Below are positions 1-64,000 of a stretch of DNA of 64,000 nucleotides, one piece after another. This DNA comes from Dendrobates tinctorius. Lineage: Eukaryota. Under the pieces are notes generated by a model. The model was given only the letters and a program-made list of their open reading frames with translations. It was not told where the DNA came from and searched no databases. The stretch spans positions 8,432,001 through 8,496,000 of the forward strand of contig NW_027361810.1 of NCBI RefSeq assembly GCF_039654945.1. The letters run 5' to 3'. The position numbers and the translations under genes are program-made. Positions within the stretch are counted from its first letter, which is position 1; every line of letters starts with the position of its first letter.

Positions 1-828
1 ATCAGTGGGTTCACTACCTTTAAGCTTACTAGACCACTGTTCCGCCAGTCCAGAACTGCTCAACTCATGTGCCAATACATTATACGGTGCCTCAGTCCAA
101 CCGGGCACATCCACTACATCCTCCTGCTTTTCCTTTCGTTTCTTAAACATATTGAAAAAGATCCTGCCGACTACGCCAATTTATGTCTTGCTAAATTTTC
201 TCCCAAATTAGGTTATTTACCTTAACTTACGTAGCGCTCACTGGCATCCCAACCAGGCAAAGATTATTGACAATCTTTTATTTCAGCAAGCAATCATTTT
301 GTTTTACAAAGCACATGAATAGTCTCAAGATTTTAAAAAAATGACAGTTATGACATGAAAGATTTCAGCATCAATAATAATTACCGAGTTATTGTAGCAT
401 CACCCTTCGCATCGGGGGACCGCGATCAGCGGGAAGGGGTTTTCCTCGGTCAGCATCACAGACTAAGTGCGTCCACTTGAATCGTCTGGAAAGTCCCCAC
501 CCGCTGAGGAGGTCAGTACTTTTTATAATATTAATTGGAATGATCACGCACTGACATGCGCAGTAACTTGTTTTTTTTCACATTCCTCCTTTATCTCAGT
601 TGGTTTGGTTCTCACATTCCTCCCTTCCAACTCCCACAACAATGCCTGAGCAGGTGGTTGCTTTTCACATTCCTGAGTGTGTGCTCTCCTCATGGTAGGA
701 AAAGTTCAGATTCCGGTCACAATCCATAGTATCCAAATGGATGTTTCAATGTACTGCAATCACTACCTTATTGACTGGATGCCTATCTATACCAGTCTCT
801 CACTCATGCATATCCCATTTGTATCACA

Positions 829-3800
829 ATCCTCTGCGGTACGGTTGTGTAGTGTGCCCCCACTGAGGTTTTGATGCCCATCCTCTACGGTACGGTTGTG
901 TAGCGTGCCCTCGCTGAGAGTTTTGATGCCCATCCTCTGCGGTGCGGTTGTGTAGTGTGCCCCCCGCTGAGGTTTTGATGCCCATCCTCTGCGGTGCGGT
1001 TGTGTAGCGTGCCCCCGCTGAGGCTGAGAGTTTTGATGCCCATCCTCTGCGGTGCAGTTGTGTAGCATGCCCCCCACTGAGGATTTGATGCCCATCCTCT
1101 GCGGTGCGGTTGTGTAGCGTGCCCCCGCTGAGGTTTTGATGCCCATCCTCTGCGGTGCGGTTGTGTAGCGTGCCCCCTGCTGAGGTTTTGATGCCCATCC
1201 TCTGCGGTGCGGTTGTGTAGCGTGCCCCCCGCTGAGGTTTTGATGCCCATCCTCTGCGGTGCGGTTGTGTAGCGTGCCTCCTGCTGAGATTTTGATGCCC
1301 ATCCTCTGCGGTGCGGTTGCGTAGCGTACCCCCCGCTGAGGTTTTGATGCCCATCCTCTGCGGTGCGGTTGTGTAGAGTGCCCCCGCTGAGGTTTTGATG
1401 CCCATCCTCTGCGGTGCGGTTGTGTAGCATACCCCCCGCTGAGGTTTTGATGCCCATCCTCTGCGGTGCGGTTGTGTAGCGAGCCCCCCGCTGAGGTTTT
1501 GATGCCCATCCTCAGCGGTGCGGTTGTGTAGCGTGCCCCCCGCTGAGTTTTTTATGCCCATCCTCTGCGGTGCGGTTGTGTAGAGTGCCCCTGCTGAGGT
1601 TTTGATGCCCATCCTCTGCGGTGCGGTTGTGTAGCGTACCCCCCGCTGAGTTTTTTATGCCCATCCTCTGTGGTGCGGTTGTGTAGCGTGCCCCCCACTG
1701 AGGTTTTGATGCCCATCCTCAGCGGTGCGGTTGTGTAGCGTGCCCCCCGCTGAGGTTTTGATGCACATCCTCTGCGATACGATTGTGTAGCGTGCCCCCC
1801 GCTGAGGTTTTGATGCCCATCCTCTGCGGTGCGGTTGTGTAGCGTGCCCCCGCTGAGGTTTTGATGCCCATCCTCTGCGGTGCGGTTGTGTAGCGTGCCC
1901 CCCGCTGAGATTTTGATGCCCATCCTCTGCGATTGTGTAGCGTGCCCCCGCTGAGGTTTTGATGCCCATCCTCTGCGATGCGATTGTGTAGTGTGCCCCT
2001 GCTGAGGTTTTGATGCCCATCCTCTGCGGTGCGGTTGTGTAGCGTGCCCCCCGCTGAGAGTTTTGATGCCCATCCTCTGCGATGGGGTTGTGTAGTGTGC
2101 CCCCGCTGAGGTTTTGATGCCCATCCTCTGCGATGCGGTTGTGTAGTGTGCCCCCGCTGAGGTTTTGATGCCCATCCTCTACGGTGTGGTTGTGTAGCGT
2201 GCCCCCCGCTGAGAGTTTTGATGCCCATCCTCTGCGGTGCGGTTGTGTAGTGTGGCCCCGCTAAGGTTTTGATGCCCATCCTTTGTGGTGTGGTCGTGTA
2301 ATGTGCCCCCGCTGAGGTTTTGATGCCCATCCTCTGCGGTGTGGTCGTGTAGCGTGCCCCCCGCTGAGGTTTTGATGCCCATCCTCTGCGGTGCGGTTGT
2401 GTAGCGTGCCCCCCGCTGAGAGTTTTGATGCCCATCCTCTGCGATGGGGTTGTGTAGTGTGCCCCCGCTGAGGTTTTGATGCCCATCCTCTGCGATGCAG
2501 TTGTGTAGTGTGCCCCCGCTGAGGTTTTGATGCCCATCCTCTACGGTGTGGTTGTGTAGCGTGCCCCCCGCTGAGAGTTTTGATGCCCATCCTCTGCGGT
2601 GCGGTTGTGTAGTGTGCCCCCGCTGAGGTTTTGATGCCCATCCTTTGTGGTGTGGTCGTGTAATGTGCCCCCGCTGAGGTTTTGATGCCCATCCTCTGCG
2701 GTGTGGTCGTGTAGCGTGACCCCCGCTGAGGTTTTGATGCCCATCCTCTGCGGTGCGGTTGTGTAGCGTGCCCCCCGCTGAGAGTTTTGATGCCCATCCT
2801 CTGCGGTGCGGTTGTGTAGAGTGCCCCCCGCTGAGGTTTTGATGCCCATCCTCTGCGGTGCGGTTGTGTAGCGTGCCCCCCGCTGAGAGTTTTGATGCCC
2901 TCCTCCGCGGTGCGGTTGTGTAGCGTGCCCCCGCTGAGTTTTGATGCCCTCCTCCGCGGTGCGGTTGTGTAGCGTGCCCCCTGTTGAGGTTTTGATGCCC
3001 ATCCTCTGTGGTGTGGTTGTGTAGTGTGCCCCCATTGAGAGTTTTGATGCCCTCCTCCGCGGTGCGGTTGTGTAGTGTGCCCCCTGTTGAGGTTTTGATG
3101 CCCATCCTCTGTGGAGTGGTTGTGTAGTGTGCCCCCACTGAGGTTTTGATGCCCATCCTCTGCGGTGCGGTTGTGTAGTGTGCCCCCGTTGAGAGTTTTG
3201 ATGCCCTCCTCCGCGGTGCGGTTGTGTAGTGTGCCCCCTGTTGAGGTTTTGATGCCCATCCTCTGCGGTGCGGTCGTGTAGTGTGCCCCCTGTTGAGGTT
3301 TTGATGCCCATCCTCTGCGGTACGGTTGTGTAGTGTGCCCCCGCTGAGGTTTTGATGCCCATCCTCTGCGGTGCGGTTGTGTAGTGTGCCCCCGCTGAGG
3401 TTTTGATGCCCATCCTCTGCGGTGCGGTTGTGTAGTGTGCCCCCTGTTGAGGTTTTGATGCCCTCCGCGGTGCGGTTGTGTAGTGTGCCCCCGCTGAGGT
3501 TTTGATGCCCATCCTCTGCGGTGCGGTTGTGTAGTGTGCCCCCTGTTGAGGTTTTGATGCCCTCCTCTGCGGTGCGGTTGTGTAGTGTGCCCCCGCTGAG
3601 GTTTTGATGCCCATCCTCTGCGGTGCGGTTGTGTAGCGTGCCCCCTGTTGAGGTTTTGATGCCCATCCTCTGCGGTGCGGTTGTGTAGTGTGCCCCCGCT
3701 GAGGTTTTGATGCCCTCCTCCGCGGTGCGGTTGTGTAGTGTGCCCCCGCTGAGGTTTTGATGCCCATCCTCTGCGGTGCGGTTGTGTAGTGTGCCCCCGC

Positions 3801-4376
3801 TGAGGTTTTGATGCCCATCCTCTGCGGTGCGGTTGTGTAGTGTGCCCCCTGTTGAGGTTTTGATGCCCTCCTCTGCGGTGCGGTTGTGTAGCGTGCCCCC
3901 TGTTGAGGTTTTGATGCCCATCCTCTGCGGTGCGGTTGTGTAGCGTGCCCCCTGTTGAGGTTTTGATGCCCATCCTCTGCGGTGTGGTTGTGTAGTGTGC
4001 CCCCGTTGAGCGTTTTGATGCCCATCCTCTGCGGTGCGGTTGTGTAGTGTGCCCCCGCTGAGGTTTTGATGCCCATCCTCTGCGGTGCGGTCGTGTAGTG
4101 TGCCCCCGTTGAGCGTTTTGATGCCCATCCTCTGCAGTGTGGTTGTGTAGTGTGCCCCCGTTGAGCGTTTTGATGCCCATCCTCCGCGGTGCGGTTGTGT
4201 AGTGTGCCCCCGTTGAGCGTTTTGATGCCCATCCTCCGCGGTGCGGTTGTGTAGTGTGCCCCCGCTGAGGTTTTGATGCCCATCCTCTGCGGTGCGGTCG
4301 TGTAGTGTGCCCCCGCTGAGGTTTTGATGCCCATCCTCTGCGGTGCGGTCGTGTAGTGTGCCCCTGGTGCGGTTAT
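829..4376. repeat. GC/CpG-rich minisatellite, 51-53-bp unit, roughly 68 copies
   Basis: Unit GCTGAGGTTTTGATGCCCATCCTCTGCGGTGCGGTTGTGTAGCGTGCCCCC. Confidence 0.97.
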
Positions 4377-4559
4377 GGCGCCCTCCCCCGCGGTGCGGCT
4401 CAGACAAGCGCCCTCGGATTAACCAAATCCATTTTTAACCCTTTAAGCAATCTGTTTCCCCAGCAGCTTCGTATATCCCACTGTCAGCACAGATCGCTCT
4501 CAGTCACGGGATAAAATGTGAACTGGAGAAAACAGAGGATTCCTTCCTGTCATTTCAGT

Positions 4560-4930
4560 CAATGGGACGAGATCACCCCGGACAGGCAGCTCACAGACAG
4601 CCCTACTGCTGACCGCGGGGCCTTCCATCTCCGCCGGGGGCCATTTTGTTGTACGGCGGAAGAGTGAGTGGGAGGCGCCATATTGCCTGTAGTACGGGAA
4701 GCGGAGAGTCTGGGCGGGGAGCGGCCGCCTGTCACTGCCGGACACCGAGAAGCAGCTTCATCCTTCCGTGAGGTGAATCAGCCCGGAGCCGCCATGATCC
4801 TGCTGGAGGTGAACAACCGCATCATCGAGGACACCCTCAGCCTCAAGTTCGAGAACTCAGCGGCCGGGTGAGTGCGGGGGAGGAGGGCGGCGGCCTCGGG
4901 GTGCGGGGCTGGAGCAGGTGAGGCCGGTGC
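4560..4930 (+). promoter_or_regulatory. CpG-island promoter and 5' region of ARPC2
   Basis: GC/CpG-rich with no obvious TATA box. YY1-like GGCCATTTTG at 4639-4648 and GCGCCATATTG at ~4675. ETS-like CGGAAG at 4657-4662. Confidence 0.6.
4794..4867 (+). CDS. ARPC2: ARPC2 coding exon 1 (74 nt)
   Basis: Kozak gccgccATG; [25 protein letters not shown]; donor GG|gtgagt. Confidence 0.97.
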
Positions 4931-6235
4931 TGCTGTAACAAACCCCCAGCAGTGACAGGACTGTAGGAATGCGGCCGGTCACTGACAGCAAGCAGAGGTT
5001 TAGTTTTCGCCCACATCCCTGTATTCCAGCACAGACCTGTTACTGCTCACAGCTGGGGCTTCGTTACAGCAGCATCCTGGGAGGCGCAGGCTGTCGGGGC
5101 CATGCTGGGAGTTGTAGTGTTGCCCCTGTCATGTCCTCTCCAGACTGATGCATTGTATCCACCTGACCCTGTGTTCAAAGAATGATCAGGACCAACTGTA
5201 ACAAACCCGCAGCTGTGAGAAAGGAAAGCTGCTGCCTCCTCTGTGCGTAACTGTCTCCATTCACTGACAGCAAGCAGAGATCCTGGAGATGAAGTGATTT
5301 TTTTTTTGAGGCTCCGATCTAAGCGCCAGTGTTGGGGCGTTTGGCGTTTTTGCGCTTCGCTCCTCCTACCATTGTTAGTGGGTGCGGGGTCCAGGTGGAT
5401 GGGATATGTTATAAAGGAGCACACGGATGTAAACTGCGTCGTTAATGTCCGAGGGGCGGTAATGTGCTGCCCCCATCATGGCGCCCCCTCTGGATACATA
5501 TATACCCGCAGTAGAGGAAGTGGTGAGCGGCGACCACGTCCCTTCCTCCTCTCTGCTGCATTTCAGGCAAGCCTTGTCGTGTCCGCAGCGAGCGCTGTCC
5601 CCGGAGGCGTGCTGATACACGCCCCAACAATGTGCACGGCCCCAGTAGTTCCCAGTGCAGTCTTACTGGGTTTTCTGTTTCTGGGAAAACTGGGGCGGTA
5701 TTGTCAGATTGGGGGTGCCCTGCGCTCGCCTCCTCAGCTGTCTGTAGAGACCGCCACACTCGTTCGAGTGCTCCTATGTGTGTGTCACTCCATCTACCTG
5801 CTCGCCATCTACTTAAAGGGGCATTCTGGGATTAGACTATTGATGCATCATCAGATCTCGGTAATGTCCACTGCTGCTTCACTAATGTAAGAGACTGCCT
5901 GATGTAGCCCTCCACCCTTTCACTTGGACCCCCACTTATCTAGAAGTTAAAGGAGTTTTCTGCTCCTGCTGAAGACTTCACAATGTGTGCTTATAAAGGA
6001 AATAATACAATCACCTCTTGCTTCTTTCGTCCACCCTGAATTTCGTCCGTCAGACTACAAAAGAATGAACCGACCAGCGATCACGTAACGCTGCAGCCAA
6101 TCGACAGCCTCAAGTTTCCTCTGTCCTGGTGGAGTGGATTGCTAGAGCGAAGGGCACAGTCTGGGGGGTATTGCAGGCTTTTTGTCTATGACAAGAAAAT
6201 ATTACCACTGCGATGTTTTAAGATATATAAAAATC

Positions 6236-6317
<82 letters not shown>

Positions 6318-9300
6318 CAAAAACACTCATTCTGTGGACAGTAGTAATTTCTTACCAGAATACTGCTTGTCAGGTTTGTTGCCCCTTAAAACAGTTGATC
6401 GTGGGTCTGACCACGCTGCTGGTCTCTACTAATAAATGGCCCATTAATATTCAGAACCCAGAAAGCCCCTTTAAAATGAATCTGTTAGGAACCTCAACCC
6501 ATCCACCTCACTGCACATACTAGCAGTGCCGCGTGTCACACATCTCCTGAGCTGGCTCCATCCTGGCGTTGCCGCGTGGCACACATCTCCTGAGCTGGCT
6601 CCGTCCTGGCGTTGCCGCGTGGCACACATCTCCTGAGCTGGCTCCGTCCTGGCGTTGCAGCGTGGCACACACATTTCCTGAGCTGGCCCCGTCCTGGCAT
6701 TGCCACGTGACACATCTCCCGAGTTGGCTCCGTCCTGGCGGTGCCGCGTGGCACACACATTTCCTGAGCTGGCCCCGTCCTGGCATTGCCACGTGACACA
6801 TCTCCTGAGCTGGCTCCGTCCTGGCGGTGCCGCGTGGCACACACATCTCCTGAGCTGGCTCCGTCCTGGCGGTGCCGCGTGGCACACACATCTCCTGAGC
6901 TGGCTCCGTCCTGGCGGTGCCGCGTGGCACACACATCTCCTGAGCTGGCTCCGTCCTGGCGGTGCCGCGTGGCACACATCTCCTGAGCTGGCTCCGTCCT
7001 GACATTGCCGCGTGGCACACACATCTGAGCTGGCTCCGTCCTGGCGGTGCCGCGTGGCACACATCTCCAGAGCTGGCTCAGTCCTCATGGTGCCGTGTGG
7101 CACACATCTCCTGAGTTGACTCCGTTCTCATGGTGCCGCGTGGCACACCTCTCCAGAGCTGGCTCCGTCCTAGCAGCACCCAGCCCCCAAGCTCGCTCCG
7201 TCGTAGCAGTTCGCTAGACCTCTATGGGCCGATGTTGCCGTAAATTGCGTCTGTTATATTTCCCATAAATCTTATGTATACCTGTGATATCGGCGGTCGT
7301 GTTCTCTTCTTCACCTTCCATCACTTAGCCTCTTTGGAAATGTTCTGAATCTTCCTCAGTGGCCAACAGGTCAGCCCAGAGTAGTCAAATAATAATTTTA
7401 TTTCTGCCGCACTGACATTCTGCAGCACTTCACATTTCAGAGCTGAGATTACAGAATGACATACGGTTCATCACAAGAGGAGTGAGGTGCGTGCTCGCAA
7501 GCTTACAATCTACAAATATGGCAAATAGGGCAGAGGGGGGATGCGACTGCAGGTTCCCTCCATTGGAGGCTGATATAGTCCATGGTGATAAAAAATATCA
7601 CAGTAGGAAGTTTGTAGCTGTTATCTTCTGCACTGGACGGATGAGCTGATGTCGGCTTCCAGTCTCTATTTTCCACCTACTCATAACTTTTTTTTTTTTT
7701 TTTTTCCTTTTATAGGAACAAGCCGGAGGCCGTGGAGGTGACATTCGCAGGTGACGCTTTTTATTTTTTTTATATCATGTCAATTATAATTCAGTGCATA
7801 TTTGGTTCCACCTGTTATTGCCATTTTATAAAGTGACAGTGTTTTGCTGGGATAATCGTCACTTTATGATCAGTGGGGTCTGATCTCTGGGAGAATGTAG
7901 GCAACGCAGAGCTGATTTATGCTTTTATGTCCTTCCCTGCACCACGGCTCCAGATATTGCCTTTGAACAAGAACACAGCACTAAGGCTAGTTTCACACTA
8001 GCGTTTATTAGTCGCAGCGCACGGCGCCGCTAAGCCCCGCCCCCTGCCGGGTCCTTGCCCCCCCAATCCGGTCATCGCCACCTACTATCGCACATGGATG
8101 CTTGCGATCTGCGCACCATATCTTTAGCATAGGGTGCGCTGGCCGTGCGCTAGTAGGATTTTGGCGTGCGCTGCGTACTTTTGAAGGTGCGCCGTGCGCG
8201 CCGAAATGCAACATGCTGCGTTCGACCCACACCTTCAAAAGTGCGCAGTGCACGCCAAAATCCTACTAGCGCACGATCTGCGCACCCTATGCTAAAGATA
8301 GGATCCGCAGATCGCAAGCGTCCGTGTGCGAAAGTAGACGGCGATGACCTGATGGGGCGGGCAGGGGGCGGGGCTTAGCGGCGCCGTGCGCTGCGTCGAA
8401 TAAACGCTATTGTGAAACTAGCCTAAAATATCTCTGCAGACCCTGTAGTCTCCGGGTACAGTGGGACCGCCACCGATCACAAAGTGGTGGCTTTTCTTGG
8501 CAATTTGTAACCACTATACAACATGAGAATCCCCTTTAATTGAATTGATATCAGGTAGAATAAAAACATGATGGAAAAGACCAAAGAAAGCATCTGTGAT
8601 CATTGTGTCAGACGGCGACAACCCCGGCACACCCTGCAAACACGTTTCCTGCAGCGGTGCTCCAGGTGCGCTGAACGTCTGTGGAGAAAATCCAATCTAC
8701 ACGAAGATTTCATCCATTATAAATTCATGCTTAGAACGTACAACACTGCCCTTCACCTCTAAAAACAAACCTATTTCAACACCCTCATCACCTCACTGTC
8801 CTATAACCCCAAACGTTTCTTTGACACTTTTCATTCTCTACTCAACCCAAGAGTGCAGGCCCCAACCACGGAGCTCCGAGCTGACGATCTGGCCAATTAC
8901 TTCAAAGAAAAAATTGACCAGATTCGACAGGAAATTATCTCCCAATCACCTCATACCATGCACTGTCCTCCCTCCGCCACTGCATCTAGCTCACTCTCTG
9001 ATTTTGAACCAGTCACAGAAGAAGTAAGCAAGCTCCTTGCATCTTCTCGCCCAACCACTTGCACCAGTGACCCATTTCCGTCACATCTCCTCCAGTACCT
9101 TTCCCCTGCTGTCACCCCTCACCTAACTAAAATATTTAACCTCTCTCTCTTCTGGTATCTTTCCCTCCTCATTTAAGCATGCCATCATACATCCACTACT
9201 TAAAAAACCATCTCTCGACCAAAACTGTGCCGCTAACTATAGACCTGTCTCTAATCTTCCCTTCATCTCTAAACTCCTGGAACGCCTGGTCCACTCCCGT

Positions 9301-12300
9301 CATACCGCTATCTCTCAGAAAACTCTCTTCTCGACCCTCTCCAATCCAGTTTCCGCTCTTTACACTCTACTGAAACTGCCCTCACTAAAGTCTCTAATGT
9401 TCTACTAACAGCTAAATCAAATGGTCACTACTCCATGCTAATTCTCTTGGATCTCTCTGCAGCATTCGACACTGTGGATCATCAGCTCCTCCTCACTATG
9501 CTCCGTTCCATTGGCCTCAAGGACACCGTTCTCTCCTGGTTCTCCTCCTATCTCTCCGACCGCTCCTTTACTGTATCTTTTGCCGGTTCCTCCTCCTCCT
9601 CACCTTCCCCTTACTGTTGGGGTTCCTCAAGGATCGGTTCTAGGCTCCCTCCTCTTCTCCTTGTACACTGCCCCTATTGGTCAAACAATCAGTAGATTTG
9701 GTTTCGAGTACCATCTCTATGCTGATGACACCCAATTATACGCTTCTTCTCCTGACATCACGCCAGCCTTTCTAGAAAACACCGGCGATTGTCTAAACGC
9801 TGTGTCTAACATCATGTCCTCACTATATCTGAAACTGAACCTGTCAAAGACTGAACTCCTTGTGTTTCCTCCCTCTACTAATGTACCTATACCCGACATT
9901 GCCATTTCCGTGTGTGGCTCCACTATTACTCCCCAGCAACAGGCCCGCTGTCTTGGGGTCATACTTGACTCCGAGCTTTCCTTTGCCCCCCACATCCGTT
10001 CACTGGCTCGCTCTTGTCATCTGCACCTCAAAAACATTTCTAGAATTCCACCTTTTCTTTCTTTTGACTCTGCAAAAACTCTTACTGTTTCTCTTATTCA
10101 TTCTCGTCTGGACTATTGTAACTCTCTTCTAATCGGTCTCCCTCTTACCAAACTCTTCCCCCCTCCAATCTGTCTTGAATGCTGCAGCCAGGATCATATT
10201 CCTCACCAATCGTTACTTACACCGATGCCTCTACCTTGTGCCAGTCATTACACTGGCTACCCATCCACTCCAAAATTCAGTATAAACTTATTACCCTCAC
10301 CCACAAAGCCCTCCATGGCTCAGCACCATCCTACATCTCCTCCCTTGTTTCAGTATACCACCCTACCCGCGCCCTCCGTTCTGCTGATGACCTGAGGTTA
10401 GCATCCTCAATAATCAGAACCTCCCACTCCCGTCTCCAAGACTTTACACGTGCTGCGCCAATTCTTTGGAATGCACTCCCCAGGTCAATAAGATTAGTCC
10501 CCAATCCCCACAATTTTAAGCGTGCCCTGAAAACGCATTTATTCAGACTGGCCTATCGCCTCAACACATTAACCTAATCTATCCCTGTGTGGCACAGCCA
10601 AAAGTTTTACCATAACCAGGCTCCCGGCATCATGTTCCCACATGCTTTATGCATCCATTAGCCCTCTGTGTCTGTACTGTCACACACTTAACATTATGGC
10701 TGGTCCATACAATCAGGGCAACTGTTACCACCCACCTTTCGTGTCTCCCTCTTTCCTCATAGACTGTAAGCTTGCGAGCAGGGCCCTCATTCCTCTTGGT
10801 ATTTGTTATAATCTCTGTGATTATTGTTATCCTGTAATGTCTATTGTCTGTACAAATCCCCTCTGAAATGTAAAGTGCTGCGGAATATGTCAGCACTATA
10901 GAAATAAAATTTATTATTGTGCCAACGTGAACCAATGAGTTTATTTGTCGGCGGGCCCATGACAACAGTCCCTGTCCTGTCTGTACAGTCTACAGCCCTC
11001 ACTGAGGTTGTTACATGGCGTATGAATGACAAATCTTGTGATGTGATTTTCTCCCCCTTCTTTTAGACTTTGATGGCGTTCAGTATCACATCTCCAACCG
11101 TAATGCCGACAAGGCGAAGTTGATGATCAGCATCTCTCTGAAATTCTACAAGGAGCTGCAGGATCATGGGGCCGATGAGGTGGGTGCCAAATGTTATAAT
11201 CTTGAGGGACAGGGTCCACATATGGGGTAATTATTCATTTTTTCACCCTCTTTCATATTTGTGGTTAAGTTTTATGAAGGAAGCTGTCACCTCCTTAACC
11301 CCTTTCTGTCATGTGACGTACTATCCCGTCCATGTGCCCTGGGACTTAATTCCCAGGGACGGGATAGTACGTCACAGCGATCAGCGGCGCCCACGTGGTG
11401 AGCGCCGCTGATCGCGGCCGGGTGTCAGCTGATTGTGCCGGTTATCAGCTGTGATAATGTGTCAGGGGCGGTCACGGACCGCCCCCGACACGTTAACCGC
11501 TTGCACACCGCGATCAAACACGATCGCGGTGTACCGGGAGTTAAAGGGAAGCATCGGCAGGGAGGGGGCTCCCTCCGTGCTTCCCTGAGCCCCCCACGGC
11601 AGCGCAATGTGCAGCGCTGCTGCGGGGGCTCCTTCCCTGCAGGCCCCCAAATCCAAGATGGTGACGGGGACCTTCGGGGGCCTGCAGGGAGCTGGCTTCC
11701 TCAGTGCCTGCACAGTGATCTGTGATGTGACAGATCAGCGATCTGTCACAGGACAGTGATGTCCCACCTGGGACAATGTAATAAAGTTTAAAAAAAAAGT
11801 GTAAAAATAATTTAAAAAAAAATCGCTAAATAAAAAAAAACAAAACATATTCCCTAATTCATTTTTTGGAAATAAAAAAAAACAATAAAAGTGCACATAT
11901 TTGGTATCATACAGCGTCATAAGTGAAAAAATAAAAAAGTTATAGCTCGCAGAATAAAGCGATGCAAAAATAATTATTTTTTACATAAAATTGTTTTCAT
12001 TGCATAAAAGCGCCAAAACACAAAAAAACGACCTGAATGAGGTATCGCTGTAACTGTACTGACCCGAAGAATAAAACCGCTTTATCAATTTTACCGCATG
12101 CGGGAACGGTGTAAACGCACCCCCCAAAAGAAATTCATGAAACGCTGGTTTTTGTTCATTCTACGTCCCAAAAATCGGAATAAAAAGCAATCAAAAAATG
12201 TCACGTGCCCAAACATAATACCAATAAAAGCGTCAACTCGTCCCGCAAAAAATAAGACCTCACATGACTCAGTGAGTCAAAATATGGAAAAATTATAGGT

Positions 12301-15300
12301 CTCAATATGTGGTGATGCAAACTATTTTTACAATAAAAAGCGTCTGTTAGCGTGCGACAGCCGCCAAACATAAAAACCGCCATAAATAGTAAATCAAACC
12401 CCCCGTTATCACCCCCTTAGTTAGGGAAAAATAATAAAATTAAAAAAAAATGTATTTCCATTTTCCCGTTAGTGTTAGGGCTAGGGCTGAGATTAGGGTT
12501 AGGGGTGTGTTGAGGTTCGGGTTGGAGTTAGAATTGGGGGGTTTCCACTGTTTGGGCACATCGGGGGCTCTCCAAATGCAACATGGCGTCTGATCTCAAT
12601 TCCAGCCAATTCTGCGTTGAAAAAGTCAAATGGTGCTCCTTCCCTTCCAAGCTCTGCCATGCGCCCAAACAGTGTTTTACCCCCACATATAGGGTATCAG
12701 TGTACTCAGGACAAATTGCAAAAGAACTTTTGGGGTCCAATTTCTCCTGTTACTATTAGGAAAATAAAAAATTGGGGGCAAAAATATCATTTTTGTGGAA
12801 AAAAATGATTTTTTTTATTTTCAAGCCCGGCGTTATAAACTTCTGTGAAGCACTTGGGGGTTCAAAGTGCTCACCACACATCTAGATAAGTTCCGTGGGG
12901 GGTCTAGTTTCCAAAATGGGGTCACTTGTGGGGAGTTTCAATAGTTTAGGTACATCAGGGGCTCTCCAAACGCACATGACACCCGCAGACCATTCCATCA
13001 AAGTCTGCATTCCAAAACGTCACTACTTCCCTTCCGAGCCCTGACGTGTGCCCATACAGTAGTTTTCTCCCACATATGAGGTATCGGCGTACTCGGGACA
13101 AATTGGACAACTTTTGGGGTCCAATTTCTCCTGTTACCCTTGGGAAAATAAAAAAATTGGGGACTAAGGCCGGTTTCACATTAGCGCATTTTCAGCGCGC
13201 GCACGGCCGGGGGTAGCTCCGCCCCCGAGCCGGCTCTCTGCTCGGCGTGCCCGCCCCTTCCTTGTAGCGCCGCCTCCTAGCGGACAGCGGCGCCTGCGAT
13301 CGGCGCACCCTATCTTTAGCATAGGGTGCGCCGATCGTGCGCAGGCCGTGCGCTAGTTGCGCTTTGACCTGCGCTGCGCACTTTTGACGGTGCGCCGTGC
13401 GCGCCAAAATCCGAAAAGTTTGATTTTGGCGCGCACGGCGCACCGTCAAAAGTGCGCAGCGCAGGTCAAAGCGCAACTAGCGCACGGCATGCGCACGATC
13501 GGCGCACCCTATGCTAAAGATAGGGTGCGCCGATCGCAGGCGCCGCTGTCCGCTAGGAGGCGGCGCTACAAGGAAGGGGCGGGCACGCCGGGCAGAGAGC
13601 CGGCTCGGGGGCGGAGCTACCCCCGGCCGTGCGCGCGCTGAAAATGCGCTAATGTGAAACCGGCCTAAATGATCATGTTTGTAGAAAAAATATGATTTTT
13701 TTTTATTTTCATGCCCGGGCATTATAAACTTCTGTGAAGCCCTTGGGGGGTTCAAAGTGCTCACCACACATCTAGATAAGTTCCTTAGGGGGTCTAGTTT
13801 CCAAAATGGGGCCACTTGTGGGGGGTTTCCACTGTTTTCGTACATCAGGGGCTTTCCAAATGCGACATGGTGTCCGATCTCAATTCCAGCCAAAAAAGTC
13901 ATGGCGCTGCTTCCCTTCTGAGCTCTGCCATGCGTCCGAATAGTGGTTTACCCCCACATGTGGGGTATCAGCGTACTCAGGACAAATTTCTCAATAACTT
14001 TGAGTCCTGTTATTTTTCCAAGGGTAAGAATTGAGGGTGAAAAGATCATTTTTGTGGAAAAAAAAATGATTTTTTAATTGTACGGCTGTACGTTAGAAAC
14101 TTCTGTGAAGCCCCTGGGGGTTCAAAGTTCTCACCACACATCTAGATAAGTTCCTTGGGGGGGGTCTAGTTTCCAAAATGGTGTCATTTGTGGGGGGTTT
14201 CCACTGTTTGGTACATCAGGGGTTTTCCAATCGCGACATGGTGTCCGATCTCAATTCCAGCCAAAAAAGTCATGACGCTGCTTCCCTTCTGAGCTCTGCC
14301 ATGCGTCCGAATAGTCGTTTACCCCCAAATCTTGGGTATCAGCATACTCAGGACAGATTGCACAATAACTTTTAGGGTCCTGTTACCCTTGGGAAACTAA
14401 AAATTGGGGGTGAAAAGATCATTTTGTGGAAAAAATGATTTTTTAATTGTACCACTGTACGTTATAAACTTCTGTGAAGCCCTTGTTGGTTCAAAGTTCT
14501 CATCACATATCTAGATAAGTTCCTTGGGGGGTCTAGTTTCCAAAATGGGGTCACTTGTGGGGTGTTTCCACTGTTTAGGTACATCAGGGGCTCTCCAAAC
14601 GTGACATGGCGTCCGATCTGAATTCTAGCCAATTTTGCATTGAAAAAGTCAAACGGCGCTCCTTCCCTTCTGAGCTCTGCCATGCGCCGAAACAGTGGTT
14701 CCCCCCAACATATCAGATGTCGGCGTACTCAGGACAAACTGCACAATAACTTTTGCAGTCCAACTTCTCCTGATACCCTTGGTAAAATAAAAAAAAATTG
14801 AACCTGAAGTATTTTTTTTGTGAAAAAAAAGTTAAATGTTCTTTTTTTTTTTTTTTAAATATTAAAAAAATTCCTATGAAGCACCTGAAGGGTTAATAAA
14901 CTTCTTGAATGTGGTTTTGAGCACCTTAAGGGGTGCAGTTTTTAGAATGGTGTCACTTTTGGGGATTTTCTATCATATAGACCCCTCAAAGTGGCTTCAA
15001 ATGTGATGTGGTCCTTAAAAATAAAATGGTGTTGTAAAAATGAGAAATCGCTGGTCAAATTTTAACCCTTATAACTTCCTAAGAAAAAAAAACTTGGGTT
15101 CCAAAATTGTGCTGATGTAAAGTAAACATGTGGGAAATGTTACTTAAGTTTTTATTTGTGCCGTATCTCTGTGATTTAAGGGCATAAAAATTCAAAGTTG
15201 GAAAATTGCGAAATTTTCAAAATTTTCGCCCAATTTCCATTTTTTTCACAAATAAAAGCAAGTTATATGAATGAAATTTTACCACTAACATGAAGTACAA

Positions 15301-18300
15301 TATGTCACGAGAAAACAGTGTCAGAATCACCGGGATCCATGGAAGCATTCTAGAGTTATTACCTCATAAAGGGACAGTGGTCAGAATTGTAAAAATTGGC
15401 TCGGTCATGAACGTGCAAACCACCCTTGGGGGTTAAGGGGTTAAAGGGATTGATCCATGAATATAATAGAGCCGAAGGTTGGAAGCTTCCTCCTCCTGTT
15501 CCCATAAAAGCGTGACCCTGCTATGTTTAGATCCCTTAATGCTTCTTTTTCTGAGGGCTTCCCAAAGTCACAGCTGATCAAACACTGATACATGATAACA
15601 AACTTCAGCTTTGATACTAGGACAAAGTCAAGTTTTCAGTTCCTGTAGTTGGACAGAAATGAGCAGCAAGCAGAGATGTTGAATTTGATAAAGCAACAAC
15701 GTGCAGGGAGGTGAATGTCTGCCGGCCCCTCCACACTGGCAGACCACAGGGGCATTGCGTCACATTCACCTTCCCCCCCTACCGTCCACCATACTTCTCA
15801 TGCACAGCAGGGTGATCTCCTCTGTGGGGGAGGGGGATTACATTATTTGTAGTTACATTGACCCCATAGCATCCCATGAGAGGGATTCCTGTGGTTCTCT
15901 GCTGATGAATTTTTCCTGTACTGCACAAAAGGTGAAAGTTATTCTGGATTTATTTTGCTGCTGACGTCTGCAGAAAACGTTTCTGGTGGGGGATAATCTG
16001 TGTGTTGATCTGTGAAGACAATGCTTCTGGCTGGCAGTGTAGAGACCCTTCACTGAGCTCCTTGTGACTGTCGGGCAGTGTCCTGCTGTCCACTTACACA
16101 ATAGCAAGTGATTAGGCTCCCTGACAAGTGGTCAAATGATCAGCTATGGTCTATACGGAAACACTGATGTGCTCATTTTCCCTGCATGCCTCCACAGGAG
16201 AAATTAAGTATTACACAATGTCAATTCATATCCTTGGGTTGTCTCATGAGAGAGGGACGCTCATTATCTTGTTTTTTTTGGATCCCCTTTATTAACCCCT
16301 TAGTACAATGCTACAAAACCAGCGAATATATTTATACCAGGCGCTGTATCTAGTCGCCGGTTTCACATTCAGGCTCAGTCGGTTATGTCTTCTGGAAAGA
16401 CTGTAACATGCAGAGAACATGGGAGTGAGGACGGCCCCTATCGTTGCTTGGACTAGTGATGGCGTCTGTGCATTACATGGGCTGCATTTAATTCCCGGTC
16501 CCTGCTTGGTGAGTGGGTGCTCACTGAGTGCTGTGTACCCGGCCGCTGCATTGCTGGTATAATCAGGAGGCGGCAGGGCTTTTGCTCGGATTTCTCCACA
16601 ATTGATGCACTTCTCATTTTTTTTTATCTTATTTTGTCCTAATTAGAAAATCAGAAAAGCAAACTACAACCACATGTTTTACTCAGCTGATTCCACCTCG
16701 GCCACGCGGTGTCTGTGCCCATAGTTTGCAGTTCACTGGTGTTTTGCTGGCTGTTCTCCCTGTGTCGTACATGATACCGTGGATCTCCCTCCTTGTATTC
16801 TTCCCATCTGTTACTGCAGCAATGAGCAGAGATCCTTGTATGGTAGAAAGGACTTCTTGTGTGATGTGTGCGGTCAGGGCAGGAAATGTGTCACTTCCTG
16901 AGTCGCTTGGCTCTGCTACATCACTGTTATAAGCGCTGTCCACGGCTTGACGTGTATACAGTGATCCCAGGACTGCATCCTAATTCTTAGTCATTGTGTA
17001 TGACTGCAGATGGTTACACCATATACTGACCCCAGCTGTGTACTCCTGCAGATGATGACACAGTATACTGACCCCAGCGAGTGTACGGCTGCAGATGGTT
17101 ATACCATATACTGACCCCAGCGAGTGTACGGCTGCAGATGGTTATACCATATACTGACCCCAGCTGTGTACTTCTGCGGATAATGACACTGCATACTGAC
17201 CCCAGCAAGTGTGCTGCAGCTGGGAGTGTACGGCTGCAGATGGATACGCCGTGTACAGACCCTGGCGAGTGTACGGCTGCTTTTGTGTGCACACAGTTAC
17301 ACCTTATAGTCGTTCTGATATCTGTTCCTTTTGGTTTTTTTCTTCATTCTCAGGTACTGAAGAACACCTATGGAAGTTACCTAACATCTCCTGAGCCCGG
17401 TAAGATTTTGTCTGATTTTTCCTGATACAATGCATGTCTGTAGAGTCCTGTTAACACATCGGCCTCTTCGTCACGTCGCCACATTACAACTCTTGAACTG
17501 GCGTTTCTCTCATGGTTTTGTGATATATCTGTATGTAATGCAACAGTTTTTCACTTTACATTGTGATCTTTGGAAAGCACTGATAAAACATTCTGGTGCC
17601 ACAATGTGATGGATTTCTCTCTTCTCCTTAGGTTACAATGTATCTTTGCTTTTTGACCTGGAGAATCTTCCTTCCAACCGCGACGCCATGATCCACCAGG
17701 CCGGTATGCTCAAGAGGAACTGCTTCGCCTCAGTGTTTGAGAAGTACTTCAGGTTTCAGGAAGAAGGAAAAGATGGCGAGAGGAGAGCCGTAATCCACTA
17801 CCGGGAGGATGAGACCATGTGAGTCCTTCATGATGAGCCCCGAACTATAACATATGGTCATGCTTAATAATGCAGTCCAAATAAAATGCCGAACAATACA
17901 AGTAGTGTTCTCTTATGGATATTTTCACCAGGTGCAAATAACTATAAAATCACCTCCTGTGTACAAGAATATAACTACTATAATACTGCCCTCTATATTC
18001 AAGTATATAACTACTATAATACTGCCCCCGATGTACAAGAATATAACTACTATAATACTGCTTCTATGTACAAGAATATAACTACTAGAATACTGCCCTC
18101 TATGCACAAGAATATAACTACTTTAATACTGCCCGCTATATACAAGAATATAACTACTATAATACTGCTGCTATGTACAAGAATAAAACTACTATAATAC
18201 TGCCCCTATATAAGAGAATATAACTACTATAATACTGCCCTCTATATACAAGAATATAACTACTATAATACTGCCCTCTATATACAAGAATATAACTACT

Positions 18301-21300
18301 ATAATACTGCCCTCTATATACAAGAATATAACTACTATAATACTGCCCACTATGTACAAGAATATAACTACTATAATACTGCCCTCTATATACAAGAATA
18401 TAACTACTATAATACTGCCCTCTATATACAGGAATATACTATAATACTGCCCTCTATATACAGGAATATAACTACTATAATACTGCTCCCTATGTACTGT
18501 GTAATACTCTAAAGTCACTTGATTGTCATTTTAATCAGAGTTACTACTTCTAGGTATGTGGAAGCGAAGAAGGACCGGGTGACGGTGGTGTTCAGCACAG
18601 TATTTAAGGACGATGATGATGTGGTTATAGGGAAGGTTTTCATGCAGGTTAGTATCTGACTGCTGTATAGTAATATCGTGCCGTTGGCGGTCAGCATTGT
18701 CGGCCAGTACAGCACAGACTACAGTGTAGTTTATGGTGCGGATGCTCTGGATATGTTTTCACCCATTCCCAGTACAGATGAGCTTGAGTGGTGTGGGAAT
18801 AGCTTTAACCCAGTCTTTATTTGCAGGAGTTTAAGGAGGGACGCCGCGCCAGTCACACCGCACCTCAGGTTCTTTTCAGCCATCGGGAGCCTCCTCTGGA
18901 GCTGAAGGACACGGATGCAGCAGTGGGAGATAACATTGGGTACATCACATTTGGTGAGTGCTCACTATGGATACGACTAGAATATCAGTACTGCAGACAA
19001 TCACTGATTGCATCTTCGTTCACAGCAGATCATTTACATGTAGATTTCCTGAAAGGGCTGAGCAGCAGAATTGGCCCACATGACTCTTGCACAGGAGCAT
19101 TGTTATTTTAGGAAGCTTCTAATTTCTTATTTCGGCTTCACGTCTGCTTTTGTATCCTTAGTGCTCTTCCCACGTCACACCAATGCCAACGCACGGGACA
19201 ACACCATCAATCTCATTCACACGTTCCGGGACTACCTGCACTACCACATCAAGTGCTCCAAGGTGGGTCCTCTGCACATCCCCGCTCCTGGGTCCCCATC
19301 TACATGTTATGGCGGTTATTGACATAATAAAAAAAACAAGGGTTTTTACATTTAATGCCTTTGTCTGTCCTTTCTTTAAAAGGCTTACATCCATACTCGC
19401 ATGAGAGCAAAAACCTCAGACTTCCTCAAGGTCCTGAACAGAGCTCGTCCGGATGCAGAGAGGAAGGAGATGAAGACTATGTCGTGAGTTGATTTGATTA
19501 TGGGCAGGAGTTTTAAAGGGGTATTCTGTTAAGGACAGGTGATAACGTCTTGATTGGTGCTGAGACTCCCACCGATCACTAGAAGGGGGAACTGATGATT
19601 GGTATAACCATCTCACTGGTTGGAGACCCATCACTCCAGTAGTTATCACCTCACCTGTGGATATTGTTGTTTTCTGGCCAGAATACTCATTACAGAATTA
19701 AAAAAGCTTCTTCAACTTTCTCTTTTGTTTCCTTGTCGTTTTCAAGATCTCTGCTTGTTGTCAGTGAACAGAAACATTCTTGTTTATATCCAGAAAATGA
19801 AAGTAGTTTAGATCTTTTTCACAGCTGAGGGTTTGCTTCACTTGTATTCAGTCTATATAATTTACTCACGGCTGACTCATTTGACTTGCACTGATACTTT
19901 GTAGGGGAAAACAAAACAGAAATTTGTGCTCATGGTGTATGTACCTCACACAGGGCGATGTAAATTAAATTGCAGCAAAGTCTCAGCTGTGAAAAGCATT
20001 AGGATGTGGGGGTGGGGTAAATGAAATTTTCCTTAGAACTTGGGGAGTTCAGAGGCTTGTCACACCTTCTACCTGCACTGATATATTGTAACAATCCCAC
20101 CAGCTGAGAAAGCAGAATTGGTTTTCTTGGCATGGTAAGAAAATGTTTCCATTCATAAACAGCAAGTAGAGGTCTGTAGAAATGGAGATGAAGAACATGA
20201 CATTACACAACAAATAAACTGCGCAATGTTTTATGTTTCTTCCTTGTTCTACACCCTAATAAAATCAAATTGTCCCTTGTAAGGACGGTGCCAGGTATGT
20301 GTGATGGTGGTGATGAGATCTGTACATACCTGTGGTATTTATAAGCCCCGGATGATGCCGAGATAACATTCAATATCAGACATTCCCATCTCCTGACGTG
20401 GCAGTACTATGCTGCTCTGTTAGGATTACATAGGAAGAAGGGTAAGTTCACACGTTGCATATTTGGTGCCAATTTTCCACAATTTTACTTACAGAAAATC
20501 TCAGTGTAACGTACCCCCGCTAAGTGGATGCAAGTTCAACAAATCTCACCTACACATAGCTGAAAATTTCTGCACAGAAAATGTGCTGTGGTACTAGAGT
20601 TCTAGTGCTCTTCCTCTCTGAAGAGCCAATATGCACAGAATGAGTGCAGCACCCCAATTTCGCAATATTAAGGGTGGAACCTGCAGCAAAATTCGTGTGT
20701 AACAAAAGCGGATTTTTTTGCAGACACACTAGTGAAACATCTGCAGCAAAATGCAACGTATGATCTTATATTGGAGATGTATCAGGAGCTCAATAGGAAA
20801 CCTCCAGGAACAGGTTCACTCCTTGAGTTTTGGTTGGATTTTATGTATTTTTCTAAACCAAAATCCTCCAGTGTTTCTGCATGTAAAATCTCTGTCTATT
20901 TTCTGAGCTGATTCATGCTTTTTAATGTGCATTTATTTCTTTTAGGATAGAGCAACTAAACAATGCCAGGTCTGCACTTAACATTTGTGCCAAAAAAGGA
21001 GCGTTTCCACAGCAGAAATTGCAGATATACAAAACATTTTTTTAATAAAAGTTAATTTCTGTGTGGATTCCACATAAAGAATGCAACATGTGGATGAGAG
21101 TTAGTTAAAACTCCTCTTTGCTTGTACTGTGTAAAATGCTTCAGCTTTTACTTGGATATAATCCTGGTGTTCAGAGATTGTCATCGGAAAGAGACCTGTT
21201 GTTTAAACTCAGGTTTATGCGATCAATGTATTTTTTATAATTATTTACCTTTTTTTTTTTTTTTTTTTTTCCCCGTATTACAATCTTTATAAAAAATGTG

Positions 21301-22828
21301 AAATCTTGCCATTTTCACGCTGGCCTCTGGGGGCTATTTAAAGACTTCTCTTTCCTGTCATTTTATGACATGCTCGTGTAAATTAGGAGCAATAAACTGA
21401 CCTACTCATTTTTTTTATATTGAAGTATCTAATGAGCATGTGCAGAACTCAATGTGAAGGAAGGGGGAGCAGGTGAGCTGTGACACCCCCCCCATGTGAT
21501 GAGTGGATCCAGTGTATAGGTGTTAACTGTCATAGTAATTCTGCTGATACTGAAAGGACAAAAATGAGCCTAAGAAAAGCCTCTTTGTCCACCATGTAAA
21601 AACTGAGGGTTTTTTTGACAGTAAATAATGCGATTTAAAAAAGTGGCCATTATGAGAAAGGCATAAAATACAGCAGAATCACAAAATAAGTTTGTCACTT
21701 GCTACATAAATGTCCCAGCGTGGCTGGTGGTCTCTACAGTCCCTTTATGGATTCGGTGCCGGCCGCTCAGATACTGTCTGACTCCAGCAGAGAGGGGCTG
21801 TCAGTGGTTCTCCCCTCTTACCTAATAAAGGGGCAGTGATAAAATGTTTCCATCTTTTAAAGACTCATACTATTTATCTCTAAAGGTATCTTTGAGATTG
21901 TGTCTTATTAAAAGCTTTGCACCATTTCCCACCTATAGCCTCCGAGTTACCCTGACTTTATCTGTCTGTAGAATAAGTTACCGTAACTGAGAATCCATCA
22001 GTGAGCTTGTTGTGGTGGGAGCACCCCCATCAAACTCCCTATAAGAATGAGCTCACTGACCGATTCTCATTTGGCTCATTCTTCTGTCAGCATTAGTCTT
22101 ACAATAAAGACTATACAAGGGAAACGGTGCAAAATTTTTCTTGACATTCAATTGCAAAAATTATATTTGGCCTTGTTAAAAAAAAAAAAAAAATCTTTTT
22201 AATAGTTCATGTAGACTGAGGTGGTCTTTGTGCGTTTACCCCTGTTTGTATTGGGTGGCCTTGTCAGCTTTCTGGTTTCCTCATGTTGTCCATTAGTTAC
22301 TCCTCCTGGAAACGTGTGATATTTTTTCTAGCTGGGCGCTCTCACTCTTTTTCTTGGGGTTTGGATTGACGCGGTCAGATCCATGCAGATAATTATCAGT
22401 ATTGATGAGAAGTGTAACACCCATGTGTCCGTATATTCCTACACTTCCAGGAGGATTTACTCAGGCGGCTCATCATACGGTCTGAGACTCTGCATTGTTA
22501 GAAGAATTTACTAACCGGATTTCTGGAGCGCTGCCGCTCCTCCTTTTTAAAGGGTTTTTTGGGGGCTATTGGTTGTACTCTGTGACCTTTGTGCTGCTCC
22601 TGAAGCTACAACTCCCGCATGTCCAGGATGAGCAGATAGCAGTGGTTGAATTTATATTTGTTAATTCAGCATTACAGAACCTTGTGGATTATTGCAGGTC
22701 CTCGGAGAAATGTATTAACTTGCATCTGCTGGATTACCATATGCCAGATTAAAGGAATTTAACCAAAACTTTTTTTTTCTTTTTTTTTTTTTTTAATTTT
22801 TAGGGGCAAGACCTTTGCCACTCGTTGA
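4794..22828 (+). CDS. ARPC2: ARPC2, actin-related protein 2/3 complex subunit 2 (p34-Arc); whole-gene span, 10 coding exons, 903 nt, 300 aa
   Basis: Exons 4794-4867, 7716-7750, 11067-11179, 17354-17399, 17632-17818, 18554-18647, 18827-18953, 19162-19262, 19383-19483, 22804-22828. All introns GT-AG with consistent phases. Spliced protein [40 protein letters not shown]...EMKTMSGKTFATR* is colinear with ARPC2. Confidence 0.98.
6239..6314. repeat. (TA)n microsatellite, ~38 units
   Basis: Pure TA run. Confidence 0.98.
6525..7175. repeat. Minisatellite, 43-45-bp unit, ~15 copies (ARPC2 intron 1)
   Basis: Unit ACACATCTCCTGAGCTGGCTCCGTCCTGGCGGTGCCGCGTGGCAC. Confidence 0.95.
7716..7750 (+). CDS. ARPC2: ARPC2 coding exon 2 (35 nt)
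   Basis: Long T tract then tag|; [11 protein letters not shown]; donor gtgacg. Confidence 0.96.
7985..8423. mobile_element. PIF/Harbinger-type MITE (palindromic)
   Basis: TIR GGCTAGTTTCACA...TGTGAAACTAGCC; TAA target duplication (7982-7984, 8424-8426); internal sequence related to the 13168 element. Confidence 0.85.
8600..10918 (+). mobile_element. L2-clade LINE, 5'-truncated, frameshifted ORF2 (RT) with 3' UTR
   Basis: [55 protein letters not shown]; 3' end ...gtgctgcggaatatgtcagcactatagaaataaaatttattatt. Confidence 0.92.
11067..11179 (+). CDS. ARPC2: ARPC2 coding exon 3 (113 nt)
   Basis: [38 protein letters not shown]; ttttag| and |gtgggt. Confidence 0.96.
11299..15440. mobile_element. 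Large non-autonomous TTAA-targeting (piggyBac-like) DNA element with internal ~370-390-bp tandem repeats
   Basis: TTAA|CCCCTT...AAGGGG|TTAA termini. Internal anchor TCTAGATAAGTTCC recurs at 12881, 13771, 14141 and 14510. No transposase ORF. Confidence 0.7.
13168..13665. mobile_element. PIF/Harbinger-type MITE, near-perfect 498-bp palindrome, nested in the piggyBac-like element
   Basis: TIR GGCCGGTTTCACA; TAA TSD (13165-13167, 13666-13668); 244-bp arms and a 10-nt loop. Confidence 0.92.
17000..17285. repeat. Short minisatellite, ~43-bp unit, ~6 copies
   Basis: ATACTGACCCCAGCGAGTGTACGGCTGCAGATGGTTATACCAT and variants. Confidence 0.8.
17354..17399 (+). CDS. ARPC2: ARPC2 coding exon 4 (46 nt)
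   Basis: [15 protein letters not shown](G); ctcag| and |gtaaga. Confidence 0.94.
17632..17818 (+). CDS. ARPC2: ARPC2 coding exon 5 (187 nt)
   Basis: [13 protein letters not shown]...[19 protein letters not shown]...IHYREDETM; |gtgagt. Confidence 0.97.
17935..18497. repeat. 35-36-bp AT-rich satellite, ~15 copies (ARPC2 intron 5)
   Basis: AAGAATATAACTACTATAATACTGCCCTCTATATAC; reverse complement of the 30178-38445 array. Confidence 0.95.
18554..18647 (+). CDS. ARPC2: ARPC2 coding exon 6 (94 nt)
   Basis: [31 protein letters not shown]. Confidence 0.97.
18827..18953 (+). CDS. ARPC2: ARPC2 coding exon 7 (127 nt)
   Basis: [42 protein letters not shown]. Confidence 0.97.
19162..19262 (+). CDS. 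ARPC2: ARPC2 coding exon 8 (101 nt)
   Basis: [34 protein letters not shown]. Confidence 0.97.
19383..19483 (+). CDS. ARPC2: ARPC2 coding exon 9 (101 nt)
   Basis: [33 protein letters not shown](S). Confidence 0.97.
22804..22828 (+). CDS. ARPC2: ARPC2 last coding exon (25 nt to stop)
   Basis: Long T tract then tag|G GGC AAG ACC TTT GCC ACT CGT TGA = GKTFATR*. Confidence 0.94.
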
Positions 22829-23137
22829 CCGCGTGGCTGACCATTCAATAATGTTAAAAAAAAAAAAAAAAAAAGCACCAATCACCCCTGGTGTCAGATT
22901 TCCAGGCAGAACGGTTCCAGTGTGACCCTCGGGGTAAAGTTTAGTGAAATCCAATCTATTTGAAGCCGTGCTTTGCCAAGACTGAAATCGGATAAAACAG
23001 AAAGGAGCGGGATGTGCTCCGTTTTCTTCACGTGTCTCTACCCCGCGCCATGTTCTGCTTTCTCTACTCGTTTCTTACACAAAAAAAGAAAATCCTGGTG
23101 AAATCTCGTTGTGCAAATTATGTTTTTGGAATTGTTA

Positions 23138-23143
23138 AATAAA
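23138..23143 (+). terminator. ARPC2 polyadenylation signal
   Basis: AATAAA ~310 nt after the stop, followed by T/GT-rich sequence. Confidence 0.7.
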
Positions 23144-24225
23144 TCTTTCTATCCTATCTGTGTCTTCATGTAACTTGTTCACAACTTGGCTCTTAAAAGG
23201 GGATGTGGGAGGGAGGCCAGAAGGGTCTATAAACACCATTAGGAAGGGGGATCCTCAGAAGAAAACATCTTTGCGGGACCCAACATGAAATGGGCAAATC
23301 ATTGATCTCAGTGGGCGATGTGTAATTCTTACATTCTCCTGCGGAGGAGCTATAGCAAGATTACAGCACATCGTTGGGGGGAGGAGGCTGTAGCAAGAAA
23401 ATCCTCTTTTTAGATAATGAAGGTTATTGAATAGTGATTTGTTTTTTAGTTTATAGAACATAGTTTACTGTATCACTTATCTGCACTTTTCAGGATCTCT
23501 GCTTTCTAGCTAGTACTGAGACATACATGTTGCACTGCAGCTTAATGTTGTGGAGCCACAAGGTTCCTATTTATTGACCGCAAGCAGCAATCTTACAAAA
23601 ATGTTGAAAGTTCTTTTTAAAACTTCAAGCTGAAAAACCCCATTGATGGTCAACACCAGTCTGATAAACTCGAGGTTCTCATACTCTTCCTAAATATGTG
23701 TAAATTCTGATAATCTGGCATTGCATGAGATTCCAGCCTTTTCTCAATACCTGTAATCGGTCCGGTCTATGTCTGACTGTTTGAGTCCGGTGCCGGACTA
23801 TTGGACACTAGTTGTCATGCCGGACTAGCAGACATTCTGCAGATAGTATACTGTCCAGTAACTATTACTGCCGTTTACCCGTATCGACCCTGCTCTGGTC
23901 AGGAGGAGCGATCAGACGCGTCGATTATGATGCGCTCGGAAGTGATGACATCATATTTCTGCATAAATGATGTCATTCACACCCGTCATGCAAACCTCGC
24001 CCACTTTTCTTGCTACTTGTGAAGTGTTGCAAATAATCCTATTACTCTCTGTATTATAGTGACCTAAAGCCATCAAATTCTTTGAATATAGAGTTCCAAT
24101 AGTCCGGCATCTGATGGTCTGGAAATTCTTATATTCCCAGATGCGACATTATTAGAACAGCAGGGATTCATTGTTACATTTCCACATTACTAATACACAG
24201 CCACAGATAATTAGTTCTTATTAGT

Positions 24226-24231
24226 TTTATT
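24226..24231 (-). terminator. Polyadenylation signal of the K18-like gene
   Basis: AATAAA on the minus strand ~34 nt after TAA. Confidence 0.6.
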
Positions 24232-24264
24232 AATCCTGTTCACATTCGCCATCCTGCCGCTATC

Positions 24265-24356
24265 TTATTTAATGGTGTCTTCAGATGACGCAGACACTAC
24301 TTTTCCGTCCACGATCTCGTGCTGGGTCACCGTCACCTTCTGTATAGTGCTTGGTG
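24265..24356 (-). CDS. K18-like exon 8 (tail, 92 nt to stop)
   Basis: ccccacag|(A)[29 protein letters not shown]. Confidence 0.9.
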
Positions 24357-27300
24357 CTGTGGGGGAGATGCAGAATTAATCACAGTAAGCTTTTCAATTA
24401 GTGTGAATATAATGTAAAATTCCACTGGTCTGGGAATCTCTTCTCACAGCTGAGGGTTTGTTACAGTTGTATCCTTTGAGCTACACAATTCAGACTGATA
24501 CATTGTAACAGACTATCATGACAGGAGATACTTGTGCTTCTGATGTGTTCAGCTCACAGAGGATTGGCCTGATTTGATAAAATTGTTGAACCAGCAGCTG
24601 TAACAATGTTCCAATTCATTGACCGCAAGCACTTGTCTTAGGGCCCCGTCACACATAGCGACTCACCAGCGATCCTGACAATCATATGAACTTGTCAGGA
24701 TCGCTGGTGTGTCGCTACATGATCGCTGGTGAGCTGTCAAACAGGCAGCTTCACCGGCGATCAGCACCAGAGACGACGAGCACGCGCGTCGCTGTGTACC
24801 TTAGATACCAGCGTGCTGGTGCAGGGAGCTCGTGTGCAAGGTAAACAGCGGGTTTCTAAGCACCGCGCGGCACTTAGAAACCCGCTGATTACCAGCTCCC
24901 TGCACCAGTGCGCTGGTATCTAAGGTACACTGCGGGTTTCTAAGTGACGTGCGGCGCTTAAAACCTGCTGTTTACCTTGGATACGAGCTGGGAGCTTGCT
25001 GATCGTTGGTCTCCTGCCTGCCACACGATGCGTGCTGGCCAGCGGGAGACCAACGATCAAAAAAAAAATCCAGGGCTTTCGAGCACGATCGGCGATACCC
25101 GACGGGGGGGGGGGGGGGGGGCGGTCGCTGATAGGTGTCACACAGCGATCTGGTGAGATCGCTATTGTTGTGACTCAGCAGCGATCTCGCTGTGTGTGAT
25201 GGGGGCTTTAGGCCTCTTTTACATGTCAATCTTTTGACGTCAGTTCCAATCCGTGAAAGTGTGAAAAAAGGATCCGTTGCAGTTTGCAAAAAAAACTGAT
25301 GCACCGGATCTGTTTTTTTAGACGGATCCGTTGCAGCAGCCAGAGTCTGAAATTTATAGGAACAGGTGTCGAGAGAGAGATTTTTTGGTCTGTTCCAGAA
25401 CGGCTTTTAGGGTTAAATTGCATGAATGGAAAAATCTTCTGAGCATGCTCAGTTGAAAAAAGCGGGTCCGCCGCAGAAAAAAACGTTTACTCCACACGGC
25501 GGACACTTAATTTCCAACGGATTTATCAAAAAAATGGATGCAATGATGACCATCCGTCACAATCTGCTGTTAATGTTAGTCTTTGGGGAAAAAAAACATT
25601 CCACCAAAAAAAGATCCGTTTTTTTAAAAAAAGGGCGGATTTTGACTGACGTCAAAAGACTGAAGTGTGAAAGAGGCCTTAAAGTGGTCACAATATTGAC
25701 ACAAGCCCTTATTCATTATTGTCTGTGTACTTTTTCTGGTGTAACCATGGTTCTAACAGTGACTGTATTTGATCATTATTTAATTTGCAAATTTTTAAAC
25801 TTCTCTTTACTTGGTTTTGTCTTTCACCATTTTGTCTACGGTTATCTTTATCCAGATATTTTGGCATAATTCATCATTTGTGACTGTAAAATCTCTAACC
25901 ATTTTTGTGCAGTGTTACTCCTGTAGTGGAGTCCAAAATCTTTGGCACAGTTAAACTAAAGTGCCATTTTCTGCACTAAAAAGATAAGATCCACAAAAAG
26001 TATCTTATTTTTTACAGGAAAGATATACAGTACATCTTTGCACCGTGTTAGCCAGTAGATAGAATATTTAGAATTGAGAGTCCTCAGTGGTTGATACCAT
26101 CTTTTCAGTTCGCCATTAAAAGGTAACACATTGCAGCTTTCGGTAGTCTCGAAACCACTGAGGACTCTCAATTCTAAATATTCTTATTTTTTTAAAAATT
26201 CACTCATCAGTCTTCCTCCAGTTCGACAAATGTGCTGCAGAAAACTGCAATAAAGATCACAAGACAAACACAGAAAAGTCACTAATATTAAAAAGAAATT
26301 ATGAATTGGAAGCCCAAGAGGGTAAATTTATTAAAACTGTCTTTTGTGCTCATCTAAAACAGAAGCCGCTGGGGAAAGATGCAATAAACTTTTTAAAGGA
26401 GCATGTTGTGCTGTGTGCACCTCAGGCTAAAGTCTTAAGAAAATACAAAATACTGTATCCACTGCAAGTCAGAATAAAAGTTGATATTAAGGGGACAGTA
26501 GGAGAAAATTAGGGAAGCGAATCCAGGAGAAAAGATTTTAAGTATGGGATCATTGTGGCAATTAAGAGCCTCTCCGGCTACTGTTGTTCTTACTAATTCT
26601 CGATTTTCTAATCTGTTCAGAAGTTAAGATTTTCCTTTTTCTTACCTAATATTCACTTACCGCCTTTTGCTGACTCTGGACCGTTCCTGAAACACAAAAC
26701 CTGAATATTAGTAGAAATAATAAATATATTCCAAGACCTACCTATTTCTTAAATAAAAGCCATTGATCGATCTCCCCCATAGATAAAAATGTAATTGGGG
26801 TCAATATGTTGCGGATTTTAGCAACGGATTTGTGCAGATAAAATCCGTGATGTAATAAGATTCCTGCATGTGGATTAGATTTTAGCTCAGCGTGTCAATT
26901 TATGTTGCAGATTTTATTCATTTAATTTAAGCAATGGATAAATCTATAGAGAATCCGCATGGTGCTTATGGGAAGTTTATGGCCTATTTTGCTGAAAATC
27001 TGCTGTGTATAATAAATTATAAAAATTATTTTTAATATATAAAGTGAGATAAGAGTCTGATTTCTGAGCTCTGATTGCGGCTGTTACTTGTCTGTGGCTC
27101 CCTCCAGCAGGGTGCGGTAGGCGTGGATCTCATTCTCCAGCTTGGATTTTAGGTTCAGGAGGGCATCGTAGTCCCTGACTTGCCGCTCGATGTCAGAGCG
27201 ACAGGCGGCCAGCTCGTCCTGGAGTCGCGTCAGGAGGCGATTCAGCTCCATCAGGCTGGATCCATAGTGATCTTCTGTGTTCTTCAAGACGTGATCTAAA

Positions 27301-30300
27301 GAGTCCACCTGGGAATGAAGCAAAATGAAGGGGAGGTCACCAAGTGCACAGGGGGCAGATGGCATCTTCTAAACCGAAATGACGAAGGAAGTTCATTTTG
27401 AAAAGCGCGTCGGGGCGCGTTCTCAGGCATTCTCCGGCTCATTAGGTATCATTTTATTTCTTGCTCCCATCACCTTCCCCCCTCACATTGTGTGACACTC
27501 TTGTAGTGTCTTTTGTTTGTTCACTGCACACACTTTTTTAAACAATTTTTTTCATTGCACTATTGTCTGCACAGCTGCTGTTGTTATTATTCTTTATTAT
27601 TTTTTGTGTACTGTGTTTACAGAATTTTGGATATTTATTATTCTATGGTGCACTGTATACACAATTCCTTTTGGGGGCTTCATTAATGTTCCATCAATAT
27701 TTATTTTTATTTTTCTTTTTTCATTTTCCTTCTGAGCCTGTGCCTTATGGGTATACATTTTACCCTATGTTGTAGGATATTATAACCCAATATTACACAT
27801 TTATTTGGGATGCCTTTTTATTATTCATTTTTTATTTTATTTTATTTAAGTGTACACCCATTTATATATTATAGGTGTTTTTACCCATTCTCACGTGTTG
27901 CTGTACACATCATTTCCACTTTGGCACTCTGTCAGTATTATCTTCCACCATACTCATTGGTATTGGGTTCTAAACCGAAATGGCGCAACTTGTATGTGAA
28001 TTTTATGCCAAAGTGACAAGTAACAACACTTAGAAATCTTAAACTATGTCCACTCTCCTCGGTGCATCCTACATCCCACAATGGAGGGTCCTCCTCACCG
28101 TTTTTTGGAGGGTCTGACGTTCCATCTCTAAGGTCTGTAGCTGGCGCCGGAGGTCGGCCGCCTCATTCTTGGCTTGGTCCAGCGCCTTTGTGTTCACGCT
28201 TGTCTCCTGGGAAAGGGAATCGAACTGCGGCAAAGATGAAAAACTTTAAGACCATGTTCACACGTTTTGCTGCTTTTTTTATGCTCATTTTAAGCTGTGA
28301 GTTACGGTACCAGAAAAAGCTATGACGTTTCTGAAATCAACTGCGCAAACCTTGTTTTCTTTTCCTTCAGGATTTGGAAAACTGCTGCATTTTTGCAAAC
28401 TGCAGCATGTCACTTTCAGCGTTTTTGCAGCATTTTTTTTTACCCGTAGAAAGCAATGGGTAAGTGTAAAAACGCAGCAAAAATTGCAGGTATCGGGCTT
28501 TGGTGCAAAAACCTAAGGAAGTTGCAACATGATTTTTTTTTTTGAGGGAAACTAAAGTTCATCAGCATGCACAAGAGACAACAAGAAGGGCAGCAAAACC
28601 GGCTTTTTTGTAAGCAGCTTCTTTACTGGCAAGAGAGCAGGAAAGAAAAAAAAAAAAAAAGTATAGCAAAAATGCAACGTGTGAACATAGCATAAATGTA
28701 AACTCATATCCAGATGAGAGCAAAGTTCCAGCAACCACAGCGAGAGTCACAAAGTCACCGAGGCTTCAGAGCACAGCAGAGACCCTGCGATCTCCCCTTC
28801 TCTGTGCATCACCCCCTCTTTTTTTGCCGTGCATGCTTAGATTGTAAAACAACAATAAAAAGGGACCCCATTATGAAATCCATCACAACATAATGATTCA
28901 TAAAGGGAAACCTCAATTGAAAAGGGCTGATAGTCCTCTAAACTCTGGGATATTGGCACATAATTTGCTGAAGGTTCACTAGAAGCCCCTCGCTTCCAGA
29001 TATGAGAGTGGTCCCAACTCTTAGACCCACACATATACAGCTCAAAGATGAGGCATCAGGATATAATTAAACGTGAACTACCCCTTTGAGAAAAACCTAC
29101 GTAATATTATACTACATTGTTACAATGACTCCATTTGTGAGTTACAGACTGATACAGATATATACTGGGCAAATTTGATTCAATTTGTATTTTTCTTTTG
29201 GTCTTGCCTTGTTTTGATACGCATTCTCCGCATCCGCCCGGTTCTGCTCAGCCATTTTCTCATACTGGCTGCGGATCTGAGCGATGCTTTCGTTCAGGTC
29301 TGGCTTTTTTGGTGCGTCCACTTCAACCCTTACATTGTTAGTGGCTATGAGAGCCTGCATGGCCGCCACTTCCTGTAAGATAGAAAAAGGAGGCTGTGAC
29401 CACCGCTAGATAGCGGAACTAATATCCGTGTCTAATAACTTAAAGCTATAACATGTAAACACTGAAAATATGAAATTGGAACTGCATTACTGCTGTAGAA
29501 AACATGTTAACATAGAGCTTGCGCCTAGCTGTCCATATCATCGTAGGCTTATAGCCCGGGAGAGGCAGCATGTTAGGTTAGAGAGGTGCGCCTTGTCGCT
29601 GTGGTTGAGCACAAGTAAAATGGCCAATTTGTGCATTAAGTACCTTCATTATTTAACAGGTTTTCTACAGCAACAATGCAATTCCATATATTTAATGTTT
29701 ACATAAAACGTTTCAGAGTGTAGCTTTAATTTGTTATACAGAGCGGCTCTCTTAGCTTAAACCTGTTCACACTTGGCTTTTTCTGTTTGTCAGCAAAATG
29801 TTGACAGATTTCATACGGCAACCAGCAGAATTCTGAATGCAGCTTTGGATGTGATTGGAGTGTAAGAGAAGAGGTACAGTGTACATGAAGCCAAGTGTTT
29901 ACAAAGTTACTCAACTTCTGTATGTAAACATAAACACGCAGTGTAATCTGTGAGCAAGAAACCGCACACTGCTACATAATGTCAGATGAAAGAAAACCAA
30001 ACACACAGAACATACAGGGCTGAACCCGGATGAGGAGCACACCCGCTAAATAAATATGACAACTCTGTGCTACAGAAGGTGACGGATTCCTTATCAAGTG
30101 ACATTACTGAACTGAGATAAATAATAATGATGAAATAGAATCAGAGAAGTAATATATTAGTAACATATTGTAGACAGGGGTAGTTGTTATATTCTTGTAC
30201 ATGGGGGCAGTATTATAGTAGATATATTCTTGTACATGGGGGCAGTATTATAGTAGTTATATTCTTGTACATAGCAGCAGTATTATAGTAGTTATATTCT

Positions 30301-33300
30301 TGTACATGGGGGCAGTATTATAGTAGTTATATTCTTGTACATAGCAGCAGTATTATAGTAGTTATATTCTTGTACATAGCAGCAGTATTATAGTAGTTAT
30401 ATTCTTGAACATAGGGGCAGTATTATAGTAGTTATATTCTTGTATATAGGGGCAGTATTATAGTAGTTATATTCTTGTACATAGGGGCAGTATTATAGTA
30501 GTTATATTCTTGTATATAGGGGCAGTATTATAGTAGTTATATTCTTGTAAATAGGGAGCAGTATTGTAGTAGTTATATTCTTGTACATAGGGACAGTATT
30601 ATAGTAGTTATATTCTTGTATATAGGGAGCAGTATTATAGTAGTTATATTCTTGTACATAGGGGCAGTATTATAGTAGTTATATTCTTGTATATAGGGGC
30701 AGTATTATAGTAGTTATATTCTTGTCCATAGGGGGCAGTATTATAGTAGTTCTATTGTACATAGGAGCAGTATTATATTAGTTATATTCTTGTACATAGG
30801 GAGCAGTATTATAGTAGTTATATTCTTGTACATAGGGAGCAGTATTATAGTAGTTATATTCTTGTACATAGGGAGCAGTATTATAGTAGTTATATTCTTG
30901 TACATAGGGAGCAGTATTATAGTAGTTATATTCTTGTATATAGGGGCAGTATTACAGTAGTTATATTATTGTACATAGGAGCAGTATTATAGTAGTTATA
31001 TTCTTGTATATAGGGGCAGTATTATAGTAGTTATATTCTTGTCCATAGGGGGCAGTATTATAGTAGTTCTATTGTACATAGGAGCAGTATTATAGTAGTT
31101 ATATTCTTGTACATAGGGAGCAGTATTACAGTAGTTATATTCTTGTATATAGGGGCAGTATTATAGTAGTTCTATTGTACATAGGAGCAGTATTATAGTA
31201 GTTGTATTCTTGTACATAGGGGCAGTATTATAGTAGCTATATTCTTGTACATAGGGAGCAGTATTATAGTAGTTATATTCTTGTATATAGAGGCAGTAAT
31301 ACAGTAGTTATATTCTTGTATATAGGGGCAGTATTATAGTAGTTATATTCTTGTACATAGGGAGCAGTATTATAGTAGTTATATTCTTGTACATAGGGGG
31401 CAGTATTATAATAGTTCTATTGTACATAGGAGCAGTATTATAGTAGTTATATTCTTGTACATAGGGAGCAGTATTATAGTAGTTATATTCTTGTATATAG
31501 AGGCAGTATTACAGTAGTTATATTCTTGTATATAGGGGCAGTATTATAGTAGTTATATTCTTGTACATAGATGCAGTATTATAGTAGTTATATTCTTGTA
31601 CATAGGGGGCAGTATTATAATAGTTCTATTGTACATAGGGGCAGTATTATAGTAGTTATATTCTTGTACATAGGGAGCAGTATTATAGTAGTTATATTCT
31701 TGTATATAGAGGCAGTATTACAGTAGTTATATTCTTGTATATAGGGGCAGTATTATAGTAGTTATATTCTTGTACATAGGGAGCAGTATTATAGTAGTTA
31801 TATTCTTGTACATAGACGCAGTATTATAGTAGTTATATTCTTGTACATAGGGGGCAGTATTATAGTAGTTATATTCTTGTACATAGGAGCAGTATTATAG
31901 TAGTTATATTCTTGTATATAGGGCCAGTATTATAGTAGTTATATTCGTCTACATAGGGGCAGTATTATAGTAGTTATATTCTTGTACATAGGAGCAGTAT
32001 TATAGTAGTTATATTCTTGTACATAGGGGGCAGTATTATAATAGTTCTGTTCATAGGAGCAGTATTATAGTAGTTATATTCTTGTACATAGGGGCAGTAT
32101 TATAGTAGTTATATTGTACATAGGAGCAGTATTATAGTAGTTATATTCTTGTACATAGGGGCAGTATTATAGTAGTTCTATTCTTGTACATAGGGGCAGT
32201 ATTATAGTAGTTATATTCTTGTACATAGGGGGCAGTATTATAATAGTTCTATTGTACATAGGAGCAGTATTATAGTAGTTATATTCTTGTATATAGAGGC
32301 AGTATTACAGTAGTTATATTCTTGTATATAGGGGCAGTATTATAGTAGTTATATTCTTGTACATAGATGCAGTATTATAGTAGTTATATTCTTGTACATA
32401 GGGGGCAGTATTATAATAGTTCTATTGTACATAGGGGCAGTATTATAGTAGTTATATTCTTGTACATAGGGAGCAGTATTATAGTAGTTATATTCTTGTA
32501 TATAGGGGCAGTATTACAGTAGTTATATTATTGTACATAGGAGCAGTATTATAGTAGTTATATTCTTGTATATAGGGGCAGTATTATAGTAGTTATATTC
32601 TTGTCCATAGGGGGCAGTATTATAGTAGTTCTATTGTACATAGGAGCAGTATTATAGTAGTTATATTCTTGTACATAGGGAGCAGTATTACAGTAGTTAT
32701 ATTCTTGTATATAGGGGCAGTATTACAGTAGTTATATTATTGTACATAGGAGCAGTATTATAGTAGTTATATTCTTGTATATAGGGGCAGTATTATAGTA
32801 GTTATATTCTTGTCCATAGGGGGCAGTATTATAGTAGTTCTATTGTACATAGGAGCAGTATTATAGTAGTTATATTCTTGTACATAGGGAGCAGTATTAC
32901 AGTAGTTATATTCTTGTACATAGGGGCAGTATTACAGTAGTTATATTATTGTACATAGGAGCAGTATTATAGTAGTTATATTCTTGTATATAGGGGCAGT
33001 ATTATAGTAGTTATATTCTTGTCCATAGGGGGCAGTATTATAGTAGTTCTATTGTACATAGGAGCAGTATTATAGTAGTTATATTCTTGTACATAGGGAG
33101 CAGTATTACAGTAGTTATATTCTTGTATATAGGGGCAGTATTATAGTAGTTCTATTGTACATAGGAGCAGTATTATAGTAGTTGTATTCTTGTACATAGG
33201 GGCAGTATTATAGTAGCTATATTCTTGTACATAGGGAGCAGTATTATAGTAGTTATATTCTTGTATATAGAGGCAGTAATACAGTAGTTATATTCTTGTA

Positions 33301-36300
33301 TATAGGGGCAGTATTATAGTAGTTATATTCTTGTACATAGGGAGCAGTATTATAGTAGTTATATTCTTGTACATAGGGGGCAGTATTATAATAGTTCTAT
33401 TGTACATAGGAGCAGTATTATAGTAGTTATATTCTTGTACATAGGGAGCAGTATTATAGTAGTTATATTCTTGTATATAGAGGCAGTATTACAGTAGTTA
33501 TATTCTTGTATATAGGGGCAGTATTATAGTAGTTATATTCTTGTACATAGATGCAGTATTATAGTAGTTATATTCTTGTACATAGGGGGCAGTATTATAA
33601 TAGTTCTATTGTACATAGGGGCAGTATTATAGTAGTTAAATTCTTGTACATAGGGAGCAGTATTATAGTAGTTATATTCTTGTATATAGAGGCAGTATTA
33701 CAGTAGTTATATTCTTGTATATAGGGGCAGTATTATAGTAGTTATATTCTTGTACATAGGGAGCAGTATTATAGTAGTTATATTCTTGTACATAGACGCA
33801 GTATTATAGTAGTTATATTCTTGTACATAGGGGGCAGTATTATAGTAGTTATATTCTTGTACATAGGAGCAGTATTATAGTAGTTATATTCTTGTATATA
33901 GGGCCAGTATTATAGTAGTTATATTCGTCTACATAGGGGCAGTATTATAGTAGTTATATTCTTGTACATAGGAGCAGTATTATAGTAGTTATATTCTTGT
34001 ACATAGGGGGCAGTATTATAATAGTTCTGTTCATAGGAGCAGTATTATAGTAGTTATATTCTTGTACATAGGGGCAGTATTATAGTAGTTATATTGTACA
34101 TAGGAGCAGTATTATAGTAGTTATATTCTTGTACATAGGGGCAGTATTATAGTAGTTCTATTCTTGTACATAGGGGCAGTATTATAGTAGTTATATTCTT
34201 GTACATAGGGGGCAGTATTATAATAGTTCTATTGTACATAGGAGCAGTATTATAGTAGTTATATTCTTGTACATAGGGGCAGTATTATAATAGTTCTATT
34301 GTACATAGGAGCAGTATTATAGTAGTTATATTCTTGTACATAGGGGGCAGTATTATAGTAGTTATATTCTTGTACATAGGAGCAGTATTATAGTGGTTAT
34401 ATTCTTGTATATAGGGCCAGTATTATAGTAGTTATATTCTTGTACATAGGAGCAGTATTATAGTGGTTATATTCTTGTATATAGGGCCAGTATTATAGTA
34501 GTTATATTCTTGTACATAGGAGCAGTATTATAGTAGTTATATTCTTGTACATAGGGGCAGTATTATAGTAGTTATATTCTTGTACATAGGGGGCAGTATT
34601 ATAATAGTTATATTCTTGTACAGAGGGAGCAGTATTATAGTAGTTATATTCTTGTACACAGGGGGCAGTATTATAGTAGTTATATTCCTGTACATAGGGG
34701 ACAGTATTATACCGTCTTTCCCCGAATATAAGACACCCCCGAATGTAAGACGTACTAGGGGAATAATGGGGGATGCCTAATGTAAGACATCCCCCGTTTA
34801 TAAGACATAGCGGATCAGCGGTGCCCCGAAAGTAAGACGTTGTGCGGTACCGGTATAATGCATTAGGTTTAACATACCGGTACCGGTGCCTGTGTCCCCC
34901 GGGCAGAAGTCAGGGCCTCTCTGATTGGCCCAGCGGCTTCTGTGAGCCCGCCCGCCGGCCGCCGCCCTGACGTCACCGCTCATTGGCCAGTGTCCCCCTG
35001 CACGAGGAAGAAGAAGCCTGCCCTGCCCTGTCCCGCACCGCAGAGGAATCGCCATCCGGTAAGCAATGGCTGTGGGATACTGTACCATACCGTAATGGCA
35101 AGCTGTGGGATACTGTACAATGGCAGGCTGTGGGATACTGTACAATAATGGCAGGCTGTGGGATACTGTACAATAATGGCAGGCTGTGGGATACTGTACA
35201 ATGGCAGGCTGTGAGATACCGTACTGTAATGGCAGCAACCCTTCTGTATGGCAGGCTGCTGTGGGATACTGTATGGGACTGTATGGGTGACTGTGATACG
35301 GAACCATAAGCAATGCTTATACGCTATATTTTTGCCCCCAGACATGAGTGTTTCCGGTCCAAGTAAAAGGAAGAGCTACTCTGTGGAGTATAAAAAAGCC
35401 ATGGTTGAAGAATCTTGGGGCAAAAATGTAGTGGAGTTCTGCAAGGAGAAGATGTTGGATCACCGACTGTTCCAAAAATGGCGTGCAGAATACACTAACC
35501 TGAGTGAGAAAGCGGAGAGTGGAATGGCTAAAAGGCGTAAGGTTGGATGTGGTCGGCAGCCAATGTATCCCGAGCTGGAAAGCCTGGTGTGTGAGTGGGT
35601 TGCTGACAGGAGAGCGAAGACATTGGTGGTGACCAGGGCTCAGATTCAGGAGTATGCCCTTGCTGTGGCACCACAGTTTGACATTACCCCTGAACAATTC
35701 AAGGCGTCACAGCACTGGGTGGATAACTTCATGGAACGCAATGACCTGTCTCTGAGAAGATCCACGACCCTCTTTAGGCTGGAAGATGCAGAGATTGTGA
35801 AACGTGCATTTGCCTACAAGAAGTTTGTGGATGACACTGACTTCTCCAAATACAATCTTTGCCACATGAGCGCCATGGATGAAACTGCTGTGTTCATGGG
35901 CCAAGCAGCTCAAACCACCGTTGATCAACGAGGTGCCTCCTCAGTGTACGTTCCCTCCACCGCTTATGAAAGTGCACGTGTCACCTGCATTTTGGCGATT
36001 CGTCTGGATGGCACTAAAGTCACACCTTTGCTGATTTCAAAGGGCAAGAAGGACAAGATAGAGCGGGTTTCTGGTATTTATGTGCTGGAAACGGAAAAAG
36101 CCTGGGCCACACAAGCGGTTATAAGGAAGTGGCTTGATTTAATGCTGCCGCTTGTTATGCGAGGGAGCAAAAGAGGGATGCTGATCTGGGATGCAGCCAG
36201 CACACACCGGGCTAAAGACATGAAAAACTTCCTTCATGAGCGATGTATCGACCAGATCATGATTCCGGCAGGGATGACGGCTTATCTCCAGACTCTGGAT

Positions 36301-39300
36301 ATCGCCATAAACAAGCCCTTCAAGGACAATCTGCGTGCGGAAATCAATGACTACATTGAAAACCGTATGGAGAGGAACGTACGTGGGAACTTTGTTAAGC
36401 CAAAACTGCCTGAGATTGTGAACTGGGTGAAGAATTCATGGGATAAGAAGATCAGTGACACCTGCATTGAAAATGCACTGCGAGCTGGCTACCTGGACAA
36501 GGCCTGCTCATTTCAGGACAGTGCCATTGCTACCCATGAGAGATATGGGCCAATGATTCAGGCGGAAATGGATTCCCGAGAGTCCCAAGAAAATCCACAG
36601 GAACCTCAGAGTGTGGATGTTTACGATGATGTTCCTGAAGATGATGACCTGGTTGTCATCAAATAAATCTTGTTTTATCTTCCAGTATAACTTATTCAGA
36701 CTGTTCATTGTTACCGTTTTTCATTGTTTTAAATGTTTTACATGTTATACATGGAAATACCGTCATGATACGGTTGTAACAAGACATTCTTGGCACTTTC
36801 TTGGGCACTTGGTTTAATAAAACTGTTTTGTGGTGAACACCACACTGTTCAGCTTGTTAATAAATTTTATTTTTTGGTTAAAACAAAAATCGTCATTTTT
36901 TTTTTTCTAATATAAGACATACCCCGAAAGTAAGACATAGTGGGACTTTTGGGGGTCAAAAGAATGTAAGACACTGTCTTATATTCGGGGAAACACGGTA
37001 GTAGTTATATTCTTGTATATAGGAGCAGTATTATAGTAGTTATATTCTTGTATATAGGGGCAGTATTATAGTAGTTATATTCTTGTACATAGGGGCAGTA
37101 TTATAGTAGTTATATTCTTGTACATAGGATCAGTATTATAGTAGTTATATTCTTGTACATAGGAGCAGTATTATAGTAGTTATATTCTTGTACATAGGAG
37201 CAGTATTATAGTAGTTATATTCTTGTACATAGGAGCAGTATTATAGTAGTTATATTCTTGTACATAGGGAGCAGTATTATAGTAGTTATATTCTTGTACA
37301 TAGGGAGCAGTATTATAGTAGTTATATTCTTGTACATAGGAGCAGTATTATAGTAGTTATATTCTTGTACATAGGAGCAGTATTATAGTAGTTATATTCT
37401 TGTACATAGGAGCAGTATTATAGTAGTTATATTCTTGTACATAGGAGCAGTATTATAGTAGTTATATTCTTGTACATAGGAGCAGTATTATAGTAGTTAT
37501 ATTCTTGTACATAATAATAATAATAAATAATAATAAATTTTATTTTTATAGCGCTGACATATTCCGCAGCACTTTACATTTCAGAGGGGATTTGTACAGA
37601 CAATAGACATTACAGCATAACAATAATCACATACAGTAGATTATAACAAACAACAAGAGGAGTGAGGGCCCTGCTCGCAAGCTTACAGTCTATGAGGAAA
37701 GAGGTAGACACGAAAGGTGGGTGGTAACAGTTGCTCTGATTGTATGGACCAGCCATAATGTTAAGTGTGTAACAGTACAGACACAGAGGGCTAATGGATG
37801 CATAAAGCATGTGGGAACATGATGCTGGGAACCTGGTTATGGTAAAACTTTTGGCTCTGCCACACAGGGATAGGTTAGGTTAATGTGTTGAGGCGATAGG
37901 CCAGTCTGAATAAATGCGTTTTCAGGACACGCTTAAAATTGTGGGGATTGGGGACTAATCGTATTGACCTGGGAAGTGCATTCCAAAGAATTGGCGCGGC
38001 ACGTGTAAAGTCTTGGAGACGGGAGTGGGAGGTTCTGACTATTGAGGATACTAACCTCAGGTCATCAGCAGAACGGAGGGCACGGTTAGGGTGGTAGACT
38101 GAAACAAGGGAGGAGATGTAGGGTGGTGCTGAGCCATGGAGGGCTTTGTGGGTGAGGGTAATAAGTTTATACTGAATTCTGGAGTGGATGGGTAGCCAGT
38201 GTAATGACTGGCACAAGGTAGAGGCATCGGTGTAACGATTGGTGAGGAATATGATCCTGGCTGCAGCATTCAAGACAGATTGGAGAGGGGAGAGTTTGGT
38301 AAGAGGGAGACCGATTAGAAGAGAGTTACAATAGTCGAGACGAGAATGAATAAGAGGGGCAGTATTATAGTAGTTATATTCTTGTATATAGGGGCAGTAT
38401 TATAGTAGTTATATTCTTGTACATAGGAGCAGTATTATAGCAGTTGTACGCTTATACGTAGTCTGTCTACAGCATGCACTCACCTCCTTGTGATCCCTAT
38501 GTAGATTGGCCAGCTCTTCTCTCAGATTCTCTACCTCAGACTCGAGTTTCATCCTAAGGAAGTTGGTGTCATCTATCATCTTGCGCAGTCCCTGGGTGTC
38601 CTTGTGCACTCCATCACAGATGACTTGTTCTGCTTCCAGCCTGCAGGCACCATTATTAATAGCAGTGTGTTGCGGTCACACATATTATTAAGATTACATT
38701 CTATGTATAAATGTCATATTTTTGCTTAGTTCAGGAACCTCGTAGCATAAACTCTTTATTGCTGGGAACCCTGCACCATCTAATATGTAACTACTGAGCG
38801 CAGTGCAAACTATTAGAAATAACAGATCGCAGGAGTTTCACATTTTGTTACAATTATTTCTTAGACTTCTACTAATTCAATCATTTGAAGATGTCACATA
38901 TCCGGTCGCTGACGTGAACTCTGGGAATAGTAGTTATGACTAGAGATGAGCGAACTTGTTCGGAAAACGTTGGCCAATCTCAAAGTCGGCACGAACGTAG
39001 CACATTCGGATTTTTGTTCAGATTCCAGAGCATTTTCCTCAAAATCAGCAAAATTCGGTAACCGATTGAGTTTCCACTAAGGATATGTGCACATGGTGGT
39101 TCTGATTGGGGGTAATGTTACCGACGGTAAGATTGTTATTGATATTGTCGGTCAGAGCGCTGTGGGGTTACGCTGTCAGATGTCAGTGTGACCCCGCAGC
39201 TGTGACTGTTACCTGCGATTAAACTGCCGGTCACAGGCGTCAGCTGATGAGCGACTACTACTCTCATCAGCCTATGCCTGCTGGCGCTAATAACAGCAGG

Positions 39301-42300
39301 AGCAGGCGGCGGTTGATGGGAGTGAAAGGAGGTGGCGGGGACACTCATGTACCTTCTCTCTCCTTAATGCTGTTCATCTGTGTCACATGCGGCACCCTGA
39401 TGTTTTATTAATGTTTTGCTATTGTGTGCACTGCAATGTATTTGTCATGTACTGTAATGTGATGTATTGTGCTTTACCTTAGGGATAGATTAGTAGGTAG
39501 TGCAGGACCATAGGGGGATTAAAATAGAGGGGGCACAGTAGAGATAGAGCATAGGATAGATGTAAGAGTAGTAAGGTATAGGCAGCATAGGGGTTAAGCA
39601 GATGGGAGAAGTCACACAGCAGAGCAGGGAGTTATAGGAAAGGCATTCACTGTTTAGAGACAGACGCCTGGGCAGACTGCCCAAGGGCAGGACGTGTGAG
39701 CAGAATATTACAGACCTTGGGGATAAAGCTGTTTCAGTAAGGGGCCCCAGGCTGAGAATCATGCAGGTGGTCACCAGCTTATACAGAAACGTTCCAAGGA
39801 AGGATCCGAAGCTAACGGCTGGGATTAGGAGGCAGCTGAGTCGACGAGCCCTTTACCCTACAACTCGCAGCTGGACCAGGGAAACAGCAGGAAGCTAGTG
39901 GGCCTAGAGCAAGAGTGGGACATAGATTGTCCAAAAGAGGGATAGGAATTGTCCAGGGAAACAGGTGGGACACGGATTGTCCAGGAATATGGTTGAGCTT
40001 GCCAGGAAAGGGAAGCTGATGCAGAAGATAGAGTTTATTGGGATGACAGGGAAAGATAAGAAGAGGTCTCTGTGTTTGACTGGTGCTGCCTATGTGATGT
40101 CTAGTTAAGTTAAGCTGTTGGAAAAAGACCTCGTCTCTGAAGTGATTTGTGGAGTTCATGAATGCTGAGGCCACATGGCAGCAGCTTAGGGGAATCTGAC
40201 AGAGCCTGTGAGTGTGCTGTGGTGCATGCTGCACATGCAGTACAAGGGACTTTATTTATCTTTTCATGCATGTACAAGGTGCCGGGGTGCTCCCTGACTG
40301 TTGCTTAGTGAACTCGCCCACGACTACCATCCCGTGCCGCCTTGTTACAGGAGTACACATCAGCTGGTGCCTGTGCTCTAACAAAATAAAAATGTTTTTC
40401 TTTTTGTTTTTTTTAAAACGGCATTGGTTGCTCTGTATGTTTGATAAACAGCCAAGCAAAATTGTCTGCTGCGGGCTGCATCCGTCAGATGTCAGCTTTA
40501 TCAAAGGTTGGTTATCAAGAATAGAGGGGTCCCCACGCCGTATTTTTTAAATTATTTAAATAATTAAAAAAACTGCATGGGGTTCCCCCATGTTTTGACA
40601 GTCAGTCAAGCTAAAGCAGACAGCTGGGAGCTGGTATTCTCAGGCTGGTGAGTGGCCATGGATATTGGCCCCTCCCAGCCTAAAAACAACAGCCCACAGC
40701 TGCCCAGAAAAGGCACATCTATTAGATGTGCCAATTCTGGCACTTTTTGCCTGGCTCTTCCCACTTGCCCTGTAGCGGTGACAAGTGGGGTTCATATTTG
40801 TGGGGTTGATGTCACATTTGTATTGTCAGGTGACATCAAGCCCTCAGGTTACTAATGGATAAGACACCTATCCATTACTAATCTTATAGTTGTATGGTAA
40901 ATAAAGACTAGAGTTGAGCAAATTTAATCGAGTCAGGGCTTAATCGGCAAACTATAGCACTTACCGAATAAGCTGCAGAGGGAACCCGGCTTCCTGGACC
41001 ACTGAGGCTGATCAGCAGTTTGGCTCCGCAGCTGCATGTGTCGCGGCTGTGTGACAGTTACGACACATGCCGCTGTGGGGCCAAACAGCTGATCAGCCGG
41101 AGCGATCCAGGAAGCGGTGTTACCTCTGCAGCTTTTTTGGTAAGCACTATAGCTCTGACCCGATCAAATTCGCTTATCTCTAATAAAGATACAGTCAGAA
41201 TAAAGTTCTTCATTTGAAATAAAACAAAACACACTGTTACTTTTTTATTTAAAAATAACAAACACAGTTATACTCACCTAGCACCTATTCCTCTGCATCC
41301 CTTGTCTCCTGGAATAAAACAAAAATAGAAAACAACCATATCCCTCACCTGTCCAGTAATCTCACCGCTACCACAGTGAGAAAAAGTCTCACAGTGCAGA
41401 GGCGAAGTTCACAGGGAGAAAAGCCTCACAGAGAACTCCGGTGAACTCACTTCTGCACCGTAAGACTTTCTCTCAGTGCTAGCGGGGATCTCACTGAGGT
41501 CACCACAGATCAGCCCGGCTGGAAATGCAGCCAAAGGGACAGGCGGCAACCTCAATGACATCACCATTAGTCACTGAGGCTGCAGTCTCAGCAGCTCATT
41601 CACCAGTGGTTTTCAGCCTAGACAGTAGCATCTTGGCACCATCCAGGTTGAAAGCAATTAATCCCCAGATATGGATTACGGCGTGGGACAGAACGACGGA
41701 CAGGTGAGGGATGTTGTTTTTTTATTTTTGTTTTATTACAGTAGACGAGGGCTTTGGTGAAATTAGGCTTTAGGTGAGTATAACTGTGTTTGTTATTTTT
41801 AAATAAAAAGTAAAACTGTGTTTTCTTTTATTTCAAATAAAGGACTTTGTTCTGGATTTGTCTTTACTTACCATACAACTACAGGAATAGTAATGGATAG
41901 GTGTCTTATAGACGCTTCTCCATTACTAAGCCGTGGGCTTGATGTCACCTGACAATACAAAAGTGACATCAACCCTGCAAATATTACCCCACTTGCCACC
42001 AGCTACAGGGCAAGTGGAAAGAGTCGGGCAAAGCGCCAGAATTGGCCCATCTAACAGCTGCATCTTTTCTGGGTGGCTGCAGGCTGCCATTTTTAGGCTG
42101 GGGCAATATCAATGGCCCTTTAACAGCATGAGAAAAACAGCCCCCAGCTGTCTGCTTTAGCAAGGCTGGTTGTCAAAATTGGGGGGGGACCCCACACTGT
42201 TTTGTTTAATTATTTAAATAATTTATAAAATATGCCATTGTGGACCCCTCTATTCTTGATAAGCAGCCTTGCTAACACTGGCAGCTATAGGTTGCAGCTC

Positions 42301-45052
42301 TCAGTTTTACCTGGCTAGTTATCAAAATTACAGGGGGACTCACGCCGTGTTTTTTTAAATTTATTTATTTATTTATTTAGAGCGCAAGCACTGTCTGATG
42401 AATAATTCCATCAGCCGCGCCTGCTCTTGCTGTTATTAGTGGCAGCAGGCATAGGCTGACAGGAGTAGTAGTCCCATCAGTCAATGCCAGTGACAGGAGA
42501 TAAACTTTATACCTCTGATCACATCTGCGGGCTCACGCTGTCATTTGATAGCATGGGAAACGTAGCTCTCTGACCAGCGGTAATGATTTTACCACCGATT
42601 CGAGGCAGTGTTTGCCTCACTGTCATGTCCATGACAGTGTGGCAAACAGTGGATGTTCGGGCCCCCAATTCAATTGAATGGGGATAAGGTAACGGGACCA
42701 AACTTTTTTTTTAACTGCTCGACCAAACCCGAACATCCAGGGGGTCGCTCATCTCTAGTTAGGACATTGCTTAGCAGTTACTCACTTCACTTTGAAGTCG
42801 TCCGCTGCCAGCCTGGCGTTGTCGATTTGCAGCAGGAGTTTGGCGTTGTCCATATTCAGATCCTCCACCTTCAAGAAGAACCCAGAAAATGAAAATTGAA
42901 GCAAGTGATCCTTATTAGACAAGCTATAAAATACTGATGATTGGGGTCTGACATCTGGCGATCCCCCGATCCTATGTGGGGATATCTTTACCCCTAAATG
43001 GTGGCATTACATGGACACTGTATAGCGCTATTGTGGCATTTTTGGGTACTGTATACCCTATATTTTTGCACGGTTTGGCACTTTTTTTTTTTTTTTTTTT
43101 TTTACCTCTACTGTTTAACTGATATTGAGTGCACAGTATGGGTGTTTGTACTTTAGCACCATATGGCATGGTGTTGTGAGTAAGGTATGGTCATATTTTG
43201 GAGCTGCAGGAGGGTATCGCTCGGATGCCGTATGGTTGAATACCTTTGCATTGTATAGCAGTATTATTTAGGCAAAAGTATTTGCAACAATATTGTAGTT
43301 TTATGTGAGCACAATCTAGTTATCTGGACTATGACAGTATTGTTTGGGCTTTGTATCATGGTATTTGTCACTTTTATAGCAATATTATTTTCTCACTGTA
43401 TAGCAGTATTAATTGTGCATGGCACTGTCATTTGGTATGTCTAGGGTACTGTAATGCACTATTATATGAGCACTGTATAGAGGTATTAATGCAAAACTAC
43501 TATTTGTACAGTATATGGTGAGATCATTTATACCGTACATCATGACATTATTTTGGATCTGCATGATAACATTATTTGGGCGACGGTTGGTGGTATTAAT
43601 GCACAGTATATGGTGATATTATTTGGACACTGTAGATGTATTAAGCCATTGTCTTACTAGCATTTCTACAGTATGTTGATATATTGTTCTCTATGTGGCA
43701 GAGTAATTCACTATATTTTTAGTAATTGTGCAATATCTGGTGATATTACTTATACCATATGTTACTACATTATTTGGGCACTGTATGGCGGAATTAATGC
43801 ACTCTATTAGTATTTGCACAGTGTATGGTGATGTTACTTATACTGCATATTGTGATATTATCTAGACACTATTTAGCTGCATTAACCCATTATATTACTA
43901 GTGTTTCCACAAAATCTGGTGCTATTACTTACACAGTATGTCATTACATTATTTGGGCACTTTATGGCGGTATTAATGCACTGTATTAGTTTTTGAGTGG
44001 TGTATGGTGATATTTTGGGGGCTGGTGAATGAAACACAGACAGATTGCTCATATCACCGTTATCCTCACACTAATTACTTCAGTATTTTGCATTTTCTTC
44101 TGCTATCAGAGTACAGACAACAGCACATTGTGAGCACAATGACGGCAATGTCTGACCACAGGCAAAACCAGGGATAAATGTGCACAGCAGAAGAACTGGA
44201 CGAGATCTGATGGGATCCATCAGTGTAGACCCACGGGCAAGAGGATGATGCTTGTGATCATTGCACCGATCGCTATTATGCATCGTGATCTGTTCCTGCA
44301 TTTACAGAAGCCAATTATCTCTGGGAAAGTAGAATATTAGACAAAGTTTGGACCAGGTAGAGGAGGACCCTGAGCTAGGACAACATATAGGCAGTCTGAT
44401 AGCTCCTCATGATGCACAATTCCACCTGCTTTGGAGATAGAAGTGGCCCCTGACCTCTTGGGCCCCTGTGCGGCTGCAGAGGTTGCATCCTGATCTCCCA
44501 TGTTTGTCTGCACGTAATTGGGGAAGTTGCAGTCACATTGTGGGCCCTATGGCCCATGTGAATACAGTCATTTATGGGGTCACCTGCTGATACGCGGCGC
44601 TCAGTGATTCGTCGGCATTGGCTGGGATTTGCCACCTTTCGGCTGTCTCCCCCTAATTTTCATGTGGGTCTCACCTGCTTTCGCAGCTGTTGCAGAGGTG
44701 CCTGGCAAGTCTCCCAGTCTCGAGGGGTCAGGTTCTTCCTGGCAGATATGTCCTCAATCTCGTCTTGCAGTTTTCGGTTTTCTTCCTCCAGACCCCGGAC
44801 GCGTTGGAGATATCCGGCGAGACGTTCGTTCAGCCCCTGCATCGCCTCTTGATGGTTGTTCTGCAGCAAAGAGTCCAACCCGGAGCGAAGCGAAGGAAGA
44901 GAAGACTCGATGGCCGACTTCATTGATTGGAGATCCAAGCCAGAACGCAATGACTGTAACCTGGAGGGCGACATCCTAAAATCCCCCGATCCCATCTGGC
45001 TTGAGGAGCTGCTGCGCCAACTTGGGGCTCCGGAAGACATTTGGAAAGACAT
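24265..45052 (-). CDS. Keratin, type I cytoskeletal, K18-like (divergent paralogue); whole-gene span, 8 coding exons, 1248 nt, 415 aa
   Basis: Exons (minus) 45052-44675, 42868-42786, 38640-38484, 29372-29208, 28224-28099, 27308-27088, 26686-26661, 24356-24265. Rod exon sizes 83/157/165/126/221 fit type I keratins. Motifs [35 protein letters not shown], tail [13 protein letters not shown]. Frame is open throughout. Confidence 0.93.
24641..25207. mobile_element. PIF/Harbinger-type MITE A
   Basis: TTA|GGGCCCCGTCACACA...TGTGTGATGGGGGCT|TTA. Confidence 0.75.
25211..25678. mobile_element. PIF/Harbinger-type MITE B, abutting MITE A
   Basis: TTA|GGCCTCTTTTACA..TCTTTTGACGTCAG...CTGACGTCAAAAGA..TGTGAAAGAGGCC|TTA. 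Confidence 0.82.
26661..26686 (-). CDS. K18-like exon 7 (26-nt micro-exon)
   Basis: gttttgtgtttcag|G AAC GGT CCA GAG TCA GCA AAA GGC G|gtaagt; bridges phase 2 to phase 1 exactly as the last exon needs. Confidence 0.8.
27088..27308 (-). CDS. K18-like exon 6 (221 nt, coil 2B end)
   Basis: [15 protein letters not shown]...[24 protein letters not shown](K); |gtaaca. Confidence 0.94.
28099..28224 (-). CDS. K18-like exon 5 (126 nt)
   Basis: [42 protein letters not shown]; ccgcag| and |gtgagg (absent from the ORF track). Confidence 0.92.
28250..28692. mobile_element. Degenerate Harbinger-type MITE ending 25 bp upstream of the K18-like exon 5 acceptor
   Basis: TAA|GACCATGTTCACACGTT...AACGTGTGAACATAGCA|TAA. 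Confidence 0.65.
29208..29372 (-). CDS. K18-like exon 4 (165 nt, GC donor)
   Basis: [55 protein letters not shown]; donor AAG|gcaaga. Confidence 0.9.
34712..36998 (+). mobile_element. Full-length pogo-superfamily (DD35D, Passer-like) DNA transposon, 2287 bp
   Basis: TA TSD. 24-bp TIRs CCGT(C/G)TTTCCCCGAATATAAGACA with 1 mismatch. Removing the element restores a perfect satellite unit (cagtattaTAgtagttatat). Confidence 0.95.
35344..36666 (+). CDS. pogo/Passer-like transposase, 440 aa (N-terminal HTH, CENP-B-type HTH, DDE_1-type catalytic domain)
   Basis: Uninterrupted [20 protein letters not shown]...; [18 protein letters not shown]; catalytic MDET / WDAASTH / [13 protein letters not shown] with 35 residues between the 2nd and 3rd Asp. 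Confidence 0.92.
   Translation: MSVSGPSKRKSYSVEYKKAMVEESWGKNVVEFCKEKMLDHRLFQKWRAEYTNLSEKAESGMAKRRKVGCGRQPMYPELESLVCEWVADRRAKTLVVTRAQIQEYALAVAPQFDITPEQFKASQHWVDNFMERNDLSLRRSTTLFRLEDAEIVKRAFAYKKFVDDTDFSKYNLCHMSAMDETAVFMGQAAQTTVDQRGASSVYVPSTAYESARVTCILAIRLDGTKVTPLLISKGKKDKIERVSGIYVLETEKAWATQAVIRKWLDLMLPLVMRGSKRGMLIWDAASTHRAKDMKNFLHERCIDQIMIPAGMTAYLQTLDIAINKPFKDNLRAEINDYIENRMERNVRGNFVKPKLPEIVNWVKNSWDKKISDTCIENALRAGYLDKACSFQDSAIATHERYGPMIQAEMDSRESQENPQEPQSVDVYDDVPEDDDLVVIK
37512..38356 (-). mobile_element. L2 LINE 3' fragment (same family as 8600-10918) inserted in the satellite
   Basis: [36 protein letters not shown]...[14 protein letters not shown]; near-identical 3' UTR; (TTA)n-type tail. Confidence 0.93.
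38484..38640 (-). CDS. K18-like exon 3 (157 nt)
   Basis: [52 protein letters not shown]. Confidence 0.95.
38941..42757. mobile_element. Non-autonomous hAT-type element, 3.8 kb, filling most of K18-like intron 2
   Basis: TIR TAGAGATGAGCGA...TCGCTCATCTCTA; 8-bp TSD GTTATGAC/GTTAGGAC (7/8 match); large internal inverted repeat. Confidence 0.82.
40909..41182. mobile_element. Nested hAT-type MITE
   Basis: TAGAGTTGAGCAAATTT...AAATTCGCTTATCTCTA; 8-bp TSD ATAAAGAC/ATAAAGAT. Confidence 0.78.
42786..42868 (-). CDS. K18-like exon 2 (83 nt)
   Basis: [27 protein letters not shown](K); gaag| and |gtgagt. Confidence 0.95.
43100..44010. repeat. Old, degenerate AT-rich tandem repeat (K18-like intron 1)
   Basis: Recurrent TATGGTGATATTATTTGGGCACTGTA-like units. 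Confidence 0.6.
44675..45052 (-). CDS. K18-like exon 1 (head + coil 1A, 378 nt)
   Basis: [12 protein letters not shown]...[28 protein letters not shown]...LRKQ|gtgaga; first in-frame ATG at 45052. Confidence 0.9.
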
Positions 45053-46940
45053 GAAGGAGATAGGACGTAGGAGAAAATGGAGTGGGGAAGTCAAGTTAGG
45101 GTCCTCCTATAGGGTCCGGGTGCTCAGTGATGGGGTTGTGTGCCTTGGGGAGCTCTGGAGCCGGCAGCCAGGCTGCAGAAGTAGCAGAGCTGGGGCTGTA
45201 TGGTGACTCGCTGCAGGTGAGACGCGCTGTCAGGACTGATCACAGGTGAGGCAGGTGAGCACATATACAGGGATGTGCAGTCATGTTAATGAAGGGGAGG
45301 CGCAGACCGTTGAAGACAACTCCCCGTGAGCTGGAATCTAAGTGCAGCTTCACATTGGTGCAGGGTGACCGGACACTTAACCCATCTGTCCCCATTTCCT
45401 AAACTTCCACCCCCTGGTTTCCAGAATATTTGCAAATTCTGTGTCCAGTTTTCGTCTTCTGATTTTATTTTTTTTTACACTTAAGTCGCCTTTAAGGAAC
45501 AATGAAAAGATCTTCCACCCGCATAAAAGGGTCATCATGGTAGAAAATAAACTAAGGGTCTGTATAACACTCAGGACCTGCTGGATGTGTATGATGGGTC
45601 AGTTTTTGCCACCGCTCCTTCCCTTTACTCCGCGAGATGATTTCCTGATTTCTTTTTCCTTTTCCACTTTTTTATTTTATTTCTTCTTTTCCCCTTCTCC
45701 TTCCCACTTTATTTAATGTCTGCAAAGTTGTTAGATGGAATATATGCGAGTGTTTTTCCATATCTACAAAAAGACATAACGAGGAAATTCAAAAAATGAG
45801 GATTAAGTTACTTCGACTGCTGAGGGGAACTACAAGTCACAGCATGACAACACTTGACTCTGTCTTTCTTTAATGGACCATTTTGGAAATTGCTTTGATA
45901 TATCTACTTTGGCCCACCCCTTGTTATGTATCTACTCCAACATTGAGGATCAACCAAGAGTTTTGATCAAAAGGAGCAGATGATTTTTTATATACCTCAA
46001 CTTTATTAATAATAAAAAATAATATTTTTTTTATTTGAACAAATTGCACCCAAATATATTAAAAAGGAACGTCCTTTTTTTTTTTTTTTACATTTGGCGA
46101 CTGTTCTGAATTAAGAATATGAAATCTAAAAGTTTTTTTTGACTAATCCCCCTGGTAAAGTAAACCGTGCTCACTATTCCAGCCGTGAAAAATTTGCACA
46201 ATTTGCAACTTTTTTTGCAAACTTAATTTTAAGTTTAAATTAATTGAGGCTTAAATTTTACAAAACTATTTAATAAAAATGGAGGTGTTGCTGGTACTTC
46301 CTCAGACCCTATAATATACTGCTCAAAAAATTAAAGGGAACACAAACAGCCTGTTGCAAATGGAATAGTGTTGACTTTTTTGAGCAGCGTATGTTACTAC
46401 CGTGCAGCCCCATTGCAGGACTATAGGGAGTGGGACCATCATATTTTTTTTTTTTTATATAGTGTTAACATATTCCGCAGCGCTTTACAGTTTGCACACA
46501 TTATCATCACTGATGGGGCTCACAATCTAGATTCCCTATCAGTATGTTTTTGGAGTGTGGGAGGAAACCGGAGAACCCGGAGGAAACCCACGCAAACATG
46601 GGGAGAACATACAAACTCCTTGCAGATGTTGTCCTTGGTGGGATTTGAACCCAGGACCCCAGTGCTGCAGTGCTAACCACTGAGCCACTGTGCTGCCCAT
46701 TAGTGGTCTCTGTTCACTATGGAGAATGGAGTGGAGCATTTGCTGGGAAGGTGATATCTAGGGAAGGGTCTGGATTGGAGCCACAATCCGCCCTGATCTC
46801 CGGAGGAGGAAGGTTCATTCTAATAATGTGTCAATAAACCAGAAGGAAAAACTAGCAGGTCCCATGCGAAGCTGCTCAGTGTTATTTCCACTCCTCGCTG
46901 CCTGCACCAAGTCTGCCATTTCTCCCGACCACAGGGCACC
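45053..46940. promoter_or_regulatory. Divergent intergenic/promoter region shared by the two keratin genes
   Basis: 1888 bp between the two start codons. Three CAGGTG motifs at 45214, 45243 and 45252. Contains a SINE. Confidence 0.6.
46443..46698 (-). mobile_element. tRNA-derived V-SINE with L2-type 3' tail
   Basis: Minus strand: A box TGGCTCAGTGG, B box GGTTCAAATCC, V-domain-like GAGTTTGTATGTTCTCCCCATGTTTGCGTGGGTTTCCTCCGGGTTCTCCGGTTTCCTCCCA, tail TGTAAAGCGCTGCGGAATATG. Confidence 0.85.
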
Positions 46941-47228
46941 ATGAGTCTCTACAACAACCGCTATGGCACCAACCGGGGGTTCAGCAGCAGGTCCCACGGC
47001 TCACTGTCAGGGCGGCCCACCTTATTCCGGGCAAGCACCGGCTACCAGCCTGGAATGCAGCGAACCATCAGCGGCCTGAATCTCTCCCGGGTGACGCCGG
47101 GGTCCAGCACTTTCCTGCTCTCCTCTCTCCCCACCATGGAGGTGGACCCCAAACTGCACCAGATGAGGAACGAGGAGAAGGAGCAGATCAAGGGGCTCAA
47201 CAATCAGTTCGTCAACTTCATAGACAAG
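46941..47228 (+). CDS. K8-like exon 1 (288 nt)
   Basis: gcaccATG; [18 protein letters not shown]...[30 protein letters not shown]|gtaaag. Confidence 0.94.
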
Positions 47229-50200
47229 GTAAAGGTTTACGAGAGGCAGTCAGACTGGAATGAATTTGCAGTGTAGTTGGATATAATATATTGTTATCAG
47301 CCATTTCCCAGTTGTGTAGAGGATGGTGATTATAAGGACACATTCATGTTTTGGGGTCACTATTTCTTTATGGATGATTTGCATAAATCCTCTGCAGCTT
47401 CTATAAGATAGTAACCACGAAATGGAGGAACCGTGAAATAATGTGAGCGGCGGCATGGACCTGCAGTGAGGACTAGAAAGCTGCTGCAATTACATTTTCA
47501 ATGTGAACGATGCCCGAAATGTAACCCTAAAATAAAGTCCACAAGCAGGAATGATAGAGGCGAGATCAGGTACATGCAGGGTACAAATCCTGCGAGTATC
47601 TCATCAGATGAGCAGTATCTGTATCTAATCTTATCAATACTGACTGTTGAACTGTGCATCTAATCATTATATGCAATACAGTCTGCTGAACCATGTATCT
47701 AATCCTAATAAGGAAGAAAGAAATGTCTATCAAGTGGAAAGAGGGGGCATATCTAAAGAAGAATGTAATGCTGTCTGCAGGGAATGCAGGGCAAGAATTA
47801 GAAGATCTAAAGCCAGTAATGAAGTGAAGCTGGCAAGGGAGACCAAAAGCAGCAAAAAAGGATTTTGGGGGTATGTCAAAAGCAAAAGAAAAGTCATAGA
47901 TGCTATAGGATTTTTACCGAATGAAAATGGTGAAGTGGTCAGAAATGATGTTGAGAAGGTCGAACTTTTAAATTCAAATTTTGCATCTGTTTTCTCTAAG
48001 AAATCAAATGTAACATCATCTGATCTTCACGGCGACCTACAAAGGAATAAAGGAATCCACAGGATGCATAAACAGAGAGATGGTGAGGAAACACTGAGAT
48101 AATTTACATAAATTTACATCTCCTGGTCCAGATGAATTACATCGTAGGGTACTGAAAGCGTTAGCAGAGGAAATTGCAGAACCACTAGACAGAATCTTTG
48201 AAAAATCCTAGGGAACAGGAAAAGTCCCAGAAGATTGGAGAAAGACAAATGTTGTGCCTATCTTCAAAAGGGGGAGAAGATGGAGCCAGGAAATTACAGG
48301 CCAGTGAGCCTTACTTCTATACCAGGAAAGATCTGTAATAAACAGCTTGTATGTAAGTACTTGGATAAGCATACAGTAATTAACCAGAGTCAGCATGGGT
48401 TTATAGTGAACAAGTCATGCCAGACTAATCTGATTTCCTTCTATGATGGAATCTCTGACTGGGTGGATCAGGGAAATGCGGCAGATATAGTATATCTCGA
48501 CTTCAGCAAAGCATTTCATAAAGTATCTCATACTATCCTTACTGAATAAATGAGTATGGGATTAACAAGGCTATGGTTAGGTGGATTCATAATTGGCTCA
48601 GTGATCGTCCTCAAAGAGTGGTGATAAATTGTTGCACATCCAATTGGAATAGTGTTTCAAGAGAGGTTCACAAGGCTCTGCCTGGCACCAGTGTTGTTCA
48701 ACATCTTTATCAATGATTTAGATGAAGGAATTGAGGGTAAGCTGGTTATATTTGCTGATGACACAAAGCTAGGAGGGTTAGCTAATACTAGAGAAGACAG
48801 AAAGGATTCAAAAAGATCTAAACAAACTGGAGCAGTGGGCAGCAACTAACAGAATGGTTTTTCCCAGGGAGAAATGCAAAGTCCTACATCTGGGCAATAA
48901 AAATGAAAAAAGCAAATGCAGAATGGGAGGAATAGGGCTAAGCAACGGCACATGTGAAAAAGACTTGGATATACTAATAGATCACAGACTGCACATGAGT
49001 CAACAGTGTGATGCAGCAGCATAAAAGGCAAACAGTTCTAAGATGAATAAAGAGAAGCATCGAGTCTAGATCATGTGAAGTAATTCTCCCCCTCTATTCC
49101 TCCTTGGTCAGGCCTCATCTGGAATACTATGTCCAGTTCTGGGCTCCACATTGTAAAAAAAGACATTGAAAAACTGGAGCAAGTTCAGACAAGAACTACC
49201 AGAGAAGAGCGGACTGCAAAGTATGTTCTACGAGGAACGGTTAAATGATCTTGGAATGTCTATCTTGCAAAAGAGAAGACTGCAAGGAGACTTAATAGCT
49301 GTCTGCAAATATCTGAAGGGCTGTCACAGTGTAGAAGGATCATCATTATTTTCATTTGCACATGGAAACACAACAAGCAATGGAATGAAACTGAAAGGGA
49401 GAAGATACAGATTAGATAATAGAAAAAAAAACTTTTTGTGAGTGAGGGTGATCAATAAATGGAACAGGCGGCCACGAGAGGTGGTGAGTTTTCCTTCAAT
49501 AGAAGTCTTCAAACAGAAGCTGGACAGACATCTGTCTGGGAGGATTTAGCGAATCCTGCTTTGAGCAGGGGGTTGGACCAGATGGCCCAGGAGGTCCCTT
49601 CCAACTCTACGATTCTATGATTCTATGACCGTATTCCTGTGCTGTATGAGATTTCTGGTGTGAAGTACAGTGTGTGTGCACAAGGTCGGACATGCTATCA
49701 TGCAGCTGCTATGGGGATACAGGTCAATGGGGCCCAATTACGGCAGGTCCCATACCCTTTGCTTATTGGGTGCGGACTACTTGTTCAGGACTCTCATTTT
49801 TTGAGGAATAGCCCTTTTAGCAAACATTGGACATTGTGTTGGGGAATTGTCACCTGCACCATATTTCCAGGGCAAAGGGTTGCATAGAAGCTCTAGAATA
49901 TTTTGAATATTTCCAAGTGTACTTGAAGGGCGTGTTTACTTTTGCAATCAATGAGACTGACGTATTCTAGGATGTATAAGCAACTCACTAGCCACAAGTC
50001 ACCGCTGCTGCACCACTACGTAAACATTCAGTGTCACAGAATGGTGCCGCCTTGTATAACTTTGGCACATATTCTGACTCCTCACATCCATGCCTTATAT
50101 TCACACACTATTCAACATGTTAAAGAAACTTAAAAACTTTCTAAAACACAATAAATTTGACACTCAAAGCCATTTTTGGGTACAATTTGTGACAGAATTC

Positions 50201-53200
50201 TGACTTGCTGCGTAAATCTCACATTTTCTTTTTTTCATCATTGCATCTTATTTTTATGTAAAAAAAACAAAAGCAATTTTGTGTAGTTCTGATTGAAATC
50301 TGTTGTTTTGAGTACACAGGTTCTAATGAAACCCATGTGTCTCTATGGTTACAGATTACAGACCATGTGTAGTAAAATCCCGCAGTCTGGTGTTACTTAT
50401 ACAAAACAGAAGTAGACTTAGGCTTATCTGTAATGTTGCTTCGTGGTTTATGTAGATGCATTATTGCAATGATAGTTGTTACAAAAGTTTATACACCCTG
50501 TAAACACATGTGAATCTCCCTTGCAGCATAAGCCAAGACTTGCATGAAGAAAAAGACAACACTTCCTTTATTAGCTGATTAGCTGAAAAGGGGATGCAAA
50601 ATTAATCATTGCTTTAAAAAAATTAAGGGGTCACTTGCTTTTGCAATGCACTGTTATAGAATCCACTTGTAGCAACCACTAGGGGGAGCTCACTGCATAC
50701 AGATTTATACAGCCACCACTAGGGGGAGCTCACTGCATACAGATTTATACAGCCACCACTAGAGGGAGCTCACTACATACAGATTTATACAGCCACCAAT
50801 AGAGGGCGCTCACTACATACAGATCATACAGTCACCACTAGAGGGAGCTCAGTACATACAGATTTATATAGCCACCACTAGAGGGCGCTCACTACATACA
50901 GATTTATACAGTCACCACTAGAGGGATCTCACTACATCCAGATTTATACAGCCACCACTAGGGGGAGCTCACTACATACAGATTTATACAGTCACCACTA
51001 GAGGGAGCTCACTACATACAGATTTATACAGCCACAACTAGATGGCACTCACTACATCCAGATTTATACAGTCACCACTAGAGGGATCTAACTACATCCA
51101 GATTTATACAGCCACCACTAGGGAGAGCTCACTACATACAGATTTATACAGCCTCCACTAGAGGGCGCTCACTACATACAGATTTATACAGCCACCACTA
51201 GAGGGATCTAACTACATCCAGATTTATACAGTCACCACTAGAGGGAGCTCACTGCATACAGATTTATACAGCCACCACTAGAGGGAGCTCACTACATACA
51301 GATTTATACAGCCACCACTAGAGGGCGCTCACTACATACAGATTTATACAGTCACCACTAGAGGGAGCTCACTACATACAGATTTATACAGTCACCACTA
51401 GAGGGAGCTCACTACATGCAGAATTATACAGCCACCAACAGGGGAAGCTCACTACATACAGATTTATACAGCCACAACTAGAGAGAGCTCACTACATACA
51501 GATTTATACAGTCACCACTAGAGGGATCAAACTGCATCCAGATTTATACAGTCACCACTAGAGGGAGCTCACTGCATACAGATTTATACAGCCACCACTA
51601 GAGGGAGCTCACTACATACAGATTTATACAGCCTCCACTAGAGGGATCAAACTGCATCCAGATTTATACAGTCACCACTAGAGGGAGCTCACTGCATACA
51701 GATTTATACAGCCACCACTAGAGGGAGCTCACTACATACAGATTTATACAGCCACCAATAGGGGAAGCTCACTACATACAGATTTATACAGCTTCCACTA
51801 GAGAGAGCTCACTACATACAGATTTATACAGTCACCACTAGGGGGAGCTCACTATATACAGATTTATACAGCCACCACTAGGGGGAGCTCACTACATACA
51901 GATTTGTACAGTCACCACTATGGAGAGCTCACTACATACAGATTTATACAGCCACCACTAGGGGGAGCTCACTACATACAGTTTTATACAGCCACCACTA
52001 GGGGGAGCTCACTACATACAGATTTATACAGCCACCACTAGGGGGAGCTCACTATATACAGGTTTCTATATACAGGTTTCTATATACAGCTCCCAATGAG
52101 CTTAAGACTAGATATATAAATCTATATGCAAGGAGCTCCCCAAGGTGGTGGCTACAGGCAGCAAGAACTGTATGGAAAGCAAAGCTCCAGTATAGGGATG
52201 TGTCATGACACAGCTATCGGGTGACCAGGGGCTCCGTCCCTGTCCATAACACTAGGGAGCTCCCTAGCTCACCCTGTTCTAAGGGATACTTCAGATGGCA
52301 AAGATGACCTTCTGTGACCTTGCCTTATGTCCTGAGTTAGTCCTCCATCTGCATCTGTTCTCTTCCCCCATCCAGGGAAGAGGGGGCGCTACTGTGCACC
52401 GTAGTACACCAACCTGACAAACAAGACAACACAAACAAGGGTTAATAGAAAACTCCAGGCATACAAAATATTCACTCCCATATAACAGGAATGCACTGGG
52501 GAGCGGAGGTAGGGGAATAAACCAAAATAGAGGAGGATAAGGAATTACCACACATACAAAGCCAACAACAGTCACAGATAACTCCTCCAACTCTCCACAT
52601 ATGTCCTCCTCTCCCTCGAAAGCCATGCAGCAAATGCTAGCTCTGACAAGGATTTCGAACAGAACCCAGGTTATAATGGGGAGAGGAATGGCTGAGCTCA
52701 GCTGAGAACACAGGGATTTCCAACATGGCTGATTAACCCCTGTTCTGTCAGAAGAAATAAATACATTTGAAACGAAGGAGAAGTGCTTCTTCTCAGCACC
52801 GCAGCAGGAATAATCAGATTCTGCGGTCTCCTGGCTCCACACTGTCGCGGGAACCCTGTGACAGGATGTTTTAGCTCCTAGAATATAGTGCAAGGGTATG
52901 TTTCCATGGTCAGCATTGGTAGCGCTTTGGACGTAGCTCCATCAAAAGCGCTGCCGGCTTTGTACGCTTGGTGATTCCGCGTGTGTCTATTGAACCATGC
53001 AGAATCACCGCATCCTACATGCTGTAGTCTAGAAAGACGCGCCGCATGTCCAGTTACACAGGGACGCCAGAGGTGTCCCTGCACGCTTAGTGGAGATGGG
53101 ATTTCATGAAATTCCCTCCACTATGCTGTAACATCTGGACGCTGCGGATTGGACGCTGCAGCTGTATGCAGCGTCCAATCTGCAGCATTTACTGACTGTG

Positions 53201-56200
53201 GGAACATACCCTAAGACCTATAAGAAAAGGTGAACACAGCCCTATCAATTTTTTTCACATGCAGAATAATGCAGGTTACATTTGACATCTACTGACAGCC
53301 GGCAGCAGCCCCGATCCCCATGATTGGCAGGTCTCTGTGTGCACATGAGGAGAGACTTGTCAGCACTGCCAAGATGTTGAGGACTGCATTGGACTAGTCA
53401 GTCGAGACATATAAACCCCCGCTGACTCTTCAAGCTGTTTTCTCTGAAAAAAACCCCGCAGCATTTCTTAGTAAAACATGCAGGACTCCAATGACGTAGC
53501 CAGTATCTAGCTCACGCTGCCCATGAATCTGATAACAGCTTCCCTTTAACAATGTGGGAAAACCCTTTAAAACTTCTCAAAGCAGAAGTGTTGTTACAGT
53601 TGTATCTAGACAATCCTATACCCTAAACACATCATTGTAACAATGTAACTTTTCATGTAGAATGTAGCAATCTGCAGTCCAGGCTGGGACTCACAGAAGA
53701 GTGATACATTTGTAAGGACCACATTGCAGGACAGATTTTCAGACTCTGGAGAGAAACATGACGGTTTCCCTTCATTGATAACAATCGGAGATGTTGGAAC
53801 TGATGATAAATATGGGAACTTTTCATTCTACAATGATTCAGCTTTATTGAGAAGCAGCCAGAAGCCTCCGGTCATTTCTCAGGTCTGGAGCACGTTCATG
53901 TTTTGTGAACCCATGTAGCACACAAACCGCAGGACTCCTGTAATCCTGGGCAGGGGCCACTCACAGAATGGTGGGAAAATGATTGTTGGCATCAGAGGAA
54001 TAATGGCCGGATCTTATTTCATTACTGGGTTATTGTGATTGATGCCCTCAGTAAACACAGACTGCATAATCCACAGGGCCGGGCCCTCCCTGCTGCCATT
54101 GTGCTGCCAACCTCCTGTACGGGGTGACTACACACCTGTGTGCTCAGTCCGCGGTGTTTGGGGTTTGTGGTTATGTATAAAGTCAGCACAGTTCTCATGG
54201 TACAGATACTGGGGTCGGCACAGTGCCACGAGGGCCACGGTACAATTGGCTCGAGAGATATTTTAAACCTTCTGGACCCCATTGCATTGCTAGCAGCAGA
54301 CCCCCCAACTATGCTGATCTAGCTACAATTGTGGTGATTTCTATTTTGCAGAGGGGTCTGGATGGATCACGTGCAGAGCCGGACTGGCCATCTGGCAATT
54401 CTGGCAAATGCCAGAAGGGCCTGTCTGGTCCCGGGCCGCCTTGTCTGCTACGTTGTTAACAGAATCCGTGTTCTCAAGACACCCATACTGTTAAGAGTTG
54501 TGACGGAGCACAAAGTCACCGACTCCATCACTTACCCCAGCAGCCACGGGTATCATTAGAAATATTGGTCTTGTAGTAAATCTTCCTTTCCTCCATCCAG
54601 GGAAATATTAGTAATATATCCCATCTGGCGCTGGGGACGGGGACAACATGGGCCTGTGTGATTCCAAATGCCAGGGCTGAATTTCAGCCCCAGTCCGTAC
54701 CTGATCACGTGCAATGAGAAAAGGTCATTCTCGACAGCACATTGTCCTGTGTAAACCAAGAACAATGGCAGCCAATGTGCAGCGGGCGACGTATCACAGA
54801 TCGTTCTATGTGCATCGCTAAGTGCAATTTGCCTGTGCAAATGGGCTGTAATATTGCAAAGTGGCCATTCTGCAGTGCAGGGCCCATGTGGGTCTCCTGG
54901 TGATGATGGATGGACATGCTATCGGAGCAACGTGCCCAGGTGACAGATCTGTGATAGATCGCCCGGTGTGCCTTTGCTCTCGCTTTACACGGGACCATGT
55001 GCTGCTGAGAATTTTGCTGCAAAAAAAAAAAATCATTTACACCCACTAAACGGGGCAAGATGATCGTCAAACAGATGTTCCTAGGAACGATGCTCGGGGC
55101 GTAGAAATGGACCTCAGCTCTGGTCGACCACTCGTGGCAGATTCATTATTTCATTTGCGCCTTTTTCTGTTTAGTTCTTGGTGTTTTGCGCCTGCTTTAC
55201 ATTTGTGCCTAATTCTTCTTTTAATTTGCACTTGTTTTCAAGTCTATTTAAAGCGGCAGCAGTTTCTTCACGTGTTTGGGCTATCAGGGATTCCATACGG
55301 TGAGATTAAGTTGCTATTTCTGCAAACCGCTCAGAAGGGGGCTCTATTTTCTTCCAGTGATGTGGGGGGGGGGTCACTATTTTTGCAGATTGTGTTATAT
55401 GGGTTAACAGTGATTTTTTTAGAAACTCTTTTGGATAGGGGGAAACATGTATAAAAGGACAAGGACTGCTTCTGGGGTTTTAGGAAAAGCCTCATCTGTC
55501 CTCTCCCGAATGGCCTTGATGTCCTCCTCTCAGAAGACCTTAAGGACTGGGCAGGACCACCATATGTGGGACATTGACTCTTCATGAGCCTCACAACGCC
55601 AGCATAAGTCAGAGACCTCAGGGAACCATCTGTGTAGGGCAGAAGGGACCCCATACCCCCCAGAGACTATTTTGTAGCTTGTCTCTCAAGATTTGTGGGA
55701 AAGGTGAAAGCATTTGTCCCATTGTTTCCTTGTAAATGTTTGGTGAAGTTCAGTTTCTCATGCTCTGCAAAAAGGTGGGGGCGTTCCCACGTCATTAGTA
55801 ATTTATAAAGAACAGAAATGGCGCGTGCAGGAACAGAGGGGGCTACACGAATTTCTTCAAAAGGGTCCATTGTCCGGGTGAAATTCGCATGTCTGTCAAC
55901 GGATGTTCCAAAGTGTCAAAGTTGTGTGTATTCAAAGACATGTGATGCCTCAAGAGCCGGACCCCCTAGAATCGCAGACAGAGGCAGGAGAGACCCCCGA
56001 GACCGGTATCAGGTGGGTTTTTTTAATCTGTTTTACACATAGATTACTCACACCTGAATAAAGTTTTTTCAGATTTTACCTGGTTGTGGTGCCGGATATA
56101 ATCCTCTCCTTTTCCTTTATTTTTCATGTACACCATGGTGGGACAAGTTTCAAGATTCCAGATATTTTTGGCTGATTCCTCATTTTTTAATTTTTCAAAT

Positions 56201-59200
56201 GTTGCAAAATTTGTCATCAATGAATATAGCGAAGTGGGCAACTTTTTGTGATTAAAAAAAAGCACAAAACAGGTCAAAAACAAAAATAAAGAGCATTGCT
56301 AACTTTGCACAAAAATCGTAAGCCACATGCACCATTTTAAAGAATTTGGAGCAAAAAAACAAATAAATACAGGACTGAAAAAATAAAAATGCAAGTGTAA
56401 ATTGGGTCTTTAATTCACTCTTACAGCACCATCTAGTGGACATATGTAGTGACTACACTGAGGCAATTCTGCATTGGAAATTGAACATTACCAAATTAGC
56501 AGAACTTTGTCACCTTGTGCCAAATATTGGCTCTAATGACAGCTCAGATTTAAGCCTGGATGATATAATGAAGTTCCTATCTATTTTTTTAAGTTTTATC
56601 TCAAATTGTTTACTATTAATTAGTAAATTGTGACTTTACATTGGCACATTGGATTTGTAATTTTTCAGCAGATGTTTCTAAGATGTGAACAATCTTACAG
56701 GGATTGTATTGTAATATTACACTGTTCTGCTACTTTGCTGTTGTACAGGGTGGGCCATTTATATGGATACACCTAAATAAAATGGGAATGGTTGATGACC
56801 TAGATCGGCGCACTGAATTTGCAGAATGGGCAAAACAAAAATTGGAACAGGACCCTCAGTTTACACAGAACATTATGTTCAGTGATGAGGCAGACTTTTT
56901 TGGGTGGGCCATTTATATGGATACACCTAAATAAAATGGGAATGGTGACAGTTTTCTTGCGTAGGGTGTCTTGCATTGAAATCTGCTGCAATGACCCAGG
57001 TACTGCGTTCACCAGACATCAACACAATTTCTATCCGCTCCTCACGTGTAAGGGTCTGTGCACACGCTGCGGATTCTTGGCCGCTGCGGGTCCGCAGCAG
57101 TTTTTGCTGCGGTGTACAGTACATTATTCCCTATGGGAATAAAAAAACGCAGTGCAAACAGTGCAGATTTTTTCCACCCGGTTTTCCTGCGGATTCCACT
57201 GCGGCTTGCCATCTTCTCCATTGTGGAGATGAAAAACCGCAGGGCAGAACCGCAGGTCTTTTGACCTGCAGATTTACCTGCAGATTCTACAAAATCCGCG
57301 CGGCCAAATCCGCAGCGTGTGTACGTACCTTTAACCTCTGCGACATGTCAATGGCTGTAATCAAAGAGAAACTTGGAAACAACTCATGAAAGAATAAAGT
57401 TACATTAAAACCAAGCACACCATTGTTTTTCTTGTGAAATTCTCAATAAGTTTGATGTCACATGACCCTCTTAACATTGGAAAAAAAAAAGTTGGATCCT
57501 AAATGGCCGACTTCAAAATGGCCGCAATGGTCACCACCCATCTTGAAAAGTTTCCCCCCTCCCATATACTAATGTGCCACAAACAGGGAGTTGATATCAC
57601 CAACCATTCCCATTTTATTTAGGTGTGTCCATAGAAATGGCCCACCCTGTACATTGACAGCTGCAGTGAAGTCAGAATTACACACAACCTCATTGTCGCT
57701 ATACATGAGGACTAACTTGGCCCGTGCAAAATTTTCGCACATTGGTCTTCGGGTCGCTGGCAATTTCAGAAAAAGCCAGCTGGTCAAATGTAAATGTATT
57801 TCATGAGATGATGAACACAGTCTTCTGCTGAACTACAAGTACCAGCAATAATTTCAGACCTTCCTCCTGCAAAACCTGTTTTCTGCTGAGCTACAAACAC
57901 CAGCAGTAACTGCAGACTTTTCCCTGCAAACACTTTGTCTTCTGCTGAACTACAGTATCGGGGACAGTGATGATAATGTGTGCAAACTGTAAAGCGCTGC
58001 GGAATATATTAGTGCTATATAAAAATAAAGATTATTATTATTATTACCAGCAATAATTGCACATTTTTCCCCTGCAAAAGCCTGAACTACAAGTACCAGC
58101 AATAAAAGCAGCCCTCCCCCTGCAAGGTCTCTACTATACGGTCTGTTTCCATCTTTACAGTCATTTCATTAGTGCACAGTGAGGCCAGATCGCTTCTCCC
58201 GTTTTGTGTATACAGCTCCCATGCAGAGTTAGGCGTCTCCATGGCAGCAGACGAATCTCATCACCACATGTAGCCCGTTACATAGTAATATGATAATTAG
58301 CGTACATTATGTGATTGATGCTCCAGTGATTGTTATCTGACAGGTCCGGGACCTGGAGAGACAGAACAAGATCCTGAAGACCCAGCTGAGTCTCCTGAAG
58401 GAGAAGGACACGTACAAGTCCAACATCGATCAGATCACGCTGGCCTCCAGCAATCACCTGAAGCAGCAGATCGATGGCCTCCTGCATGAGAAGGACAAGC
58501 TGCAGGCCGAGCTGCAGAACATGCAAGCCGTGGTGGAGGAGCTAAAGAGCCGGTATGCCTGCTACACAGCGCCAAATACCTGCCCCTATAATGCTGCCAT
58601 ATGGTGCACGAATAATGGCGACATACAACAGTGCAATAATGACACCACTGTAGTGCTCAAATAATAAATGATAACTGTAAAATATGATCGAACTAAATAG
58701 TGCCACGCATTGCCCATATCACATGGCCATACATTGTATATATACGTAATAGTGCCTTACACAATAATACTGCTATGTAGCCGTCAAATAATAATGCTAC
58801 AATATCGAAATATATAACTAAAAAATGCCGCCATACAAAGTCTATCTAGTAATGCCATATGGTGCATGTAGAGTAGTGCAATACACAATGCCATGATAAT
58901 GCTGCTATGAAGCGCTCAAATAATAACGCTATAATAACTATGATATTTCACATGGACATTGGATCTGTTTTTTCAGATTGAGCACCCGTTCTTTTGGGCA
59001 TAATGGCGTTTCTATAGTGTGTGACTTGATAAAGCAGGATTGCTTGTGCTTTGTGGTGGCGCAGCTGTGCCGATTTCTTTTTCTCTCATGTATTGACTTG
59101 TATGATATTATATAATATCACTAAATAATACCAAAATACAGGGCCATGCATTGCCCATATAATACCGCCATTTATTAGATACGTAATAGTGCTATACACA

Positions 59201-62200
59201 GTGCCATGATAATATGGCTAGGATGTGCTCAAGTAATAACTAATAATAAATAATTAAATAAAGCCCTAAAATAAGTATCATGTATTATCTATAAAATACT
59301 GCAATATAGTGGTTACATAGTAGTGCCTTACTATAAAACCAAAATATTACTGCTATATAGTGCTCAAATCGTAACACTATAATGATATCTATATAGCAAT
59401 ATGTATAACTAGATAACATCACCATATAGTGCAAATATAATAGTTCCATACACACTGTCATAATACTGTTATATAATGCTCAAATAATAATAGTGCTATA
59501 ATAAATAACGCTCAAACATGGTGGAGGCCCAGGAGTCATTGGATCACATATCCAGATCTTCATTATGTACCAGAGCGCAGCACCTCCAAGGAACAAATCC
59601 CTGAATAATACACTTTAATTTGTTTTTTTTTATCTTTTGCAGATACGAGGATGAAATCAACAAACGGAATCAATTAGAAAATGACTTTGTGCTGACGAAG
59701 AAGGTGCGCGCTTATTAAATTATCAAGTGATAAATCTTAATTGGAGGTGGGGGCGCTATAGCATTGATGTCTATGACAAATATTGGCTCACAGCAATGGG
59801 GAAAAGTGGTACTGCAGGTGACACAGGGGAAAAAATGTATCAAAATTGTAACAAAAATATTTTCCCAAAATGGTGACTATCAAATCATTACCGGTGACTC
59901 TGCTTCACTGTATAAGTGAATTGTACTTAATATTTTAATTTGGATCAGTACATAAATATTAATTCTCAGACTCGGACCTCCCCAACATTAGATCACAAGC
60001 CTTGTGCTTCCCTTAGGTCACCATTGAAATAAGGACTCAGGTTAAAGGTACCGAAACTGAACTTTAGGGTCTTCCCTCTGTTTTAACCCCTCAGGACCTG
60101 GATGACACCTATCTGCATAAAGTGGACAATGAATCCAAGTTGGAAAGTCTGACCGACGAGATTGAGGTTCTGAAGCAGCTGTATAAGGAGGTAACGAGCT
60201 GACTGTGGGGCCCACAGCTGAGGGTTTGTTACAACTGAATCCAGTGTAGACCATACTATGTGAGCTAAACACATCAGCAGCACAACGCTCTCTCCTGTAC
60301 AGGTGGTTTGTTACACTGTATCAGTGCAGGAAATATCTCCGGGCTTTTCCTCTAAATGCAGGAAATTCAGGAGCTGCAGTCTCAGGTTCACAGCGACAAA
60401 GTGACGGTGGAGCTGGACAACAGCCGGGACCTGGAGATGAAGCACATCATGGACGAGGTGCGGGCGCAGTACCAGACCATGGCGGAGAAGAGCCGTCAAG
60501 AGGCCGAGCACTGGTACAAGAGCAAGGTGAGGGGTCCTGGGGATCTTTGGGCACTATAGTGGCCCCTTGTTCTTTACGGTGGTCCCCCCGACTATACAGG
60601 ACCCCTGTTATCTGTCGGCTCATGTTTTGATGACTCCGTCCACAGATTGATGATTTGGTGAACCAGGGTAAGCGGGCGAGTGACGAGCTGAAGGCGCTAA
60701 AGAACGAGATGGCGGATCTCCACCGGATGATACAACGCGTCAACAGCGACAATGACGCCCTAAAGAATCAGGTATGGGGGTCCGGAGTCTGCCCGATCTC
60801 TCAGATCCCCACGGAGCCCCCTCTTCAGTGCTGGACGCAATGTGGCACACAGACAGTGCCAGTGATGGTGCCCGCAACACCCAGCACACGGTGCCCCCAC
60901 AACCGCCTTTACAGGGGCGCCTCCGCATGTTGTGGGTTCTCAGCCCCCTATATACAATCTAGTATATGATAATAGCTGCTGTTAAAGGTGGCAGTGAACC
61001 CCTTTATCTACGTGGTACAGGGACGCACCATATCACTATGCTTTATAGAGCTCGCCAGGGAGCCCCACTGCCCCCAGCTGTGTGTAAAGCCACCATGCTG
61101 CCACCAACAGCCGTGCAGCGGTGTAGATTGATGAAGTCACAGGATCTCCGAGTATCTGGACAGACAGACATGGGCATCCTCTCTACTATCCCCTATAGGC
61201 GGTGGCTCATAATGCACCATAGCTGTATGTTGTGGGACCGCTGCACGAGTCGTCCCTCCCAAAGGTCAAATACATATATAATTACATATTATAAATGAAT
61301 CCCCCGAGAGCTGGAGCTCCTGCCCGAGGCTTCAGATCCATTTTTCAACCCATTTCCCTCATTTTTAGAGGACCAGTCTGGAGAACAACATCACCCACAC
61401 AGAGGAGAATGGGGAACAAGCGATCCAGAACGCCAAGGGCCACGCGCAGGAGCTGGAGGACGCGCTGAGGAGGGCAAAGCAGGATATGGCGCGCAAAGCC
61501 AAGGAATACCAGGACCTGATGAACACAAAGCTGGCGTTGGACATTGAGATCGCAACATACCGGAAACTGCTGGAGGGTGAAGAGACCCGGTGAGTGCAAG
61601 GAAATGCATTTATGGACATTGAGCTGAATTACATCATATACTATACTCCAGAGCTGCACTCACTATTCTGCTGGTGCAGTCACTGTGTACATACATTACA
61701 TTACTGATCCTGAGTTACCTCCTGTATTATACTCCAGAGCTGCACTCACTATTCTGCTGGTGCAGTCACTGTGTACATACATTACATTACTGATCCTGAG
61801 TTACCTCCTGTATTATACCCCAGAGCTGCACTCACTATTCTGCTGGTGCAGTCACTCTGTACATACATTACATTACTGATCCTGAGTTACATCCTGTATT
61901 ATACTCCAGAGCTGCACTCACTATTCTGCTGGTGCAGTCACTGTGTACATACATTACATTACTGATCCTGAGTTACATCCTATATTATACTCCAGAGCTG
62001 CACTCACTATTCTGCTGGTTGTTAATGGAATCAGTCAGTGAGCTTTGTTGTCAGGCTTCCTCCCATCAGTGCAGCTAACCTCCTATCATGCGGGGGGCAC
62101 TTATTTTTCTTTGGCATAACAATGTTGTTTCCATTTAGGTTGAACAATCATCCCTCAAATTCTCAGATCTCTGCCGTGGATAAATTGGGTGAGTTTTCTC

Positions 62201-62805
62201 TGTTTGTTTTTTCCTCGCTGTCTCTGTGCTGCGATTATTTTATGAAGGGTTAGGTTCGTCCACTGATTGTAGACCTCAGTAACAAAAGTAACAGAGATAT
62301 AAAAGATGCAAGTGGTCACCCAGGACCTCATGTATCTAATCCTATCCTGTGATACTGTCTGCTGAGCTGTGTATCTAATCCTATCCTGTGTGATACTGTC
62401 TGCTGAGCTGTGTATCTAATCCTATCCTGTATGATACTGTCTGCTGAGCCGTGTATCTAATCCTATCCTTGCTGTGTGATACTGACTGCTGAGTTGTGTA
62501 TCTAATCCTCTCCTGTGTGATACTGACTGCTGAGTCGTGTATCTAATCCTCTTCTGTGTGATACTGTCTGCTGAGCTGTGTATCTAATCCTATCCTGTGT
62601 GATACCGTCTGCTGAGCCGTGTATCTAATCCTCTCCTGTGTGATACTAATTGTATCTTTCTGCAGCCGGTCTGTTGAATTATGATGGGAAATCTTCTTCT
62701 TTGGCACGAAATTCCCCAAACGCCAAGAAAGTTGTTCTGGTGAAGACGATTGAAACCTCTGACGGCAAACAAGTCTCAGAGGCGAATCACTATTCCAAGG
62801 AATGA
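46941..62805 (+). CDS. Keratin, type II cytoskeletal, K8-like (divergent paralogue); whole-gene span, 9 coding exons, 1356 nt, 451 aa
   Basis: Exons 46941-47228, 58344-58552, 59643-59703, 60095-60190, 60362-60526, 60646-60771, 61369-61589, 62139-62188, 62666-62805. Sizes 209/61/96/165/126/221 fit the KRT8 layout. Motifs [36 protein letters not shown], tail [16 protein letters not shown]. Confidence 0.94.
47710..49628 (+). mobile_element. CR1 LINE, 5'-truncated, degenerate ORF2
   Basis: [41 protein letters not shown]; CR1 3' end GGTCCCTTCCAAC...(ATTCTATG)n. Confidence 0.93.
50668..52060. repeat. 40-bp minisatellite, ~34 copies (K8-like intron 1)
   Basis: Unit CCACCACTAGAGGGAGCTCACTACATACAGATTTATACAG. 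Confidence 0.96.
52201..52863. mobile_element. Solo LTR (663 bp)
   Basis: TGTCA...TGACA termini with a perfect 5-bp TSD GGATG (52196-52200, 52864-52868); no internal coding region. Confidence 0.8.
52894..53211. mobile_element. Harbinger-type MITE
   Basis: GGGTATGTTTCCA...TGGGAACATACCC; flanks CAA/TAA. Confidence 0.6.
54374..54703. mobile_element. hAT-type MITE (330 bp)
   Basis: CAGAGCCGGACTGG...CCAGTCCGTACCTG; perfect 8-bp TSD ATCACGTG. Confidence 0.82.
55200..55950 (-). mobile_element. L1-clade LINE ORF2 C-terminal remnant
   Basis: Minus-strand [33 protein letters not shown] is a CCHC zinc-knuckle; many stops and frameshifts. Confidence 0.75.
56746..57649 (-). mobile_element. Internally deleted and rearranged Tc1/mariner-superfamily element
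   Basis: TA TSD. ~50-bp TIRs CAGGGTGGGCCATTT...GGAATGGTTG. Transposase remnants [21 protein letters not shown] (minus) and DRRTEFAEW...IMFSDEADF (plus). Confidence 0.8.
57052..57330. mobile_element. Harbinger-type MITE nested in the mariner remnant
   Basis: GGGTCTGTGCACACGCTGCGGATT...AATCCGCAGCGTGTGTACGTACCT; TAA/TTA flanks. Confidence 0.72.
58344..58552 (+). CDS. K8-like exon 2 (209 nt)
   Basis: [21 protein letters not shown]...[17 protein letters not shown](R). Confidence 0.95.
58570..59510. repeat. Old, degenerate AT-rich tandem repeat (K8-like intron 2)
   Basis: Recurrent ATAGTGCTCAAATAATAA / AATACTGCTATAT units; resembles the reverse complement of 43100-44010. Confidence 0.55.
59643..59703 (+). 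CDS. K8-like exon 3 (61 nt)
   Basis: [20 protein letters not shown]. Confidence 0.95.
60095..60190 (+). CDS. K8-like exon 4 (96 nt)
   Basis: [32 protein letters not shown]. Confidence 0.95.
60362..60526 (+). CDS. K8-like exon 5 (165 nt)
   Basis: [55 protein letters not shown]. Confidence 0.95.
60646..60771 (+). CDS. K8-like exon 6 (126 nt)
   Basis: [42 protein letters not shown]. Confidence 0.95.
61369..61589 (+). CDS. K8-like exon 7 (221 nt)
   Basis: RTSLENNI...[38 protein letters not shown](R). Confidence 0.96.
61620..62018. repeat. 86-bp tandem repeat, ~4.5 copies (K8-like intron 7)
   Basis: CTCCAGAGCTGCACTCACTATTCTGCTGGTGCAGTCACTGTGTACATACATTACATTACTGATCCTGAGTTACCTCCTGTATTATA. Confidence 0.93.
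62139..62188 (+). CDS. K8-like exon 8 (50 nt)
   Basis: catttag|[18 protein letters not shown]|gtgagt; phase 2 to phase 1. Confidence 0.85.
62331..62648. repeat. ~41-bp tandem repeat, ~8 copies (K8-like intron 8)
   Basis: TGTATCTAATCCTATCCTGTGTGATACTGTCTGCTGAGCTG; degraded relative at ~47610-47710. Confidence 0.92.
62666..62805 (+). CDS. K8-like exon 9 (tail, 140 nt to stop)
   Basis: (A)[45 protein letters not shown]. Confidence 0.9.
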
Positions 62806-62920
62806 GCTGTGCATAGCAGAGCCGACTGTGCGGACACCCCATCACTGTGCCCTGCAGCCCCACCTGCTCACACCTGCCACTGCTGGTATCTGTCACTGCT
62901 GATATCCCCCTCACTGTCCT

Positions 62921-62926
62921 AATAAA
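62921..62926 (+). terminator. Polyadenylation signal of the K8-like gene
   Basis: AATAAA ~115 nt after TGA. Confidence 0.65.
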
Positions 62927-63736
62927 GTGTGATGAAGCAGAGCTGGCCTTGCGTCTGGCACCTTCACTCTATGCAGCCACACCAATCACAACTCCTGCAG
63001 GAAAATGCAACTTTTGTTCCAGCAGCTTTTTAACGTATCACAGAAATAAAAGCAGTAGAACTCAGGAATACCGGGTGCCAAAACTAATGCACTGCAGGAT
63101 GCAGCAGCCCCAGGATAAAGGTCCAGATGACGCAGGTGCAGAATACTGATGAGAAACCACCCTAACACCTGTCATCCACTCACACTCCCATCATCGATGA
63201 GCAGGGCTGCCATTAGGAATTTTGGGGCCCCATACTGGCAAAATTTTCGGGACCCCCCTTGAGACGCTGCCCAGGCTCCACCCCCTCGAATTGTTCAGTC
63301 CCACCGCTCTCTCTTGGAAAAACTTCACTTTTCAACAATCACACATTAACAGTTCCCATCACCAGATCACACATATAGCCGGCAGCTCTTGTTTTGGCCA
63401 AAAGATTTTTTAAATCTGCCACCACGACAAGGTAGACACTTTTGGCTGGGCCCTACTCTACTCTAACCTATTAAACATTTGTTAAAATATCCAATACAAT
63501 TTAGGTATATTTTTTATTTTTCAATTTTTAAAATGACCAATAATATCACATCCAAAGGGACAAATACCTCCGCACCATGACCAGACACCATATTACTACT
63601 ACATGGTGACCAATAATACCACATACAAAGAACAAATACAGCCACACCATGTTCAGACCATATGTTACCACTACATGGTATCTGAATACTACAATACTGA
63701 TCATTAATAAAAAAACACAATACTATCACCATAAGC

Positions 63737-64000
63737 GGCATTATACACAGGAGATCTGTACTTAGTATATAGTGTCAGTGTACAGGTAATACAGTGATCA
63801 CCAGTGACATTATACACAGGAGATCTGTATTTTGTGTCAGTGTACAGGTAATACAGTGATCACCGGTGACATTATACACAGGAGCTCTGTATATAGTGTC
63901 AGTTTACAGATTATACAGTGATCACCAATGACATTATACACAGGAGCTCTGTATATAGTGTCAGTGTACAGGTAATACAGTGATCACCAATGACATTATA
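63737..64000. repeat. 62-bp tandem repeat running off the window end
   Basis: GACATTATA anchor at 63806, 63868, 63930 and 63992. Confidence 0.88.

Follow-up and report, generated by a model that had tools for sequence, protein, structure and literature searches.

Which keratin genes lie beside ARPC2 in a poison frog, and do they represent an old second K8/K18-like pair, a displaced form of the canonical one, a recent duplicate or a decaying remnant? The question is raised by a 64-kb stretch of Dendrobates tinctorius DNA (contig NW_027361810.1; the whole stretch is referred to here as the window) in which two keratin genes are arranged head-to-head: one of type I, on the minus strand with its start codon at 45052 and its stop at 24265, and one of type II, on the plus strand (start codon 46941, stop 62805). 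Pfam PF00038 (Filament) matches every rod exon tested in both genes, the hits covering profile positions 2-62, 143-197 and 241-312 (E 5e-12 to 2.5e-24), and no further IF-like exon was found within the 64-kb window. The coding exons of ARPC2 extend from 4794 to about 19514 on the plus strand, placing this gene and the type I keratin gene tail-to-tail. ARPC2 was recovered by tblastn as seven exon matches of 63-100% identity, the query sequence serving as a lead only, and Pfam P34-Arc matches two of its exons (E 6e-14 and 1e-13). In these respects the first-pass annotation, which had described a divergent type I/type II pair with start codons at 45052 and 46941, adjoining ARPC2 and without other keratins in the window, was accurate. 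The two start codons are separated by a 1.9-kb spacer (45053..46940), whose geometry suggests a shared bidirectional promoter. About 30% of the words of the interval 44600-47300 are present in RNA runs, which is approximately the combined size of the two first exons.

Correspondence to the Xenopus krt8.2/krt18.3 locus

Kimura & Nikaido (10.1101/2020.05.06.063123) described, under the name "subcluster 4", an ancient krt18/krt8 pair that exists in addition to the canonical one and is lacking in birds and mammals. Supplementary Table 1 of that study lists krt8.2 at 85,208,205-85,219,545 and krt18.3 at 85,221,870-85,232,679 of X. tropicalis chr9. The Xenopus locus retrieved here (L001, chr9 85,211,962-85,241,893) carries a type II gene on the minus strand, a type I gene on the plus strand and P34-Arc on the minus strand. 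As its range coincides with both published genes and the sequences agree, the window pair is identified, with a probability of roughly 93%, as the poison-frog orthologues of krt18.3 and krt8.2, i.e., of the second ancient K18-like/K8-like pair. Both frogs exhibit a head-to-head type II/type I pair of 9 and 8 exons outside both keratin clusters, an ARPC2 flank and an N-terminus starting with MSLYNNRYG. The differences are at the level of species only: in the poison frog, satellites and transposons fill introns that are much longer, the donor of type I intron 4 is GC, and the full tail exons are present, whereas the published Xenopus sequences stop short of the tail motifs (10.1101/2020.05.06.063123).

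The type I protein shows 69% identity to X. tropicalis krt18.3 versus 44-45% to canonical K18 of frogs and caecilians, in line with the earlier impression that it is more diverged than a true K18 orthologue would be. For the type II gene, exons 1 and 2 are 71-73% identical to L001, the N-terminus matches the sequence krt8.2_X.tr and the 1A/1B motifs are likewise common to the two and differ from krt8.1 (10.1101/2020.05.06.063123). Judged by synteny, by this sequence match and by the published tree, the plus-strand gene is assigned as the krt8.2 orthologue. The pair is thus already known, as "keratin 18-like" at NCBI and as krt8.2/krt18.3 in Xenopus, and its evolutionary meaning has been published. 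The first-pass statement that no functional keratin gene was known at this position has to be withdrawn, given that the genes were already named and published as subcluster 4. The name "krt18.3" itself was not found in the searchable literature.

The gene order type II/type I/ARPC2 is kept in Ranitomeya variabilis, X. tropicalis, Anolis, Emys and sturgeon, so that the comparison of ARPC2 flanks proposed beforehand returned the same arrangement in frogs, lizard, turtle and sturgeon. In eel, type I and ARPC2 are kept and the type II partner is absent from the locus. The "zgc:92380"/K18-like genes of fish (sturgeon, gar, bichir, eel and cyprinids) belong to the same clade as the window type I gene, and those of sturgeon and eel have ARPC2 as their downstream convergent neighbor; they differ from the window gene in sequence, with 45-53% identity. 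The type I lineage survives in squamates, turtles and caecilians, and the proteomes of birds, crocodilians and mammals lack it: neither archosaur nor mammal orthologues occurred among the best 120 matches of a frog query or of a turtle query, which agrees with the proposed loss in mammals. A tissue role specific to amphibians, as suggested earlier, is too narrow a reading, given that lizard, turtle and sturgeon also possess this pair and its ARPC2 flank.

Age and origin of the second pair

In a maximum likelihood tree of type I keratins (70 rows), the window clade (SH-aLRT 95; 99 in a 36-row tree) is set apart from a second clade that comprises canonical K18 from sharks through mammals. The window clade includes frogs, caecilians, salamanders, squamates, turtles, lungfish and coelacanth zgc:92380 as tetrapod and lobe-finned members, and sturgeon, bichir, gar, bowfin and eel as ray-finned members. 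Shark and lamprey members are reported in previous work alone (10.1101/2020.05.06.063123). Since both type I clades contain ray-finned as well as lobe-finned members, the duplication is older than the split of the bony vertebrates, and the window type I lineage was already present in the ancestor that ray-finned and lobe-finned fishes share.

In the human genome, ARPC2 is located at 2q35, linked to HOXD and near DES and WNT6/WNT10A. Paralogues of DES and of these WNT genes lie beside the two keratin clusters, namely PRPH with WNT1/WNT10B at 12q13 and GFAP with WNT3/WNT9B at 17q21. This arrangement of DES, PRPH and GFAP with WNT neighbors is a classic 2R paralogon pattern. The ARPC2 anchor would accordingly place subcluster 4 on the 2q35/HOXD-type paralogon, and the three keratin loci (the type II cluster plus K18, the type I cluster and the ARPC2-linked pair) could be 1R/2R ohnologues descended from a single ancestral K8/K18 cassette. 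Archosaurs and mammals would then account for at least two losses of the third copy, with separate losses of its type II partner in eel and caecilian. We hold this scenario at even odds. Alternatively, the pair might stem from a local or segmental duplication of great age with subsequent relocation, and not from 1R/2R; it would then be an old paralogue and not an ohnologue. This origin appears doubtful, though it deserves serious weighing. The DES/PRPH/GFAP and WNT pattern described above speaks against it, as does the presence of two K18/K8 pairs in lamprey (10.1101/2020.05.06.063123); in its favor, the same study reported no synteny of subcluster 4 with clusters 1 and 2. The gene table of that study also records the type II partner of subcluster 4 as missing in a caecilian. 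Subcluster 4 was not linked there to a 2q35/HOXD-type paralogon, and no paper was found that links keratin loci to Hox paralogons.

Gene models, intactness and transcription

The type I gene (24265..45052, minus strand), the krt18.3 orthologue ("K18-like"), encodes 415 aa in eight coding exons. Exons 1-4 are located at 45052-44675, 42868-42786, 38640-38484 and 29372-29208 (378, 83, 157 and 165 nt, with a GC donor after exon 4), and exons 5-8 at 28224-28099, 27308-27088, 26686-26661 and 24356-24265 (126, 221, 26 and 92 nt, including the stop codon). The first-pass annotation was right about the open frame and incomplete in its exon model, as the tail requires exon 7, a micro-exon of 26 nt (26686-26661), with which the frame is open. 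Use of another AG acceptor, 7 nt farther downstream, had been considered and was dropped when the R. variabilis protein P0001 revealed the micro-exon; similarly, a length of 224 nt for exon 6 was corrected to 221 nt after a donor check. The K18 hallmarks named earlier were all recovered, namely the 165-nt exon 4, the VEVDAPK linker and a K18-type tail motif of 12 residues. Among PDB sequence matches, the 2B end of the minus-strand gene scores 42.6 bits with K10/K14 versus 37.5 with K1 and 30 with K5, a narrow margin. The protein equals D. tinctorius "keratin 18-like" isoform X2 (P0154) up to an alternative end (99.7% overall) and is 96% identical to R. variabilis P0001. When the window protein is aligned with isoforms X2 P0154 and P0152, the annotated tail-less isoform, which ends in AKGGK followed by the stop, is explained by reading through the donor of micro-exon 7 (GT AAG TGA, 26652..26660, minus strand).

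The type II gene (46941..62805, plus strand), the predicted krt8.2 orthologue, encodes 451 aa in nine coding exons: exons 1-5 at 46941-47228, 58344-58552, 59643-59703, 60095-60190 and 60362-60526 (288, 209, 61, 96 and 165 nt), and exons 6-9 at 60646-60771, 61369-61589, 62139-62188 and 62666-62805 (126, 221, 50 and 140 nt, including the stop codon). Here too, the open frame proposed beforehand was confirmed and the exon set was not, as the frame fails to close without the 50-nt exon 8 (62139-62188), which was found only through RNA contigs. Splicing exon 7 straight to the last exon loses the frame, and an alternative donor inside LLEGEE was abandoned once the RNA contigs revealed exon 8. All joints of exons 2-9 are seen as GT..AG skips in RNA contigs of 1487-1565 nt from four runs (X1, X3, X19 and X21), with the introns at zero depth. 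The expected K8 hallmarks are present in full (209-nt exon 2, FSSRS head and a 14-residue K8-type tail motif), and the 2B end of the plus-strand gene scores 80.4 bits with K5 and 77.4 with K1 versus 30 with K14 in PDB sequence matches. An AlphaFold model of exon 2 forms a single helix (pLDDT 97.8); it had no showable match in AFDB Swiss-Prot. There were no type II keratins among 150 representative sequences.

Several features of these models could be read as signs of decay in one or both genes: the type II frame remains unclosed with the originally proposed exon set, its last acceptor being out of frame, the type I tail requires an extra exon, and type I intron 4 has a GC donor in the gene model in place of the GT found in five other species. 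That either gene is a relic is nevertheless highly improbable. The 26-nt and 50-nt exons close both frames, the type II transcript is spliced exactly as modeled in the four runs, and exon 1 of the type I gene is contained in full in RNA contigs (share 1.00 in runs X2 and X3). Moreover, NCBI model P0154 joins type I exons 4 and 5 in frame across the GC donor, and the near-identity to the Ranitomeya counterpart is difficult to reconcile with decay. Both genes are transcribed in one RNA run, X3. Both are therefore intact and transcribed, with splicing observed for exons 2-9 of the type II gene. This also answers the earlier concern that neither gene might be expressed.

Relation to canonical KRT8/KRT18 and significance

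The canonical KRT8/KRT18 genes (human 12q13; krt8.1/krt18.1 on X. tropicalis chr2) likewise form a divergent simple-epithelial type II/type I pair and share with the window genes the 165-nt type I exon 4, the 209-nt type II exon 2 and the tail motifs IVDGKVVS and VKxIExxDGK. They differ in belonging to another clade, in lying on another chromosome, where they border the type II cluster, and in having other neighbors. In X. tropicalis, krt18.1 comprises 7 exons as opposed to 8 in the window type I gene, and the head of krt8.1 contains glycine-rich stretches that are lacking in the short head of the window type II protein. The window type I gene thus departs from canonical KRT18 in clade, in exon number (7 in KRT18) and in position relative to the type II cluster edge. 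At the canonical K18 locus of Mixophyes, no type II gene was found within 10 kb.

The exon sizes and tail motifs of K8/K18 type, together with the NCBI name "keratin 18-like", would fit true K8/K18 orthologues that evolve rapidly after translocation to a site beside ARPC2, in a genome with no other K8/K18. The chance of this being so is minimal. Canonical K18 is present in three other dendrobatids (Ranitomeya, Phyllobates and Anomaloglossus) on another chromosome than the K18-like gene, so that D. tinctorius alone would need to have lost the canonical pair; in R. variabilis, it is found on the 788.7-Mb chromosome and the K18-like gene on the 249.8-Mb chromosome. In addition, the window type I protein, with only 44-45% identity to canonical amphibian K18, falls into the other clade, and the linkage to ARPC2 is common to lizard, turtle, sturgeon and eel. 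That K8/K18 were duplicated recently and in frogs or amphibians only has motif similarity and nothing more in its favor and can be dismissed with similar assurance, since forcing the frog copies of both type I lineages together is rejected (AU test on 36 rows, LG+G4; dlnL 352, p-AU 1.6e-118) and amniotes as well as ray-finned fish possess orthologues in the same flanking context. The separate type I clade and this rejection support the first-pass view of the pair as an old paralogue of the canonical cassette.

Keratin filaments are obligate heteropolymers of type I and type II proteins. By this established biology, the two proteins encoded in the window would co-assemble as such a heteropolymer, and the 1.9-kb region between the divergent genes may regulate both of them jointly in simple or apical epithelial cells.

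The reasoning of the first-pass annotation (a second K8/K18-like cassette that is old and was lost in mammals) was sound, and the outcome is a rediscovery. To the published picture, the present analysis makes modest additions: ARPC2 as a flank conserved from sturgeon to amniotes, retention of the lineage in squamates, turtles and caecilians, correct poison-frog exon models including two tiny exons, and RNA evidence for the transcription of both genes. The ARPC2 flank provides a handle for a paralogon test. In poison frogs, krt8.2 has been proposed as a hind-limb color locus and is a candidate from color association, and the locus is said to be hard to sequence. The structure of krt8.2 is now fixed for work on poison-frog color, and the pair might have a lineage-specific role in the skin of these frogs.

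Structure and class of the two keratin genes

Matches to an ARPC2 query sequence, which serve as a lead only, extend on the plus strand from 4794 to about 19514, and two of the ARPC2 exons match Pfam P34-Arc. Downstream, a type I keratin gene (minus strand, start codon 45052, stop codon 24265) is convergent with ARPC2, and a type II keratin gene (plus strand, start codon 46941, stop codon 62805) is divergent from the type I gene. Both start codons are as proposed in the first-pass annotation, whose exon sets close neither of the two frames.

For the type I gene, use of the first AG ahead of the tail exon as acceptor gave the wrong frame after exon 6. Exon 1 as a library query retrieved a 416-aa K18-like protein of Ranitomeya variabilis (P0001), and an additional segment in its tail pointed to a micro-exon of 26 nt at 26686-26661 on the minus strand. 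The final model comprises eight coding exons (378/83/157/165/126/221/26/92 nt; 415 aa). All splice sites are canonical with the sole exception of the predicted intron 4 donor, AAG/GCAAGA, with its GC at 29206-29207 (minus strand). The equivalent donor is GT in X. tropicalis, Anolis, Emys, sturgeon, eel and the canonical K18 of Mixophyes, and the NCBI model of D. tinctorius joins exons 4 and 5 in frame across this intron. For the type II gene, splicing exon 7 straight to the last exon was rejected as out of frame. Contigs of 1487-1565 nt from four RNA runs, mapped on 57000-62900, join exons 2 to 9 at GT..AG and include a 50-nt exon 8 at 62139-62188, which yields nine coding exons (288/209/61/96/165/126/221/50/140 nt; 451 aa).

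The Pfam Filament profile matches rod exons of both genes. Compared with solved chains, the 2B end of the minus-strand gene scores best with type I (K10/K14 42.6 bits, vimentin 37.9, K1 37.5), a narrow margin that fits a diverged protein, and the plus-strand gene is clearly type II (K5 80.4 and K1 77.4 bits vs. K14 30). Searching the whole window, which contains no runs of N, by tblastn with both finished proteins revealed no further intermediate filament-like exons.

Several repeats occupy the introns. Type I intron 3 harbors a pogo/Tigger-like DNA transposon of 2291 bp (34710-37000), bounded by terminal inverted repeats of 26 nt that are 96% complementary and containing an intact 472-aa ORF (35248-36666, plus strand) with HTH_Tnp_Tc5 and DDE_1 domains; its uninterrupted frame points to a young copy that could be active. 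It is inserted within, and interrupts, a 35-bp satellite array (consensus beginning TAGTAGTTATATTCTTGTACATAGG; 30181-34711, 36999-37513 and 38355-38445; about 130 copies, 209-bp higher-order period), which reaches nearly to exon 3 and is responsible for the strong G-over-C skew at 30-34 kb. Within type II intron 1, 11 kb long, the stretches 47647-49441 and 50671-52065 contain ORF fragments resembling, by eye, LINE reverse transcriptase, the first of which gave no Pfam match, and a tandem array with 35 copies of a 40-bp unit. Type II introns 7 and 8 (61624-62019, 62331-62647) carry two repeats, one of 86 bp (4.6 copies) and one of 41 bp (7.7 copies). Their summed word depth in RNA-run contigs is 10^4 to 10^6, vs. 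15-90 for the keratin transcript; both are probably repeats of the dispersed kind, either transcribed or present in large numbers across the genome.

Identity with the second krt18/krt8 pair

Kimura and Nikaido described a second head-to-head krt18/krt8 pair, subcluster 4, distinct from clusters 1 and 2, which is conserved from sharks to X. tropicalis and which they did not find in birds, mammals or caecilians; both krt18/krt8 pairs were considered ancestral (10.1101/2020.05.06.063123). In X. tropicalis, their Supplementary Table 1 places krt8.2 (chr9 85,208,205-85,219,545, minus strand, 9 exons) next to krt18.3 (chr9 85,221,870-85,232,679, plus strand, 8 exons), and the canonical krt18.1 (7 exons) and krt8.1 (9 exons) on chr2 at 147.7 and 147.8 Mb. 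A third K18-like gene of this species, krt18.2 (chr8, 9 exons), stands alone, and further K18-like genes are listed for Rhinatrema on chr8 (10.1101/2020.05.06.063123). The locus of the X. tropicalis orthologue of the type I protein (P0185; chr9 85,211,962-85,241,893: type II minus, type I plus, P34-Arc minus) is exactly the published krt8.2/krt18.3 locus. Exons 1-2 of the type II gene are 71-73% identical to it, and krt8.2 shares the MSLYNNRYG.. head and a 17-residue motif with the type II protein, whereas krt8.1 differs at both. The first-pass observation of an orphan head-to-head K18-like/K8-like pair beside ARPC2 is confirmed with corrected exon models, and its interpretation as an old second K8/K18-like cassette lost in mammals is largely right, yet the pair had been published and annotated previously.

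A canonical keratin 18 is present in R. variabilis, Phyllobates terribilis and Anomaloglossus, and D. tinctorius would be expected to possess one as well. In R. variabilis, the canonical gene lies on a 788.7-Mb chromosome and the K18-like gene on a 249.8-Mb chromosome. A 70-row maximum likelihood tree (quick search, SH-aLRT as sole support; outgroup of unnamed library proteins, two of which landed within the ingroup) splits into two clades. The one containing the D. tinctorius protein (SH-aLRT 95) comprises frogs, caecilians, salamanders, squamates, turtles and lungfish as well as coelacanth, sturgeon/paddlefish, bichir, gar, bowfin and eel. The other is canonical K18 from sharks, coelacanth, amphibians, reptiles, birds and mammals; one shark canonical K18 gene is paired head-to-head with a type II gene of 446 aa. 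Species having both genes contribute one copy to each clade. Uniting the two kinds of frog copy in a single clade costs 352 log-likelihood units (p-AU 1.6e-118; 36 rows, LG+G4); this test and the two-clade tree reject a recent frog duplication of the type I gene.

Expression and tail isoforms

Spliced contigs of the type II gene occur in four coded RNA runs (X1, X3, X19 and X21), with an intron depth of zero, and type I exon 1 is complete (share 1.00) in X2, X3 and other runs of the same organism. Since X3 contains both, the two genes are transcribed in one sample. Runs X1-X4 contain some 30% of the sequence words from 44600-47300, which is about the size of the two first exons.

The type I protein is 96% identical to that of R. 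variabilis and 99.7% to P0154 (‘keratin, type I cytoskeletal 18-like isoform X2 [Dendrobates tinctorius]’), which it matches exactly up to the alternative end of the latter. Read-through of the micro-exon donor (26652-26686, minus strand) adds GK and a stop codon, accounting for this 387-aa isoform, which does not contain the conserved 12-residue tail motif. An ‘isoform X2’ of 386-388 aa, matching such read-through, is annotated in many frogs, and the Xenopus krt18.3 and krt8.2 sequences likewise stop short of the conserved tail motifs (10.1101/2020.05.06.063123). Judged from these sequences, both keratin genes may regularly give rise to a form without the tail.

Keratin chains of types I and II are obligate heterodimers, and the two proteins would be expected to pair accordingly. 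Their divergent orientation, which is conserved, leaves 1.9 kb from one start codon to the other and would be consistent with shared regulation of both genes. The expected type II orthologue, named krt8.2 by annotation, is a marker of apical cells in the corneal epithelium of Xenopus tadpoles (10.1101/2020.08.06.240036). Under the same annotation-based name, it is a candidate for hind-limb color association in Ranitomeya imitator, in a study that also cites its differential expression in D. auratus skin (10.1101/2023.04.20.537757).

Conservation beside ARPC2, losses and origin

The linkage to ARPC2 holds elsewhere: the order type II/type I/ARPC2 was found in R. variabilis, X. tropicalis, Anolis carolinensis, Emys orbicularis and Acipenser oxyrinchus, in the last of which the final ARPC2 exons were detected by tblastn. 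In the eel (Anguilla anguilla CM023579.1), the K18-like type I gene is convergent with ARPC2, no type II keratin lies within 10 kb of it and its upstream neighbor is a TPH-domain gene; this teleost has apparently lost or relocated the type II partner.

The proposed loss in mammals is upheld, as no mammal, and likewise no bird or crocodilian, is among the best 120 matches of either a frog or a turtle query. Both lists reach down to fishes at 45-53% identity, and an archosaur orthologue should have ranked high because archosaurs are the turtles' nearest relatives. By these matches, the annotated proteomes of archosaurs and mammals lack the lineage, so that it must have been lost at least twice. 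Three caecilians have the type I lineage, and a lone 8-exon krt18.2 is listed for Rhinatrema chr6 (10.1101/2020.05.06.063123). Together, these suggest that caecilians may miss the pair rather than the type I gene.

ARPC2 is mentioned nowhere in the supplementary files of Kimura and Nikaido, who reported no synteny connecting subcluster 4 to clusters 1 and 2 and did not discuss 1R/2R for this pair (10.1101/2020.05.06.063123). The conserved ARPC2 flank and the type I lineage in caecilians are modestly new. The 2q35-type region carries DES and WNT6/WNT10A, whose paralogues adjoin the two keratin clusters. The conserved ARPC2 flank provides an anchor tying the pair to this region and, along with these paralogues, supports an ohnologue origin of the pair as a candidate reading.
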